Source of the DNA: a virus
Lineage: Duplodnaviria; Caudoviricetes
Reading direction: 5' to 3' (one strand)
Virus record (IMG/VR): IMGVR_UViG_3300011008_002712
DNA length: 64,000 nucleotides
In this document: in pieces, positions 1 to 64,000 of the stretch
Layout: every line of letters starts with the position of its first letter
How positions within the stretch are numbered: position 1 is the first letter of the stretch
Translations under genes and position numbers: made by a program
The notes under the pieces: model-generated
What the model saw: the letters and a program-made list of their open reading frames with translations, nothing else
Database searches by the model: none
Told to the model about the DNA's origin: nothing

Positions 1-410
1 TTAATAATTATATTTTTAGATTCATTATCTACTTGCTTATAAATAGAAATAACATCATCATATCTTCCGAATGAATGGAGATTCAACTTCAAAAGTTTAT
101 GCAACAAATCTGGATTATTCCTGCCAATCGCAATCAACATTGACCTAAAAATGCTTCTTTCTCCAATCCCATCAGAAATATCTCTAGAATATAGAAGCCA
201 ACGAAGAGCATATTCATTATTTTCATCATATGCACCTAAAAACTTCTCATATAATGCTTCAAATTTATGATTCAATGAAAGCTTTCTTAATGATGGAATG
301 CTAAAATTAATGTCAACTAACTTGCTTTTAGATGTTTCATTCATAATAGCGCCATTTTCAGAAAAAATAATGCCTTGATCTTGAAGTTTCGTCATAAAAT
401 CTTTTTTCAT
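1..410 (-). CDS. DUF2828-family protein, N-terminal part (runs off the window edge)
   Basis: Not in the ORF track; manual translation from ATG at 410 with AGGAG RBS gives MKKDF...SENGA...YALRWLLYSRDISDGIGERSIFR...FGRYDD. These match the (T/S)ENGA, RDIxxGxGER and GR(W/Y)DD motifs of DUF2828. No stop before position 1. Confidence 0.75.
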   Translation of the reverse strand, partial: MKKDFMTKLQDQGIIFSENGAIMNETSKSKLVDINFSIPSLRKLSLNHKFEALYEKFLGAYDENNEYALRWLLYSRDISDGIGERSIFRSMLIAIGRNNPDLLHKLLKLNLHSFGRYDDVISIYKQVDNESKNIII

Positions 411-798
411 ATTGATCTCTCCTCATGTGAGACATAAAACAAAAAGCACTGTAAGTGCTTTACTAGATTTATAATAATGTATCAGGCTGTTTGCTCTAGA
501 AGTCAAACGCGTATATGCTGTTTAGAATTAATTTTCTTTATGTTTTATTTGATTTAAATAAATGTAAATAATTTAAATAGCTGTAAAAATCTGAACACAT
601 ATATACAAGCTTTTTGTTTTGATATCTTACTAGATGCAAAATAAACAAAAAAATATACTTTGAACTGTAATTTTTATTCTTATAATATTTTTATAGCAGT
701 TAGCGCATCTCAATATCAATTATATAATAGAATATAAAATGATTTTTTATATTGAAAAACTCCGAAATGCAAAATAATGGAAAAATAGTTGTACAGTA

Positions 799-827
799 TG
801 TACTTTTTAGCATAATTAGTGTAAAAT
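799..827 (+). promoter_or_regulatory. sigma70-like promoter
   Basis: TGTACT-N17-TAAAAT. Confidence 0.5.
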
Positions 828-915
828 AAAACTATAAAGAAACAAGCATCTTTTCATCACGACAAACTTGCCACTTGTCATCAACGCATTACTTTTCTTG
901 TTTCAGATGCAAACT

Positions 916-955
916 GAATGCTAAGGTTATTCTATATAATCTTAGCATTCTTTTT
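916..955 (+). terminator. intrinsic terminator
   Basis: GAATGCTAAG...CTTAGCATTC stem followed by TTTTT. Confidence 0.6.
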
Positions 956-1179
956 ATTTCTAAAAATAAGTTTTTATATTTTGATTATTATAATATTGGG
1001 ATGGGAAAAAGATACAAAACAATAGGGCAAAATAATGGTAAACAAAAAAGTCTCTTCTATTGATGTAGTTGAGACTTTTTTATTTTTCAATCAATTCTAA
1101 CAAAATCTCTATACGTTATTTACATATGCATCATAGTATGTTAAGATCTAATTGGGAGAGTCTAATAAAAAGGAGATAA

Positions 1180-2742
1180 ATGTATATGTCTAATTCGAAC
1201 ATGAAAGATATACAAGAAGCTAGAAATAATTCTGGCAGAAGCAAAGAAATCGAAATGCTGTTTCATGTGGCGATGAATAAAATAAACACGCATATTAAAG
1301 AAAGTAATTTAAATTGTTCGACAAATATCATGTTTGGAGGATTTATTGATGAATTATATGAACCGGTAAGGCTAATATATAAGAAATCTCAAAATATCTT
1401 TATTATCTATTTTTCTTCTCATTTTATGCACAATGATAATGACAAAATACTGAATGTTATTATTAGGTATATCATAACCACAAACAAAAATAACACGTTT
1501 AAGACTATACCTGAGATAAGAGAAGAAATGAAAAAACTTCCCTTTGATACTCATTATGATGTAGCATTCAGAAACAATTATCTTGTATCTGATTCTCCAG
1601 TTACAAATGGAGTGATATGTGAATCTTGCCTGCGCATCTATCATTGTTCAACTGATTCAGATATGTTTAAGCATGTCGAAAATTATAAATGCCAATGTTC
1701 TCCAGATGGGGGCAAATTGGCATTAATTATTAATGGAAAGAAACAAATGGATCCAAAGAAAATGGATTTTTATAAGAATCTAAATTTAGATGATGTTAAT
1801 AAAGCTAAAAAAGAAAGAGAGCTTCATCAAAAAGCACTTGAACAAATGCTGACAGAAGACGATTTTGAAATAGATACATTTAATGAAGAATGTCTTGAAA
1901 TAATCAATAAGATCATTGAAGAAAATCCAAAGGGCGTCAACAGGAAACCAATCAATGAATTTATTGACAAATATGTAGACAATCAAGATTATATGGCAAT
2001 GATAGCGCAAGCATTCCCCCATCAATATTATAATGCATATAGATATTCTGGTTATGAAAACCAGCAAAAAATCATTAATAATCCGATTATGCATCCAAGA
2101 TGGAAAGAATGGGATTTAGAAACAGAAAAACAAAGAGTAGAAGGAAAAATCAAATATGCAGAACGCCAAGCTGCAAAACCACAAAACATAGAAGAAATCA
2201 TAAACAAATTAGATGTTAAGGAATCAACCAAGAAAAACCTCTCGGCAGCTTTAGAAAACAAAGGCAAAAAAATATCTCGTATGAAAGTAGCAGAATATAT
2301 AGAACAAGCTATAGCTACAAAAGATGAAGAATTCATTAATGTTATGAATGATAACTTCTCTGAAATCTATTTAGAAAGCTTTAAACATATGCATAAATCT
2401 GCGAGATATTATCTTTATAATAATTTCGCTCCCAAATCAGAAAACTTTAACGAAGAATTTAAAAAGAAATATCCAGGAGTAATAAATGAAAAAAGAAGCA
2501 TTCCTAAAATAGTGATCGAACGTGATCCAAATGCAGATGCAGCAACAAAATTAAATACATTTATGAGAATGTATAAACGAATTGGAAACAAAGAATTAAT
2601 ACATGAAGTTAATGATGCTGTATTTCGTGAGGACAGTGAATATATCAAAATGCTTCATGAAGCGTTTAAAGAAAGATTTGCAAAAGTACGTCCAGCATTT
2701 AGTAATTCAACTCTTGATTATCTAGACAAAATTGGTTTATAG
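1180..2742 (+). CDS. hypothetical protein: Zn-ribbon (degenerate SprT-like) N-half plus three ~50-aa helical repeats
   Basis: 520 aa, AAGGAG RBS. CESC...CQC..GGKL Zn ribbon, no HExxH. C-terminal repeats are shared with 8696..9181; ends GL. Confidence 0.8.
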   Translation: MYMSNSNMKDIQEARNNSGRSKEIEMLFHVAMNKINTHIKESNLNCSTNIMFGGFIDELYEPVRLIYKKSQNIFIIYFSSHFMHNDNDKILNVIIRYIITTNKNNTFKTIPEIREEMKKLPFDTHYDVAFRNNYLVSDSPVTNGVICESCLRIYHCSTDSDMFKHVENYKCQCSPDGGKLALIINGKKQMDPKKMDFYKNLNLDDVNKAKKERELHQKALEQMLTEDDFEIDTFNEECLEIINKIIEENPKGVNRKPINEFIDKYVDNQDYMAMIAQAFPHQYYNAYRYSGYENQQKIINNPIMHPRWKEWDLETEKQRVEGKIKYAERQAAKPQNIEEIINKLDVKESTKKNLSAALENKGKKISRMKVAEYIEQAIATKDEEFINVMNDNFSEIYLESFKHMHKSARYYLYNNFAPKSENFNEEFKKKYPGVINEKRSIPKIVIERDPNADAATKLNTFMRMYKRIGNKELIHEVNDAVFREDSEYIKMLHEAFKERFAKVRPAFSNSTLDYLDKIGL

Positions 2743-2751
2743 GAGGAGAAC

Positions 2752-3357
2752 ATGGAAATTGGCAGGTTTTGTTATGATGGAGAATTATCTAATTTGTTTT
2801 ATGACAAACAATTAAGAATTAAAAATAATGGAATAACACACAACAAAATCTGCCAAGTCTTGACAGAACCAAGATATAATCTATATATGACAAAAAAAGA
2901 TGACTGCTATATTCTTACAAGTCGTAAATATGAAGATACATTTGCTAGCATATATATGAATTTTTATGAAAGCAAATATTGCGATTCTTCTTATAAAGAA
3001 ATATCTTTAGCTAGAAATATGATGAATTTTTATTTGATGGTACTTGGTGATTATGTACATAATATAAAAAATTCATTAGCATTAGGCATGATAGAAGATA
3101 AAGAAATAAAAATCAGTTTTAATAGAATAATGGTCGGAAATGAAAAGATGAATTGTCACAAAATTAAATCAATGATAGATCTGAATGATAAGATTGAAAT
3201 CTTTTATAAGAAAAACATTCATTCTTGCATGGTAGGAGATTATTATTGCGTATTTGGTGAAAAAGTTAAAATAATAGGCGGTTCTAATAACAAACTAATG
3301 GCTATTGCAAAAATGATATATAATGTTATGTTAATCTTGAAAGGTAATTTTAAATGA
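2752..3357 (+). CDS. hypothetical protein (paralogue of next ORF)
   Basis: AGGAGG RBS; N-terminus IGRFCYDGELSNLFYD resembles IGALFDGELANILFD of 3354..3842. Confidence 0.8.
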   Translation: MEIGRFCYDGELSNLFYDKQLRIKNNGITHNKICQVLTEPRYNLYMTKKDDCYILTSRKYEDTFASIYMNFYESKYCDSSYKEISLARNMMNFYLMVLGDYVHNIKNSLALGMIEDKEIKISFNRIMVGNEKMNCHKIKSMIDLNDKIEIFYKKNIHSCMVGDYYCVFGEKVKIIGGSNNKLMAIAKMIYNVMLILKGNFK

Positions 3358-3842
3358 AGCAGATTGGGGCACTTTTTGATGGAGAGCTTGCAAATATTCT
3401 CTTCGACGGAAGAAACATTATATGTGTACCAGACTATTCAAATGAATTTATTGCAAACATGTTTTTGCATCCATTCGATGAACTTGAGATAGAAACATAT
3501 ACATATGATGAAAGAATTTCAGTTAACCTAATAAGCGATGTATATGATGGTTTTTTCATTAAATTTTTTACTGAAAGAATTTTTACAAAATATGCTGATG
3601 AAAAATATGTGTTTTATGATTGCATTAACGAGTTATTGGAAATGGTCTATAGATTGTTTATTAATGATTCTATAAATTTCGAAATAGAAGAAATAAAAGA
3701 AACAAAACGTTTCTGTTCTATTATCATAAGAGATTCCAATACTTTTGTTCGTAGTAGCAGAAATGAAAGTTATATAGATTCATTAGAAAATGCGATATAC
3801 AAACTTGTAAATTACTATTACAATGTCACATTTAAGAAATAA
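3354..3842 (+). CDS. hypothetical protein (paralogue of previous ORF)
   Basis: ATGA-type overlap with previous ORF; shared DGEL.N motif. Confidence 0.8.
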   Translation: MKQIGALFDGELANILFDGRNIICVPDYSNEFIANMFLHPFDELEIETYTYDERISVNLISDVYDGFFIKFFTERIFTKYADEKYVFYDCINELLEMVYRLFINDSINFEIEEIKETKRFCSIIIRDSNTFVRSSRNESYIDSLENAIYKLVNYYYNVTFKK

Positions 3843-3963
3843 AATAAATCGTGTTAGAAATGTTCCCATTGTTCTTTGAAGTAGTTAGAGCTTCGGCTAT
3901 GATGAATGCATTTGTTCAGTGCAGGAACATCCAGAAAGCATTTTTATGCTAGAAGAGTGCAGC

Positions 3964-3991
3964 AAAGGCTAGACTTGATTCTAGCCTTTTT
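3964..3991 (+). terminator. intrinsic terminator
   Basis: AAAGGCTAGA-CTTGAT-TCTAGCCTTT followed by T run. Confidence 0.7.
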
Positions 3992-4052
3992 GTTATTAAC
4001 TATTTACAAATAATTTTCTTATGATAAAATAGTAAAAAAAGGAGGATGAAAG

Positions 4053-4514
4053 ATGAAAAGAATATGTTTGTTAGTTTTTTCAATTATGTGTTTTTTCAAT
4101 GTATGTTCTGCACAAGAACCTGCTCCATTTCATGACACTTGGACCATGAGAGAATACTATAAGGAAATAAATAACTATTTATCTCATTTAAAAATCACTG
4201 GATGTTATTTCTATGATGTAGTAAATGGATTAGAAACATATACAGCAATATTTGATAAAAATCCAGATAACATTTTGCTAATTGGTATGATGGATGGGAA
4301 AATAGTACAAATTGTATCGTCCGATGAAAATGAGATGCAATTAAATGATAAAATCTTGGCTACCTTGAATATGTTCGGTGCAAATGCAAAAGAAAAAGAT
4401 TTAATGCTTGCAAAGAAAAATGGAGCAATAATGATCAAAGGGAATGACAGAGATTTTATCATAAGATACGAAAAACAAGACATTCCAACATATATCATTT
4501 ATGCTGCAAAATAA
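4053..4514 (+). CDS. putative secreted protein
   Basis: Signal-peptide-like MKRICLLVFSIMCFFNVCSA; GGAGG RBS; own promoter at 4003..4030 and terminator at ~4521..4551. Confidence 0.8.
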   Translation: MKRICLLVFSIMCFFNVCSAQEPAPFHDTWTMREYYKEINNYLSHLKITGCYFYDVVNGLETYTAIFDKNPDNILLIGMMDGKIVQIVSSDENEMQLNDKILATLNMFGANAKEKDLMLAKKNGAIMIKGNDRDFIIRYEKQDIPTYIIYAAK

Positions 4515-4608
4515 AAAACTAGGCATAGCAAATTTTACGCTATGCCTTTTTAATTTTTGTGTACAATGCTATTTACTTTTGATACAATGAAATCAAAGGA
4601 GTGATTTC

Positions 4609-5100
4609 ATGAAAAAATTGTTGATTGTATTGTTATTCATACCCAATATTTGCTTTGCTATTCCAGTCACAGATATGTCAATAGGAAAATTTATGCATGA
4701 ATTTAATACATGCATTTTGTCAATAACAAATAACAACATTCATGTAACTGGTTTTCATTATTTTTCTAAATTAAATGGACAAGATGTCTATAAAGTAAAA
4801 TTCAACAATAACATAAATTCTAGAATGTATGTATGCTTAAAAAACAATCAAATACAACAATTGCTTTTTATTAATGAGCAATATAATGATGAAGCTCTTA
4901 GACACGCGATAATCAAAGTAAAAGCTTCTCTAATTGCTTTAGGAATCTCACCAGAATCATCTATGAATACAATCACCAAATGTGTAAAAAAAGATGATGG
5001 AAGGGTATATTCGTTTTCAAAACAAGAAAACAGGTTATTGCTTATAGCAGTAGACGACAATGACAAAGAGATTAATTTCCATATATTGGGAGATGAATAA
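4609..5100 (+). CDS. putative secreted protein (paralogue of 4053..4514)
   Basis: Signal-peptide-like MKKLLIVLLFIPNICFA; VTGFHYFSKLNG aligns with ITGCYFYDVVNG. Confidence 0.8.
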   Translation: MKKLLIVLLFIPNICFAIPVTDMSIGKFMHEFNTCILSITNNNIHVTGFHYFSKLNGQDVYKVKFNNNINSRMYVCLKNNQIQQLLFINEQYNDEALRHAIIKVKASLIALGISPESSMNTITKCVKKDDGRVYSFSKQENRLLLIAVDDNDKEINFHILGDE

Positions 5101-5106
5101 TTTTTA

Positions 5107-5736
5107 ATGAATTACGAAGGTATAAAATATTTTGATGAAAAATTCAATCATAAACATGCAGAGCAAATGATACGAACAATCTTTAATGATTTTTCCTTAA
5201 AACCATCAAAAATAGAAAGTGCTCGTACTTGGAATAACTTCTTTATGAATCATGATAGCATGCATAAACTCGCATTCAAAGGAGCATATGTTCCAGACGG
5301 ATTGAAAGTCATTACAAATGATTTGATTTCTCTAATAGAAGAAATAATTGTAGAAAGCTATAAAAAGAATGTTACATTTTTAATACCAATATACGAAAAT
5401 GTTGCGAAAAGCATGATTCAGTCATCTACTGATTCATTTGCTGCAGCTAATTTATATGTCATGGACATGATAAGTTTTGATTATTGTTTAGCTGTTGATT
5501 TTTCAAAAGAAAAGTACATCAAAGTAATTGATGCTATTTTGACTAATCTAGTATCATTATGCTTGATATATAGAATTAGAAATAAAATTTTCAATATATC
5601 TGAAAGTACATTCACACGTAATATTCAATTACTATTGCATAACGGATATATGCAAGAGAAAGTCATTTTGCCATTTGATAAAATAAGTGACCTAGAAATA
5701 GATGATATATATGAAGAATATGATAAGAAGTATTGA
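5107..5736 (+). CDS. hypothetical protein
   Basis: 209-aa ORF in operon order. Confidence 0.7.
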   Translation: MNYEGIKYFDEKFNHKHAEQMIRTIFNDFSLKPSKIESARTWNNFFMNHDSMHKLAFKGAYVPDGLKVITNDLISLIEEIIVESYKKNVTFLIPIYENVAKSMIQSSTDSFAAANLYVMDMISFDYCLAVDFSKEKYIKVIDAILTNLVSLCLIYRIRNKIFNISESTFTRNIQLLLHNGYMQEKVILPFDKISDLEIDDIYEEYDKKY

Positions 5737-5774
5737 AAAATAGTTATTCAAATAAAAAAATTTCAATTTAGCTA

Positions 5775-5803
5775 TTTACTTTCTAAGAATTCTATGGTAG
5801 AAT
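5775..5803 (+). promoter_or_regulatory. tandem promoter P1
   Basis: AAAAAATTTCAA UP-like tract, TTTACT-N17-TAGAAT, extended TG. Confidence 0.75.
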
Positions 5804-5871
5804 AAATTCAAGAGGTAAACAAATAGAGATGAAAGGAAGTGGTGAACAAACAAAAAATTTCAAAAAAACTA

Positions 5872-5900
5872 TTTACAAACGCTGAAGACTATGGTATAAT
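5872..5900 (+). promoter_or_regulatory. tandem promoter P2
   Basis: AAAAAATTTCAAAAAAA UP-like tract, TTTACA-N17-TATAAT, extended TG. Confidence 0.85.
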
Positions 5901-5927
5901 ACAATCAAGAAGTGAATAAAAAAGTCG

Positions 5928-6053
5928 CAGGAATTTTGTGTAAGCACCTCACGTTTGGCATTCCAGATGCTGTGAGTTCCGATAGCAACGGAAACAACGA
6001 ATGCCCTCTTGTCTGGAGAGAGAACCTCAAATGGCAGCGGCGGTGAAGTCCTG
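5928..6053 (+). ncRNA. putative structured non-coding RNA domain
   Basis: GC-richer than flanks. CAGGA/TCCTG closing helix, three internal hairpins, complementary TCCAGA (5962) and TCTGGA (6012). Confidence 0.45.
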
Positions 6054-6102
6054 AAGGTGGATGAGTAACCTAAAAACTTCTAAAAAAATTTCAAAAAAAC
6101 TA

Positions 6103-6131
6103 TTTACAAACACAGAAGACTATGGTATAAT
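6103..6131 (+). promoter_or_regulatory. tandem promoter P3 (near-identical to P2)
   Basis: ~50-bp direct repeat of the P2 cassette; TTTACA-N17-TATAAT. Confidence 0.85.
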
Positions 6132-6671
6132 AAATACAAGAGGTAAGGAAAGGAGTGGATTATCTTCTAAAACAAAAACACACATCATAAAGATAAATTA
6201 GAAAATACTGGAGAGATAAAAACAATGAAAATGATGAATCGATACTTACTTTAGACCTCCAGAGAGGGCATAAACTGGAAATCAAACGAGCCCATTCTAA
6301 AAAATATTGAAAGGAGTAATTAACTTGTAGCAATATTCTGGAACTCCAGTGGCTTGGCTGGAAATCAAATCTTGACCACACTAAAAATAAAAATAAGGCG
6401 CATAGAAAGGAATATGTGCGGAATGGAGGAATTAAACATAGAGCTAAAATTGTTGTGCAACCGACACACATGAGGTTGCTGAGGCGCTAAAGCGTAGGCC
6501 TGAGGCTCCTGTGCACGGGAGTGGATTTACAGAATTTCTCAGGAACCGGGTTTGTGGAAGGGCCCATTACATTTTATAAAATAAAAATGAAAGAAGGTGA
6601 TTGAGTTGGCAACAAAGAAGTAGATTGGTTTATATCAAACATTGTATAAAGGAAAAATGCAGGCGAAAAAG

Positions 6672-6710
6672 AAGCAGCGGCTAAGATGATTGAAGATTGC
6701 CGCTGCTTTA
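6672..6710. terminator. probable bidirectional terminator
   Basis: AAGCAGCGGC...GCCGCTGCTT stem between convergent transcription units. Confidence 0.7.
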
Positions 6711-6711
6711 A

Positions 6712-6942
6712 TTATGAAAGATATTTATTGAACAAATTTCTGATTATCGGGATGTATGTTTCTGAATCGGTTTCAATGCTTCTTGGAAGAAATAATTCAA
6801 ATGACTTATCATCTTGATCTTGGACGTTTTTCTTTTGTTTAGTTTGTTCTTTGTTTTTATATTGATTATTGTATCTATTGTGATTAAGAAAAATAGGAGA
6901 AACGGGTTGCACTTTTAAATCATTCATTGTCTCCACTCTCAC
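6712..6942 (-). CDS. hypothetical protein
   Basis: ORF downstream of 6920..7252; start may be the internal Met. Confidence 0.55.
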   Translation of the reverse strand: MRVETMNDLKVQPVSPIFLNHNRYNNQYKNKEQTKQKKNVQDQDDKSFELFLPRSIETDSETYIPIIRNLFNKYLS

Positions 6943-7252
6943 ATGTTTCTTTAAAATCTTTTGCTATATTGCTCCAACCAGATTGAAAATTACTTAGATT
7001 GGTAAAATTATATTCTTGATTGTATTGATTGTTATTACCGTCTGTATATGTCATGTACATATTAAAGTTTTGATCGTTATCAACTGGAAGCAATTTTTTG
7101 TCTGGTCCAGTAGTTAAAATCATTTCTAAATTCCCATCTTTTTTATAATAAACATCAATGGAATTTACTGTTTTTGCAAAGAATCCAACGCTCTCCATAT
7201 ATTGCTTAATTTCTGGATTTTCGTTAAATGCTAATTTTTTTAATCGTTTCAA
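6920..7252 (-). CDS. hypothetical protein with N-terminal KRLKK motif
   Basis: AAGGAAG RBS, TTG start. Confidence 0.7.
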   Translation of the reverse strand: MKRLKKLAFNENPEIKQYMESVGFFAKTVNSIDVYYKKDGNLEMILTTGPDKKLLPVDNDQNFNMYMTYTDGNNNQYNQEYNFTNLSNFQSGWSNIAKDFKETCESGDNE

Positions 7253-7440
7253 TTTATCACTTCCTTAAAATATGTACCTTTATAAAAAAAATAAAAAATG
7301 TAAATTAGAACATAACAATGTCTATGAGATAGCAACTACTAGTAGTTGTCAACCATTATTATATATATTTTTCTTTGTTTGCTTGTTTTTATAAATTATT
7401 TCATAATGAAATGCCATTGCAAAATAAAGGAGTTGAAAAT

Positions 7441-8559
7441 ATGAGAAACACGGAATATTTAATAAAACCAGTAATTGAACATATGCAAACTCATTTAGAC
7501 ATGGATGGTAAATATACACATGGAAATATTACTTATTTTTACAGTAACATGATGTCTAATAAATTAGATTATGGATTAAACATACCGAAGCGTAAAAATG
7601 ATATTGTATATATTTACGAAATTGCAAGTTTCGATATCAAAAACATGTTTTGCCAAAAAGGACTTTATCAACTTTTCATCAAAGAAAAAGATAACTATAT
7701 CAAAAATACATTTCAATTTCATCAATTTCGAGTTGTGGATTATTTTAAAGAGTCAATCTGGTATTATAATGCAAATAAATCTGAACCAAGTCAAAAGTTG
7801 TATACAAAAATAAAGAATTTTTTAGATTCAGATAATGATGAACAAGTTTTTCATGATTATAAAAATAAAATTCATTCTTATATCAAGAAATTTGAAAATT
7901 GCTATTTGACAATTCAAATCAATAAATCAAATCATGTTGGAGAACTCCCAATTTTCTATATTAACTATTTTTTAATTACTCCATTTTTTACATTGAAATT
8001 GACAGAAAATGAAGTTTGGAAAATGTTTAAATTTGATAAAAGGATCAAAGAAATTGTTTTTAATACTGTTGCGCGACCAAATTACAGGAACAAAGAGATT
8101 GTTTCATACTTGCTAGGGAATGATAAATCTTATTTTTTAGATCCAATTAATGTATGTCAAGAAAGAAAAACATATTTTAAAAACATGCGTGATAAAAAAT
8201 GCGTTACTTATGTAGACAACAAATTATGCAAAGACGAAATCGCCGAATTGATGAATGATTTTATATATGCAACTTGCAGAGGAAAAACTATGGAGAAACT
8301 CATAGAGCCTCTAGATAGTTTCAAAGATTATTCAAAATATGAAAATGATTTAGGCGCAGTTGTAGAAACAAGAAATTTCAACTACTATTTTTTGAATACA
8401 CAATTTGGAATGATGCCATTAAAATTTTTATATTCAAAGATATTTGATTATGAGGATTTTAATGAAGAAAAAGTAAACAAATACGATAACATTATCAAAC
8501 AACTTGAAGTTATGTACGAAAAGAGGAAAAAGTTAGAAAAAATTCTAATGGAGAAATGA
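7441..8559 (+). CDS. hypothetical protein
   Basis: Long ORF; AAGGAG RBS supports ATG at 7441. Confidence 0.8.
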   Translation: MRNTEYLIKPVIEHMQTHLDMDGKYTHGNITYFYSNMMSNKLDYGLNIPKRKNDIVYIYEIASFDIKNMFCQKGLYQLFIKEKDNYIKNTFQFHQFRVVDYFKESIWYYNANKSEPSQKLYTKIKNFLDSDNDEQVFHDYKNKIHSYIKKFENCYLTIQINKSNHVGELPIFYINYFLITPFFTLKLTENEVWKMFKFDKRIKEIVFNTVARPNYRNKEIVSYLLGNDKSYFLDPINVCQERKTYFKNMRDKKCVTYVDNKLCKDEIAELMNDFIYATCRGKTMEKLIEPLDSFKDYSKYENDLGAVVETRNFNYYFLNTQFGMMPLKFLYSKIFDYEDFNEEKVNKYDNIIKQLEVMYEKRKKLEKILMEK

Positions 8560-8593
8560 TTAACAAATTTTTACAAAATTATTCCAAAATATA

Positions 8594-8622
8594 TTTACAT
8601 TTTCGCAATTATTTGTTAGAAT
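8594..8622 (+). promoter_or_regulatory. sigma70-like promoter
   Basis: TTTACA-N17-TAGAAT. Confidence 0.75.
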
Positions 8623-8695
8623 AAAAATCAAATAAGAGCATCTGCTCTTTATCGTGCACGAAAGAAATATGATGAAAGAAAGAGAGGAAAAGAAG

Positions 8696-9181
8696 ATGAT
8701 TACAAAAGAAGAATTAAAAAACTACATTGAAGAGGGACGCCATGGCGTAACAAAGCACCAGATGATTCCGGCAATCAACAACTATAAGGACAATGAAGAT
8801 GTCATCAAAGCATTACAAAAAGAATATCCTAATACTTTCAAGACATCTTTGCGCTATTGTAAAAAAGGAGCACGTGATGCCTGCATCCAAATTTTTGGAG
8901 AGGATATCAGCAAGACGTCGCCGGAAGAGATCCAGCTGATCAACGATCTCAAGCCAAACCGCAAAGGGATTTCGATGAATCAAATCATCGGCTATGTTGA
9001 AAGTGCTGTGGATGAAGGAAAATTTGATAAGGTTTTGCAAGTGCAAAAGTTTTTCCCAGAATATTATCTCAGAAGCGTGAGATATATCAAGAAACCAACA
9101 CTGGAAAAAATAAGAGCATTTGCAGTTGCGGCAAAATCCACAAAAGATTCCGAAGTTATTGCTGAGGCAGTTACAGCATAA
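8696..9181 (+). CDS. two-repeat helical protein homologous to the C-terminal repeats of 1180..2742
   Basis: GAGAGG RBS; GC-richer codons; own promoter and terminator (~9203..9229). Confidence 0.8.
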   Translation: MITKEELKNYIEEGRHGVTKHQMIPAINNYKDNEDVIKALQKEYPNTFKTSLRYCKKGARDACIQIFGEDISKTSPEEIQLINDLKPNRKGISMNQIIGYVESAVDEGKFDKVLQVQKFFPEYYLRSVRYIKKPTLEKIRAFAVAAKSTKDSEVIAEAVTA

Positions 9182-9280
9182 ACTTCATTTCAAAAAAAAT
9201 TTAAGGGGCTGATTCTTTCAGCCCTTTTGACATATTCATAGAAATGATTTTCATGCTAGAATAAGCATGGAGGTGTTTCT

Positions 9281-9664
9281 ATGAATAGAGATGTTGAAAA
9301 TTTATTTCATATCTATGCGATTAAAAATGATACAAACAATGAATTTTTATATGTAGGGTGTACAACACAACCAATAGGGACAAGATTGTATCAGCACTGC
9401 AGAAGGGTTTCTTCAGCCGTTCATGATGCTATAGAATCATACGGTGAAGAGAATATTTCAATCATACTTTTGAATGATTACTATGGAAACATAGAAGAAG
9501 CTCATTTTATAGAAGAAGAATATACGAAAATGCTTAATGAAGATAAAAAACTATTTAACAAACGCTTTGGAGATGCTCATACTGAATATACAAAAGCAAA
9601 ACTTAAAAAACCAAGAAAAAGAAGCCATGGCGTTAGTGTTTTAATGAAGTATGCGAGTGAATAA
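9281..9664 (+). CDS. GIY-YIG endonuclease with NUMOD3-like tail
   Basis: HIYAI..LYVG..R..QH..E..N motifs; HTEYTKAKL. Confidence 0.75.
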   Translation: MNRDVENLFHIYAIKNDTNNEFLYVGCTTQPIGTRLYQHCRRVSSAVHDAIESYGEENISIILLNDYYGNIEEAHFIEEEYTKMLNEDKKLFNKRFGDAHTEYTKAKLKKPRKRSHGVSVLMKYASE

Positions 9665-9667
9665 AAT

Positions 9668-9874
9668 ATGTACATTATATATGGAAAAACTAAAAACGAA
9701 AGATTTAAAGCTATAAATTTAGCTACACAAGATACAGTAAATGAAGTATCTAATGCTTCATTGTTTGACGAAACAGAAGAAAATGAAAATGTTTTACAAG
9801 AAATAGTGCAAGAATTATCTCAATTGAATAAAAATTGGAGATTTGAAATTAGAAGGTTGGGTGTTAGAAAATGA
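9668..9874 (+). CDS. hypothetical protein
   Basis: Operon-packed ORF. Confidence 0.65.
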   Translation: MYIIYGKTKNERFKAINLATQDTVNEVSNASLFDETEENENVLQEIVQELSQLNKNWRFEIRRLGVRK

Positions 9875-10143
9875 ATGAACAGATGAAAGAAAACGATATC
9901 CTAAACATATTTGAAGAGTTAGTATTTGAATTTAAAAAAGCAGGAATAGACGAAGATAAATTACATAAACATACCGAATGTTTTTCTAATTTATTTGAGA
10001 AACTCGAAGATTTTTTATACGGGAATCCGATGAATTTTTCTCCTCAAATGTTTCAAAATAATTGGAAAGAAATGTTAAGAAAAGATTTAGAAGAAAAACA
10101 CTGGACGTTGGAAAATGATCAGCGAATGAAGGACATAATTTAG
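9871..10143 (+). CDS. hypothetical protein
   Basis: ATGA overlap with previous ORF. Confidence 0.65.
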   Translation: MNEQMKENDILNIFEELVFEFKKAGIDEDKLHKHTECFSNLFEKLEDFLYGNPMNFSPQMFQNNWKEMLRKDLEEKHWTLENDQRMKDII

Positions 10144-10240
10144 AATTTTTTCGAAAAAGATGTAAATAACATGTATGACGAAATTTCAAAAAAATATGAA
10201 GACGTTTTGAAAGAAATACAACAAAAGGTATCGCCGTCAT

Positions 10241-10645
10241 CTAAGAAATGATTTCTTCACAAAAACCATCTTTTGTTGTGTAATATATTTTTTTGATTCC
10301 AGTAACTTTAATGAGAGCCATGCAGGATGGACACGGCCTGCACATTGCAAGATTTCCTTTTTTATCTTCTCTATATACATAAATTGAGCATCCATCCAAT
10401 TCTGTCGTTCCAGTATGTATAATTGCTGAAATCTCAGCATGTATAAAATGATTACAATTTTCTTTCATTTTAGGATTAAATTTATTGTATTGCATTTGCA
10501 TAGGATGTGATTTATGTAAATTTGTTCCTCCTCCTATTACAGTATTTTTATGCACAACAACAGCGCCTATATATACTCTTGGATGACTAGATTGTTTAGA
10601 CATATCTCTAGCAAATTTAAAAAATTTAAAATGTTTCTTTTCCAT
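10241..10645 (-). CDS. zinc-dependent cytidine/dCMP deaminase-family protein
   Basis: GAVVV, HAE and PCPSC motifs. Confidence 0.85.
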   Translation of the reverse strand: MEKKHFKFFKFARDMSKQSSHPRVYIGAVVVHKNTVIGGGTNLHKSHPMQMQYNKFNPKMKENCNHFIHAEISAIIHTGTTELDGCSIYVYREDKKGNLAMCRPCPSCMALIKVTGIKKIYYTTKDGFCEEIIS

Positions 10646-10718
10646 AATTTATTTTATTTATAACCCCAAAAAAATAAATGTTGAAAATAACGTTTACAAA
10701 AAAGCGAGGTGTAACATT

Positions 10719-10919
10719 ATGAAAAAAGAACAAACAGTATGTCATAATTGTCATGGCAATATGACATTACATCACAACGAAAAAAAACAATATACTATCA
10801 ATGGTAAAGACATTCAAATTGATGGGTTAGACATTTTCCGTTGTGATACATGTGGTGAAGAAATGATGTCTGCTGATGATGCAAAAAAAGTCATGCAACA
10901 ACTATCAACTTCTATTTAA
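10719..10919 (+). CDS. YgiT/MqsA-type zinc-finger protein (no HTH)
   Basis: CHNC...I.IDGL...CDTCGEE; GAGGTG RBS; terminator follows. Confidence 0.75.
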   Translation: MKKEQTVCHNCHGNMTLHHNEKKQYTINGKDIQIDGLDIFRCDTCGEEMMSADDAKKVMQQLSTSI

Positions 10920-11021
10920 ATCATAATGTTTTTTTGGAGACATTCAGTCTCCATTTTTTATGCAAAAAACTATTTACATTGTTGAAATTTTGTGTTACAA
11001 TAAAATAAAAACAATAGGAGA

Positions 11022-11246
11022 TTGATTATGACGTTTTCTACATGTAAAAAAAATGATTATAAAAAAAATAGTAATATCCCTCTTCCGTGTTCTATTCATA
11101 AATGTAAAAGATGTCATGCATTAGATGTTGTTCCATTTTCAATTTTGGAAGATGAACAATCTCGTTTGCTAATAACATTAAAATGCAGAACATGCAGAAA
11201 ACTTTATGTTACATATTATGAAAACTATCTTGAAAAAATAAAATAA
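11022..11246 (+). CDS. small Cys-rich (Zn-binding) protein
   Basis: CKRC and CRTC; promoter at 10973..11001. Confidence 0.6.
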   Translation: MIMTFSTCKKNDYKKNSNIPLPCSIHKCKRCHALDVVPFSILEDEQSRLLITLKCRTCRKLYVTYYENYLEKIK

Positions 11247-11303
11247 GTTTTATGTTCACGTTTCTATTCTAAAATAAATTAAAAATTAGAAAGGGATAGA
11301 AAC

Positions 11304-11573
11304 GTGAGTGTAGAAGATAATTTTACTGTGTTTGATGATACAAAAGTATTTATTCAAAGTGGAATGTCTTGTCATAGTTTATCTCCAGAATTTGATGAGA
11401 TTTCTTCTGACAGTATTACAATATATGACAATAAAAAAGAAAAAACTAACAAAGAACTAATTAATGATTTAATTTCTAAGTATTTACGGGATCTATTAAA
11501 TGATGACAAACAAATCAACGAAAAAGTAAAAGCTGTTATAGAACTTTCACAATTATTAAAAAATTTTAATTAG
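11304..11573 (+). CDS. hypothetical protein
   Basis: RBS and GTG start. Confidence 0.6.
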   Translation: MSVEDNFTVFDDTKVFIQSGMSCHSLSPEFDEISSDSITIYDNKKEKTNKELINDLISKYLRDLLNDDKQINEKVKAVIELSQLLKNFN

Positions 11574-11605
11574 GCTGGCGTTTGCTAGCTTAATTTTGTT
11601 TAGAG

Positions 11606-12388
11606 GTGAAAATATTGTATCTCAACAATATATCTGATGAATTAGAACTTCAACCAAATTCTTTAGTAAAAATAGAAGAAATCAATCAATTTCATAATGA
11701 TCTAAAAAAATATGTTGATTCTAGTGAGCAATATTTGATATATTTAGAAAATGATTTTATTGTAAAAAATTTCAATATGATCAACAATTTATCAATTATA
11801 AGATTTTACGATCATATTTTAATTAGCATTTATGAAACATATTCTGGATATTTAGATTTAAAGAAAAAAGAGCTTTATATCTATGATTTTTATTCTAATG
11901 AAGAATTATTTCAAGATTCAATCAATTTAACATTAAAATCTATTGACATAAAAATTAATCAGTTAAAAACTAAAGTCAAATATTCGAATTTCATTTTATG
12001 TATGGATCCAATTTCTTTTCTAATTAAAGGCAAAGAAAGCATATCAGAAAAAATATCCGCAATTAAAATTTGGAAGCGATATAAAAAGAATTTATCAACA
12101 ACATTAAATTATGATGTTCAAACTATTCTTGAATTAAAGACTCAAAAAGAAAAGATAGATTTATTTTGGAGACAATGTTTTAAAGATAGACTGAAAATAA
12201 TTAATGAACTCGAAAAACATTGTATAGACATCAATTTAAATTTCAGATTTGTAACTAGAGATTTTTTAGAAAAACGAGATGTACCGTTGTTGACAACAAA
12301 AGGTACTGTTGAACGTTATATATCTGCTAATAAAAACAAAAAATTTCAATTCAGTACAACAGATAATGGAAAAGAGACGATGCAATGA
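11606..12388 (+). CDS. hypothetical protein
   Basis: 260-aa ORF. Confidence 0.7.
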   Translation: MKILYLNNISDELELQPNSLVKIEEINQFHNDLKKYVDSSEQYLIYLENDFIVKNFNMINNLSIIRFYDHILISIYETYSGYLDLKKKELYIYDFYSNEELFQDSINLTLKSIDIKINQLKTKVKYSNFILCMDPISFLIKGKESISEKISAIKIWKRYKKNLSTTLNYDVQTILELKTQKEKIDLFWRQCFKDRLKIINELEKHCIDINLNFRFVTRDFLEKRDVPLLTTKGTVERYISANKNKKFQFSTTDNGKETMQ

Positions 12389-12425
12389 CCGTCTCTTTTT
12401 TAAATGGAGGATTTATTCAAAATTT

Positions 12426-12725
12426 TTACTTATTGGCCTCAATTACTGCTGTCTTAAAGGCAGTTGCTGCCTTGAATCCAGGAACAGTCTTTGCCGGAAT
12501 ATTGATTGTTTCACCATTAGAAGGATTACGTCCAGTCCTTGCTGCACGCTTCTTAGGCTCAAATGTACCAAGTCCGGCAATAGCAACCTTTTCTCCACCA
12601 GCTACAAGATTTGTAATAACATTGACAATTGACTTGAGCAATACATCAGCTGTCTTTGCGTTTACATCTACCTCATTAGCCTTAAGTTCTTCTACTACCT
12701 TTGCAATTAGTTCTTGTTTAGTCAT
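12426..12725 (-). CDS. hup: HU-family DNA-binding protein
   Basis: MTKQELI...GLGTF..K.RAARTGRNP.NGE.I.IPA..VPGFK; AGGAG RBS before ATG 12725. Confidence 0.95.
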   Translation of the reverse strand: MTKQELIAKVVEELKANEVDVNAKTADVLLKSIVNVITNLVAGGEKVAIAGLGTFEPKKRAARTGRNPSNGETINIPAKTVPGFKAATAFKTAVIEANK

Positions 12726-12852
12726 GTTTGTTAACTCCTTTTTGATTTTTTTGTCTGATGCCTGATGAAAGTGCATCAGGCAAATAATTTTGTCAAATCT
12801 ATAGTAGCAAACGTTTTGTCGTTTGTTACTATCTTTTTCTAAGAAATGCAAG

Positions 12853-14079
12853 TTAATCTTCTAATTTTAATGATTTTTTATCTGTATCAAGATACTGAAG
12901 GTTTAAAAATTCCTCTTTAGTATATAGATTATATAAATGTTTTGTATGATGTTGAAAAACTACATCACCAGATTCATAATAATCTAATTTATTTTCTAAA
13001 GCCAGTTTTGCTTGTTCACTTATATATTGACCAAAATTCGCCGGTACGCCTTGAGCCATAGCTTGTCCAACTGGGATAGAACATGTTCCATGAAAGCTAT
13101 ATTCATCTGGATAATTCATAATTCTTGCCATTTCTCTTAGATTTAATAATCTATCTTGATGAGGATGAATATATTCTGTAACGGAAGTAAAACTTGGAAA
13201 TTGTTTGTTTTCATCTAATTTAAATGGAGATTTATCCCAATAATTTTGGTTATTAGAAATTTTGTCTATAATACGAAGAAGTTCTTTATAGTGTTTTGTG
13301 TTTTCTAATCTAGACATAATTTCTTGTTTATAATTTCCAGCTATACATTGTTTTGCCAATCCGGACATTAACGAATATCCAGTAAGACAATATTTATAAG
13401 TATCTTTGATATCATTGCATGTTTTGCTGAAAAAATCTTCTGTGTTGTCTGAATAAATATCTTGAAGAGTATCTTTTACAGTAACAACAGAACATTTGTT
13501 TTGTTTGACTTTTGGTATTTTTTCAAAAACATCTCTATTCCATCCGACTACTAATGTACGCAAACGCTTCATAGCAACATTATGATTTCCAGCATAATCT
13601 CTAATAATAGTAAACCTGAATTGCTCTCCTAGTTCATTCATCAAGTCTTTCAAAATTGGAAAACCAAGTTTTATAAGTGTTGGAGCGTTTTCTATCACAA
13701 AAACTTTTGGTTTCACAATTTTAAACATTTTAAAAAGACGATAAAAATGAATATTATTTGCGCCATTAACAGAAGCATTACGATTAATTTGAGAAAGGCT
13801 AGAACATGGGCAATTTGCACACATTAAATCTATATCTCCTAAAGAAGATAAATATGCTTCATTTTCCCATTCACTTGGTAAAATAACTGGAATGGATGAA
13901 TTTTTCATAAAATAGAAAGCATTTTGTTCTGGTTGTGAGTCTGAAATTTCTAAGATTCTATCTAAATTGAATCCAGCTTTCATTGTCCCAATAGAAAAAC
14001 TGCCAGCAAAAATAAAAGCATTAATTGCTTTAAGTTTAGTTTTTGGATTTAAATTGTCTATCATGTTAATCACCTGCAT
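12853..14079 (-). CDS. C5 cytosine DNA methyltransferase
   Basis: Catalytic PC (NCPCSSLS), ENA, R.R and RE.AR.M.YPD motifs; motif I is divergent (FIFAGS). Confidence 0.85.
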   Translation of the reverse strand: MQVINMIDNLNPKTKLKAINAFIFAGSFSIGTMKAGFNLDRILEISDSQPEQNAFYFMKNSSIPVILPSEWENEAYLSSLGDIDLMCANCPCSSLSQINRNASVNGANNIHFYRLFKMFKIVKPKVFVIENAPTLIKLGFPILKDLMNELGEQFRFTIIRDYAGNHNVAMKRLRTLVVGWNRDVFEKIPKVKQNKCSVVTVKDTLQDIYSDNTEDFFSKTCNDIKDTYKYCLTGYSLMSGLAKQCIAGNYKQEIMSRLENTKHYKELLRIIDKISNNQNYWDKSPFKLDENKQFPSFTSVTEYIHPHQDRLLNLREMARIMNYPDEYSFHGTCSIPVGQAMAQGVPANFGQYISEQAKLALENKLDYYESGDVVFQHHTKHLYNLYTKEEFLNLQYLDTDKKSLKLED

Positions 14080-14205
14080 TTATTTTATGATAAATGCAAG
14101 TTTTTATTTTTCTTTTTTTCAGAGTAAAAATCACTAAACAAGAACATTTTATTAAAAGATTTGATATAATAGAATAAAGATTGTGTTTTTAGTGAGGAGC
14201 TTCGT

Positions 14206-14550
14206 ATGAAATGGAAAATTTTAAAAACATGGGTAATTCCAACAAGCGAAGAATGGTACAAACAAATAAAAATAGAAATAATTGATGCATATAAACCTTA
14301 TTTGATGTTAAGAGCATTTTACAGCGAAACAATGTTCGGACACGATATCATTGTCTATTTTTATAAAGACAATGCAGAATTTTATGTAAATGACACATTG
14401 ATTGATACATCTTCTGTGTTTTCTTATAGAAAATGCATAAATAAAAACAAATCATTATTTGGTGAATTTTTAAAAGTAAATTTATACCGCTACTACAAAA
14501 AAAGCTTTCATGTCTATAAAAAGAAATGTGTAGTCTTGGAAGGGCTATGA
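14206..14550 (+). CDS. hypothetical protein, GL-terminal group
   Basis: GAGGAG RBS; ends VVLEGL. Confidence 0.75.
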   Translation: MKWKILKTWVIPTSEEWYKQIKIEIIDAYKPYLMLRAFYSETMFGHDIIVYFYKDNAEFYVNDTLIDTSSVFSYRKCINKNKSLFGEFLKVNLYRYYKKSFHVYKKKCVVLEGL

Positions 14551-14793
14551 AAAGTGATTATATTTTAAGTAACGAGTTTTATAAAGAATATAGGTAGATA
14601 CGAAGCATGATTGATTTTGATAAATTTTTTGAAAATAATGAGAAAAATATTATGGATATCGCTTCTTAAAATGGACATCATTTAGTTGATGGAACACTTA
14701 CAATTAATAGAAACGATCCATGGATGTTTGATCATAAAGGAAAAAATGATGAACATATAAAACATTCTGTTTGTTTTAACAAGGAGTAGTGCA

Positions 14794-15462
14794 ATGAGAT
14801 TGAAGAAAAAAGCTGGAGAACTTAGTATTTTTGAAAAAGAGATTAGAAATCCCGGAGAACATTTACAAGAAGCAATTAAAGACATAAAAAGTAAAAAATT
14901 GTCTTTAGATGAAGCAAAGCCAATTATTGATGATGCTATTGAAAAAGACATAGAAATGAATAGAGAAGATGTGGTTGAATATTTTGGAATCTATAGTGAC
15001 ATATATAAAGATTGTTATGGAATAAGACCAAGATATGATTTTACACAAGACTATTACCATTCTATCTATGATTTTATGGTATTACAAAACAAAACATCGT
15101 GCAATTATACAGATTATTCATCTTTAGACTTTGAAAACTTATATGATGAAGATGACGATGAATATGAAATGTATGATGAAACAAACAATGAATCAGATTT
15201 TATTGATGAAGATGAAGAATTTGATAAACTTCCACTTCAACAATCACATCACAAAAGAGCAAATGAAATGAGAAAACGTTTAAAAAAGACTGCAGGAAAA
15301 ATGTATGAAATCAAGTGCGAAGCTACAGTGTCAAACAATTACTTCATTGAAGATGCAAAGTCCAAAGAAGAAGCTGGAGCTTTGGCATTGAATTTATTCA
15401 AAAAAGATTTAGATGCTACATACTTTAGAGCTAAAGATTTAAAAGTTGTCGCATGGAGTTAA
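14794..15462 (+). CDS. acidic hypothetical protein with two RLKK-x-AG motifs
   Basis: AAGGAG RBS; contains YSDIYKDCYGIRPR. Confidence 0.75.
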   Translation: MRLKKKAGELSIFEKEIRNPGEHLQEAIKDIKSKKLSLDEAKPIIDDAIEKDIEMNREDVVEYFGIYSDIYKDCYGIRPRYDFTQDYYHSIYDFMVLQNKTSCNYTDYSSLDFENLYDEDDDEYEMYDETNNESDFIDEDEEFDKLPLQQSHHKRANEMRKRLKKTAGKMYEIKCEATVSNNYFIEDAKSKEEAGALALNLFKKDLDATYFRAKDLKVVAWS

Positions 15463-15511
15463 AAGAGGAGACAGATTTTTCTGTCTCCGATTTTATAAAA
15501 GAGAGGTTTAT

Positions 15512-16006
15512 ATGAATTTAATTAAACGGCGATTAAAAATGTCTAAAGTTCCCAATGTATCATATCCAAGTTTTTCTGACCAAGAAGTTTTAGACATTAT
15601 ACAAAATGCCGGTTATACTAAGTATTTTACTGATAAGTATACACGAACAAATACAGGAACTGGAATAGAACAGGGGTATCATGGTTTTTGGACTAAACAA
15701 GTGGCTGGTCCGGGAGTGGAACATCCAATAATTTTTTATAACGAACTTTATCCATTTACCGAAGGTGAGAATGTGGACAGTCTCTTAGTATCTTGGAGAT
15801 ATGATACAAATGATAATTTAATTGAAGATCCATGTGTTACACAATTTGAGGGCATTCGTCCGAGGAATTTAATGAATACCATTAGAAACGGAGCTCAATT
15901 AAATAATGGATATAATGTAATTGGTGAATTTAATTCTTATGATAAAGCGAAGCAGTCTGTTCAAGACGATATAAAATTGTTACACAAAAACATAAACAAT
16001 GTATAA
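15512..16006 (+). CDS. hypothetical protein
   Basis: GAGG RBS before ATG 15512. Confidence 0.75.
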   Translation: MNLIKRRLKMSKVPNVSYPSFSDQEVLDIIQNAGYTKYFTDKYTRTNTGTGIEQGYHGFWTKQVAGPGVEHPIIFYNELYPFTEGENVDSLLVSWRYDTNDNLIEDPCVTQFEGIRPRNLMNTIRNGAQLNNGYNVIGEFNSYDKAKQSVQDDIKLLHKNINNV

Positions 16007-16086
16007 TAAAAATTAAAAAAGCTATTTACATTTATGTTATTATGTGTTATAATATTTCTAGTAAATAATATTGGAGGTAATATGTC

Positions 16087-16458
16087 ATGTACAATGGAAA
16101 TGTTTTGAATAAAAAAGGTCAAAAAATAACAAAACAAATTTCTTTTGCTTCGCAAAATGCAAAAAGTATTGGCATATTAGTCAATCCTGAAAAAGAAGAT
16201 TTGTTTGCCAATTTTGTATTTGGATTTGATAGAGGTAAAATCAATGGTATTGTTGAATATGTTGAATGGAAAATGACGCTTGAAGATATGCTAAAAAAAT
16301 ATGAATATGTTATTTACATGCATTGTTTGTATAACCAAACAGACTATGACGTATCGCATCAATTTAGAAATGGACGCGTTGTCGATGTAACATTTTCAAT
16401 TCCAAACAATGAATTTGGAAACGAAGATTATAACCCGTTGTTATTTGATTTATTGTAA
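16087..16458 (+). CDS. hypothetical protein
   Basis: Promoter at 16025..16053, GGAGG RBS. Confidence 0.75.
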   Translation: MYNGNVLNKKGQKITKQISFASQNAKSIGILVNPEKEDLFANFVFGFDRGKINGIVEYVEWKMTLEDMLKKYEYVIYMHCLYNQTDYDVSHQFRNGRVVDVTFSIPNNEFGNEDYNPLLFDLL

Positions 16459-16541
16459 TAATTGTCACGTTTTTCATTCTTAGTGAAAGTTTTACTTTTA
16501 GTAATTTTGACCAAATGCTTGTACCTATGTGGTACTAATTT

Positions 16542-17114
16542 TTGTATATATTAAGGAGAATCATGAAACATCTCATTAAAGCAAAAGATATTCGTCATTT
16601 AGTTTTTGGTAGTCCATCAATTCAACTTGGAGACAACACCATATCAATCAATGAAGTGTCTAAAGCAATATTTGAAAATGACGAGATCAGACAATTGTTA
16701 ACAGAAAAACAATACAAAAAAGTATGTTTACAAGTACAAAATGCAAAAGCTGATTATGCAAATTATGGATATTATGGTACTGAAGGCAATGAAACATTTT
16801 ATGCAATAGAATTTTACAAATTTGAAACAGATGATAAAAGCAACGATTTTTTATTTATCATCGTTGCTAAACCATTTACTTGTGAATTTTGTGGTGGCGA
16901 AGAATCTGACGATGTTATTGTAGATTATAATGGACAAATTGAAAGTGATTATTTCTTTGGAAGTTATACGGCGTTTATATCTAAAAATGTAGTCGTGGTT
17001 AATGGAAAAATGATAAAATTAATTAAAAACATTCCTATTGGTACCAAACCAGAAGAATTTTATGCTTTATATATGAAAGGAAAACAGAATGTACAGTTGG
17101 AATATCATGTTTAA
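16542..17114 (+). CDS. hypothetical protein
   Basis: AAGGAG RBS favours the internal start MKHLIK. Confidence 0.75.
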   Translation: MYILRRIMKHLIKAKDIRHLVFGSPSIQLGDNTISINEVSKAIFENDEIRQLLTEKQYKKVCLQVQNAKADYANYGYYGTEGNETFYAIEFYKFETDDKSNDFLFIIVAKPFTCEFCGGEESDDVIVDYNGQIESDYFFGSYTAFISKNVVVVNGKMIKLIKNIPIGTKPEEFYALYMKGKQNVQLEYHV

Positions 17115-18342
17115 TTATTTAATGAATATTAAACATGAATACAGTAAAAATTTTAATGATTTTGATACTGCTTCATTTAAAGGCATGTGTGAAAAAACTG
17201 GTCGTGATCAGTTTCTGCTAGATACATATATTACAGAATACAAAATTCCTCAAGGAAGACTAGTCCTTGTTAAATATAATCTTCTTAATGGCATGAAAGA
17301 TATTTATATAAATCAAAATTCTATTTATCGTGAAGGGAGAAGTCTTGTCATAAACATCGACACAGATGAAATTGTTCTTTGTCCTTTTAGGAAATTTTTT
17401 AATATTGATGAGATTCCCGAAACAAGCATGAGTGTCGTAATAGGAAAAATACAAAATTCTGATTTGGTAGAATTCAGCAATAAACTTGATGGTAGTTTTC
17501 AGCAGTTTCGTTGGTATAAAGATTCCATCGTATATTCTGGTTCATCTGCTTTGGATATTGATTTGTCACCTCAATTAAAAATGGGAGTAGATATTTTCAA
17601 ATCAGACTCCAATTATATGAAATTGTGCAAAGATAATCCAGATTACACATTTATATTTGAATGTATTTTAACGTCAGATCCTCATATCGTTAATTATGAT
17701 AATGATTCTTTGAGACTTATAGGCGCAAGAAATGTATTTAATGGAAAGATTTTATTCTACAAAGATATCATAAACCTTGCTGAGAAGTATCATCTTCCTC
17801 ATACTACGATAGAATCTACTACACTTGACAGAATTATATCTCAAAAAAGCAAATTCAAATCAAATGAAAAAGAAGGCTGGGTTATCAATGTAGTCAATAA
17901 CAATGAATCTACATTGTATAAATTCAAATGTGACGATTATGTAGTCCTTCACCATGTATTAGAAGCAATGTCTTCTCATAATACTATTATTAAAGTCATG
18001 GCTGATGGAAAATATGATGATATTATATCTCAAATTCCAGCTGAACATAAACAACGTGTTGAAGATATAGCCGACAAATTGCGTTATTTTATGATTATGA
18101 AAATTAACATCATTAATTTTTATTTCAATAAAATCAAAAACATAGAAGACAGAAAAGAATTTGCTCTCGCTGCAAAAAGAGATGTTCCAAAAGAATTTGT
18201 CAAATATATGTTTATGCGTAGAATGGGACAAGACATTCAATTGCTTAAAAAACAATTCAAGGATCAAATTCAATATATTAAAATGTCAGAAGTTGAAAAC
18301 TTCATTGAAAAAAACGAAGCTCTCTATAAATCTCTTACCTAA
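17089..18342 (+). CDS. T4 Rnl1-like RNA ligase
   Basis: PF.KFFN, motif I KLDGS, FE, motif IV EGWV, motif V KFK...Y. Confidence 0.9.
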   Translation: MYSWNIMFNYLMNIKHEYSKNFNDFDTASFKGMCEKTGRDQFLLDTYITEYKIPQGRLVLVKYNLLNGMKDIYINQNSIYREGRSLVINIDTDEIVLCPFRKFFNIDEIPETSMSVVIGKIQNSDLVEFSNKLDGSFQQFRWYKDSIVYSGSSALDIDLSPQLKMGVDIFKSDSNYMKLCKDNPDYTFIFECILTSDPHIVNYDNDSLRLIGARNVFNGKILFYKDIINLAEKYHLPHTTIESTTLDRIISQKSKFKSNEKEGWVINVVNNNESTLYKFKCDDYVVLHHVLEAMSSHNTIIKVMADGKYDDIISQIPAEHKQRVEDIADKLRYFMIMKINIINFYFNKIKNIEDRKEFALAAKRDVPKEFVKYMFMRRMGQDIQLLKKQFKDQIQYIKMSEVENFIEKNEALYKSLT

Positions 18343-18442
18343 GACTAAACCGCAATGGATTGTTATTCTGTTGCGGTTTAATTTTAAGATGTAAAATATA
18401 CATAAAAAATGACTCTCACACAAACAAGAGTCATGTAAAATG

Positions 18443-18706
18443 TTACAATTGACTGTATTCAAACCCATAATATGATTTTTTGAATACGCCGATTATTCTT
18501 CCAACTATAGGATTATTAGAAAAATAATGATCATTTTTTTTGAATATCGCATGCGGTTTATCAAATTGATAAATATATGTAGTTCCATTTATAGAAGACA
18601 AAATTTCATCTAAATCAATGTATACTCTCAATAGATTTGTAGAAGATGAAGGATAAAAAATGGATACGTTTTTTCTTTTATCAGAAATAAGATACATTAA
18701 TATCAC
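18443..18706 (-). CDS. hypothetical protein
   Basis: GAGGTG upstream. Confidence 0.5.
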   Translation of the reverse strand: MILMYLISDKRKNVSIFYPSSSTNLLRVYIDLDEILSSINGTTYIYQFDKPHAIFKKNDHYFSNNPIVGRIIGVFKKSYYGFEYSQL

Positions 18707-18843
18707 CTCATTTATAGATAAAATAATTTCACTAACATATCATAATTTGAAAAATGACGACAAATAATTCTTATTTTTATGAATTAAAAAATGCTATGTA
18801 CTAATAAAATAGAATTTGTTATAATTATTACGGAGGTATTATT

Positions 18844-19083
18844 ATGAAAATAACACAAGTATTATGTGGCTGTTTACAAATAGAACATCGGCCGTGGGAA
18901 ATATTTTCGCCAATGCCAATTTACATAGCTGGCGATACTTGCAACACTAAAATAGAAATAGATTTGAGAGAAATGAAGCCAGTAGAATCAAGCAATATAA
19001 ATAAAGAAATTTTAGAAAATGACATGGTAAAGAAATATATAAACAAATGGATTGAAGAACATGTTATTGGTGTTGGATTATGA
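18844..19083 (+). CDS. hypothetical protein, GL-terminal group
   Basis: Promoter plus GGAGG RBS; ends IGVGL. Confidence 0.75.
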   Translation: MKITQVLCGCLQIEHRPWEIFSPMPIYIAGDTCNTKIEIDLREMKPVESSNINKEILENDMVKKYINKWIEEHVIGVGL

Positions 19084-19346
19084 AAACATCTTATAGCGGA
19101 TTGTTGCAACAAGATAAAAATGTGACAATATTAACATGCAATATTACAATATATGATGAAACATATAAGATGTTTATCATGTATAAAAGAAAATCTGATT
19201 CTGGAAGAACGAGAAAAATAATATACGGAAAAACAAAAAATATGTTTCAAGAATTATCACGATATAAAGATATTTCTAAACCATTAAAAAATTTCCTAAA
19301 AGAAAACGATATATTGTTAAATGAAATAAGAATAAATGGATTATGA
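19080..19346 (+). CDS. hypothetical protein, GL-terminal group
   Basis: ATGA overlap; ends IRINGL. Confidence 0.7.
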   Translation: MKTSYSGLLQQDKNVTILTCNITIYDETYKMFIMYKRKSDSGRTRKIIYGKTKNMFQELSRYKDISKPLKNFLKENDILLNEIRINGL

Positions 19347-19609
19347 GAATCACGAAGACATATATAAGAAAAAATTTTGAATTCTTAAAAATAGAACTAG
19401 AATTTCCAAAACAATCTTATAACATTGTTGAATTAAGATGCACATATTTTAAAGAAAAAATGTATCAAATTCATTTTTATATGTGGTTAGATGGGTATGA
19501 ACAAACTATCAAAGAAAATATAAGAAATAAAAAATTAGCAAACAATTTGTGCTTAGCGATAAAAGAAAATGACATGATGAAAATAGTCGTGTTAGAAAGG
19601 GGTTTGTGA
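19343..19609 (+). CDS. hypothetical protein, GL-terminal group
   Basis: ATGA overlap; ends VLERGL. Confidence 0.7.
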   Translation: MRITKTYIRKNFEFLKIELEFPKQSYNIVELRCTYFKEKMYQIHFYMWLDGYEQTIKENIRNKKLANNLCLAIKENDMMKIVVLERGL

Positions 19610-19830
19610 TGGTCATATACTACATGTCTGTAAAGGATTTTGAAGAAAAAATATGGAAAACTCAGGGAGTAAGAATAAGAACTGGCATAGACTTAAAATC
19701 TAAAATTATAGCACATGAATCTGTATTCAAAAGAGTCAAAGATGCTGTGACTGTTGACGATTTTAAAAAATTTTTGTACAGACATATAAAAGTATTGCAA
19801 AATAAACGAATTCAAAAAATAAGCAATTGA
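19606..19830 (+). CDS. hypothetical protein
   Basis: GTGA overlap. Confidence 0.6.
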   Translation: MMVIYYMSVKDFEEKIWKTQGVRIRTGIDLKSKIIAHESVFKRVKDAVTVDDFKKFLYRHIKVLQNKRIQKISN

Positions 19831-19844
19831 AAGTTGGACAGTAA

Positions 19845-20573
19845 ATGATATATTTGATTACTGATACTCATCTTGGACATGAAAACATAAAACATTTGTG
19901 TGATAGGCCAGATAATTTTTCAGAATTAATCATAGAAAATTGGAAAAATATTGTATCTAATAATGACACAGTATTTCATCTTGGTGATATTGCATTTGGA
20001 GATGATTGGCTAAAAAAACTATTAGAATTGCCAGGCAAAAAAATTCTGATACGTGGAAATCATGATCAAAAATCAACTTTTGGATATATAAATGAAGGAT
20101 TTGATTTTGTCTGCAATGATTTTTCTGCAAAAATAGAAGGATTAGATATATTATTCAGCCATCACCCAAGATACTTTCATCATCATGACATTAACATACA
20201 TGGGCACATGCATAATCTTTCTAGAGAAGATTTTTCTTGTCTTCATCTTCCATTAAGTCTTGAAAACATGAATTATCAGTTAATACAATTCGATAAAAGT
20301 TTTGTCAATTCTATCAGAAAATGGAAGACTAATACTCAAACTCTTTCTGACATCATGGAACTTGGTCAGGGAGCTTTAGAACCAAGAGATGTAGATTTAT
20401 ATGGCCCGTCTAAAAATAAAGAAATCCATGAATTTAGAATATATAGAAGAACGAAAATGAAAGCATTAATAGATAAGCATTCTATTAATTACGAAAAAAA
20501 TAGAGATATTTTTGAAAAATATTTTGCTAATCCAGATTTATCAGAAAAAGAATTTTTAGAAAAATTTAATTAA
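19845..20573 (+). CDS. calcineurin-like metallophosphoesterase
   Basis: DTH, LGD, GNHD, SH and HGH motifs. Confidence 0.9.
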   Translation: MIYLITDTHLGHENIKHLCDRPDNFSELIIENWKNIVSNNDTVFHLGDIAFGDDWLKKLLELPGKKILIRGNHDQKSTFGYINEGFDFVCNDFSAKIEGLDILFSHHPRYFHHHDINIHGHMHNLSREDFSCLHLPLSLENMNYQLIQFDKSFVNSIRKWKTNTQTLSDIMELGQGALEPRDVDLYGPSKNKEIHEFRIYRRTKMKALIDKHSINYEKNRDIFEKYFANPDLSEKEFLEKFN

Positions 20574-20715
20574 ACTATTTACATATGATACAAAATATGT
20601 TATAATGAAGATAAAATATACAATATTGTTTCAATGAAATGGGCTAACTTGTTATATATGTACAACAAAAAGTAAAAACCAGATACATCCATTATAAACA
20701 TATTGAATAAATAAG

Positions 20716-21570
20716 GTGAAAACGATGATTGAAATTACTCAGCAATTTCATAACATTTTATACAACCAAATAGAGCAACTTCAATCTAAAAACAAAGTCA
20801 TTTTTGTAAAAGATTTCAATGGATTAGGCGAATATGAAATGAATTATATTCATGTTTTAAAATTGAAACCTCCAGTCAAAAATGTTGGGAAAATTGAAAA
20901 ACTAAATAACATAAATGAAAACAACTGCATATATATCTTGTGCACCTTGTTTATTGACAATTGTGAATATGTTGAATTCAAAAAAATTGAAAATAAATCA
21001 TATGACTATGAAATTGTTTTGCATGTTATTCCTAACAATTCACGCAAATTGCAGCACAAACTTAATTTAATAAGCAACTATTATTTATACGGAGAACAAG
21101 AAATTGCTTGTTTTTTTTATGAAACTGAATATAAAAATGATTGCAGTTTGTTAAATAAAAATAGTAACATTATTAACAAAAGACAAAAATACGGGAAAAT
21201 GTTTTATGATTTTTTAGTAAAAAACATAGATCCGATTCAAAAGAATAATAAAATTGCGTTATTGCATTCCAACTTTATGAATCATTATATTTTTTCTCAT
21301 GGATGGAAAATTAAGAAAAACATAAGAAAATTTGTGACAAAACAAGTAAATAATGAGTGGTTACAAATACATTGTAATTTAGAAAAAAATGATACAACAT
21401 CATTTGAATTCAAAGACAACAAAATCATCGCCTATGTTGAAGAAAATTGTTTTAATGATATTATCATATCAATGAAATGGGCTAGTTCATTGTATATGTA
21501 TAATGAAAAGTGGGAACCAGATACTCATTTTTTAGATAAATTTGGGATAAATAGCATTAATGTAATTTAA
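20716..21570 (+). CDS. hypothetical protein
   Basis: 284-aa ORF; promoter at 20578..20606. Confidence 0.7.
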   Translation: MKTMIEITQQFHNILYNQIEQLQSKNKVIFVKDFNGLGEYEMNYIHVLKLKPPVKNVGKIEKLNNINENNCIYILCTLFIDNCEYVEFKKIENKSYDYEIVLHVIPNNSRKLQHKLNLISNYYLYGEQEIACFFYETEYKNDCSLLNKNSNIINKRQKYGKMFYDFLVKNIDPIQKNNKIALLHSNFMNHYIFSHGWKIKKNIRKFVTKQVNNEWLQIHCNLEKNDTTSFEFKDNKIIAYVEENCFNDIIISMKWASSLYMYNEKWEPDTHFLDKFGINSINVI

Positions 21571-21580
21571 TGAGGCAAAA

Positions 21581-22081
21581 ATGAAACGATTAAAAAAATT
21601 AAAAACTAAATTGATAAAACAAATTCTATCTAGATGTGCCTTGGCGCCAAATTTAATTTCTTTAGATGAAATAAAGGATTGTGCATCATCACAAGGCTAT
21701 GATTTTTTATTTAATGAAACAAAATATAAGAAAAAGTCTGGAAACGATTATGCAGATGAATTTTCTTATGCAGCAACAATTATTAATGGAGAATTTCAAT
21801 GTTGTTTAGCAGAATATCATGAATACGAATGTATTGACAAAAACGACGCCAATTATGGTATTTTATTTACTATCGTTGCTATAGCTCCGATGAATGAACA
21901 AACACATCAAGCAGAAAACGGTTTTTTATCTATACAAATTTTTAAAAATTCAGCAATATATGTAAAAAATAACATATCTTGTATTAATAACCTTTATAAA
22001 ACTTTTTTAGATGAACCAGAAGACGAATCAGGAGATTATTTTAAATTTAAGCAAGAAATAAACGAAAAGATAAAAGAATGA
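21581..22081 (+). CDS. hypothetical protein with N-terminal KRLKK motif
   Basis: GAGG RBS. Confidence 0.7.
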   Translation: MKRLKKLKTKLIKQILSRCALAPNLISLDEIKDCASSQGYDFLFNETKYKKKSGNDYADEFSYAATIINGEFQCCLAEYHEYECIDKNDANYGILFTIVAIAPMNEQTHQAENGFLSIQIFKNSAIYVKNNISCINNLYKTFLDEPEDESGDYFKFKQEINEKIKE

Positions 22082-22170
22082 TTTGATCCTTATTTTTCAA
22101 TGTTCAATTTATGATTACTCAATTAGACGATTTTAAATACATAATTTATTAAAATGAAAGGAATGACAAC

Positions 22171-22854
22171 ATGTTTCAAGAATCACTAAATATTTTTATG
22201 CCATTAGAAAAAAATGTCGATTCATATCCATTAGATCATCTTATTGAGATGATTAATGAACATGGATTATTTGAATCTGAGCATTCTATGGCTATATCAT
22301 CTATTGATCATTACAGAAAATCTATTGTAAGAAATTATAATGCGAAAATTGATGTTTTTCAATGCATATTAAATGCTTTTGATGTTAACAACTTAAAAAT
22401 TCCAGTAATTTTTGATGATGAAATCAAAACGCTTGAATTTTTAACATCGTTGAAGTTAAATAAAACGATAAAGTTTTATAAAAACTATATAAAAGCAAAA
22501 GAAAATTACGATAATGCTATTGAAATGAAGCAGGACATTCAATTAGATGACAATATGATGACACAAAAAGAATATGCTAGAGCAGTATTGGATGCTAAAT
22601 TACAAGCATTTCATGAATCATCAAATCTTCATAAATTAGATTTTGAATCTAAAGTGCAGTTTTGTATTTTCCAAGAAAAGGTCTCAGAGACAGATGTATA
22701 TAAAAAATTGAAAAAATATCTTCAAAAACAAATTAAAGCATACCAGAAAAAAATAAAGCAAATTAATTCACTCGCAGAAGATGCTATTGATAGCATTGAA
22801 AATGATGAAGATATTGTTGAGAAAATCAATGATTTAAAGGAGTTTAAGCAATGA
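22171..22854 (+). CDS. coiled-coil hypothetical protein
   Basis: AAGGA RBS. Confidence 0.75.
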   Translation: MFQESLNIFMPLEKNVDSYPLDHLIEMINEHGLFESEHSMAISSIDHYRKSIVRNYNAKIDVFQCILNAFDVNNLKIPVIFDDEIKTLEFLTSLKLNKTIKFYKNYIKAKENYDNAIEMKQDIQLDDNMMTQKEYARAVLDAKLQAFHESSNLHKLDFESKVQFCIFQEKVSETDVYKKLKKYLQKQIKAYQKKIKQINSLAEDAIDSIENDEDIVEKINDLKEFKQ

Positions 22855-23639
22855 AATATATAAATGTATTGAATCATACATATGCTTCTTTGAGCGAAAA
22901 ATTGTTTTCCATTATTTATGATCTTTATCATACACCTTATGAAAACGATCTAAACGATTTCATGGAAGAATCTAAAAAAACATTAAGAAAACTTCTTTTC
23001 AACACACCAGAACAAATTGATGAAAGTGATTATGCATATCATAAACTTAATAATATTATTTATTATCAAAATGGTTTGTGCGAGTGCAATAATAAATATA
23101 TTGATCTTGGAACATTTACTCCGAAATCCAATATTGTCGAAGAAAACATAAGAAAAGTGCCAGATAATGCGGATGAAATTCTTAAATATGCAGAAAATAT
23201 TAGCCACATACATCCATTAGTAGCTTGCCAATTATTTAATTTTGCAAATCCCAATTATAAATTTAAACGTCTCTATAATGGATATAGAGGCAGTTTTGAA
23301 CGCATTATACATAATTGTGAAGTTATACAAAAAGAATTAAACGATCCTAATTCTAGCATGAATGATAGAAAAAAAGAGATCTACAACGATGGTAAGAAAA
23401 TAGCACTAGACATTATGTATCAGATTGTGTCAGATCATCATAATATAGTGCTGATAGATACTAATCATCTAGATGATTTCATAAAGACATATGATGAAAA
23501 ATATTTTGTATATAGCATGAATTTCACTTATGACGAAGAAAATTTTGTAGAATGCGGTAATATTATCATAGACTTCTTAAGAAATCAAAATGATGAAGTA
23601 ATAGATATCGCTGGAAGAATGAGAATATTAGACAGATGA
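22851..23639 (+). CDS. hypothetical protein
   Basis: AAGGAG RBS, ATGA overlap. Confidence 0.75.
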   Translation: MKYINVLNHTYASLSEKLFSIIYDLYHTPYENDLNDFMEESKKTLRKLLFNTPEQIDESDYAYHKLNNIIYYQNGLCECNNKYIDLGTFTPKSNIVEENIRKVPDNADEILKYAENISHIHPLVACQLFNFANPNYKFKRLYNGYRGSFERIIHNCEVIQKELNDPNSSMNDRKKEIYNDGKKIALDIMYQIVSDHHNIVLIDTNHLDDFIKTYDEKYFVYSMNFTYDEENFVECGNIIIDFLRNQNDEVIDIAGRMRILDR

Positions 23640-23980
23640 ATCTAGAACAAATAGTAAAACAAAAATTATTTCTTGCATTAAGAAAAAATCAAATGGTGTG
23701 CAATGAAATAAATTATTTGTATAATGAAAAAATTGATTATAATAGAAGCTATGATTTTTATGTGAGTAATCAATTATACATAAACGCTGAATTTCATAGA
23801 ATCACAGAGAACAGCGATTACACGATTAAAATCATGTTTGATACTGTTATCATATCATCATTTTCTAATTGTTCAAAAAATACATTTCATATAAATGAAA
23901 TTACAGATCATCCATTCTATCATTCTCTAATGATGATACATGATTTTAATGAAAAACGTATATATTTATATGGATTGTGA
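23636..23980 (+). CDS. hypothetical protein, GL-terminal group
   Basis: ATGA overlap; ends IYLYGL. Confidence 0.7.
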   Translation: MNLEQIVKQKLFLALRKNQMVCNEINYLYNEKIDYNRSYDFYVSNQLYINAEFHRITENSDYTIKIMFDTVIISSFSNCSKNTFHINEITDHPFYHSLMMIHDFNEKRIYLYGL

Positions 23981-24067
23981 AAAATAATGCACCAGACAAG
24001 GTTCTGGTGTAAATTTTTTAATGATTAGATTGACATTCTAAAAAATTAATGTAAAGTGGTGAAATAA

Positions 24068-24571
24068 ATGCCAGAAAAAACATGTAAGTTTGATTTTACT
24101 AGTTTTGGTTATTCTGTTATTGATGTAGCTAACTTCTTTTTAGCTATAGAAAAACATGAAATTCAAGAACAGATAACTCATCTCAAACTACAAAAATTAG
24201 TTTATTATTCTCAAGGAGCATCATTAGCTTTTTATAAGAAAACACTTTTCAACGAAGAAATTCAAGCTTGGTTGCACGGTCCTGTTTGTCCAAAACTTTA
24301 TGAATTTTTTGGATATAAAAACGATTTTCTTGATTTAAAAGGAACTGATAAAGAAAAAGTTTTGTCTTTATTCAGCAAAAACAAAAATGTTGAAAAGATA
24401 CTTATGGATTTATGGAGAGCTTTCGGAAGTTATAGTGGTTCAAGACTAGAAAACATGACTCATCAAGAAACAACATGGTTAGATGCTATAAGACATGGAA
24501 AAAGCACAGTAATTACTCCAGAAGCGATGTACAATTACTTTGTGCAGTTTCTACCAGAAGAAAATCTTTAA
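24068..24571 (+). CDS. Panacea (DUF4065/SocA/GepA-like) antitoxin-domain protein
   Basis: ITHLKLQKLVYYSQG...FNEEIQAW.HGPV...LENMTHQE..W; no adjacent toxin. Confidence 0.9.
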   Translation: MPEKTCKFDFTSFGYSVIDVANFFLAIEKHEIQEQITHLKLQKLVYYSQGASLAFYKKTLFNEEIQAWLHGPVCPKLYEFFGYKNDFLDLKGTDKEKVLSLFSKNKNVEKILMDLWRAFGSYSGSRLENMTHQETTWLDAIRHGKSTVITPEAMYNYFVQFLPEENL

Positions 24572-24576
24572 AATAA

Positions 24577-24609
24577 AAAGAGGCTGAGAATTTTGTTCTC
24601 AACCTCTTC
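24577..24609. terminator. bidirectional terminator
   Basis: AAGAGGCTGAGAA/TTCTCAACCTCTT hairpin between convergent genes. Confidence 0.6.
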
Positions 24610-24614
24610 TATAT

Positions 24615-24914
24615 TTATCTGTGATCGTATCGTTTCACCATGCCATTTGGATATCTTAACATGATCCCAGAAAATATAGCGTTGTTGTCCCAGCTTTTTT
24701 TATTATGTTCTGAAATGTAATTAAGAGCAAAACTGATTGCTTCGTCTCTTACTTTTTCAAATCCATACTCAACTGGAAATTTTTTGTTGATAATACTTCT
24801 TTCTGTCATTGCTGGCCAGTCATCAAGACTCTTTTTTGGCTTAACCATGATTGCACAATCGATTTGAGGAACACCGTGACAAGAATCTGAATAAACGCTT
24901 GAGTCATATAACAT
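24615..24914 (-). CDS. hypothetical protein
   Basis: GAGGGG RBS. Confidence 0.7.
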   Translation of the reverse strand: MLYDSSVYSDSCHGVPQIDCAIMVKPKKSLDDWPAMTERSIINKKFPVEYGFEKVRDEAISFALNYISEHNKKSWDNNAIFSGIMLRYPNGMVKRYDHR

Positions 24915-24926
24915 TGATTTTCCCCC

Positions 24927-25268
24927 TCAGTTATTTTGCTTATAATTAGCTGCTTCTGTAACTACTTCTTGTTCTGAAACAAAGCTATAAAAAATTGGTT
25001 TATTATATAATTGTTTTAATGTATCATCCAGTTCAGATATTTCTTCGCTAACATCAAAAATATCATCATTGTTCCATGATGCATCAAGTCGTTCTTTTAT
25101 CAAACGTATCATTTCTTGTCGTGATGCGTACAAGATGATTACAGAATTTCCTGTAATAAGATGAACTTGTAACGCACAAAGCTGAGGATTTTTATCATCG
25201 GCAGCAAATGAATATGCAAGAATTTTATCTTTTGGAATACTGTGCACAGGGGTTACAATTAAATTCAT
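24927..25268 (-). CDS. hypothetical protein
   Basis: AAGGAG RBS. Confidence 0.75.
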   Translation of the reverse strand: MNLIVTPVHSIPKDKILAYSFAADDKNPQLCALQVHLITGNSVIILYASRQEMIRLIKERLDASWNNDDIFDVSEEISELDDTLKQLYNKPIFYSFVSEQEVVTEAANYKQNN

Positions 25269-25280
25269 GTTTGTCTCCTT

Positions 25281-25580
25281 TTATGAAATATTTCCATTGC
25301 TGGCAACTCGCCGCAAAGAACGTCCATCGCCATTATACATGATTTCTACATCATAATACGTTGGCAAACTTTCGAGTTGTGATTTGATGTCTCCAGCTGT
25401 CATCCCATAACTGTCACCAGAGACTACCAATCTTGCACAAGAACCAAGATCATCAACTCTCAAAATTCCCAAGTCGTTATATTTAATCTCTGTCCCATAA
25501 CTGACATTGCCAAATTCTCTAGCAGCAGTTTGAATGTTCATAACCATCCTCCTTTTAAAAGCATTTATATTTGTCATCAA
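25281..25580 (-). CDS. hypothetical protein
   Basis: AGGAGG RBS indicates an internal start (MVMNIQ). Confidence 0.7.
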   Translation of the reverse strand: MMTNINAFKRRMVMNIQTAAREFGNVSYGTEIKYNDLGILRVDDLGSCARLVVSGDSYGMTAGDIKSQLESLPTYYDVEIMYNGDGRSLRRVASNGNIS

Positions 25581-26061
25581 TCAAATATTTAGTTATTTTT
25601 CGTTCTGCCCAATCGCAGTCAGATTCATCACTCCCCATAATAAGCATGCTTTTGTCATTAAATAAAAATTGCTTAATTAATTCTTTGCTTTTTAAGATAT
25701 CAATCAGCGCATCGTTTTCATCTGGTGCAGATTGATGATCTATATAAGCATCAAAATCTTCAATATCCTTTTTTATTTGTTTAAAATCTAAATGGCATTT
25801 AGTTTGCTCAAAAAATATATCGTCTATATTCTTAAGATATGTTTCGTCTTTTGAATAAAGAGCAGCGATACAAATAAAATTCAATTTGCTGTTGAAATCA
25901 TGAAATTCTTCCCATGTCCTGCCAAATTCTTTTGAACCGCTTTTGCCAACAGCATAAATATTGTTAATATTTTTTTTATAATTAATGTCATTTTTGCATA
26001 TCGCTATAAAACTAGACGAAGAAGAATTTGTTACAAAATCATATCTTATTTTCATTAACAA
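25555..26061 (-). CDS. FVTNSSSSSF-motif protein
   Basis: MKIRYDFVTNSSSSSFI; also YIDHQS. Confidence 0.8.
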   Translation of the reverse strand: MLMKIRYDFVTNSSSSSFIAICKNDINYKKNINNIYAVGKSGSKEFGRTWEEFHDFNSKLNFICIAALYSKDETYLKNIDDIFFEQTKCHLDFKQIKKDIEDFDAYIDHQSAPDENDALIDILKSKELIKQFLFNDKSMLIMGSDESDCDWAERKITKYLIDDKYKCF

Positions 26062-26399
26062 AAACCTCCAAATTTTATGTTTTCTGTGTTTTTGAATTCC
26101 AACTCATAAAATATGATATCGAGATCGTTATCCGATTCATTTGTTACTTCTTGAACACTAACATTCCAATTATTAAGCTTCATATTACAAGATTTGTTAT
26201 TTCGACGTATATATGTCTTTAAATTTTCTTTAATGTCTTTTATAGAAGATTCAAGATAGTTACTTTTTTTGACAGAGCTAATTTGCTTTGAATTAATCTT
26301 AATAAAATTTTCTATCTCTTCTTCAGTAACGTTATCGTTTGTAGCAATAATAAAAGATGAACTAGAAGAATTTGTAACAAAGTCTTTTCTAAATTTCAT
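26055..26399 (-). CDS. FVTNSSSSSF-motif protein
   Basis: MKFRKDFVTNSSSSSFI. Confidence 0.8.
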   Translation of the reverse strand: MKFRKDFVTNSSSSSFIIATNDNVTEEEIENFIKINSKQISSVKKSNYLESSIKDIKENLKTYIRRNNKSCNMKLNNWNVSVQEVTNESDNDLDIIFYELEFKNTENIKFGGFC

Positions 26400-26457
26400 A
26401 TCTTATCATCCTTTAGAATAGAGAACTAAAATTTTTTCCTCTTATTACAAAGGTTGG

Positions 26458-26785
26458 TTACCTTGACGGGTTCCAAAAAGACCAATTACCTTGACATGCT
26501 CCCAAATATTTTTCAATTATTTTAGCTTCTTTGTCTGAAATGGTATTGATAGTAAAAGCATTGACAAAATGCTTTATTGAATTGTACCAAACTTCTTGGT
26601 TAGAACCACAAGAAAAACAATATTCTTTGTCATTTTCATCTTTAAGAATCTCATCAAATGTTTTGTATGTATAACCTCTTTCAGCAAGATCATCAAGTAT
26701 ATAATTCTTTTTCGTTATTGTAAATACAATATCCAAACAAATCCATTTCATCAGCCCAATTGCCTTTATATGTAACTAAAACCAT
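26458..26785 (-). pseudogene. probably frameshifted hypothetical gene
   Basis: GAGGAG RBS and ATG 26785 give MVLVTYKGNWADEMDLFG..., which stops at 26693; the remainder is in another frame (ORF 26458..26751). Confidence 0.5.
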
Positions 26786-26799
26786 AACTTTTCTCCTCT

Positions 26800-27441
26800 T
26801 TAAAATTTATTATCAATAATAAAAACTTCTTCAAATCCTTCTTCTTTTTTAGGAAGAGATTCAAATTTTTTCATTTGCTCAATAACTTCTCTAGGAACAT
26901 AACGGCCATAAACGTCTTCTCCATTGTAAGTATCTACTACTGTTGCAGCTCGTTTTTCTACTCCTCTATAACATTCGTCAACTGTTTTGTTAATGTATAT
27001 GGAGTAAATAGGGATTCTCTTGTTAATTCTTTGTATTTCGGTTTTTCTTTGCTTTGAATTAAAGTAAGTTGCATCAAAAATGATGCCTTTGCAGTTTGAA
27101 AAATCAATAGTATGCAAATAATCTTTTGCATATAATTGATTCTGCACAGACATCTTAGAATCGTCAATATAAGAAATTACTAAATGTTTCGCAAAATAGC
27201 TGTTTATCATAGACTCAATAACAGGATGAACATCTCTATTGAATTTCATGAGATATTCATCCAAAAGTGTCTCAGGTTTGTCTCCATATTTTCTACGTGC
27301 AAGTTCATAACGAATTACGTCTTTACAAATATAAAGAAAATCTTTATTCACAAATGTGCTTGCAATGGTAGACTTTCCAGCACCAGGAAGACCACCAAGA
27401 ATAATTGCGATATTATCAATATTCAGCAATTTATTGTACAT
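26800..27441 (-). CDS. polynucleotide kinase-like P-loop kinase (AAA_33)
   Basis: GLPGAGKST, D..R, DAT and R..R motifs, C-terminal P..EEGF. Confidence 0.85.
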   Translation of the reverse strand: MYNKLLNIDNIAIILGGLPGAGKSTIASTFVNKDFLYICKDVIRYELARRKYGDKPETLLDEYLMKFNRDVHPVIESMINSYFAKHLVISYIDDSKMSVQNQLYAKDYLHTIDFSNCKGIIFDATYFNSKQRKTEIQRINKRIPIYSIYINKTVDECYRGVEKRAATVVDTYNGEDVYGRYVPREVIEQMKKFESLPKKEEGFEEVFIIDNKF

Positions 27442-27508
27442 TTGTTTTCACCTCTTATATATTATATCACATATAAAAACAAAAGTACACAACGATTTAC
27501 TTAAAAAT

Positions 27509-28063
27509 TTAACTTGTTGCAATAAAGTCTTGGAACATTTTGTAGTATTTGTTTTTGTCATAATCTTCTTTATTTAGATATTGAGAAAAAGTTTCATAAT
27601 ATGTTTTATTTGTTTTTCCAACATTGTCTATTGATTTCCATGGATGAAAATTTTCATTTTTAAAAAAAAGAATAGCGCCGTAATTCATATACCTTTGGTA
27701 TTCAAAAAATTTATCATCTGGTAATGTCACTTTTAGTTTATAGTGATTGTCAGTTTTTAATAACAAAATTTCTATTTTTTCATCAACGAATAAATCGCAT
27801 TCAATGTATATGTTTTTATCATCAAAATCAAGTGTGTTGCCATCATAATTAAAAATTCCAGAAATGGCTACGTTTTTATCCTTTGAAAATCGTTCTGGTG
27901 TTATGAACATGTCATACTCGTGAATTAAAAAAACGACATTCGATTGTTTTGTTAACGGTTGGATTTTGTTTTTCATAAACATATAGAAAAATTTGCTTAA
28001 CTCATTGTTTATGTAATTGTCTATGAGAAAATCTTTTTCATTTTGATCGAGTTTTAATTTCAT
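27509..28063 (-). CDS. hypothetical protein
   Basis: GAGGA RBS. Confidence 0.7.
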   Translation of the reverse strand: MKLKLDQNEKDFLIDNYINNELSKFFYMFMKNKIQPLTKQSNVVFLIHEYDMFITPERFSKDKNVAISGIFNYDGNTLDFDDKNIYIECDLFVDEKIEILLLKTDNHYKLKVTLPDDKFFEYQRYMNYGAILFFKNENFHPWKSIDNVGKTNKTYYETFSQYLNKEDYDKNKYYKMFQDFIATS

Positions 28064-28102
28064 TTTTGTCCTCAGTACGATTTACTCAAAATAAATTTCA
28101 AA

Positions 28103-28753
28103 TTAATACTGCTTTTTATCTGTTTTTACTGCTTTTATAGAATCTAAAAACATTAGATATATGAGTTCTCTTTCTATTACAAACGTCTCATATCTTTTGC
28201 CAAGTTCTTTAAATTTGCTTAATTTTTCGGGAAATTTATTATGTTTGTCAATGTGGGTGAAAATTTGTCGCGGTTTGTACATATCTCTCATTTGATCTTT
28301 TGAAATATATCTTCTTTCGTTTCCACTTATGATAAGGTAATCACATGTTTTTAGCTTTTTTAAATTTGGAATATGTCCATTATTCCAAGTATTGTGTCTT
28401 ATAGCATATAAACATTCTTGTTGAGAAAAACATTTGTCATTAGAAAAAAATTTACAAATAAAATAACTTAATTCATCATCTTTATGTTCTTCAATATATT
28501 TAATAAAATTTTCTTCTGCTGGCCTAATTAAAGATCTTAATCGTTTTTCGATATATTCTTCATATAAACATGCTACACTTCCGGAAAATGAACGTCCCCA
28601 GTCTATGTTATTGATTATGTCACTTATCATGTCTTTATCATCTTTCATAAATTTTTTGATTGCATATTCTGTGTAATGTTTTTTGATAAAATTATTGATG
28701 CTATAACTAAAATCATAAGTATCAAATTTTCTAAAAAAAGCATGTAAGTTCAT
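28103..28753 (-). CDS. hypothetical protein
   Basis: 216-aa ORF. Confidence 0.7.
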   Translation of the reverse strand: MNLHAFFRKFDTYDFSYSINNFIKKHYTEYAIKKFMKDDKDMISDIINNIDWGRSFSGSVACLYEEYIEKRLRSLIRPAEENFIKYIEEHKDDELSYFICKFFSNDKCFSQQECLYAIRHNTWNNGHIPNLKKLKTCDYLIISGNERRYISKDQMRDMYKPRQIFTHIDKHNKFPEKLSKFKELGKRYETFVIERELIYLMFLDSIKAVKTDKKQY

Positions 28754-28755
28754 GT

Positions 28756-29109
28756 TTATAGTCCTTTATACACTAAATCATTGTCAATGCACTTGTTGAC
28801 TAAATTTTCTAATTCATCGAAATAGATAATTTCATCTTCAATTTTGTTATTAATAGTTTTTATGATTTTATTCATCAACTCATTATTAATAACAAATTGC
28901 ATGGGCAACGAATATGATTTTCTACTATTTTTTATGCAAAAAACTTTATAGTGCTTTCCATTTTTCAAGGCTATTTTGCAAGATAAATTTAGATACGTTG
29001 ATTCGTTAAAGATATTGTCACACTCTATGAACATTTGTATTTCATATACAACATAATTATGTTTATTGCTTTTTACGCAGCAATCATCTTCCCATTCTTC
29101 ATATTTCAT
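28756..29109 (-). CDS. hypothetical protein, GL-terminal group
   Basis: Promoter plus AGGTG RBS; ends LVYKGL. Confidence 0.7.
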   Translation of the reverse strand: MKYEEWEDDCCVKSNKHNYVVYEIQMFIECDNIFNESTYLNLSCKIALKNGKHYKVFCIKNSRKSYSLPMQFVINNELMNKIIKTINNKIEDEIIYFDELENLVNKCIDNDLVYKGL

Positions 29110-29188
29110 TATCTACATCACCTATTTCAATTATATCACATAATCATTTCAATGTAAATAGCTAAACACATCATTTAACAAAAAATTA

Positions 29189-29217
29189 TGTACACACTAT
29201 GATTCTTATGTTATATT
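29189..29217 (+). promoter_or_regulatory. sigma70-like promoter
   Basis: TGTACA-N17-TATATT, extended TG. Confidence 0.55.
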
Positions 29218-29386
29218 ATTATTAACATGGTCACACTTCTTGTCGCGAAGATACGGTCCGGCTGCTTAAGATTCAAGTCTTGGTAACTCTTGACAAGAGC
29301 TTTTGCATACCGTGAAGTTGGTCGTTAGCGGCTAGAAAGGAAAGTTTCGGTCAAAAGATCAAGTGGGTCGCTGAAATATACTGATC

Positions 29387-30013
29387 ATGAATATTTTAAT
29401 TAGAGGTGATTTGTTTTTCACGGTGAACGTCGTTATGAACAAAATTCAGAAAACGTTAGCTGCAGCAGCTGTTGCTGGAGTATTATTTGGAGGATACGCA
29501 CATGCACAGCTACTAAGCAAAGTCGATCGGATGGAAACTCAGAGAAGTAATGACATAGTCATGATTAATTCTCTTACTGAGAAGAACGAATCTCTGATAA
29601 GCGAAAATAACGTCTTGAAACAAGATCTCCAAGCAGTCCAAGAAGAAAAACTAACGCTTGAAGAAGAAATTGAAAGACGTTCTCGCCAACCGGTATCGCG
29701 CGGTAATGGAAGAAGCATCGACGTTGAAGTAACAGCATACACGCTCGGCGGGAATACCGCTACTGGATTTAATTTGTCCGGACGCTCTCGCGAAGATGCG
29801 ATGGTCATTGCTGTGGATCCAAATGTCATTCCATTAGGCACCCAAGTCTATATAGAATTTGATGATACTTGGAGCCACTACAACGGAGTCTATACTGCAA
29901 GTGATACTGGTGGTGCCATCAATGGTCATGTTATAGACATTTTTGTCGGTCATGGCAATGATGGAGAGGCAATGCAATTTGGTCGGCGCACCGCCACAGT
30001 AAATTTTATCTAA
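29387..30013 (+). CDS. 3D-domain (MltA-like lytic transglycosylase) protein with signal/anchor and coiled coil
   Basis: VTAY..TATG..IAVDP.VIPLGT..A.DTGGAI.G..IDIF; start probably a few codons downstream. Confidence 0.92.
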   Translation: MNILIRGDLFFTVNVVMNKIQKTLAAAAVAGVLFGGYAHAQLLSKVDRMETQRSNDIVMINSLTEKNESLISENNVLKQDLQAVQEEKLTLEEEIERRSRQPVSRGNGRSIDVEVTAYTLGGNTATGFNLSGRSREDAMVIAVDPNVIPLGTQVYIEFDDTWSHYNGVYTASDTGGAINGHVIDIFVGHGNDGEAMQFGRRTATVNFI

Positions 30014-30134
30014 TTTAAAAACGCATGGATGCTAAAACATCCATGTCGGCAATCATATAAATCATAAACGGACCGTACTTTGTACGGTCCATAGTTTTAT
30101 ATACATCTATAAATAAAAGGCGCTTGTCAGTGAC

Positions 30135-30791
30135 CTAGAGTGTAATTTTTCCTTTCATGTCTTTAAAGATAATACGGTGCAAGGTCAAACATTCTATTAT
30201 TAATCTATCTAAATAAAATCTTGAATGATAGCTTAGATCTTTATATAAACTAGAAAATTTAAAATTTTTTCCATTGTTAATTAAATCAGCATATGCCATT
30301 TCAGCTATATATTTCAAAGAATGTTTTTGTTTTATATCTTTATCTGTTATATATTCTACTTGATAATTGCCATCTAATAAAACATATCCATTAAGTTTTG
30401 TCTTATCTATAGCATTCAATATTTTGGAATCATTGCAATATTGTAAATCTTCATATGCAATAATTACTTTATTGTAATTTCTCAAAAAATAATTATAATA
30501 CAATGTTTCCATATCTTCATCTTTAAATAATTTTTCTGTTTCTTTTACAAATTTCCTATAAAATGAATCAGTAAGCAGTCTATATTTTGTTCTAATATAC
30601 AGCAAATAACATTCTGTCGATTCGTTTTCTTTTTCATCAATAATGTCTTCTAATACTTTATCTGCCAGTTGTTTTAATTGTTGTTCTTTTAAGTCACTGC
30701 ATCTTTTTAAACATTGATAAATGCTATTATAGAAATCTTTTTCTTCCCATCCATAAGCTTTAGCAAGATTAATAATAAAAAAATTGTTCAT
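30135..30791 (-). CDS. hypothetical protein
   Basis: GAGGAG RBS. Confidence 0.7.
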   Translation of the reverse strand: MNNFFIINLAKAYGWEEKDFYNSIYQCLKRCSDLKEQQLKQLADKVLEDIIDEKENESTECYLLYIRTKYRLLTDSFYRKFVKETEKLFKDEDMETLYYNYFLRNYNKVIIAYEDLQYCNDSKILNAIDKTKLNGYVLLDGNYQVEYITDKDIKQKHSLKYIAEMAYADLINNGKNFKFSSLYKDLSYHSRFYLDRLIIECLTLHRIIFKDMKGKITL

Positions 30792-30916
30792 TCTAATCTC
30801 CTCTAATAGAAAGGAGAGACTTTAATATATGCCTCTCCTTTCAAAACAACATGTTTTCACTGAACAATTTATTTTATTAAAAAAGCAAAAATTAGTAATT
30901 TTTTCTCCTATAAACA

Positions 30917-30943
30917 CAAAAAGAGTAGATTTTATCTACTCTT
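30917..30943 (-). terminator. intrinsic terminator of the tRNA operon
   Basis: AAGAGTAGAT/ATCTACTCTT stem with U run on the minus strand. Confidence 0.7.
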
Positions 30944-30951
30944 ATGCATAT

Positions 30952-31104
30952 TGGCATCTGTGACAAACTCCCACAGCGGAATATAGAAAAAATTGAATCC
31001 AACATACTTGTGCTGAATCACCCAGTGCTCAATCGGTATGCTATGCACACTTTAGCCGAACAACAGGCACACTGCTGATGCACAGCGTAATAACCAGATG
31101 ACCA
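30952..31104 (-). ncRNA. putative structured ncRNA
   Basis: GC-richer and ORF-free; closing helix GG(U)CAUCUG/CAGAUGCC with internal stems; lies in a tRNA transcription unit. Confidence 0.45.
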
Positions 31105-31247
31105 TGAAAGTAATAAACGTTGCCTACTTTTACTCTAATAAAAGTGAATTCTTAAGGCGCATCAGTAAAAAATCTTAAGAATTATTTTTTAGCCATCTAC
31201 GGTCACTCTCGCCATTTTAGCTCAAACGAGTTCCTCCGGCTAATAAA

Positions 31248-31526
31248 TCAATTTAATAAGAGAGTAAGAAGCCAAACATGACTCTTATTTGTGCTTTTCT
31301 CTCTATGACAAAAAATTTTCAACAAAACGTCAATATCATTTTTTTTGATTTGTGTTATTGAATATGAAAAATTATAATCTTTAGATGCATCTTCCATGAT
31401 GCTTTTTACTGCGTTTACACTCCATCTAACGCATTCAAACATAATGATAAAATCATCGCCACGTATGGTATCAAATGTTTCTTTTAGTTTCTCATACGGT
31501 TTTATCTTAAAGATTCTTGCTTCCAT
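31248..31526 (-). CDS. hypothetical protein
   Basis: ORF from MEARIF downstream of tRNA-Arg. Confidence 0.5.
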   Translation of the reverse strand: MEARIFKIKPYEKLKETFDTIRGDDFIIMFECVRWSVNAVKSIMEDASKDYNFSYSITQIKKNDIDVLLKIFCHREKSTNKSHVWLLTLLLN

Positions 31527-31544
31527 GCCAATCTGTTTCTTTCT

Positions 31545-31621
31545 TGGTGACCCTGGTGTGATTCGAACACACGACACAAGGATTAGAAGTCCTTTGCTCT
31601 AGTCCACTGAGCTACAGAGCC
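31545..31621 (-). tRNA. tRNA-Arg(UCU)
   Basis: Cloverleaf, AAGGA-CT TCT AA-TCCTT, TTCGAAT, encoded CCA. Confidence 0.95.
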
Positions 31622-31640
31622 GAATTTTTATGAATAAATT

Positions 31641-31714
31641 TGGAGCGAGTGAAGAGAATCGAACTCTTATTGTCAGAGTGGAAGTCTGGCGTTCTACCAT
31701 TGAACTACACTCGC
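31641..31714 (-). tRNA. tRNA-Gly(UCC)
   Basis: GCGAGTG/CACTCGC, U73, loop CT TCC AC, CCA. Confidence 0.95.
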
Positions 31715-31738
31715 CAATTTACCAAACCTTATGTATCT

Positions 31739-31767
31739 ATTATAATCCAATAGAAAATAAAAGTAAA
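31739..31767 (-). promoter_or_regulatory. promoter for tRNA-Gly/Arg
   Basis: TTTACT-N17-TATAAT. Confidence 0.75.
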
Positions 31768-31805
31768 TAGTTTTTTTCATATTTTCAATGAATTTGTAAC
31801 TCAAA

Positions 31806-31891
31806 TGGAGCTGGATGTCAGATTCGAACTGACGAGGACTTTCGTCTCCGGCTTACAAAACCGGTGCAATCGACCACTATGCGAATCCAGC
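31806..31891 (-). tRNA. tRNA with UGU (Thr) anticodon and long variable arm
   Basis: GCTGGAT/ATCCAGC; CCGGT-TT TGT AA-GCCGG; V-arm GAC-GAAA-GTC; CCA. Confidence 0.85.
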
Positions 31892-31945
31892 ATAAAATAG
31901 ATAAGGTGTTATCTTAATTTGACAACACCTTATCCAATTTTTAAA

Positions 31946-32581
31946 TCAAGGCCATTCGCCAAGAGGACCATTGAGAGAAGTATTTTGACGCTTCAACCAA
32001 GTAAAAGCATAACCTAACTGAAGTGCATCATTTTTCGTTCCAAGCATATCTGTGAATGAAAGTTCTCCAGTGAGACTGTTTGCAATAACAATTGCTACGC
32101 TAACCTTTGGATCTTTAACAACTGGAGCGACTTCTGCTGCGAAAATGTGATTTGTTCCCTTAGTAACTTGCGAACCAAGATAAGCAAATGGCTTAAGATC
32201 CGTTCCAACAAAACCATGAAGGACATCTGTCAGTGCCTTAGATGCTTCTTCTGGGATATCAGTAGTAACATCTACTTTAATGCCACCAAGTTCTCCACCA
32301 GATTCAACAACGCGTTCAATATTTACAAGAGTAGCTTCCATATCGTTTGGCTTCTCGTTGAAAATAAGAACTACAACATTCTTAGTATCTTTTCCAGAAA
32401 GAACAGTCTGTTCTGCAAGCACAGCATGGTTTATTCCATTTACAGATTGCTTTCCAAGATAAGCAATTGCCTTATATTCTACACCAATTAGCTTATCACT
32501 CAAACCACTAAGAGCAGAAGCTACCTTCTGTGGATAACCACTTGTAGATACGTTTACTTCCCATGAACCAAAATTGCTCAT
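31946..32581 (-). CDS. protein with two cystatin-like repeats
   Basis: AYLGKQSVNGINH and AYLGSQVTKGTNH duplicated; GGGAGG RBS; terminator follows. Confidence 0.7.
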   Translation of the reverse strand: MSNFGSWEVNVSTSGYPQKVASALSGLSDKLIGVEYKAIAYLGKQSVNGINHAVLAEQTVLSGKDTKNVVVLIFNEKPNDMEATLVNIERVVESGGELGGIKVDVTTDIPEEASKALTDVLHGFVGTDLKPFAYLGSQVTKGTNHIFAAEVAPVVKDPKVSVAIVIANSLTGELSFTDMLGTKNDALQLGYAFTWLKRQNTSLNGPLGEWP

Positions 32582-32719
32582 AAAAATATATTCCTCCCTA
32601 ATAAATTGACTTTAAATCTTGTTACACAATTAATTTAGAAGTTGTAACATTTGATTTATTATTATCAACTTTTATGTTTTATAAACTTTTTTATAATGAA
32701 ATACTTGATTATTTAAAAA

Positions 32720-32807
32720 TGGAGGAAGCGGAGAGATTCGAACTCTCGGTGGTGTTACCCACTCTTGTTTTCAGGACAAGTACCATAAACCACTCGGTCA
32801 CGCTTCC
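32720..32807 (-). tRNA. tRNA-Ser(UGA) with C33
   Basis: Class II cloverleaf; CTTGT-CC TGA AA-ACAAG; CCA. Confidence 0.9.
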
Positions 32808-32899
32808 ATCATATATCACCATAATAATATTTTTCCAATTGAACAGTTTGAGTACCGCTCCATTAATTTTTATTCTAGTATAAAAAATGAAAATGTAAC

Positions 32900-33589
32900 T
32901 TAGATTATATGGAAAAAAATGAAGAAAAACAACAAAAAGATAATTAATATTTCGACAAATAAAAAAATAAGTTTTTTCCTTGCATCACTATCTTCATATT
33001 CTTTTATCTTATCATTTATAACTCTTTCTAATGGCACAGCTAATAATTTAGCATATTGGCGATTTCCATCATCTGATAAATGCATCTTGTCTTGTTTGTA
33101 AAAAGAATGATTTTTTTCATATTCAAATTTTTCGATGTCAAATGCACTAACATATTCTATGTCATTGTTTTTGCAATAATCTTTGAGCTTGTTTAAATAG
33201 ATTGAAAGAAAATGATTAAATCTAACATCTTCAAATCTCATTTTTCCATATCCACACATTAAAACATTTATACCAGATTTATTGCATTTCTTTATTATTT
33301 TTACAGCGCGTTCAAATGCTTTATTAGCACCATACTCAATGTCAATTTCCAAAAAGAAATCATTTATGCCAACACTAATAATTACTATGTCAGGATGAAA
33401 AGAAAAAACATCTTTTTCCAATTTTTCTAATACATCTATTGTACTATCTTTATTTTCACCCAGATTGCAATAAATGTGTTCTGGGAACATATTGATAAGT
33501 TGATCTAGCCAATGGTTCTCATTTTTAGTAGGAGTTATCCAAAAATCTCCAATTGTAATAATCGTAAGTGCATCTTTCAATTTTTTCAC
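32900..33589 (-). CDS. SGNH/GDSL-hydrolase-like membrane protein (nucleophile Ser apparently absent)
   Basis: GDF in place of GDS; G.ND and D.MH motifs; C-terminal hydrophobic helix. Confidence 0.75.
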   Translation of the reverse strand: MKKLKDALTIITIGDFWITPTKNENHWLDQLINMFPEHIYCNLGENKDSTIDVLEKLEKDVFSFHPDIVIISVGINDFFLEIDIEYGANKAFERAVKIIKKCNKSGINVLMCGYGKMRFEDVRFNHFLSIYLNKLKDYCKNNDIEYVSAFDIEKFEYEKNHSFYKQDKMHLSDDGNRQYAKLLAVPLERVINDKIKEYEDSDARKKLIFLFVEILIIFLLFFFIFFHII

Positions 33590-33683
33590 CTCTTATTTTA
33601 CAAAAACAAGATACAAGAAAAACGAAAAATTTATTTACAAACAAAAAAAAGATGCTTCAATAATGAAGCACCTTTTGTATCTA

Positions 33684-34928
33684 TTAAAATAGGAATTCAA
33701 TTCTTCCAAATAATGTTTTAGCATTATTTCGGTTAAGTGCACTATCATTCTTTCCCTTGAAGTACTTGATAGAAGTAATCACATTTTTGAAAGGTACATA
33801 TTTTGCGCCAACTTCAAAACCTTTTTGTCCTGCACGCATTGCGTCGAAGTGACTACCAAATACAGTATTTTCGCCAAGGTTACGATATGCAGCATATACG
33901 CCGTAAGAATTCTTACGTTCTGGATTTATTCCCTTATAATCAAGTTGTAGCTGCCATGCATTATTACGATAATCTGCAGATGTGTTCTTGGAATAAACGG
34001 CGGAAAATGCTACATTTTTATCAAATGCATATTTTGCATTTACACCCCAAACACGTGCATGATTCTTATTTGCATTCTTTGTATAAGCAAAAGATTCTAA
34101 GTTCTTGCTCTTTAATGCTTGGAATTCTGCACCGCCAACAAATTTGCCAGTATTATGTTTATATTGGATGAACTGATAATTCGCTGTATCGCCATTACCG
34201 TTGAAATATAGGTTATCGGCATATTTGCCGGAATAACGACCTGCACCTAGTTCAACACTATTTTTGCCGAGTACGCCAACTTTCACACCTGAGAATGAAT
34301 CTTCATCGTTATTAAAGATGATGGAGTTATTAACAGGCATCTTGCCGAGACTTGCATTTACCTTGCCAAAATTACCGTTTACATAAACATGCTGCAGGAT
34401 AACCTTGTTTTCATGTTCTTTATCATAATCTTCTTTCATATTGTGATAAGCATCTAAACGAACATGAGCAGTAAAATTATCATTAATTTCAATGCTTGGT
34501 TCTAAGCGAAGTAGAAGTTGGTTATCGTTCAGCTTGATTCCGTTAAAACGCTCAGAACGATATGTATAACGAACTTTACCATTCCACTTTACCATATCAG
34601 CATGTTTCTCAAGATTAGAAACGCGAACACCAAGATTATTAAGCTCTTCGCTAAATTCAGCAGAAAGCTTGTCGATGATAACTTGATGCTTAGCATCTGC
34701 GTTTGCAATAGCACGAGCAGTAGCTTGAGCCATTTCATAACGAGTCATAAGACGATCGCCGCGATATGTGCTATCCCCATAACCTTCAATAATACCGTCA
34801 TCAGCAAGCTGTTGAACCGCATCATAAGACCAATGATCTCTTGGGACATCTGAAAAAGGATTCGCAGCAGCGAAAGCCACACTTGATGTTGCAATTAACA
34901 TCATGATTGCAATTAATATTTTCTTCAT
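33684..34928 (-). CDS. OmpM/Mep45-like outer-membrane porin with SLH domain
   Basis: Signal peptide; NPFSDVP.DHWSY.AV..L...GIIEGY...TRYEMAQ SLH; LSAEF.EEL..LGVRV coil; beta-rich C-terminus ending in Phe. Confidence 0.92.
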   Translation of the reverse strand: MKKILIAIMMLIATSSVAFAAANPFSDVPRDHWSYDAVQQLADDGIIEGYGDSTYRGDRLMTRYEMAQATARAIANADAKHQVIIDKLSAEFSEELNNLGVRVSNLEKHADMVKWNGKVRYTYRSERFNGIKLNDNQLLLRLEPSIEINDNFTAHVRLDAYHNMKEDYDKEHENKVILQHVYVNGNFGKVNASLGKMPVNNSIIFNNDEDSFSGVKVGVLGKNSVELGAGRYSGKYADNLYFNGNGDTANYQFIQYKHNTGKFVGGAEFQALKSKNLESFAYTKNANKNHARVWGVNAKYAFDKNVAFSAVYSKNTSADYRNNAWQLQLDYKGINPERKNSYGVYAAYRNLGENTVFGSHFDAMRAGQKGFEVGAKYVPFKNVITSIKYFKGKNDSALNRNNAKTLFGRIEFLF

Positions 34929-35142
34929 GAAAACGCACCTCTAAAAATTATATTTACGCGGTTTTCATCAAGAGTGTCCAGGTTTCCTCTTCAAAACCAC
35001 GCAGTTATAAAATATTGCGTGTTTATTCAAAAATAACAGTTTGCTTTAATTTATTTATCTATTTTTTTACATAAAAAAAGACCAAGAATAAATCTTGATC
35101 TTCTTGAAGGATATGATGATATTATGATTGTAAAAACCCTAT

Positions 35143-35217
35143 TGGTGATCCCTAAGAGAATCGAACTCTTACCTTCGCCGTGAAAGGGCGACGTCTTAAC
35201 CGTTTGACTAAGGGACC
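35143..35217 (-). tRNA. tRNA-Glu(UUC)
   Basis: TCGCC-CT TTC AC-GGCGA; CCA; promoter at 35245..35273. Confidence 0.95.
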
Positions 35218-35313
35218 ATATGATCAATTTGAACATACAATTTTATTATAAACCATTTTTACATTTTTGTAAATAATTTTTTTAATAAAATAAAAATAAA
35301 AAAGGAGAAAATT

Positions 35314-36306
35314 ATGATAAAAGTATCAGAACTTACTCAAACACCAGATAACAAATATATTTGTCCTTATTGCCAAAAAATATATAGCAAGCATGGAATT
35401 GCTACTCATATTTGGAGAAATCATACAGAAGAAGGCAAAAATTTTAATCCTGATTCTAATAGAGGCTATAGAGATGGTACTAGAACAGTTTGGAATAAAG
35501 GATTAACGAAAGAAACTAATAAAAGCGTTGCTAAAATTGGTAAAACGCTTACAGAAAAATACGCTACTGGAGAAATTGTTAGTAATTGTCATAAACATAC
35601 AGAAGAAGCAAAAGAAAAAATTAGACAAGCAAGAAAGAAAACTCTGTCTAAAAAAGGGAAAATGCCTAATAAGAAAAAATCTTGTTATGAAAACCGTATT
35701 CTAAGATTGTTAAAAGAAAACAATATACAAGAAAATTATGTCAATAATTACAAGATTTCTTACAAAGAAGAAAAAACTAAAACATATTGGTATGACATAG
35801 CTTTTCCTGATTTATTACTAGACATAGAAACAGATGGCTGGGAACATGAAATTCAAAATCATGTTGAAAGCGATCAGTACAGAGATTATTTAAGTATCAA
35901 ATATGGATGGAATGTACTAAGACTCAAAAATAAAGAAATAAAAGACTGGAGCGACAATCAACTTTTATCAGTTATTTTAGATGAAATTGAGAAAGCAAAA
36001 GTTGACATAGAAGAACGAAAATTAAAGTATGAAAAAAATCCATATCTGCATAAGAAAAAATCTAAGACTATAGAACAAATAAAACAAGAGCGCATTAAAC
36101 TCGCTAAAGAACGTGTAGAAAAAATAAAAAAAGCTAATATTGATTTTTCTGCTTGGAAATGGCGTGCAAAAGTAGCTGAGATATTAAATATATCTCCACA
36201 AAAAGCCGCTAATTTTGTTAAAAAATGGATGCCAGAAATTTATGAAACATGCAAAAAACATTCAAAAAAAGGAACCCTAATGGGGTTCCTTGTTATTTTT
36301 TGGTAG
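35314..36306 (+). CDS. putative homing endonuclease (C2H2 finger + NUMOD3 + DUF559/Vsr-like nuclease)
   Basis: CPYC..H...H; WNKGLTK; HTEEAKEKIR; YDIAFP..DIETDG.EH..D..RD..GW.VLR. Confidence 0.8.
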   Translation: MIKVSELTQTPDNKYICPYCQKIYSKHGIATHIWRNHTEEGKNFNPDSNRGYRDGTRTVWNKGLTKETNKSVAKIGKTLTEKYATGEIVSNCHKHTEEAKEKIRQARKKTLSKKGKMPNKKKSCYENRILRLLKENNIQENYVNNYKISYKEEKTKTYWYDIAFPDLLLDIETDGWEHEIQNHVESDQYRDYLSIKYGWNVLRLKNKEIKDWSDNQLLSVILDEIEKAKVDIEERKLKYEKNPYLHKKKSKTIEQIKQERIKLAKERVEKIKKANIDFSAWKWRAKVAEILNISPQKAANFVKKWMPEIYETCKKHSKKGTLMGFLVIFW

Positions 36307-36377
36307 GGGCGGTGGGAGTTGAACCCACGACTTCCGGCTTATAAGGCCGATACTCTGACCTGCTGAGTTACACCCCA
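36301..36377 (-). tRNA. tRNA-Ile(UAU), U1.U72 mismatch
   Basis: TCGGC-CT TAT AA-GCCGG; A73; CCA. Confidence 0.85.
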
Positions 36378-36704
36378 ATTATATTTGTACTATTTCAATG
36401 TGTGTATATAAACAAAATAGTAAACCTAAACAAAATTATCAATGAAAATTTCTCTAAATGTTTATTTGAATCTACAAACTTTACAATTTATTATTTTATT
36501 TTCTTTTGTCTTTATAATTTTGTTTTTAAAGAAATGCTGAGTTTGTTTCTATTTTCATATAAGTTTTCCAGCAGCATTAAATCATTTTTATAAACAAAAA
36601 CACATGCTCTAAAAAATCATGCTCAGTTATTAAAATTGAAACATTACACAAAATAAATCTGCATGTCAATAATTTCTTGACATGCAGATAAAACATTTAT
36701 GGTT

Positions 36705-36757
36705 TGTTGGCGAAGAGTAAAATTTGAAAGATGAAAAAGGAACTCTTTATGCCAACA
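36705..36757 (-). ncRNA. conserved stem RNA, copy 1
   Basis: UGUUGGC-AUA-AAGAGU-UCCUUUUU...U-ACUCUU-C-GCCAACA. Confidence 0.65.
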
Positions 36758-36808
36758 TATATGTTAAATAAAATTAAAATGATTTTATAAACATTTTTTG
36801 TTAAATGC

Positions 36809-37927
36809 TTAAATTTTTGTGATAAAACAATTATCTAAATCTATAGTCAATGGAGTCTTTAATCTATTAAATTGTCTTATCTTATTTGTTAAATTATTAA
36901 TATCAAAAATACAACCCAAATATTGTTTGATGCATTTAATTTTATTGCTATTTATCAGTGATACTGTATATCCAAGCTGACGAAATGCATTTATATATTT
37001 ATCAACATATTGTTGTTCATATAATCCTTTAATTTCAAAAACATGTTTATCAATAACAAAATCACAAATATAAGTTTTCTCTTCATCAGATGCTCGTACA
37101 CTTTCATAAGAGAAATCAATATCCAGTAATTTCAAAAAACATGCAAAAATAAATTCATAAGTACTTCGTAACCAAATTTTTTCTCCATGATAAATAATAA
37201 AACATCCTCTGCCTCTTGGAGAACATATTGTTGGTACTTTTATCTTCCCGGTTTTATATCCTTGTTTTCTTGATATTGATTGTTTTTGATATTGTCTATC
37301 AAGTTCTTCTTGCGATTTATTATTATATGTACGTTTATAAGTTCTAACTCTTTTTTCTATAGATTCTTTTGTTTGAAGCGATTTCCAAGATCGTTTTGCA
37401 CTTTCATATCTTGGATCATTTTTTGTAATACCTTTTGACCATCCTTGATGTCCATCAAATGGTTTCCTTGGTTCGCGTTTTAAATGAGCTTTGCAATAAC
37501 TACAATGAGCTCCGTAACCACTTTGATTTTCAAATTTACGACCACATTCACATGTATACATTGGATTTAATGTAATATCATTATCTTTTAAAAATTTATT
37601 AACTGCATTATAATTAACATCAAAATGTTTTGATAATTCTTGTTTTGATGCTGTTGGATGTTCTTGCAAATATTGCAAAATAGAGTCTTTATCTAAAACA
37701 CCATTATAATGATGACGTTTTATTACTGGTTGAGAAGGTTTTTTTCTTTTAAAACATATCTTCCAAATTTCCGGATAACATGTTTCTAATGTTTTTTGTA
37801 ATGTTCGATAATCGCAATTTATTATTTCTAACGATTTACCTAACCAACCAAACTGCGTAAAATCGATACCAGCATCTATCAACTCTGGTATCCGATTAGA
37901 AATTTCTTCTTTTGTCAAATTAATCAC
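36809..37927 (-). CDS. putative homing endonuclease (HTH, Zn finger, NUMOD-like, PD-(D/E)xK nuclease)
   Basis: RSTYE..YE..YICDF..EIKG; N-terminal IDF..FGW module. Confidence 0.75.
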   Translation of the reverse strand: MINLTKEEISNRIPELIDAGIDFTQFGWLGKSLEIINCDYRTLQKTLETCYPEIWKICFKRKKPSQPVIKRHHYNGVLDKDSILQYLQEHPTASKQELSKHFDVNYNAVNKFLKDNDITLNPMYTCECGRKFENQSGYGAHCSYCKAHLKREPRKPFDGHQGWSKGITKNDPRYESAKRSWKSLQTKESIEKRVRTYKRTYNNKSQEELDRQYQKQSISRKQGYKTGKIKVPTICSPRGRGCFIIYHGEKIWLRSTYEFIFACFLKLLDIDFSYESVRASDEEKTYICDFVIDKHVFEIKGLYEQQYVDKYINAFRQLGYTVSLINSNKIKCIKQYLGCIFDINNLTNKIRQFNRLKTPLTIDLDNCFITKI

Positions 37928-37986
37928 CTGTATTATTTTAGGTGAAAATTTGTAATGCTAATTCGTTAAACTAAAAAATACAAAAA

Positions 37987-38073
37987 TGGTACCGGCTCCG
38001 GGACTTGAACCCGGACGGGATTTCTCCCAGGGGAGTTTAAGTCCCCTACGTCTTCCGATTCCGTCAAGCCGGC
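37987..38073 (-). tRNA. tRNA-Leu(UAA)
   Basis: Class II; GGGGA-CT TAA AC-TCCCC; A73; CCA. Confidence 0.95.
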
Positions 38074-38079
38074 ACTTTT

Positions 38080-38143
38080 AGGCTTAGCGGAAAGTAATCA
38101 TTTATCCCAAAAAATGTAAAAAGGAACTTTCTATGCCAAACCT
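38080..38143 (-). ncRNA. conserved stem RNA, copy 2
   Basis: AGGUUUGGC-AUA-GAAAGU-UCCUUUUU...U-ACUUUC-C-GCUAAGCCU; starts just after the promoter at 38153..38181. Confidence 0.65.
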
Positions 38144-38247
38144 TATAAATTTATTATAATACATTATGAAGCAAAAGTAAACCGTTTTTTGTACATTTTC
38201 AAGTTATTTTGCAACTCAAATTTTTTAAAATAAATTTGGTGATATAG

Positions 38248-38979
38248 ATGGGAAGAAATTATTGGGAAGGTAAACATCATACAGAAGAAACAAAAGAAAA
38301 AATAAGAAGAAGTGCTTTAAAAAATAAAACAAAATTTACAAACAGATTTAAAGCGAAAAGTATTTCCAATTTAGAAAAAAGAATCATTGATTTGTTGAAC
38401 TTACATAAAATTACCGGATGGGAAAACGATTATGTAGTTTTTTACAGAGAAAATAAAAACTTTTTTAGAAGATATCTATATGACATAGCTTTTCCTGATT
38501 TGCTAATAGACATAGAGACAGATGGATGGGAACATAATCTAAAACATAGAAGAAAAACAGACGCAGTCAGAGATGAAATAAGCAAAAAATATGGATGGAT
38601 TGTATTACGCTTAAAATCAGAAGATATGAATTTATTAGAAGATGATCATCTTTTTTGTATGATACAAAAAATAATTGAAGAAGCAAAACATTCTATCGAT
38701 AAAAGAAAGCAATTATGGGATTCAAATCCTTATTTTGCTTGGAAACAAAACCAGAAAATAAGAAAAACAAAAGAAGAAAGAAAACAAGAATTTTCTCAGC
38801 TAGTGCAAACAAGGATTCAACAAATAACAGCTTCTAACATAGATTTCTCTAAATGGGGATGGAGTAAAGAAGTTTCAAAAATTATTGGAATAACACCACA
38901 AAAAAGTGCTTCTTTTATTAAAACATACATGCCAGAAGTTTATGAAACATGTAAAAAACAAACGAAAAAGGAGAGATAA
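38248..38979 (+). CDS. putative homing endonuclease (NUMOD3 + DUF559/Vsr-like), paralogue of 35314..36306
   Basis: GKHHTEETKEKIR; YDIAFPDLLIDIETDGWEH. Confidence 0.8.
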   Translation: MGRNYWEGKHHTEETKEKIRRSALKNKTKFTNRFKAKSISNLEKRIIDLLNLHKITGWENDYVVFYRENKNFFRRYLYDIAFPDLLIDIETDGWEHNLKHRRKTDAVRDEISKKYGWIVLRLKSEDMNLLEDDHLFCMIQKIIEEAKHSIDKRKQLWDSNPYFAWKQNQKIRKTKEERKQEFSQLVQTRIQQITASNIDFSKWGWSKEVSKIIGITPQKSASFIKTYMPEVYETCKKQTKKER

Positions 38980-39114
38980 CTACTCTCCTTTTTCTTCTTT
39001 ATTTTCTTCTCTTTGTTTTCTAATTGCTTCAACCTTGGCTTCAATTACAGGAATAGTATCGTTTTCGCTGTCGATTTTGTTATATTCTGGAATTTCGTTT
39101 TTATTTTCACTCAT
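38980..39114 (-). CDS. small acidic hypothetical protein
   Basis: GAGG RBS before ATG 39114 (MSENKNEIP). Confidence 0.5.
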   Translation of the reverse strand: MSENKNEIPEYNKIDSENDTIPVIEAKVEAIRKQREENKEEKGE

Positions 39115-39140
39115 AATATAAACCTCTTCAATGAATTTTT

Positions 39141-39214
39141 TGGCACGCCCATTCCGATTCGAACGGAAATCAATGGTTTTGGAGACCATCACCTAGCCGC
39201 TCGGTCATGAGCTC
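39141..39214 (-). tRNA. tRNA-Trp(CCA) with G1.U72 and A2xG71
   Basis: ATGGT-CT CCA AA-ACCAT; G73; CCA. Confidence 0.85.
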
Positions 39215-39219
39215 TATGT

Positions 39220-39295
39220 TGGCTCCTCGAACAGGACTCGAACCTGTGACATTCTGATTAACAGTCAGATGTTCTACCGACTGAACTATCGAGGA
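39220..39295 (-). tRNA. tRNA-Asn(GUU)
   Basis: TCTGA-CT GTT AA-TCAGA; G73; CCA. Confidence 0.95.
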
Positions 39296-39298
39296 GTA

Positions 39299-48366: not shown

Positions 48367-48407
48367 CCTTTCTTATTAATTTTAACACACCAAAACAAAA
48401 AAGTAAA

Positions 48408-48716
48408 CTACATTAATTGCTTAAATATATCATGTATGTATTTGCTATTATTTTTAATGATACGTAATACATCTTCGTAATATTTTGTTAATAGGAGTTC
48501 ACAAGATACTGCCAATAACAAACAACCAACATTTTTTTTGATTGCTTTATATGTATCAGCAGAAAATGTTCTTCTGTATATGTTTTTGTCATAAAAATCT
48601 AATGATATCGTATTAGATTGTTTATAAACATTAATTGAGAGTTTCTTATATATGACAATGGAAAACTTATTTTCATAGATATACAAACGTTGTTTCGTAT
48701 TGACAGTATATTTCAT
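48408..48716 (-). CDS. hypothetical protein
   Basis: AAGGAGG RBS before MKYTVN. Confidence 0.65.
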   Translation of the reverse strand: MKYTVNTKQRLYIYENKFSIVIYKKLSINVYKQSNTISLDFYDKNIYRRTFSADTYKAIKKNVGCLLLAVSCELLLTKYYEDVLRIIKNNSKYIHDIFKQLM

Positions 48717-48787
48717 AATTAATCCCTCCTTATCTATTAGATAAATAAATAACATCATTACTGTATATAAACTTGGAGGTATATCAC

Positions 48788-49273
48788 ATGTCAATATTTA
48801 GTGATGCAAAAGCAGATCAATTTGTGTATGATGAAAATTACGACTATATTAACAACAAAGAAAAAAAGACTATTGTTGAACCAATTGTAGCATATAAAGT
48901 CCATGAAACTTTTGAAGTAGCAAGTGATAGGAATACTTATGGACCATTTAATTCTTTGGTAAACAAATTAATGGATGCTATAAAGAAACAAGTAAAGCTT
49001 GATCAGTTTGATGAAACAAAGTATAATGAAGATACATATAAGAATTTATTCGTAGATTTTCAAAATGCTGCTCTTGAAATGATCAAAGAAAAATTTGATA
49101 ATTTTGGATACGGAGAAGCTTCAAAAATTGAAGCAACAAAGGAAGATTTTATTGTCTATCACAATAATCCAAATTATAGCGGTGGTCCCATTGCTGGGAA
49201 AAATTATGATATTGTGGAAAAAGCTACTGAAGGTACTGAAGGTAGCGGAGACCCCCTCGAACCAGAAGGTTAA
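48788..49273 (+). CDS. hypothetical protein
   Basis: GGAGG RBS; terminator hairpin at 49277..49303. Confidence 0.8.
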   Translation: MSIFSDAKADQFVYDENYDYINNKEKKTIVEPIVAYKVHETFEVASDRNTYGPFNSLVNKLMDAIKKQVKLDQFDETKYNEDTYKNLFVDFQNAALEMIKEKFDNFGYGEASKIEATKEDFIVYHNNPNYSGGPIAGKNYDIVEKATEGTEGSGDPLEPEG

Positions 49274-49302
49274 TAAAAAGCTGCTCTTAATGAGCAGCTT
49301 TT

Positions 49303-49665
49303 TTATGCTGTTTCCAAAAATTTTGATCTTATATACAAAAGATTTATGTCTTTGATATCTTCGTCATTGTTTTCTCTAATACAGTAATTTGATAAAATTT
49401 CTTTAATATGCGGTGAGTAATGCTCATAGTATTTGCTTAATTCATTCATTTTGCAAAATTCAACTCCAAGCTGAACCATCACGAAATCAAATGATTTTTG
49501 TAAATCTTCTAATGTTTTGATGGGAGTAGATACTATAACATTGCATAAATGTTGTTCGTGCATAAATAAATCAAAATTCAAGAAAGTGTTGATTGAAAAT
49601 AAATCGTTATTATTTTTTGTTGAAATGATAAGGTTAAATTCATCAAAAGGTAGTTCTTGGTTCAT
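49303..49665 (-). CDS. hypothetical protein
   Basis: GAGGA RBS. Confidence 0.7.
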   Translation of the reverse strand: MNQELPFDEFNLIISTKNNNDLFSINTFLNFDLFMHEQHLCNVIVSTPIKTLEDLQKSFDFVMVQLGVEFCKMNELSKYYEHYSPHIKEILSNYCIRENNDEDIKDINLLYIRSKFLETA

Positions 49666-49666
49666 G

Positions 49667-49912
49667 TTAAAATCCTCTTTCTACTGCATATGCATTATCA
49701 TAATCTTCAAAAGCATCTTTTAGACAGCGATATCTATGTACATTAAATGAAAAAAAATTATTTTCTGTATATAATACAGAGAAATCATATTGATTTTTCA
49801 TAATTAATATCACGGTGAGATTACAAAAACATCGTCCTGCTAATATAACGCAATCTTTAAATTTATTTTGCAATAACATAAAATCTTGCATTGTTAAGTC
49901 TTTAAGTTTCAT
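49667..49912 (-). CDS. hypothetical protein (ends RGF)
   Basis: AAGGAG RBS before MKLKDL. Confidence 0.65.
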   Translation of the reverse strand: MKLKDLTMQDFMLLQNKFKDCVILAGRCFCNLTVILIMKNQYDFSVLYTENNFFSFNVHRYRCLKDAFEDYDNAYAVERGF

Positions 49913-50007
49913 TGTGTTCTCCTTTCTGTTTATTTTAGACAAAATATGCAAAATCAAAAAGGAGAGGAATTTAATTCCTCTCCTTCAAATGTTTAGATAT
50001 GGTTGTC

Positions 50008-50859
50008 TTAGTCTTTGACTACCAGTTCCTTATTGTCAATATAAAATTCTACAGTGTGGTCATTAAAGTCAACAAACTGATCAGGGGTAATTGCTTGTTT
50101 TGCAATATTATCACGAATTGTTGGCTCTAATCGTTTTGCAAGCTCTTCTATGGTAATAACATTTTCCATATCTGAAGCGACTCGTTTACCGTCCAAGAAC
50201 AACACGCACCAATCTTCTTGACCTTGTTCATGATAAGTGTGGTCATTCAAAATTGCATACATGCGCTCCTTAGGAATATTGATGTAGCTTGCGTATGTGT
50301 TCGTATTATTAAAATACAAACTTTGATTATAGTCAATTTCGACAGGAACCACTTTGTCATTGACAATATCAAAATAATACATACGTTGATCAATCGACAC
50401 GTATTCATAATGAGTCGGAAGATCATACGTAATATCATCCTTTGTTACTGTGATACGTACATTTTGCGAATCATTATAATTCTCATCGCAAAGGTTGATT
50501 GGTTTTTCGCCAGACAATTTTTCAATTGCAAGAGCACGTTTGTTCTTTTCTTCAAAATCTTTCAATGCATCAGAATTTTTCCAATCGCTCCACTTGCAGC
50601 GAGGTTGGAAGACATAATTTTCATCAATAGAAAATACTCTTTCAGACTCTTTTGTATCTTCTACCGTAATGAACAAATCATCTCTCCCGATAATAAAGCG
50701 TTCTACGCGCTTACGACCAGGACGATCATACATACGGGAAATAACATCTTTTCTCCCAACTTCTACTTGGCTAGGTTTTACATAATCACTCCCGTTCGGT
50801 TCGAGCATAGCATACCTAGTCCAAGCCTCAATATCAAGACGTGCCAAACGATTTAACAT
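50008..50859 (-). CDS. hypothetical protein
   Basis: GGAGG RBS; GC-richer codons; own promoter and terminator. Confidence 0.8.
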   Translation of the reverse strand: MLNRLARLDIEAWTRYAMLEPNGSDYVKPSQVEVGRKDVISRMYDRPGRKRVERFIIGRDDLFITVEDTKESERVFSIDENYVFQPRCKWSDWKNSDALKDFEEKNKRALAIEKLSGEKPINLCDENYNDSQNVRITVTKDDITYDLPTHYEYVSIDQRMYYFDIVNDKVVPVEIDYNQSLYFNNTNTYASYINIPKERMYAILNDHTYHEQGQEDWCVLFLDGKRVASDMENVITIEELAKRLEPTIRDNIAKQAITPDQFVDFNDHTVEFYIDNKELVVKD

Positions 50860-50942
50860 GTTTATATTCCTCCATTTGTTTTTTTTATTATATTACTTAG
50901 AGAATGAAATGTACACATCTCCAAGCAATAAATTTGTTATTC

Positions 50943-52226
50943 TTATAAATGTTCAATGACATGATTGACTATATTAACTGGAATGTTATAAATTTTTGCG
51001 ATAATAACCGTTGAGTTATTATTTTTGAATAACGCTATAACATTATACGGTGTCAATATTTTCCTTGCATCATGAATCTTATCGATTGTTTGTTCAATAT
51101 CATGGATTTTATCTTGGTCGATACTGATGCCATACATAGCAATCTCAAACAAAGATTTTCCAGTAACGAAAGACAAGTCGTGCAAGTGTATATTATATTT
51201 TTCGCAAAATTCGTGTGCGTTATAAGATACTTTTTCTATTGGCTGGATTTGCCGAGTATCTTCTTTTATATCTTGTTCGTTGTTTTCAATAGAAACATAA
51301 TCAGTCTCTTCTTTTGTTTCCTCGTCATCATCTCCAAAACTAACATCATCAAGGCAAATATCATTAACTTCTTCATTATTTTCTGTAGGAATGTTGTCGA
51401 TTTCTTCTTGATCTTCATAATATTTTGAGAGAGCAAAAGAAGAAAATTTAGTTTTAATATTATACTTTTTTAAATTAAGCGTAATATTTTCTTCAAATGT
51501 GTCAAACAATTCACACAATTCTTTTAAAGAATATTTTTCTGAAATTGCATCTCGAAGTTCATTTTCATTGAGCCACTTGAAAGCTTTTATGGTTCTTCCA
51601 ATCCCTCTGCGATTAAGCAGTGATGCCAAACTGGCAGACGTGACATTAAGAGAGTTTGCAAAATCTTCTACCTTAGAATAATGTTTAAACATATCAATTA
51701 ACTTTTTACGAGACATAAAAAGTAAAGTGTTTTTACTACGACCTTCTTTAATGCCATGAGACTTCAAAAATTTATAAATATTGTTTTTACTGATATTAAA
51801 ATGCTCAGCAATTTCTCTTGGCTTGATTTCTGGATTTTCAAGAACAAACCGCCTGATTTCTTCTATTTTTTCATTGCTATAGCCTTTGCGAGTTGCTTTG
51901 TTTTCTTCGGCTTTTTTCTGCAATTCTTTAATTCTTTTCCAGTCATAATCATAAACACCATCATCATGACGGAATAAAAATTCTTGCTGGTTCTTTGAAT
52001 ACCATCTTCTTACTCCGGCTTGATTTGCAATGACAATAATATTGTCAACATTGCAATTGCTTAGATCTCCATCTTTGTGAATAACTCGCTCATTGTTTTT
52101 CAAAGTGCGATTAAGAATTTGTTGTGCAACAAGACGATGTTTCATGATTTTTCCGCTTGATTCTTCACACCCAGGCAAATTATAAGGAGCATCAGCATAC
52201 TTGTTTTTTCCTGTTACTATACGCAT
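50943..52226 (-). CDS. HNH-like domain plus multiple HTH motifs
   Basis: HRLVA..IL.R.L...E.V.H.DG...N...DN; REIAEHFNIS and similar HTH segments. Confidence 0.65.
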   Translation of the reverse strand: MRIVTGKNKYADAPYNLPGCEESSGKIMKHRLVAQQILNRTLKNNERVIHKDGDLSNCNVDNIIVIANQAGVRRWYSKNQQEFLFRHDDGVYDYDWKRIKELQKKAEENKATRKGYSNEKIEEIRRFVLENPEIKPREIAEHFNISKNNIYKFLKSHGIKEGRSKNTLLFMSRKKLIDMFKHYSKVEDFANSLNVTSASLASLLNRRGIGRTIKAFKWLNENELRDAISEKYSLKELCELFDTFEENITLNLKKYNIKTKFSSFALSKYYEDQEEIDNIPTENNEEVNDICLDDVSFGDDDEETKEETDYVSIENNEQDIKEDTRQIQPIEKVSYNAHEFCEKYNIHLHDLSFVTGKSLFEIAMYGISIDQDKIHDIEQTIDKIHDARKILTPYNVIALFKNNNSTVIIAKIYNIPVNIVNHVIEHL

Positions 52227-52347
52227 ATAGACACCCTTTCCACTCTGTCAAATTCAAACCTATAATAATTCTAATATATTTCTAATTCTTTGTAAATAGC
52301 ATTTAAAAATATTTTTTTATTCAAGAAAAAGGGTGTCTTAGACACCC

Positions 52348-53064
52348 TTATAGTAAATCCATAAAATGTTCGGCAAAAGATTTTTTAGCTTGAATCAGTC
52401 TTTCATTATATGTATCGCTTCCATCATTTTTTTGGAATTCCGTAACATATTCATTGCATAACCAAGTTATATCGCGAAGAATAGTGTCCCACTCGCCCGC
52501 TGTTATATTATTAGGTACATGAGTGGTCGTTTTCCTATATTCGTCTAATAATTTTGGAATAACTGTTTTGATTAACTCAAAATCAATTGAATATAGCTCT
52601 GAATCACAAAATCCTTGTTCTTTTCGTTTCTTTAATGATTCTATTTGTTCTTTTTTATTTGCATCTGCTTGTATTAGAACTAACAATTTATCATTACTGT
52701 CAATAACATCATATAATCCATTACAAGAAGCTACCATTCTATCTTGCAACGCTTGACCATCAATCAAAACAACCTTTTTTCCATTATTGATAAATCTTTC
52801 AAGATTAAAAAGCATTTTTTTGGTTGTTTGATCTTCTACATTATAACGAATTACTTTGTTAATGTTTTTGACTTTCGCTTCTAAATCTGGATCAAGAAAA
52901 ACTGCTTGAAACAGCCCGAATCTTCTTAGAAACTTTTGTTTTTCTTTTCTGTCTAATTTTTCAAATAGTTTATATATCAGAAAGTTGTCTCTCTTCTTCT
53001 GGTTCTGATTCATTTGATTTTGATTTTTTTGATTTTTTTGGTTTGTCTCCTGTTTCATTTCCAT
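52348..53064 (-). CDS. hypothetical protein (start uncertain; overlaps NADAR by 95 bp)
   Basis: Long ORF with a low-complexity N-terminus. Confidence 0.7.
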   Translation of the reverse strand: MEMKQETNQKNQKNQNQMNQNQKKRDNFLIYKLFEKLDRKEKQKFLRRFGLFQAVFLDPDLEAKVKNINKVIRYNVEDQTTKKMLFNLERFINNGKKVVLIDGQALQDRMVASCNGLYDVIDSNDKLLVLIQADANKKEQIESLKKRKEQGFCDSELYSIDFELIKTVIPKLLDEYRKTTTHVPNNITAGEWDTILRDITWLCNEYVTEFQKNDGSDTYNERLIQAKKSFAEHFMDLL

Positions 53065-53473
53065 TTTGAAATTCCTCTCTGATTTTCATCAATATTTTGC
53101 CAAGCTTATTGTCGCCATTCCCTTGACAAATTCCCCAGATAGTATCATTAGAATTATTCTCATTGATTAATTGTTCATTTCCAGTATCTAATAATTTTTG
53201 TTTTAAAACATCATCTGAGAATTTGATTTTATTGATTTCATACATAATATCTTCTTTTATAGATTCCCAATCACTTCTAAGCAATACTTTTCTTCCTCTA
53301 CGAATTGCTTCTGAAGGAAGAAGCCTAGTGAATTTTTTTCGTAATTGTTCTGAATCTGTTTTTTGAGCTTGAAAAGCAGACTCGGCATTTTTATATATTA
53401 ATCCATTATATTCTATCTGTTTGTCAAAAAAAGTACTTAGAAAAGCATATTTATCCTGAAAATTGCTGATCAT
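52970..53473 (-). CDS. NADAR (YbiA-like) domain protein
   Basis: FLS.F..E.AFQA.K..W....M.....KF..L..KLL.TG..L...N..D..WG..N.LG.ILM..RE. Confidence 0.9.
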   Translation of the reverse strand: MISNFQDKYAFLSTFFDKQIEYNGLIYKNAESAFQAQKTDSEQLRKKFTRLLPSEAIRRGRKVLLRSDWESIKEDIMYEINKIKFSDDVLKQKLLDTGNEQLINENNSNDTIWGICQGNGDNKLGKILMKIREEFQNGNETGDKPKKSKKSKSNESEPEEERQLSDI

Positions 53474-53477
53474 TTTT

Positions 53478-54071
53478 TCACTCCCTTTTTTCTTCTAAAT
53501 AAGTAGCTGCAATATCTGACATATGCAACAACGTGACAAGCTTAAATTTTTCCATGGCATTACTAAGTGCAGTTTTTCCTTGATAATCCATACAACGTAT
53601 ATCAAATCCACCCATATGCCAATTTATGGCTAAAATTTCTTCCATAGATAATTTTATAAACTGCTGAGCAATGATAACAGACTTCTCTCCATGACCAGCT
53701 GGAAATGTATCATTTATTGTATAAACATCAACTTCTTCCCATACGCCATTGATTTTTTTGTTTCTTTTTTCTAATACATAAAAACTTGTTTTGCATATAT
53801 CATGCAACAAAGATGTTATGATAATAGAATTTGTATTTATGCTTTTTTCTAAATCATAAATATCTGCTAATTTAATTAGATTATGATATACATTCAAACT
53901 ATGAAAAAGGAGCCCATGCTTAAACGAAGAATGATATTTGCTCGAAGATGGAGCGTCAAAAAAATCATTTTTCTCTAAAAAGCTAATGAGCCCTTCTATG
54001 TTTTTTCTCTCTGTTGAAACCAACAATTCAATGTATTCTTTTTTGGCTATAAGAAATTCTTCCTGAGTCAT
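53478..54071 (-). CDS. HD-domain phosphohydrolase
   Basis: AP.S.KYH..GL..HS.NV, LLHD, GHGEKS, WHMG, D. Confidence 0.9.
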   Translation of the reverse strand: MTQEEFLIAKKEYIELLVSTERKNIEGLISFLEKNDFFDAPSSSKYHSSFKHGLLFHSLNVYHNLIKLADIYDLEKSINTNSIIITSLLHDICKTSFYVLEKRNKKINGVWEEVDVYTINDTFPAGHGEKSVIIAQQFIKLSMEEILAINWHMGGFDIRCMDYQGKTALSNAMEKFKLVTLLHMSDIAATYLEEKRE

Positions 54072-54088
54072 TTTTTAAAAATCCTTTC

Positions 54089-54367
54089 TTAAAAACTAAT
54101 TCTTATTTTATTTATTAACACATAATCATCATAAAACTCATAAATTTTTTTATTCAAATGAATTGGCCGGTGGGTACGCCTTAATTCATCTGGTAAAAAT
54201 ATAGATTTTTTGAATGGAAGTTTGATAATAATTTTATTTCTCGATGCGTCATACCAAACACATTTATCGATTTTTACTAAAGTAACGCGCGCTGGACTTT
54301 GTTTTAAATATATATACGTTATAAATACTATTGTACTTAACGCAATAATCTCTAAAATAAAAATCAC
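54089..54367 (-). CDS. small membrane protein
   Basis: N-terminal hydrophobic helix. Confidence 0.55.
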   Translation of the reverse strand: MIFILEIIALSTIVFITYIYLKQSPARVTLVKIDKCVWYDASRNKIIIKLPFKKSIFLPDELRRTHRPIHLNKKIYEFYDDYVLINKIRISF

Positions 54368-54429
54368 CCCTGCATTAGCATTGACTAGGAAGAAAAATAT
54401 GGAGGATAAAGTGACATCCTCCTATCTAA

Positions 54430-54828
54430 TTAATATTGTTTTATCGCTCTTATTATATCCTTAACAACAACTTCATATTCAAAGCATGACATTAGCAGTT
54501 CTTCGTTAAAAGAAACAACATTTTCTTTTAGCATTTTTATTTTGTTATACATGTCTTTATTATATTTTTCAAAAGCTTTTTTTCTTGCAATTGTTTTTCC
54601 AGTTTCTATAGAAAAATCATTAGTTTCATCTTGATTATATTTTGCTATTCCAACATATTCTTTTTTCAAAAGAAGCTTTTCTGGTGATACGATTAAAGAA
54701 TTATTTGGTATATTATTTAATTTATTGGAAAAAAGTTTTAATGCATTTTTTTCTATCTCATCTCCAGAAATAATGCACTTAATTTGTTTAGTTTCTTCAT
54801 TGATTTCATAACTAATCATAATTTTCAC
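54430..54828 (-). CDS. hypothetical phage protein
   Basis: GIAK...D.F..ETGK.IA..KA motif. Confidence 0.7.
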   Translation of the reverse strand: MKIMISYEINEETKQIKCIISGDEIEKNALKLFSNKLNNIPNNSLIVSPEKLLLKKEYVGIAKYNQDETNDFSIETGKTIARKKAFEKYNKDMYNKIKMLKENVVSFNEELLMSCFEYEVVVKDIIRAIKQY

Positions 54829-55008
54829 CTCTATTCTATTTTTATAAAAACCAACATATATAGTAATAAAAAAAATACATAATGCAATGTGTTTTTCTAA
54901 TAAAAACTATTTACATGAACAAAAAAACAAGTTAAAATTAATCTAATTCTACAAAAAGAGAAGTTCAACCAAAATTTTTGCTACTAATAAATATAGGGAG
55001 GGAGGCAT

Positions 55009-55677
55009 TTGGACGAGTTCGAAGATCGCATAGATTATGGTATTAATTACGTAAGAAATACAATAATAGGATTATCAATGAAACACAAACCTGTTATTGT
55101 ATCTGGCATTTACGTATACGATCCAGAATTAAGTTATTCTACATTTCTTAATATCAAACCATATAAGAGAGTAGAGGGCAAGACAATAGTAACAAAAACC
55201 ATATGCAATCATATTAGTGTATGGGATGAATATGTTATTCCTTATTTTGATTTTCAACCAGATCATAATAAACATCATTTTTATTTGATATGTGAAGCAT
55301 ATACTTATCAATCAAACGGAATAACAAGAGGAGGACTAAGGCCAACAGATCAATTGAAGGTTAATCCAATTATTCCATTTTCAGAAGAATACAAACTTCA
55401 TGACATACCACAAGATAAATATATAGATTTTTTTGATTTTGCTGATGGAAAATATGCTTGGATATTTGGAGAACAATTTATAGACAAAAAATTGATCAAA
55501 AAAGAAAAAAAGCATTTAAAGAAAAAACAAAAAACAGTTGATAAACCAGAAATAACATTGAATACGTTGAGCAACGGAGTAGTTATACCAGAATATCCAT
55601 TACACGTCAATAAACATTCTACTAAATACAAAAAAGCATTCCAAACATTGAGCAGCGAATGGATTATGAATAACTAA
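55009..55677 (+). CDS. hypothetical protein
   Basis: GGAGG RBS, TTG start. Confidence 0.75.
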   Translation: MDEFEDRIDYGINYVRNTIIGLSMKHKPVIVSGIYVYDPELSYSTFLNIKPYKRVEGKTIVTKTICNHISVWDEYVIPYFDFQPDHNKHHFYLICEAYTYQSNGITRGGLRPTDQLKVNPIIPFSEEYKLHDIPQDKYIDFFDFADGKYAWIFGEQFIDKKLIKKEKKHLKKKQKTVDKPEITLNTLSNGVVIPEYPLHVNKHSTKYKKAFQTLSSEWIMNN

Positions 55678-55694
55678 AAATTTTAAATTTGCTA

Positions 55695-55723
55695 TTTACA
55701 TAAGTCATTGAATGTGTTATAAT
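55695..55723 (+). promoter_or_regulatory. sigma70-like promoter
   Basis: TTTACA-N17-TATAAT, extended TG. Confidence 0.8.
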
Positions 55724-55742
55724 GTAAACAGGTAGAAGAAAG

Positions 55743-56978
55743 GTGGTTTGCTTAATGGCAAAAAAAGAAGAGAATAAGAATTATTTTTCGGTAACCCCTG
55801 GTGAAATGATCAATTTGTTTGTTGACATGTATAAAGGCGATTTTTCCAGGCAGCCTACTAAAATGCTTTGGGGCCAGCCTGGTGTTGGGAAGTCGCAAGC
55901 TGTAAGGCAATTGGCTGTTCGTCTTGAGCAGGAAACCAGAAAAAAGGTAGAAGTGCATCTCGTTTCTCTTCTCCTTATGAATCCGATTGATTTACGTGGT
56001 ATTCCTTCAAAGGCGCAAGACAAAAATGGAAACGAAGTGACTCGTTGGCTTCAGCCTGAAATTTTCCAGATGGATGACTCAAAGAATAAAATCCATATCT
56101 TGTTCTTGGATGAGATTTCCGCGGCAGTGCCAAGTGTTCAAGCAGCGGCATATCAGATTGCTCTTGACCGTCGAATTGGAGAATTTCAGCTTCCGGATAA
56201 TTGCTTTGTGATTTGTGCAGGCAATCGAGTCACAGACAAGGCAGTGGCATATACAATGCCAAAACCACTTGCAAACAGAATGACACATTTTGAAGTTGTT
56301 TCTAATATTGACGACTGGAAAGTCTGGGCCTATAAAAATGGCCTTGAGGCATTGATTATTGGTTATCTTGATTCTCAGCCGGACGATTTGAACGATTTCA
56401 ATTCTGACAATGACGATGTTGCATTCGCTACGCCGCGCAGCTGGGAAATGGTAGATGTATACTGCAAGACTGCGAATTTGATCGAATTGCTCGACGAAGT
56501 CAACAATGCTGAAAAAAATAAAGTGCATGATTCTCCTGCACATAAAAAGATGAATGCACTTTTCAAACTGATAGCTGGTTCTGTCGGAATGGGCATTGCA
56601 TTGAAATTTCGTCAGTATTTGAAAGTATATCGCTTTTTGCCCAAGTTTGATGATATTGCATCTGGCAGAATAACCGAGGTTGATAAGAGCCTGGCTGATA
56701 GGCTTGACATTCTTCACGCATTGAGTGCCATGATAGCTTCGCGTGTAACAGAATACAGTCGTGAAGGAAAAGGCACATGGGTTAGATCTGATGCGCGTAT
56801 TAAGGCAAACAAATACCTTAATAACGTCGGTAGATATATTGGTTCTTTGCCAAATACTGAATTCAAAGCTTGGGTGATGTCAGACATTTTTGCTGGTATC
56901 GATCCAGACTTTAAGCAGATTTTGGTAAAAAATGAATCGTTCATCAGCTCTTATGACGCAGTAGCACAATTCATTTAA
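55743..56978 (+). CDS. MoxR-like AAA+ ATPase
   Basis: GQPGVGKS, DLRGIP, LFLDE, AGN, LANR and TPRSW motifs. Confidence 0.92.
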   Translation: MVCLMAKKEENKNYFSVTPGEMINLFVDMYKGDFSRQPTKMLWGQPGVGKSQAVRQLAVRLEQETRKKVEVHLVSLLLMNPIDLRGIPSKAQDKNGNEVTRWLQPEIFQMDDSKNKIHILFLDEISAAVPSVQAAAYQIALDRRIGEFQLPDNCFVICAGNRVTDKAVAYTMPKPLANRMTHFEVVSNIDDWKVWAYKNGLEALIIGYLDSQPDDLNDFNSDNDDVAFATPRSWEMVDVYCKTANLIELLDEVNNAEKNKVHDSPAHKKMNALFKLIAGSVGMGIALKFRQYLKVYRFLPKFDDIASGRITEVDKSLADRLDILHALSAMIASRVTEYSREGKGTWVRSDARIKANKYLNNVGRYIGSLPNTEFKAWVMSDIFAGIDPDFKQILVKNESFISSYDAVAQFI

Positions 56979-57023
56979 AATGAGGAGGGAGACTATCTCC
57001 CTCCTTTCATAGAAAGGAAGTTT

Positions 57024-58436
57024 ATGACTAAAAAAATTTCAGCTCAAGAAAAAATGTCAGCTTCTCGTACCAATATTATTCTTAACTTTGGATTTTTTTC
57101 TAGTCTTCTAATGCATCTCAATGTTCGTATGGGCAATGAAATGATGGAAGAAATTGGAATGCCAACCATGGCTACTGATGGTGAAGAAATTATTTATCAT
57201 GAAGAATTCGTAAACAAGTGTACAATATCACAAGTTAATTTTGTAATTCTTCATGAAATTCTTCATGTTGCTCTTGCTCACATGTGGCGCAGGAATAATA
57301 GAAATCCAGAATTATGGAATATGGCATGCGATTTTGTTGTAAACAACGCCTTGAATGAAGTAGTTCAAAGTTATCAGCAAAATAAAAAGAAGAATGAATT
57401 ACGCGAAAATGAACGCGTTGAAATGCCAAAAGATGTTTTGTATGATAAAGCATTTGCAGAAATGTCAGCAGAGGAAGTATATCAATACTTAGAAAAAAAT
57501 GCAAAACAAATCTCTCAACCGCAAGTGCAAATACAAACTACTAGTAGTTCTCAGCAACAATCATCTGGCGGTGGCTTTCATGCAAACGGAAAAGGAAGAA
57601 GGAAACCAGATAATAATAACAACAAAACTACTGGTAGTTCTAACAAATCCCAGAAGCCACAAGGTCCGCAAGGTCAATCTGGTGGAAAGACATACCAGAT
57701 AAATGGAAAAAATTATAAATCTCCATCAAATCATAAATTGTGGGATAAAGCAGATAAATCAGATCAATCCACAAAAAATGAAAAACAAATGGAGTGGGGC
57801 TCAAATCTCATGCAAGCTGCGGAAGATTTGAAGCGTAGAGGATTCGACCCATCATCTCTAAAGCTTCATATCAATGCTCTTATAAAGCCTCAAAAAAATT
57901 GGAAAGCTTTGCTGAGAGATTTCATTGAAGAAGAAATCAATGATTATTCTTTTGCTCCACCAGATCGTAGATATGATTTCGGCGGGATCATGTTGCCAGA
58001 TTTCAACGATAAACAAGAATCGGTAAAAGATTTGTTGTTCTTTGTAGATACTTCTGGCTCAATGTCTGCGGAAGAAATAACAATATGTTATTCCGAAATA
58101 CAAGGTGCCATAAATCAATTCAAAAAAAGATTGCATGGTATTCTTCACTTTTTTGACTTTGATGTCAAAAAGAAAACATACAATTTCGACGATGTATATG
58201 GAGACCTATCAAAGATTATCCCGGTTGGTGGCGGAGGAACAAGCTTTGAAGCTGTCTTTAAATATGTCAACGCAAATAGAAAAAAATACAATAACGTAAA
58301 GGGCATCATTATCATGACAGATGGCGAATGCCCGTATCCAAATGAAAAAATTACTAAAGGCACGCCAGTGCTTTGGATATTTACAACAAGAGGAAATGAA
58401 CCTCCATTCGGAAGGTATACTACTCTGAAACTTTAA
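57024..58436 (+). CDS. DUF2201-type metallopeptidase plus vWA domain protein
   Basis: ATDG, HEILH, WN.ACD..N; DTSGS, GGGT.F, TDG. Confidence 0.9.
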   Translation: MTKKISAQEKMSASRTNIILNFGFFSSLLMHLNVRMGNEMMEEIGMPTMATDGEEIIYHEEFVNKCTISQVNFVILHEILHVALAHMWRRNNRNPELWNMACDFVVNNALNEVVQSYQQNKKKNELRENERVEMPKDVLYDKAFAEMSAEEVYQYLEKNAKQISQPQVQIQTTSSSQQQSSGGGFHANGKGRRKPDNNNNKTTGSSNKSQKPQGPQGQSGGKTYQINGKNYKSPSNHKLWDKADKSDQSTKNEKQMEWGSNLMQAAEDLKRRGFDPSSLKLHINALIKPQKNWKALLRDFIEEEINDYSFAPPDRRYDFGGIMLPDFNDKQESVKDLLFFVDTSGSMSAEEITICYSEIQGAINQFKKRLHGILHFFDFDVKKKTYNFDDVYGDLSKIIPVGGGGTSFEAVFKYVNANRKKYNNVKGIIIMTDGECPYPNEKITKGTPVLWIFTTRGNEPPFGRYTTLKL

Positions 58437-58504
58437 CGTGTGGAAAGCCGCTAGTAATTTTGCTAGCGGCTATTTATAAATTTAAAAAAAGGAGATGTAA
58501 AAAA

Positions 58505-58870
58505 ATGAATGAAGAACTTAAAATGAAAAGAAAAGAAGAAGGCAAGCGCAGAGCTTTAGAATATCTAAAGCAATGCATCGACGCAAATGGGACATTGAAT
58601 ATAACCAATTTTAGAAATTTGCATCGCGCTGAATATGAAAAATTGGCTAGTTATTTTGGTTCTGTTGACAATGCAGTTGCAGAGGCTGGCGCTATAAAAA
58701 TTACAACGCAAAAAAATACGCCAACAGTAATGCAAAGACTTGCATATGATTATATTCGTGAGCAAATAAAAACAAAATCAATTGCAGAACTGGCAAGGAA
58801 ATACAATGTATCTAGAGCAACATTAAATCAGTTGTTTAAAAGACTACAAAATGTTATCGAAAACGAATGA
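58505..58870 (+). CDS. HTH DNA-binding protein
   Basis: SIAELARKYNVSRATL; AAGGAG RBS. Confidence 0.75.
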   Translation: MNEELKMKRKEEGKRRALEYLKQCIDANGTLNITNFRNLHRAEYEKLASYFGSVDNAVAEAGAIKITTQKNTPTVMQRLAYDYIREQIKTKSIAELARKYNVSRATLNQLFKRLQNVIENE

Positions 58871-58897
58871 ACTGCACTCATTGAGGAGAACGAAGTA

Positions 58898-59614
58898 ATG
58901 GCCAAGAAAATTATTTTAGGTTCAGTCAATCTAGAACATGTTAGCAGTAATTATGAATGGTACTCAATTGTAACCAATTATAATATGGAAGAGCAATATG
59001 TTGAAAATATTATGAATGCTGTATCTGGAACACAATTTGAATCTCAAATAGCCGAATATTACATTCCAATAAAATACATATTGACTAACCCAGATAAAGT
59101 TGCAACAGAAAATGCAAAGCCAAAAATCAAAAAAGAAAAAGGTTGCTATGCAAGCTATGTATTTATCAAATGTAAAATGGATGAAGGACTTTGGACTTTA
59201 TTGAGAACAACAACGGGTGCAAGTGTTATCATTACTATTGGCGGAATTCCAGTTTCAGTGTCAGACGAAGAAATCAATAATATTAAAATTAATCAAGTAC
59301 CAACATCTTTTGGGGTTGAAAAATCTGTGCAATTATTAGCACAACAATATAAGAAATTTGTTAAGATTATTCCTGGAATAAATGATGATCATCCAGAAAA
59401 TTGTCCAGAACCAGATCTGGAAAAAATAGAATATTGGTTTAAACAAGCGAGAAGAAAAACAAAGAAATTTCTTGAAAAAGAAAGAAAAAAAGAGCTTAAA
59501 AATAATGATTTAGAATTACAAACCACGAATAATGATAAAATAACAAAAGCACATTCAAATCAAATAGATACAAAACAAACATGGGAAAATGCAAAAAATA
59601 AATTCTACAAATAA
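58898..59614 (+). CDS. NusG-family NGN-domain protein (no recognisable KOW)
   Basis: WY...T..N.E; IP; Y.SYVFI..M..L.R.T.G; P..VS.EEI. Confidence 0.8.
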   Translation: MAKKIILGSVNLEHVSSNYEWYSIVTNYNMEEQYVENIMNAVSGTQFESQIAEYYIPIKYILTNPDKVATENAKPKIKKEKGCYASYVFIKCKMDEGLWTLLRTTTGASVIITIGGIPVSVSDEEINNIKINQVPTSFGVEKSVQLLAQQYKKFVKIIPGINDDHPENCPEPDLEKIEYWFKQARRKTKKFLEKERKKELKNNDLELQTTNNDKITKAHSNQIDTKQTWENAKNKFYK

Positions 59615-59623
59615 AAGGAGGTA

Positions 59624-60925
59624 TTGAAAATGGCATCATTATACGTTGAGTCAAACGAAGAAAATTTTTCTTATGTTATCAATAAAAATCCAGCCTCTGG
59701 AATGTCAGCGAAAAGAATAAAAAAAGGATATATGTTTGGCTATTTTTCAAATGAAAATAGATATAATATAGTATTTTTCGACGGAGCAGATGAGATTAGT
59801 TTTTCTGATAGAATTAAACAAGAGTTTGAATATCTTGATTATACAAGATATAATTCTCCGTTATTTGTGTTTAGCACATTAAAAGCATTTTTTCATAGCT
59901 CTATCAATAGCCCAAATGAGTTTGATCATCCAGGGAAATATTTGCTTAAGATTACATCAATCAAAATCAAAAAATTCGCACTTTTTGAAAAATTCAAAGA
60001 ATATTTTAAAGATTCGTTCTCTATTCAAACAGAACGTATACCTCACGAACATGACAATGAAGAATATAATAAATATTATAATAATTATACATTAACACTT
60101 TCCGTTGAAAACAAAACATTTTATGAATTGATTAATTTTACATATGTTTTGTCTTTTTTCTTTATCATTATGAATCGGATTGAATTTGACATTAATTTAG
60201 ATATTATTAAAAAGGTAATTAAATCTGCTAATATTATAGAATCTCCATACTATATTAAATATCTAATCAAATTTTTCGCAATCAAAAGAACCGAAGATTT
60301 CTCTAAAGTAAAAGATGAATTGAATAAAGACAATCATCATGTTTTAAATATCAAGCCATATTCTAATTTTGACGCTAGATATGCAGATATTACAAACCAG
60401 CTAATTGGCAATAAAAATATAGTTGATGTTGGATGTGGTGAAGGCAATTATCTAAAAGTAGCAGAAAAAATTAATAATACCTATTATGCCATTGATATTG
60501 ATGAAGAAAAAAGAAATATTATCAAGAAAAAAGTTGATTGTTACAAACTTGAAAATGTTTCAATTTTAGATTCTGTTGAATCTTTTTTCAAACAAGATGC
60601 AGATGATTATATTGTTTTGATGAGCGAAGTGATAGAGCATAATGAATTAAACGATGTTACATCAATGATAAAAATGTTTTTCAATGATGAAAATTGCAAA
60701 AAAATTATCATCACAACACCCAACAAAGATTTCAATCAATTCTATCTTTTGAAAGATAATGAAACCAGATATAGTGATCATAAGTTTGAATTCACCGAAC
60801 AAGAAGCAATTTCATATTTTACTGATATAGCTAAAAACACTCCATTCAAACTAACAATCAGACATCTTGGAGATGAAGTAGATAATATTCCTACAACATT
60901 AATGATTATTTTTACTGCGGGGTGA
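59624..60925 (+). CDS. Hen1-like 3'-terminal RNA 2'-O-methyltransferase
   Basis: SY.I.KNP N-domain; DVGCGEG, EVIEH, TTPN..FN, R..DH.FE; adjacent to Pnkp. Confidence 0.85.
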   Translation: MKMASLYVESNEENFSYVINKNPASGMSAKRIKKGYMFGYFSNENRYNIVFFDGADEISFSDRIKQEFEYLDYTRYNSPLFVFSTLKAFFHSSINSPNEFDHPGKYLLKITSIKIKKFALFEKFKEYFKDSFSIQTERIPHEHDNEEYNKYYNNYTLTLSVENKTFYELINFTYVLSFFFIIMNRIEFDINLDIIKKVIKSANIIESPYYIKYLIKFFAIKRTEDFSKVKDELNKDNHHVLNIKPYSNFDARYADITNQLIGNKNIVDVGCGEGNYLKVAEKINNTYYAIDIDEEKRNIIKKKVDCYKLENVSILDSVESFFKQDADDYIVLMSEVIEHNELNDVTSMIKMFFNDENCKKIIITTPNKDFNQFYLLKDNETRYSDHKFEFTEQEAISYFTDIAKNTPFKLTIRHLGDEVDNIPTTLMIIFTAG

Positions 60926-60929
60926 TACT

Positions 60930-61418
60930 TTGTTATATACGTTAGAATTATCAAACATATTGCCATATGATTTTTATTATTCTCATTCTACACAATATAG
61001 TGCAGAAGAACTTCTTATGGCTGCAATACAATCAAAACAAAATATATGTGATGAAGTTTTAGATTTTTATAATGCTAACCTACAAATTAAAATAAAAATT
61101 TCTAATGGATTACAAGATGGAATACCAGTAAATATATACGCTATTATTGATTACAAAACAAAAGACGTATGTATGGCTACATTTACAGAGCATGGGCCAT
61201 TAAATTATTGTATGTATGGCAAACAAAATGCGTCTAAATGTTCTTCAAAAAATGAAAAATTTATAAATGAAATAGAACCATCGCTTAGATACATGATGAT
61301 CATGAATTATCAAGACATTATCGAATTAAACACAAATATTTTTAGCAAGATTTGCATGACAGATTCGCAAATTCATCAGTTGATTGAAAAATTTAAAGAA
61401 GAACATAAAAAGGAGTGA
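60930..61418 (+). CDS. hypothetical protein between Hen1 and Pnkp
   Basis: Operon-packed ORF. Confidence 0.65.
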   Translation: MLYTLELSNILPYDFYYSHSTQYSAEELLMAAIQSKQNICDEVLDFYNANLQIKIKISNGLQDGIPVNIYAIIDYKTKDVCMATFTEHGPLNYCMYGKQNASKCSSKNEKFINEIEPSLRYMMIMNYQDIIELNTNIFSKICMTDSQIHQLIEKFKEEHKKE

Positions 61419-64000
61419 GGGTTTTGGATAAAGTAACTTATGATATTATTCCGCACACTATATTTTTGACTATTGGCCCGTCTGGATGTGGAAAAACATA
61501 TTTTTGCAAAAACATTCTAATTCCTCAATTAGAAAAACTTTCTCCTCAAGTTAATAGAAACAAAGTATCAATTAATTATGTTTCTAGCGATGATATACGT
61601 AGAAATCTTCTTGGACAACCGGATCTTGATAAGAATCATTATGGAATGCTGACTGCATCTAAACCAGCATTTGATTTGTTATATGCGCAAGTTGATGCGG
61701 CAACAACTTTTCCTGTAAATAGTGAATTTGTGATTGTAGATACAAAAGGAACAAACGAAAATTTCCGCAAGAAAATTTTTGATATTGCATATAAAAATCA
61801 TTACAGCGTTACAGTATTGATTTTTAATTATAAAAAATACGAAGATTATAAAAAGTTCTCAAGTATGAGTCGTTTTACTCAAAAAGATATTGAAAAAGTT
61901 AGAGAAATTTCCAGTTCTGGATTAAAAAGGAATAACAAAATAAGACAAGTAATCAGCATAAAAAGCATAGATTTTGAAGATTCAAAGCCAGAATTGTCAT
62001 TTTCTTTGCATGATTTTTATACGTCTTGTTTTATTGATAATTCTAAAGAAACATTAATTATAAGTGATATACATGGTTGTTATGATGAATTTGTAGAGCT
62101 CCTTGAAAAAAACGATATTAAAGTAGAAAACCATAAAATTACTCAAAATGAACATAATAAAACTATCATAATTAATGGCGATTATATTGACAAAGGGCCA
62201 AAGTCACTCGATATGATAGAATTTTGTTATCAAAACATAAACGATATTTATATAACAATTGGGAATCATGAAAATCGTTTATACAAAGAACTTACAGAAA
62301 ATCTTGAACATATATCAGAGCCATGGTTCGATACATATGATATTATAACTGATGAGTATAAACAAAAATTTATTGATGTTTTTAAGAAATCACTTCCATT
62401 CGTAATGAATGATAAATTTATAGCAACACATGCACCATGTCATTCAAAATATATTGGAAAGGTTGATGGCAAAAGCATTTCTCGTCAGAGATATTATATG
62501 AAAAAACAAGGCAGTACTTCTCTTTATGATGAATTTTCTGAAATCGGATTGTTTGATACAGATATCAGTAATATTACTTATATTTTTGGTCATGTACAAA
62601 CATCTAGCCCAGGATGTGCTATAGACAAAAGAATACTTGCTGATGGCGGATGCGTTATTGGTGGCAAATTGCTGGGAATTGAAATTTCTTACAATGGAAA
62701 GGTATTTAAAAAATATGTAGATTCTCACCAACCAAAAGATGATGAGCTTCTGTTGCTTAAGCCATATCGTTTTATTCAAGACACATCTTCTGATCTTGAT
62801 TATAATAATATGACAGAAAAAGAAAAATCTAGAATAGAATATATGGTCGAAGATAAAGTCAATTTTATATCTGGCACTATGTCACCATGTGATAAAATGA
62901 ATGACCAATTGGAAAGCATAGAATCAGCTATTGATTATTTCAAGTCTCTCAATATCAATGATGTAGTAATAGAACCCAAATATATGGGATCAAGAATGAA
63001 CATGTATTTATTTGAAAAGAATGAAGATAGCTATGCAATATCACGAAATGGATATAAAGTTGGAATCGATATTAATGTGTTGTTTGATAAAATGCGCAAT
63101 ACTTTAAAAGATTTCATTGACTGGAACAAAGTAAAACTCATCATTTTGGATGGCGAATGCATGCCATGGCATGCTATGGGAAAAGAATTGATCAGAGATT
63201 TTAGATTGGTAGATGACAATGTTAGAATTGAAAATCAATTCTTAAAAGAAAGTGGTTTCGAAGAGCAATTCAAAAAAATGCAAGAAAAAATGTGCCAAAC
63301 AGATTTTGTTGCAGAAAAAAATAATATGTCTAAAAAAGAATTGATAGAAAAATATGGGAATTACGATTATGAAAATTTTATGGCATTGTCTGAATACAAG
63401 GAATATGTTTCAGTTGAACAAAAAGATAAATTGATCGATATATATAGAGAACAATTGCATCTTTATGGAGAGCCAGGAGAACTTGACTATAAGCCATTTG
63501 CTATTTTGAAGATAGTTTATAAAGATGGTCAAGAAGAGTGCTGGTATGATTCACCTGGAGAATGGACAAACGAATCAATGTTTAATCTATTAAACAAAGA
63601 TGGATGCTATAGATTTGATTTATCTAATGAAGATGATATCAATAAATGCATCAATCAATTCAGACAATATACTTTTGTTGAAAAATACGAAGGTGTTGTT
63701 ATGAAGCCAAATTCATTAGTTGCTAGCTCTACGATACCATATATGAAAATTAGAAATCCAGAATATCTTACAATTATTTATGGGTTCGATTATAAAGAAC
63801 CTAGAAAATATGAAAAATTATACGAAAGAAAATCAATAAAAGGAAAATTAAAACTTTCTTGTAATGAATGGGCAACTGGATTGAAAATGCTTAGAATTCC
63901 ATACGATTCTATTGATAAATCAAACAACAAGATCAAACATTTGTTTGCTAATTTCATTGTAGAAGACAAGCGTTCAGAATCGTTTGATCCACGTTTGTAA
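61415..64000 (+). CDS. pnkp: bacterial-type polynucleotide kinase-phosphatase-ligase (Pnkp)
   Basis: GPSGCGKT kinase; DIHG/GD.IDKG/GNHE phosphoesterase; E.KYMGSR, EGVV.KP, K.R..EYL and terminal DPRL ligase motifs. Confidence 0.93.
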   Translation: MRVLDKVTYDIIPHTIFLTIGPSGCGKTYFCKNILIPQLEKLSPQVNRNKVSINYVSSDDIRRNLLGQPDLDKNHYGMLTASKPAFDLLYAQVDAATTFPVNSEFVIVDTKGTNENFRKKIFDIAYKNHYSVTVLIFNYKKYEDYKKFSSMSRFTQKDIEKVREISSSGLKRNNKIRQVISIKSIDFEDSKPELSFSLHDFYTSCFIDNSKETLIISDIHGCYDEFVELLEKNDIKVENHKITQNEHNKTIIINGDYIDKGPKSLDMIEFCYQNINDIYITIGNHENRLYKELTENLEHISEPWFDTYDIITDEYKQKFIDVFKKSLPFVMNDKFIATHAPCHSKYIGKVDGKSISRQRYYMKKQGSTSLYDEFSEIGLFDTDISNITYIFGHVQTSSPGCAIDKRILADGGCVIGGKLLGIEISYNGKVFKKYVDSHQPKDDELLLLKPYRFIQDTSSDLDYNNMTEKEKSRIEYMVEDKVNFISGTMSPCDKMNDQLESIESAIDYFKSLNINDVVIEPKYMGSRMNMYLFEKNEDSYAISRNGYKVGIDINVLFDKMRNTLKDFIDWNKVKLIILDGECMPWHAMGKELIRDFRLVDDNVRIENQFLKESGFEEQFKKMQEKMCQTDFVAEKNNMSKKELIEKYGNYDYENFMALSEYKEYVSVEQKDKLIDIYREQLHLYGEPGELDYKPFAILKIVYKDGQEECWYDSPGEWTNESMFNLLNKDGCYRFDLSNEDDINKCINQFRQYTFVEKYEGVVMKPNSLVASSTIPYMKIRNPEYLTIIYGFDYKEPRKYEKLYERKSIKGKLKLSCNEWATGLKMLRIPYDSIDKSNNKIKHLFANFIVEDKRSESFDPRL

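Follow-up and report, generated by a model that had tools for sequence, protein, structure and literature searches.

Small, dissimilar proteins whose chains end in Gly-Leu, or in a close variant of that dipeptide, make up 5-17% of the genes of each of three related giant rumen/gut phages (30-120 carriers per genome and ~200 across the three), and my reading, held at a rough probability of 45%, is that this tail is a docking handle that depends on a free C-terminus. The window, by which I mean the whole stretch of DNA that was analysed, comprises 64,000 nucleotides of the IMG/VR virus record IMGVR_UViG_3300011008_002712, and was extended to the whole 416-kb phage, to two of its relatives and to a set of controls.

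Carriers in the window and across the clade

The sequence-only reading had listed ten proteins ending in Gly-Leu together with one Gly-Phe and one Gly-Met variant, and had put the number expected by chance in the window below one. Re-translation gave the same translations, tails, codons and stops for all 12 open reading frames, a screen of the window revealed no further credible ORF with a glycine-hydrophobic tail, and the internal frequency of the Gly-Leu dipeptide (0.0033) leads to an expectation of ~0.3, against the 10 Gly-Leu ends found among 95 called genes. The 12 proteins, all read from translation, are the following.

1180..2742, + strand: 520-aa protein ending DKIGL, the sole large carrier in the window, without a Pfam family
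14206..14550, + strand: 114-aa tail protein ending VVLEGL
18844..19083, + strand: 79-aa tail protein ending IGVGL, member 1 of a tandem trio
19080..19346, + strand: 88-aa tail protein ending RINGL, trio member 2
19343..19609, + strand: 88-aa tail protein ending LERGL, trio member 3, also modelled with AF2 (pLDDT 48)
23636..23980, + strand: 114-aa tail protein ending YLYGL, with relatives only at 89% identity or above
28756..29109, - strand: 117-aa tail protein ending VYKGL
39711..40049, - strand: 112-aa tail protein ending LRYGL (LRCGL in the close relative L001)
40034..40267, - strand: 77-aa tail protein ending QWCGM, the Gly-Met variant
41721..42038, - strand: 105-aa tail protein ending FHLGL
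47472..47828, - strand: 118-aa tail protein ending LSYGL, with a reading frame that overlaps the peptidyl-tRNA hydrolase gene at the latter's end
49667..49957, - strand: 96-aa (or shorter) protein ending VERGF, the Gly-Phe variant

The large carrier is matched in the 504-kb sister phage by a 521-aa orthologue (52% identity) that also ends in Gly-Leu, and has a 373-aa homologue in the 281-kb cousin that is without this C-terminal part. All three genes of the trio at 18844..19609 have an E-N-D motif and the Gly-Leu end in common, and the stop of the first overlaps the start of the next (ATGA). The sole relative of the 14206..14550 protein among 1.84 billion representative proteins is an in-genome paralogue ending FYEGL, and the only one found for 47472..47828 is a 93% identical cluster mate with the same tail. 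A terminator-like hairpin (23988-24011) follows 23636..23980, and upstream of 28756..29109 lies a near-consensus sigma-70-like site (TTTACA-17-TATAAT with TG, 29158-29130), which is a consensus match only. The QWCGM tail is the same in L001 and is therefore not a sequencing error; a thioredoxin reading of this end (FYTQWCGM) was dropped, since the end follows the consensus of the tails and recurs unchanged in the relative. The tail was kept wherever homologues could be found, although the sister-phage homologue of the Gly-Phe variant has lost the glycine and ends MEQNF.

Beyond the window, the pattern proved to be genome-wide and, across three phages, clade-wide. A C-terminal dipeptide enrichment test on the whole 416-kb phage gave 32 Gly-Leu ends among 530 called genes against 1.7-1.9 expected (binomial P 1.2e-29). 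The first 175 kb of the genome contain none of the 32, and 28 of them fall between 199 and 312 kb; the sister phage has 84 among 695 genes, and the cousin has 17, plus 17 Gly-Ile or Gly-Met ends, among 349. Chance alone predicts about two Gly-Leu ends per genome. The same gene caller, run throughout on a control set of four other AT-rich large phages, found no such excess in phage G (1/581 genes), in LR756500.1 (2/527) or in two phages of 170-190 kb (0/256 and 2/253), and the excess is thus specific to the clade.

The carriers, mostly 90-120 aa long with a narrow length peak, are basic in pI, rich in aromatic residues and lower in GC, and this composition distinguishes their whole bodies, not the tail alone. 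They are located in the plastic arm of the genome, and tandem arrays and small recognisable sub-families are present among them. Homologues in the sister phage exist for 4/32 and 2/94 of the tail proteins as compared with 53/140 and 55/188 of other small proteins, so that turnover is faster in the tail proteins than in other small genes.

Their bodies are as dissimilar as the sequence-only reading had claimed: BLAST leaves 154 of 200 as singletons, iterated HMM searches and body-only phmmer brought out no hidden superfamily linking them, and hhalign among seven sub-families with the tails trimmed detected no profile-level relation (maximum probability 1.7%). Pfam had no match for the ten Gly-Leu proteins of the window, no Pfam or PHROGs family was matched by more than one of 125 tail proteins, three tail proteins compared with 5.8 and 1.84 billion proteins returned near-identical relatives or an in-genome paralogue only, and single-protein scans of IMG/VR and a phage collection with the 520-aa protein and an RNA ligase returned nothing. 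With a structural model of one family, Foldseek gave nothing at E <= 0.001 and the best VIA-align match (Z 5.4) reflects a generic sheet-plus-helix arrangement only.

Geometry and position of the tail

What the carriers do have in common is an amphipathic C-terminal helix that runs into hydrophobic-x3-Gly-hydrophobic-stop, the last residue being mostly Leu and recognisable similarity being confined to the last 7-13 residues, while their N-termini revealed no common signal. When all proteins of 70-140 aa from the three phages are taken together, 31% have glycine at position -2, as compared with 2-4% at every neighbouring position. Among the 32 Gly-Leu proteins, which were chosen for that end, position -6 is hydrophobic in 91% (Ile, Val or Leu in 28/32), -5 in 62% and -3 in 44%, and conserved hydrophobic positions reach back to -6, -7 and -11. 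Periodicity is helical up to the glycine, with the hydrophobic moment peaking at 90-100 degrees and not at 160-180: the peak lies at 100 degrees for residues -20..-10, and at 90 degrees (3.2, versus 0.3-0.7 at 150-180) for the class-averaged profile over -22..-3. The AF2 family model folds as a four-strand meander plus three helices and has a helix at 88-94 followed by I-G-L (pLDDT 64); the AF2 model of trio protein 19343..19609, which shows a strand instead of a helix at the tail, is of low confidence (pLDDT 48) and unusable.

In the Schellman loop or helix C-cap, hydrophobic residues at C3, Ccap and C'' form a "hydrophobic triangle" (PMC9951308, citing Aurora and Rose 1998). The carriers share with such a cap a helix directly before the motif and, as judged from the residues themselves, the putative positions as well, namely hydrophobic (C3), x, x, often hydrophobic (Ccap), Gly (C') and hydrophobic (C''). 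However, the Schellman cap is an internal element of all kinds of proteins, whereas here the chain stops at C'' in ~200 unrelated-looking proteins: the motif occurs 103 times at the exact C-terminus versus 1-4 times at each offset from 1 to 7. To our knowledge, no capping rule demands that the chain end at C''. These counts support the conclusion that the motif needs a free C-terminus to be in place and, given that change in the bodies has reached saturation, extensions by stop loss must have been purged by selection; the earlier claim that the tail is under selection at the protein level is borne out.

The preferred last residue also varies by phage (Leu in one, Leu plus Phe or Tyr in another, Leu about equal to Ile, Met or Val in the third; chi-square P 1.7e-7, or 4.5e-6 when only BLAST singletons are counted). 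The other proteins of these phages do not shift in parallel, and such a phage-by-phage shift is what would be expected if one reader were involved. Furthermore, one 213-aa protein has a canonical tail in place of its C-terminus, its orthologue in the sister phage having a different end. Tails on a clearly unrelated protein amount to one or two cases only.

Docking handle or structural cap

The docking handle would imply a two-part protein design. The variable part, an alpha+beta body of ~80-100 residues that has changed beyond recognition even between sister phages, would be the effector and probably touches diverse host or rival targets; the constant part would be the amphipathic helix, closed by hydrophobic-x-x-x-Gly-hydrophobic at the point where the chain ends, and the capped helix end with its free carboxylate may offer a handle for one common partner, slightly different in each phage and presumably a machine, of phage or host origin, that serves in loading, in localisation or in timed removal. 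In favour of the handle are the enrichment, its clade restriction, the strict terminal position, the retention of tails in the body-homologous pairs listed, the fast turnover of bodies, the phage-specific last residue and the tail replacement on the 213-aa protein. Against it, the motif is exactly a Schellman cap with a hydrophobic C3-C'' contact, and structure alone could conserve the glycine and the last residue (PMC9951308); the search yielded no partner and the two structural models (pLDDT 48 and 64) carry little weight; the common length, pI, aromatic content and low GC fit one exploded family in which the tail was inherited and not added; and the phage-specific last residue could stem from descent within each phage. 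The sequence-only reading, which had variable bodies plugging into one hub through the C-terminus, is partly supported, by the dissimilar bodies, the strict free C-terminus and the phage-wise last residue, and no hub was found.

The main rival, a serious contender even if I would not put my money on it, holds that the tail is purely structural: one small, lineage-specific alpha+beta protein would have exploded into many, leaving a left-handed glycine at C' and the packing of C'' on C3 as the last retained signal, with no partner at all. This would account for the match to the Schellman pattern, for the helical periodicity up to the glycine and the family model with its helix then I-G-L, for the narrow length peak and the distinct composition and GC of whole bodies, and for the tandem arrays and small sub-families. 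However, capping leaves a chain free to run on past C'', yet such extensions are missing despite saturated divergence, the seven sub-families are without profile-level relation once their tails are trimmed, the phage-specific shift in last residue persists among sequence singletons, and at least one tail has been swapped onto another protein. The lineage-specific small-protein expansions of jumbo phages also consist of tandem arrays of small, fast-evolving genes in a plastic genome part, but their members are usually recognisably homologous, while the tail class is so only in its last residues.

Candidate readers and known systems

A more elaborate form of the docking handle, and an unlikely one, is a clade-specific addressing system in which the capped, free Gly-hydrophobic end would route small basic effectors, encoded by that 5-17% of genes, to one machine, for example for loading into the giant capsid and co-injection with the DNA, as a C-terminal counterpart of the T4 capsid targeting sequence (CTS), with a reader pocket that co-evolves with the tail. 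The CTS is N-terminal, is removed by the prohead protease and is carried by few proteins in each T-even phage. It is the only feature, a short address peptide, shared by the T4 internal proteins IPI-IPIII, which are small, basic, highly diverse and fast-changing (Rao and Black 2010, PMC3012670). The tail class resembles these proteins in just this respect but differs in sharing a free C-terminus, in implying no cleavage and in its far larger number of carriers per genome, and from its sequences it does not appear to be a set of N-terminal CTS proteins.

As for candidate hubs, the AAA-vWA chaperone that had been proposed gained no support, since phage G, although without the tail class, has counterparts of the AAA(MoxR) and DUF2201/vWA pair; when the 118-aa tail protein was paired with the DUF2201/vWA protein (plus Zn and Mg) in a complex prediction, the score was 0.00 and the partner fold uncertain, which speaks neither for nor against binding. 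Searches of the 416-kb phage for PDZ_2, Peptidase_S41, ClpP, DnaN, ThiF and Prok-JAB found all of them absent, and none of the ten profiled proteins exclusive to the three tail-bearing phages is a plausible reader by phylogenetic profiling (DUF932, PAAR, deaminase and GIY-YIG, the rest with weak or no matches).

The tail might also be a C-terminal degron or address for a Clp-type unfoldase, either phage or host ClpX, for the timed removal of early proteins, and this I consider improbable. The phage does invest in handling C-terminal ends, since its genes include those for a complete ClpX, zinc finger included (420 bits with the clpX model), a second AAA+ paralogue, its own tmRNA (tag ending YAIAA) and a peptidyl-tRNA hydrolase (Pfam), and ssrA degrons share with the tail a free C-terminus with hydrophobic last residues. 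However, ClpX and the class do not go together across phages: phage G lacks the class but encodes a ClpX that is 42% identical, and in the cousin, which does have the class, tblastn detected no ClpX in the 280 of 281 kb covered. Moreover, the phage lacks ClpP, known ClpX C-degrons end in Ala-Ala and not Gly-Leu, and a helix end that is capped and packed is the very reverse of the floppy end expected of a degron; the tail does not match an ssrA-like signal.

Sliding-clamp binders provide another parallel, the tails of T4 gp43, gp55 and gp33 being C-terminal clamp-binding tails. That of E. coli Pol IV, 346-QLVLGL-351, even ends in Gly-Leu (bioRxiv 10.1101/2024.05.30.596738). In both cases unrelated proteins would dock on one hub by a short hydrophobic C-terminal peptide (docking by the tail class being a proposal), but the defining Gln is lacking here, and the tail is helical, not extended. 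The tail does not match the beta-clamp motif (QL[SD]LF or QLxLxL), having Ile, Val or Leu instead of Gln at -6. No DNA_pol3_beta domain or DnaN was detected in the phage, and we know of no precedent for dozens of ORFan clamp binders. A PDZ class II ligand would have hydrophobic residues at P0 and P-2 in an extended strand, and a PDZ domain as reader; in the tails P0 is hydrophobic by the definition of the set and P-2 in 44%, the segment is helical by periodicity, and the phage has no PDZ_2 or S41 domain. A ubiquitin- or Atg8-like modifier with a C-terminal Gly exposed by trimming, which would call for a beta-grasp fold and an E1 or JAB-type enzyme, was set aside on the meander-plus-helices family model and the missing ThiF and Prok-JAB. 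Recoded stop codons were rejected because all three stops are in use, code 11 leaves the long ORFs uninterrupted, and the window's 12 tRNAs do not include a suppressor.

The sequence-only reading had taken the varying codons of the tail as a sign of protein-level selection, and although that selection holds, codon choice at the tail is biased towards GGR, YTA and TGA (GGA+GGG 82% versus 50%, CTT 5% versus 20%, TGA 47% versus 28%), mainly in genes with a stop that overlaps the start of the following gene, as in 43/133 Gly-Leu genes. That the tail is a nucleotide-level by-product, with GGR YTA TGA serving as ribosome-binding or start context in packed arrays, is nonetheless close to refuted, since 50/133 Gly-Leu genes with no start within 25 nt downstream or with a convergent neighbour still end this way, penultimate Gly is enriched only with a hydrophobic end and so is not a general Shine-Dalgarno-like GG effect, the conserved positions extend to -11, four other compact AT-rich phages are without the pattern, and the GG lies just 3 nt from an overlapping ATG.

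Should the tail be a docking handle, one short peptide would mark all of the variable arsenal in a clade of megaphages, ~200 dark-matter proteins without a Pfam or PHROG family, would point to the machine that handles them and would provide a portable tag for sending cargo there. If it is only a cap, these phages would harbour a striking family that has diverged until just a helix stop signal survives, and the tail would still be a useful marker of the plastic part of their genomes that probably interacts with the host.

Gly-Leu ends in one phage lineage

Translations, last codons and stops of the twelve ORFs that the sequence-only reading had listed all match its claim, and a scan of every ORF of at least 25 codons turned up no other credible carrier within the window (carriers being mostly small, mutually dissimilar proteins that end in Gly plus a hydrophobic residue, mostly Gly-Leu, GL). 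With a simple codon-usage gene caller, applied in the same way to relatives and control phages, 10 of the 95 called window genes end in GL, and the excess holds genome-wide, where 32 of 530 genes do so against 1.7-1.9 expected from residue or internal dipeptide frequencies (binomial P 1.2e-29). GL is the commonest C-terminal dipeptide of this phage, threefold ahead of the next, penultimate Gly before a non-hydrophobic last residue stays at background level, and 28 of the 32 GL genes lie within 199-312 kb, with none in the first 175 kb.

Two IMG/VR relatives, found through an RNA-ligase alignment and covered almost whole, share the pattern. The 504-kb sister phage (77% identity on the DUF2201 protein) has GL ends in 84 of 695 genes (P 4e-103), plus 13 GY and 12 GF, and the 281-kb cousin (45% identity) has 17 GL, 10 GI and 7 GM among 349. 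Among four control phages, all AT-rich, GL ends number 1 in 581 genes for phage G (over its first 450 kb), 2 in 527 for LR756500.1 (400 kb from the start of its 462 kb), and 0 in 256 and 2 in 253 for two phages of 170-190 kb. Since counts are high in the three related phages and low in the four controls, the pattern is real and confined to one lineage, and is an artefact neither of AT-richness nor of the caller. The sister phage (G001; L020-L022, L025, L044) also has up to seven GL-ended genes of 76-94 aa in a row, for example at 45,648-47,495, with overlapping stops and starts and most members not BLAST-detectable kin of their neighbours.

Divergent bodies with a common end

When all 1302 proteins no longer than 320 aa are pooled from the three genomes, 200 have Gly-hydrophobic ends, and 154 of these 200 are BLAST singletons. 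Iterated HMM searches leave the window carriers isolated, the biggest tail-rich sub-families having at most 9 members, and the dissimilarity of bodies noted from sequence alone withstood hhalign of seven sub-families with tails trimmed (probability at most 1.7%, as for unrelated controls). No Pfam or PHROGs family was matched by more than one of 125 tail proteins, and exhaustive public-protein searches with three of them returned only near-identical relatives or an in-genome paralogue. Among tail proteins, 4 of 32 and 2 of 94 have a sister-phage homologue, whereas among the remaining small proteins the counts are 53 of 140 and 55 of 188; by this comparison, tail proteins are being replaced, or are diverging, much faster than their neighbours.

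The carriers nevertheless have much in common: a sharp length peak at 90-120 aa vs a flat distribution for other small proteins, median pI 8.8 vs 6.2, aromatic content 15.7% vs 11.1% (P 5e-31), gene GC 24.2% vs 29.0%, and less Asp/Glu and Ala/Gly/Pro. Position-specific signal extends about 13 residues back from the C-terminus, with Ile/Val/Leu at -6, hydrophobic residues at -7 and -11, often Phe at -8 and a polar residue at -9; the hydrophobic moment has a helical period up to the Gly (maximum at 90-100 degrees, none at 160-180). An AF2 model of an eight-member sister-phage sub-family (seven aligned sequences; pLDDT 64, pTM 0.55) predicts a meander of four strands, then two helices and a final short helix followed by Ile-Gly-Leu, while that of one window protein was unusably poor (pLDDT 48). 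A hydrophobic-x-x-x-Gly-hydrophobic ending is the Schellman C-cap pattern with hydrophobic C3-C'' contact (PMC9951308), and structurally the tail is probably such a cap.

The conserved -6, -7 and -11 positions, the lack of Gly-polar ends and the four control phages together place the main constraint on the protein. Of the earlier argument for protein-level selection, the conclusion is upheld; the free codon variation it invoked is not, as GGR, YTA and TGA are favoured. This bias is most marked where the stop overlaps the start of the following gene (43 genes). The tail itself is found just as well in 50 genes that lack a start within 25 nt, and GGR likely has a minor extra role in translational coupling.

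Window genes and candidate hubs

The window corresponds to bases 223,998-287,997, read on the reverse strand, of a 416,024-bp IMG/VR virus record (GC 29.7%; 99% complete by CheckV) whose nearest catalogued phage is Bacillus phage G (35% identity on the DUF2201 metallopeptidase-vWA protein). It encodes an RNA-repair set (Pnkp, Hen1, Rnl1-type ligase), an AAA(MoxR) and DUF2201/vWA pair, a C5 methylase, a Rep-helicase, an SLH-porin, 12 tRNAs and one tmRNA; relative to the sister phage, 1-48 kb is mosaic with little synteny and 48-64 kb is collinear, including the MoxR-DUF2201-Hen1-Pnkp block.

Features of the window
23988-24011 (+): terminator-like hairpin directly after tail gene 23636-23980
29130-29158 (-): near-consensus extended -10 sigma-70-like site, 21 nt upstream of tail gene 28756-29109 (promoter-like sites overall are no more frequent than in shuffled sequence)
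31545-39622 (-): 12 tRNA genes in two clusters (Arg-TCT, Gly-TCC, Thr-TGT, Ser-TGA, Glu-TTC, Ile-TAT, Leu-TAA, Trp-CCA, Asn-GTT, Ile-AAT, Gln-TTG, Lys-TTT), most reading A-ending codons, no suppressor among them
33684-34928 (-): 414-aa protein, S-layer-homology domain then Gram-negative-type porin domain
45059-46432: plasmid-type Rep origin-binding domain and superfamily-3 helicase
46949-47278 (-): tmRNA gene (tag peptide ANEEYAIAA), between the Rep-helicase gene and tail gene 47472-47828
47815-48366: peptidyl-tRNA hydrolase gene, after the same tail gene
55743-64000 (+): AAA(MoxR) gene; DUF2201 protein with vWA domain (HExxH intact, vWA metal site D-x-S-x-S); two small genes; Hen1 methyltransferase; Pnkp (kinase-phosphatase-ligase)

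The Rep-helicase gene lies among many tiny ORFs (about 41000-47400) in a block that is present in a close 166-kb relative (L001), has no counterpart in the sister phage and may be an integrated small replicon. The SLH and porin combination, typical of diderm Firmicutes (Negativicutes), may hint at the host or be a phage-borne outer-membrane protein.

No hub was identified among the phage candidates examined. The AAA(MoxR) and DUF2201/vWA pair, suggested earlier, finds no support, having counterparts in phage G, which is without the class; PDZ_2, S41, ClpP, DnaN, ThiF and Prok-JAB are all absent from this phage, and ten profiled proteins restricted to the three tail-bearing phages include no reader candidate. 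The phage encodes a genuine ClpX (genome 114,987-116,192), an unlikely reader, as phage G has ClpX and the tail-bearing cousin has none by tblastn over 280 of its 281 kb. A diverged second ClpX-like AAA+ protein (360 aa, without zinc finger; G000 genome 314,739-315,821, -) has a conserved counterpart in the sister phage (58%) and none in the cousin. With the tmRNA and peptidyl-tRNA hydrolase, the genuine ClpX would make up a ribosome-rescue and C-terminal-tagging set.

Free end or helix cap

The motif ends exactly at the C-terminus 103 times vs 1-4 times at each offset of 1-7, and among all proteins of 70-140 aa in the three phages, 31% have Gly at -2, vs 2-4% at adjacent positions. As the bodies are saturated with substitutions, stop-codon losses must have arisen and been purged; the free end itself, where the chain ends precisely after the cap, therefore appears to be under selection. 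Preference for the last residue also differs from phage to phage (Leu here, Leu with Phe/Tyr in the sister phage, Leu on a par with Ile/Met/Val in the cousin; P 1.7e-7), with no such shift in other proteins.

The main rival reading, less likely than not but only somewhat below the favoured one, is that the tail is only a structural cap inherited within one exploded family, an explanation which suits the carriers' common length, composition and GC and in which descent within each phage could mimic the last-residue shift; however, a cap needs no chain stop at that point, and the shift persists among sequence singletons (P 4.5e-6). The exact chain stop and the phage-specific preference for the last residue exceed the needs of a helix cap. 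Together with one 213-aa protein that has the canonical tail while its sister-phage orthologue ends differently, and a 520-aa protein whose GL is retained in the sister phage, they favour a handle, in which one shared reader would recognise the carriers' free C-termini, and to which I give a probability of roughly 45%.

No earlier description of such a tail class was found in the literature searched. Clamp-binding tails are likewise short C-terminal docking peptides tying unrelated proteins to one hub, and that of Pol IV ends in QLVLGL (bioRxiv 10.1101/2024.05.30.596738); the diverse T4 internal proteins with their short address peptide (PMC3012670) can also be likened to the carriers, but the phage tail lacks the defining features of both. 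By analogy, the tail may act as short C-terminal docking peptides do, uniting unrelated proteins on one hub.

Follow-up and report, generated by a model that had tools for sequence, protein, structure and literature searches.

Firmicutes jumbo phages carry long early regions rich in unannotated DNA, and one such region, in which three strong promoter-like repeats precede DNA poor in open reading frames, raises the question of what, if anything, it encodes. The region lies in a 64,000-nucleotide stretch of DNA, hereafter the window, to which all unlabelled coordinates refer and which belongs to the 416-kb genome of a relative of Bacillus phage G. A preliminary description had found the + strand free of ORFs of at least 60 aa before the terminator, and this was borne out between 5737 and 6720, where none exists whether the standard code is used or one of the stop codons TGA, TAG and TAA is read as sense; as no long frame was opened in this way and the phage genome holds no suppressor tRNA, an alternative genetic code was rejected. 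The terminator, previously placed at 6672-6710, was found as a hairpin at 6672-6708 with a GC stem of 10-11 bp and a 17-nt loop, and is common to a pair of convergent genes of 76 and 110 aa; a T-run on both strands makes it a bidirectional intrinsic terminator. As judged from these signals, the region is a stand-alone transcription unit that would give an RNA of 0.8-0.9 kb from three promoters, and this RNA is expected to be abundant and early, as deduced solely from the promoters.

A protein-coding gene or pseudogene was rejected because no frame is open under any code and no translated similarity was found to the phage's own ORFs, Pfam or PHROGs. When the genome's 3,271 stop-to-stop frames were all searched by blastx, the promoter repeats alone matched, which argues against a pseudogene of a paralogue, and Pfam and PHROGs gave no match in any frame of the extra blocks carried by the sister phage L010, described below. 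On the other strand, a 103-aa ORF (6160-6471) was set aside because it lacks a Shine-Dalgarno sequence (SD) and has the Cys/Phe/Leu/Ser-rich composition of antisense frames. A 44-aa ORF within the GC-rich island RNA1 gave four HMMER matches, to SRCR, LVIVD/FG-GAP and histidine-kinase proteins, unrelated families that we do not take as homologues because the E-values are sums of weak matches over repeats. The six flanking ORFs scanned, within ~4 kb, gave no family match and include no recognisable receptor gene.

The three tandem promoter repeats claimed at the outset are present as direct repeats at 5755-5828, 5852-5925 and 6083-6156 (identity 70-100%), each with an A-tract, TTTAC(T/A), a 17-nt spacer, TGnTA(G/T)AAT and then AAGA(G/A)GT. 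P1 (5755-5803, + strand) combines an A-tract/UP-like element with a -35 hexamer TTTACT at 5775-5780 and, beyond the 17-nt spacer, the extended -10 element TGGTAGAAT ending at 5803; P2 (5852-5900, +) reads TTTACA-17-TATAAT with the TG and has 11 of 12 consensus matches, and P3 (6083-6131, +) has the same arrangement behind an upstream tract identical to that of P2. The promoter parts of the query found 24 matches in the genome and a pattern search 60, about 55 of which look real. By this pattern P1-P3 are copies of the phage's standard early promoter, a host-sigma-A-like class used ~55 times genome-wide, and another tandem pair of the same class lies ~4.9 kb upstream of the window. Nearly all promoters of the class have, within 20-60 nt downstream, an SD and an ATG that opens an ORF of at least 50 aa, the exceptions being P1-P3 and the promoter that drives the tmRNA gene. 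A polypurine 5' leader, AAGAGGTAAACAA, begins 6 nt after the -10 element of P1 (5810-5822, +), its counterpart AAGAGGTAAGGAA stands at the predicted transcript start of P3 (6138-6150, +) with no start codon at a usable distance, and P2 has a weaker variant. At the fixed +6 position after the -10 element, AAGAGGTAAGGAA recurs in 23 of the 60 class promoters, and in most leader-bearing promoters the true start codon follows 13-32 nt beyond the leader, usually behind a second SD; the 5'-end SD-like tract is thus distinct from the initiating SD, as in STAB-SD elements. We therefore read the motif right after each promoter as the polypurine leader of the phage's early promoters and not as a CsrA site. 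Short ORFs of 25/26 and 46 aa do run through the promoter repeats, as had been pointed out, and the shorter differs from its L010 counterpart only by amino-acid replacements (4/4, including a compensated frame shift in A-runs); a coding role for it was not accepted, since promoter spacing explains its differences equally well.

L010 is colinear with the window and 96-97% identical to it, with two extra blocks of 277 and 224 nt. Both blocks also occur in L031, a third lineage with an identity of about 70-88%. The first junction, after 6412, lacks what L010 has at 7300-7576 (277 nt), and the second, after 6433, lacks L010 7599-7822 (224 nt). Because the outgroup L031 has the blocks, their absence from the window is a deletion, and on this comparison the window's phage has lost its mini-ORF blocks in two events that left orphan SDs and a scar hairpin. 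The scars occupy 6398-6433 (+): the first junction created the hairpin 6398-6404/6413-6419, and an SD at 6421-6429 lost its ORF. This hairpin, with GAAAGGAA in its loop, was one of those from which SD/GGA motifs had been said to sit in loops; since its arms are 285 nt apart in L010, it is a deletion scar, a caution for any hairpin seen in a single genome, and most GGA motifs fall outside predicted loops, with two copies of GAAAGGA inside them. The window still has the promoters and RNA1, two hairpin units, orphan SDs, a structured 3' domain and, of the tiny ORFs, a residue of three. Very probably the locus arose by deletion from a composite RNA in which mini-ORFs were combined with structured segments.

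The RNA shared by the window and L010 differs by 8 substitutions in 785 nt (1.0%), versus a pooled synonymous divergence of 0.122 (0.06 and 0.15 in the adjacent genes; Fisher P=0.002 and 2e-11). Outside the mini-ORFs the RNA is conserved to the level of the nonsynonymous sites of neighbouring genes, and the constraint extends over stretches without any ORF. These comparisons demonstrate purifying selection at the nucleotide level along the lineages compared, and the low divergence from L010 cannot attest constraint after the deletions.

Part of the unit is a structured RNA whose pairing, to judge from compensatory changes, has been kept. The GC-rich block reported at ~6474-6566 is real and falls within a 3' domain (6455-6566, +) of five hairpins (6457-6462/6474-6479, 6484-6487/6492-6495, 6497-6504/6538-6547, 6505-6511/6516-6522 and 6548-6553/6560-6565), all backed by covariation. 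Pairing is preserved in 94.6% of cells with 4 compensatory pairs, a result matched by 5/500 shuffles and compared with 34-47% in slid controls; with three close lineages and one distant lineage in the collections searched, this covariation comes from effectively two independent sequences. Spacer hairpins covary between L010 and L031, and the MFE z-score of 6138-6715 is -3.6. Upstream of the 3' domain, two paralogous units of ~85 nt (6250-6342 and 6333-6432, together 6250-6432, +) are 74% identical and each contain CTGGAAATCAAA (6275-6286 and 6358-6369), a motif that does occur exactly twice, as first noticed, and nowhere else in the 416-kb genome. These two diverged units are not the ~36-nt tandem repeats of a ToxI-like type III antitoxin RNA, and no toxin ORF precedes the terminator, so that candidate was rejected. 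RNA1 (5924-6060, +), between P2 and P3, has a multi-branch MFE fold closed by 5924-5928/6037-6041; its only two differences from L010 both fall in the closing helix with pairing kept, and its thermodynamic z-score of ~0 (0.1 to 1.0) gives no signal. A long-range closing helix between 6222-6252 and 6617-6645 (+; -18.4 kcal/mol) is a prediction only, with a pair probability of 0.83-0.87 in the longer sister RNA and a modest empirical P of ~0.016 for one pre-chosen pair. A TCTAAA linker motif after hairpins is weakly enriched (P ~0.05 and 0.01-0.05) and absent from L031.

The repeated GAAAGGA that had drawn attention to the locus is present in three copies in 6138-6715 (P=0.0005), and the 17 GGA in these 578 nt place the segment in the top 0.5% of genome windows; against shuffles of its own composition there is no excess (17 vs 12.2 +/- 2.8, P=0.065). 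In L010 and L031 the internal SD motifs stand 4-10 nt upstream of conserved mini-ORF start codons, and strong SDs with a start codon behind them number 5/7 in L010 vs 2/5 in the window. Most of the strongest SD-type GGA motifs thus appear to be ribosome-binding sites or their relics. The initial proposal of a non-coding RNA whose SD motifs act as a sponge holds in so far as the RNA is ORF-poor, under selection and partly structured, and fails in that the SD/GGA motifs are not protein-sponge sites; of the options offered, anti-SD or ribosome binding came nearest, while a defence-RNase decoy and an RNA-polymerase sink found no support. Conserved mini-ORFs, an outcome that the preliminary description had named as counting against its proposal, do account for the SD motifs in L010 and L031, and it is these ORFs that are deleted from the window.

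The extra blocks carry SD-led mini-ORFs of two kinds, M-Y-T-S-G-F-x (hereafter YTSGF; 3 copies in L010, 5 in L031, 0 in the window) and MFEAMHFR. Across the eight YTSGF copies the five core residues are invariant and all codon differences are synonymous: the codons for Tyr, Thr, Gly and Phe show third-position changes, and Ser is written as either TCN or AGC. Copies 2 and 3 of L010 differ by 6/6 synonymous changes, an outcome reached by 261 of the 13.5 million possible sequences at that distance (~2e-5), and the differences in MFEAMHFR are synonymous in 4/4 cases. The last sense codon of YTSGF varies (Val, Ile, Ser or Thr). In the three close lineages a TAG stop ends every mini-ORF, compared with 8.3% of the genome's long ORFs, and is mostly followed by C, a poor stop context. 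In the relatives, the SDs of the eight YTSGF ORFs and MFEAMHFR have strengths of -10 to -13.5 kcal/mol, like those of real genes. This pattern of substitution demonstrates selection on the mini-ORFs at the peptide level in the relatives, as read from their codons. Mini-ORFs in the family span 1-11 codons, and in the window and its relatives alike an SD stands at a working distance from the start of an ORF of a few codons, the arrangement of lambda bar minigenes. The three residual ORFs of the window are MKMMNRYLL (6225-6254, +; TAG stop, weak SD of -6.7 kcal/mol); a start-stop TTG-TAG 8 nt behind the strong SD GAAAGGAG (6309-6330, +; -12.2 kcal/mol), which is also present in L010 and L031, its SD being confirmed in L010 only since the L031 contig ends just upstream; and the five-codon LATKK with a TAG stop (6589-6623, +), which follows the SD with the most stable duplex in the unit (-16.2 kcal/mol) and is not conserved in L031.

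Searches for wider relatives placed the family in a small clade. At the gathering threshold Rfam recognised in the whole window only tmRNA and tRNA genes located elsewhere, and at E<=10 it returned no family for 5600-6900 or L010 6600-8150 (6S, Y RNA, GOLLD, ROOL, OLE, tmRNA and tRNA were tested). Against 50,697 phage records, blastn gave only promoter-like matches of 65-85 nt, in phage G and Enterococcus phages, and the loop motif, the heptapeptide ORF and a 20-mer of the GC block met only chance matches inside unrelated coding regions of viral, metagenome and genome contigs. Neighbouring genes of 209, 394 and 163 aa led to no relative beyond the sister phage. The covariance model of the 3' domain matched neither G001, a relative 74% identical in aa sequence over the one conserved protein tested, nor phage G, nor anything outside the close clade, and no antisense target above chance was found in the phage genome. 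At its locus G001 has one class promoter, ~1 kb of ORF-poor RNA interspersed with GC islands, and a bidirectional terminator opposite homologues of the 76-aa and 110-aa genes. A 7-codon ORF in this RNA uses the same SD and stops at TAG, its peptide, MAKIDYG, being unrelated. The same genomic place, convergent with the 76-aa/110-aa pair, is taken by a locus of this type in no fewer than four related jumbo phages, all uncultivated; in two relatives further removed, ordinary genes stand at the corresponding position.

Our best reading of these comparisons is an undescribed family of rapidly evolving composite early RNAs in which covarying GC-rich hairpins alternate with SD-led mini-ORFs, and we put the probability of this identity jointly with a mechanism directed at translation at roughly 0.45. 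The mechanism taken by itself is tentative. In it, the RNA would act through the translation machinery: the polypurine 5' leader and internal SDs would load 30S subunits and ribosomes; these would shield the RNA, and on its full form they would translate very short ORFs ending at UAG codons read by RF1 only. The outcome might be that ribosomes, release factor or tRNAs are engaged, as with lambda bar minigenes, or that a heptapeptide effector is released. The varying last codon of YTSGF is a poor fit to the sequestering of one particular tRNA, and the conserved peptide, which simple drop-off does not require, counts against a drop-off reading. In the window's phage only the RNA-level part and a residual minigene part could still operate; because this copy is without the conserved mini-ORFs, their function seems dispensable here, and the copy might be heading to loss. 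A sharper version of the translational mechanism, which we consider doubtful, makes the family a weapon or regulator aimed at termination, the SD, the YTSGF ORF and the weak-context UAG together trapping ribosomes or shedding peptidyl-tRNA. If so, an early RNA with 3-5 units would tie up host ribosomes, RF1 or tRNAs, while the phage's own peptidyl-tRNA hydrolase (encoded at ~47857-48351 on the - strand, next to the tmRNA gene), tmRNA and tRNAs protect phage translation, and the window's phage would be a natural peptide-unit knockout that still makes the structured RNA.

The rival that fares best, and that we regard as rather unlikely, is a purely structural trans-acting RNA (a scaffold, decoy or sponge) whose SDs and mini-ORFs serve only for ribosome-borne protection from 5'-3' and endonucleolytic decay, being optional and shed here. 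The window copy, which is without the conserved mini-ORFs, indeed still has RNA1, the hairpin units and the covarying 3' domain, its constraint covers ORF-free stretches, and both the folding energy and the covarying spacer hairpins suit a structural role; ribosome binding at 5' SD-like sequences is an established way of stabilising RNA in Bacillus (STAB-SD and polypurine stabiliser papers cited in PMC3997798 and PMC5737220). Stabilisation alone, however, leaves the constant five residues and TAG stop over eight copies unexplained, and neither a known Rfam family, nor a complementary target in the phage genome, nor a covariance match beyond the close clade came to light. These residues are accommodated by an operon for bioactive peptides, (M)YTSGFx and MFEAMHFR, as early cytoplasmic mimics or inhibitors of a host regulator or enzyme, with the window copy a functionless relic. 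That both peptides are under strong amino-acid-level selection in two lineages, that YTSGF was amplified to 3 and 5 copies, that each copy has a strong SD, and that both peptide genes were lost together in the window speaks for such an operon, which we nevertheless judge unlikely: the remaining RNA is structured and conserved like its neighbours' nonsynonymous sites, neither of which a mere spacer needs, the peptide has no signal sequence, the flanking ORFs offered no receptor, and the YTSGF motif is absent from G001 and all collections scanned, with no mention found in the literature. Decaying spacer, or a promoter cluster serving as an RNA-polymerase sink over a junk body, would account for promoters duplicated by recombination, as in the tandem duplication upstream, for the large deletions and for the two distant relatives without the locus; it is improbable given divergence of 1.0% vs 6-15% at adjacent synonymous sites, compensatory changes in five hairpins and a locus type kept in place in G001 despite near-total sequence turnover. 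A CsrA/RsmA-type sponge, in which GGA motifs in loops titrate a host translational repressor, can draw on the high GGA density and the two GAAAGGA copies in predicted loops and is scarcely credible, since GGA is not above composition, one claimed loop is a scar, the motifs are, in relatives, full SDs with a start codon behind them, cmscan of 5600-6900 and L010 6600-8150 found no CsrB/Rsm match at E<=10 (only chance snoRNA-type rows), and CsrA is not known to have an sRNA sponge in Firmicutes, where FliW is its antagonist.

If the composite reading is right, an 'empty' early stretch would be a selected RNA gene of a type missed by every annotation pipeline, combining covarying hairpins with 7-8-codon genes that have a conserved peptide and stop codon. 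SD-rich 'non-coding' phage RNAs would accordingly merit a check for ORFs below gene-caller thresholds, and the haplotypes with 0, 3 and 5 heptapeptide ORFs form a natural allelic series for experiments.

Several known systems share parts of this design. Like GOLLD and ROOL, phage ncRNAs often near tRNA genes, the RNA is phage-borne, several hundred nt long, GC-rich relative to its genome and multi-hairpin; unlike them it has no Rfam match at E<=10, contains translatable mini-ORFs and is confined to one small clade. The insect tarsal-less/polished rice RNA was also first deemed non-coding and holds several very short ORFs with a conserved peptide core, an analogy only, since it is eukaryotic, encodes peptides of 11-32 aa and has no sequence or host relation. 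Erm, Cat and MsrD leader peptides of Firmicutes resemble the mini-ORFs in their length of 6-9 codons, their strong SD, the conservation of the nascent peptide and the hairpins nearby, but here the ORFs come in multiple copies with no sequence similarity and no known antibiotic or ligand link. With convergent genes beyond its terminator, the unit also has nothing downstream that it could regulate; a leader- or arrest-peptide attenuator was rejected on the same ground. A polypurine stabiliser is reportedly part of an early RNA of phage SP82. The 5' leaders, including those of P1 and P3 among the 23/60 class promoters, are non-initiating SD-like polypurine tracts at the transcript's 5' end, as in the STAB-SD/polypurine stabilisers of Bacillus (Agaisse & Lereclus 1996; Hue, Cohen & Bechhofer 1995; both cited in PMC3997798 and PMC5737220); stabilisation here is putative, and it would account only for the first GGA cluster after each promoter and not for the RNA body. 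In lambda bar minigenes, expression of an SD with a 2-codon ORF leads, where Pth is limiting, to peptidyl-tRNA drop-off and starvation for tRNA (PMC2490762, PMC8012679). The present RNA is likewise a phage transcript, strongly transcribed to judge from its promoters, with SDs and ORFs of a few codons (1, 5 and 7-11), and we count as further likeness the poor stop context and the phage's own peptidyl-tRNA hydrolase and tmRNA. It differs in its arrays of up to five ORFs, its conserved peptide with an inconstant last sense codon, the setting of the units among covarying hairpins and the existence of a copy, that of the window, without the main ORFs. Should the mini-ORFs act on ribosomes, RF1 or tRNA pools, the family would be a natural, amplified counterpart of lambda bar minigenes, so far mainly a laboratory curiosity, and would give a reason why such phages encode their own peptidyl-tRNA hydrolase and tmRNA.

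At the locus (5750-6710), three direct repeats on the + strand (5755-5828, 5852-5925 and 6083-6156) each contain a near-consensus promoter (P1, P2 and P3) in which an A-tract lies ahead of TTTAC(T/A) and 17 nt separate this hexamer from an extended -10. This bears out the three tandem strong promoters of the preliminary description at the level of sequence, from which all promoter, terminator and SD calls were made. Promoters of this type recur approximately 55 times genome-wide and almost all are followed within 20-60 nt by an SD, an ATG and an ORF of at least 50 aa; the exceptions are the three at the locus and the promoter of the same early class preceding the tmRNA gene (~47456, -). AAGAGGTAAGGAA is found at a fixed 6 nt after the -10 in 23 of 60 promoter pattern matches, and most of these 23 have their true start codon 13-32 nt beyond it, usually with a second SD before the codon. 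The fixed position and the more distant start codon argue that AAGAGGTAAGGAA is a 5'-terminal polypurine leader and not an initiation site, and such a leader accounts for the CAAGA(G/A)GT of the preliminary description as well as for the GGA cluster that comes first after each promoter. It resembles the STAB-SD/polypurine 5' stabilisers of Bacillus (works cited in PMC3997798 and PMC5737220). Two further early promoters are arranged in tandem, 106 nt apart, some 4.9 kb before the window begins (-4939, -4833); the first of these has only a polypurine leader and an SD before the next promoter, matching the layout from P1 to P2, and this suggests that promoter duplication recurs. The P3 leader (6160-6200; GGAGTGGATTA then TCTTCTAAA) resembles the starts of two paralogous 105-108-aa genes (GGAGTGGATATAAATGAAGGGTGTATCTTCTAAG) that lie ~6.6 and 5.3 kb before the window (-6639, -5349), with the start-codon stretch missing at P3, and P3 may have been copied from the start of such a gene.

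No + strand ORF of at least 60 aa is present within 5737-6720, whichever genetic code is used, in agreement with the proposed ORF-poor transcript. The proposed terminator was likewise found, as a hairpin at 6672-6708 with a T-run on each strand; it is predicted to be bidirectional, and also closes the convergent 76-aa and 110-aa genes. GAAAGGA is enriched (three copies), but GGA itself is not beyond the region's own composition. CTGGAAATCAAA is exclusive to the locus, where it occurs in two paralogous units. Rfam returned no matching family, E<=10 included, and the phage genome contains no antisense target of the RNA. Also rejected were a pseudogene of a paralogue, a 44-aa ORF in the GC-rich island, with only repeat-summed chance matches to unrelated protein families, and an antisense 103-aa ORF lacking an SD.

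A search with the upstream 209-aa protein identified a single relative (92% identity), whose contig, L010, aligns with the window colinearly (96-97% identity); in another assembly, L012, the sequence is the same as in the window. Relative to the window, L010 has two additional blocks (7300-7576 and 7599-7822), with junctions after 6412 and 6433 in the window. Three strong SDs in these blocks each precede a 7-codon ORF (9-codon from an upstream ATG) encoding M(TM)YTSGF(I/V), and a further one precedes MKNMFEAMHFR. Copies 2 and 3 of YTSGF in L010 differ at six nucleotides over four codons, all six synonymous and including a Ser change from TCA to AGC, and the peptide survives in just 261 of the 13.5 million sequences at this distance. 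A third lineage, L031, was reached via the downstream 110-aa protein (86% aa identity); its reverse complement is ~70-88% identical to L010 over the locus and encodes five further YTSGF mini-ORFs and MFEAMHFR, although it is incomplete at a contig end and the close comparison comprises only three haplotypes. The five core residues are invariant in all eight copies while the codons vary: third positions differ for Tyr, Thr, Gly and Phe, and both codon families are used for Ser. The four nucleotide differences in MFEAMHFR between L010 and L031 are all synonymous. TAG ends every YTSGF and MFEAMHFR ORF and also the three tiny ORFs left in the window, but just 8.3% of long ORFs in the genome (TAG then C, 1%). 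YTSGF ORFs are absent from the window's genome and were not found in the viral, metagenome or genome collections scanned, nor in the literature.

As the outgroup L031 carries both blocks, the window state derives from two deletions. Their remnants are an SD at 6421-6429 that no start codon follows, chimeric frames of 16-24 codons spanning the junction, and a hairpin (6398-6404/6413-6419) whose two arms are separated by 285 nt in L010. The motifs first described as GGA/SD repeats are 5' leader and ribosome-binding sites, with two of the five strong SDs still preceding a start codon; of the others, 6421-6429 is the relic of a deleted ORF, one is part of the P3 leader, and that at 6260 is ORF-less in both phages. 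Only RNA-level functions and three tiny ORFs are left in the window's phage. We consider it likely (probability roughly 0.8) that the locus derives by deletion from a composite RNA combining mini-ORFs with structured segments. L010 also has a 493-aa RRXRR/HNH endonuclease gene (3863-5344), flanked by homologues of the 153-aa and the 163-aa gene. It is missing from the window, where the gap falls between 4514 and 4609, and is probably a mobile insertion of homing-endonuclease type.

Several comparisons speak for function at the RNA level. The ORF-less RNA common to the window and L010 (5907-6412, 6433-6711) differs by 8 substitutions over 785 nt (1.0%), versus a pooled synonymous divergence of 12.2% (nonsynonymous 1.8%) in ten flanking genes. 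Synonymous divergence is 15% in the gene directly upstream and 5-7% in the two directly downstream, and the RNA differs significantly from these adjacent sites (Fisher P=0.002 and 2e-11). The 209-aa protein is 92% identical (pN 0.035, pS 0.154) where the intergenic RNA is 99% identical; the flanking early genes, including 5107-5736, are fast-evolving and match no Pfam or PHROG family. For the GC-rich 3' domain (6455-6566), five hairpins specified by the analyst were scored against the aligned window, L010 and L031 sequences: pairing holds in 94.6% of cells and four pairs changed on both sides, values reached by only 5 of 500 shuffles, versus 34-47% pairing and 0-1 compensations in slid controls. 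The spacer hairpins between mini-ORFs likewise covary between L010 and L031. The 6138-6715 RNA folds 3.6 sd better than shuffles, and a long-range helix (6222-6252/6617-6645) is predicted in both short and long forms with modest statistical support. RNA1, the GC-rich island at 5924-6060, gives no thermodynamic signal; its only two substitutions fall in predicted closing-helix arms with pairing kept, which is suggestive of structure and no more.

A covariance model of the 3' domain matched only within the close clade. The 504-kb relative G001 (74% aa identity in a DUF2201 protein) lacks any DNA match to the RNA body and carries a homologue of the 110-aa gene, opposite which lie a single promoter of the class, a stretch of ~1 kb rich in GC islands and containing one 93-aa ORF of doubtful status, and a terminator that is bidirectional. 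Weak colinear matches to the locus include the leader, an sORF starting MKNM and the same SD context, followed in G001 by a 7-codon ORF, MAKIDYG, with a TAG stop. Directly upstream of the syntenic promoter in G001, positions 1-110 of L030 look like a tRNA gene (GGTTCAATGGTAGAAT...). Two remoter relatives (61-65% identity in the 110-aa protein) have ordinary genes at this position.

The window is the minus strand of 223998-287997 in a 416,024-bp record (G+C ~28%) with 12 tRNA genes, one tmRNA gene and the standard genetic code, suppressor tRNAs being absent. One conserved protein tested has 35% identity to gp576 of Bacillus phage G, and the promoters and ribosome-binding sites are of Firmicute type. 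The window encodes Hen1 and a peptidyl-tRNA hydrolase (Pth). At 55743-60925 (+), an AAA (MoxR-like) ATPase is encoded beside a DUF2201 metallopeptidase plus VWA protein, then Hen1, an RNA 2'-O-methyltransferase by Hen1_N (153 bits); the ORF from 61415, running off the window end, may encode the Pnkp partner of Hen1. Pth (PF01195, 185.9 bits; 185-aa open frame, ~47857-48351, -) is encoded ~8 kb from the tRNA cluster (31.5-39.6 kb) and adjoins the tmRNA gene (46948-47278, -; tag ANEEYAIAA).

Taken together, the locus appears to be an independent early gene whose product is a composite RNA, built of structured segments and SD-led mini-ORFs in alternation. The units have in common strong promoters and a strong SD, a length of 1-11 codons, an RF1-only stop in a rare sequence context, and amplification; these features suggest action via the translation machinery and not a separate RNA-binding protein. 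A mechanism directed at translation is a tentative proposal, judged somewhat less likely than not, with the remaining probability shared among a purely structural RNA, a peptide operon of which the window copy would be a relic, and loss of function. The nearest described parallel to the SD-led units is the lambda bar minigene (PMC2490762, PMC8012679). As simple drop-off does not need a conserved peptide, either the nascent chain matters, through arrest or slowed termination, or the peptide would act as an effector once released. That the phage's own Pth gene adjoins its tmRNA gene is circumstantially compatible with a bar-like action.
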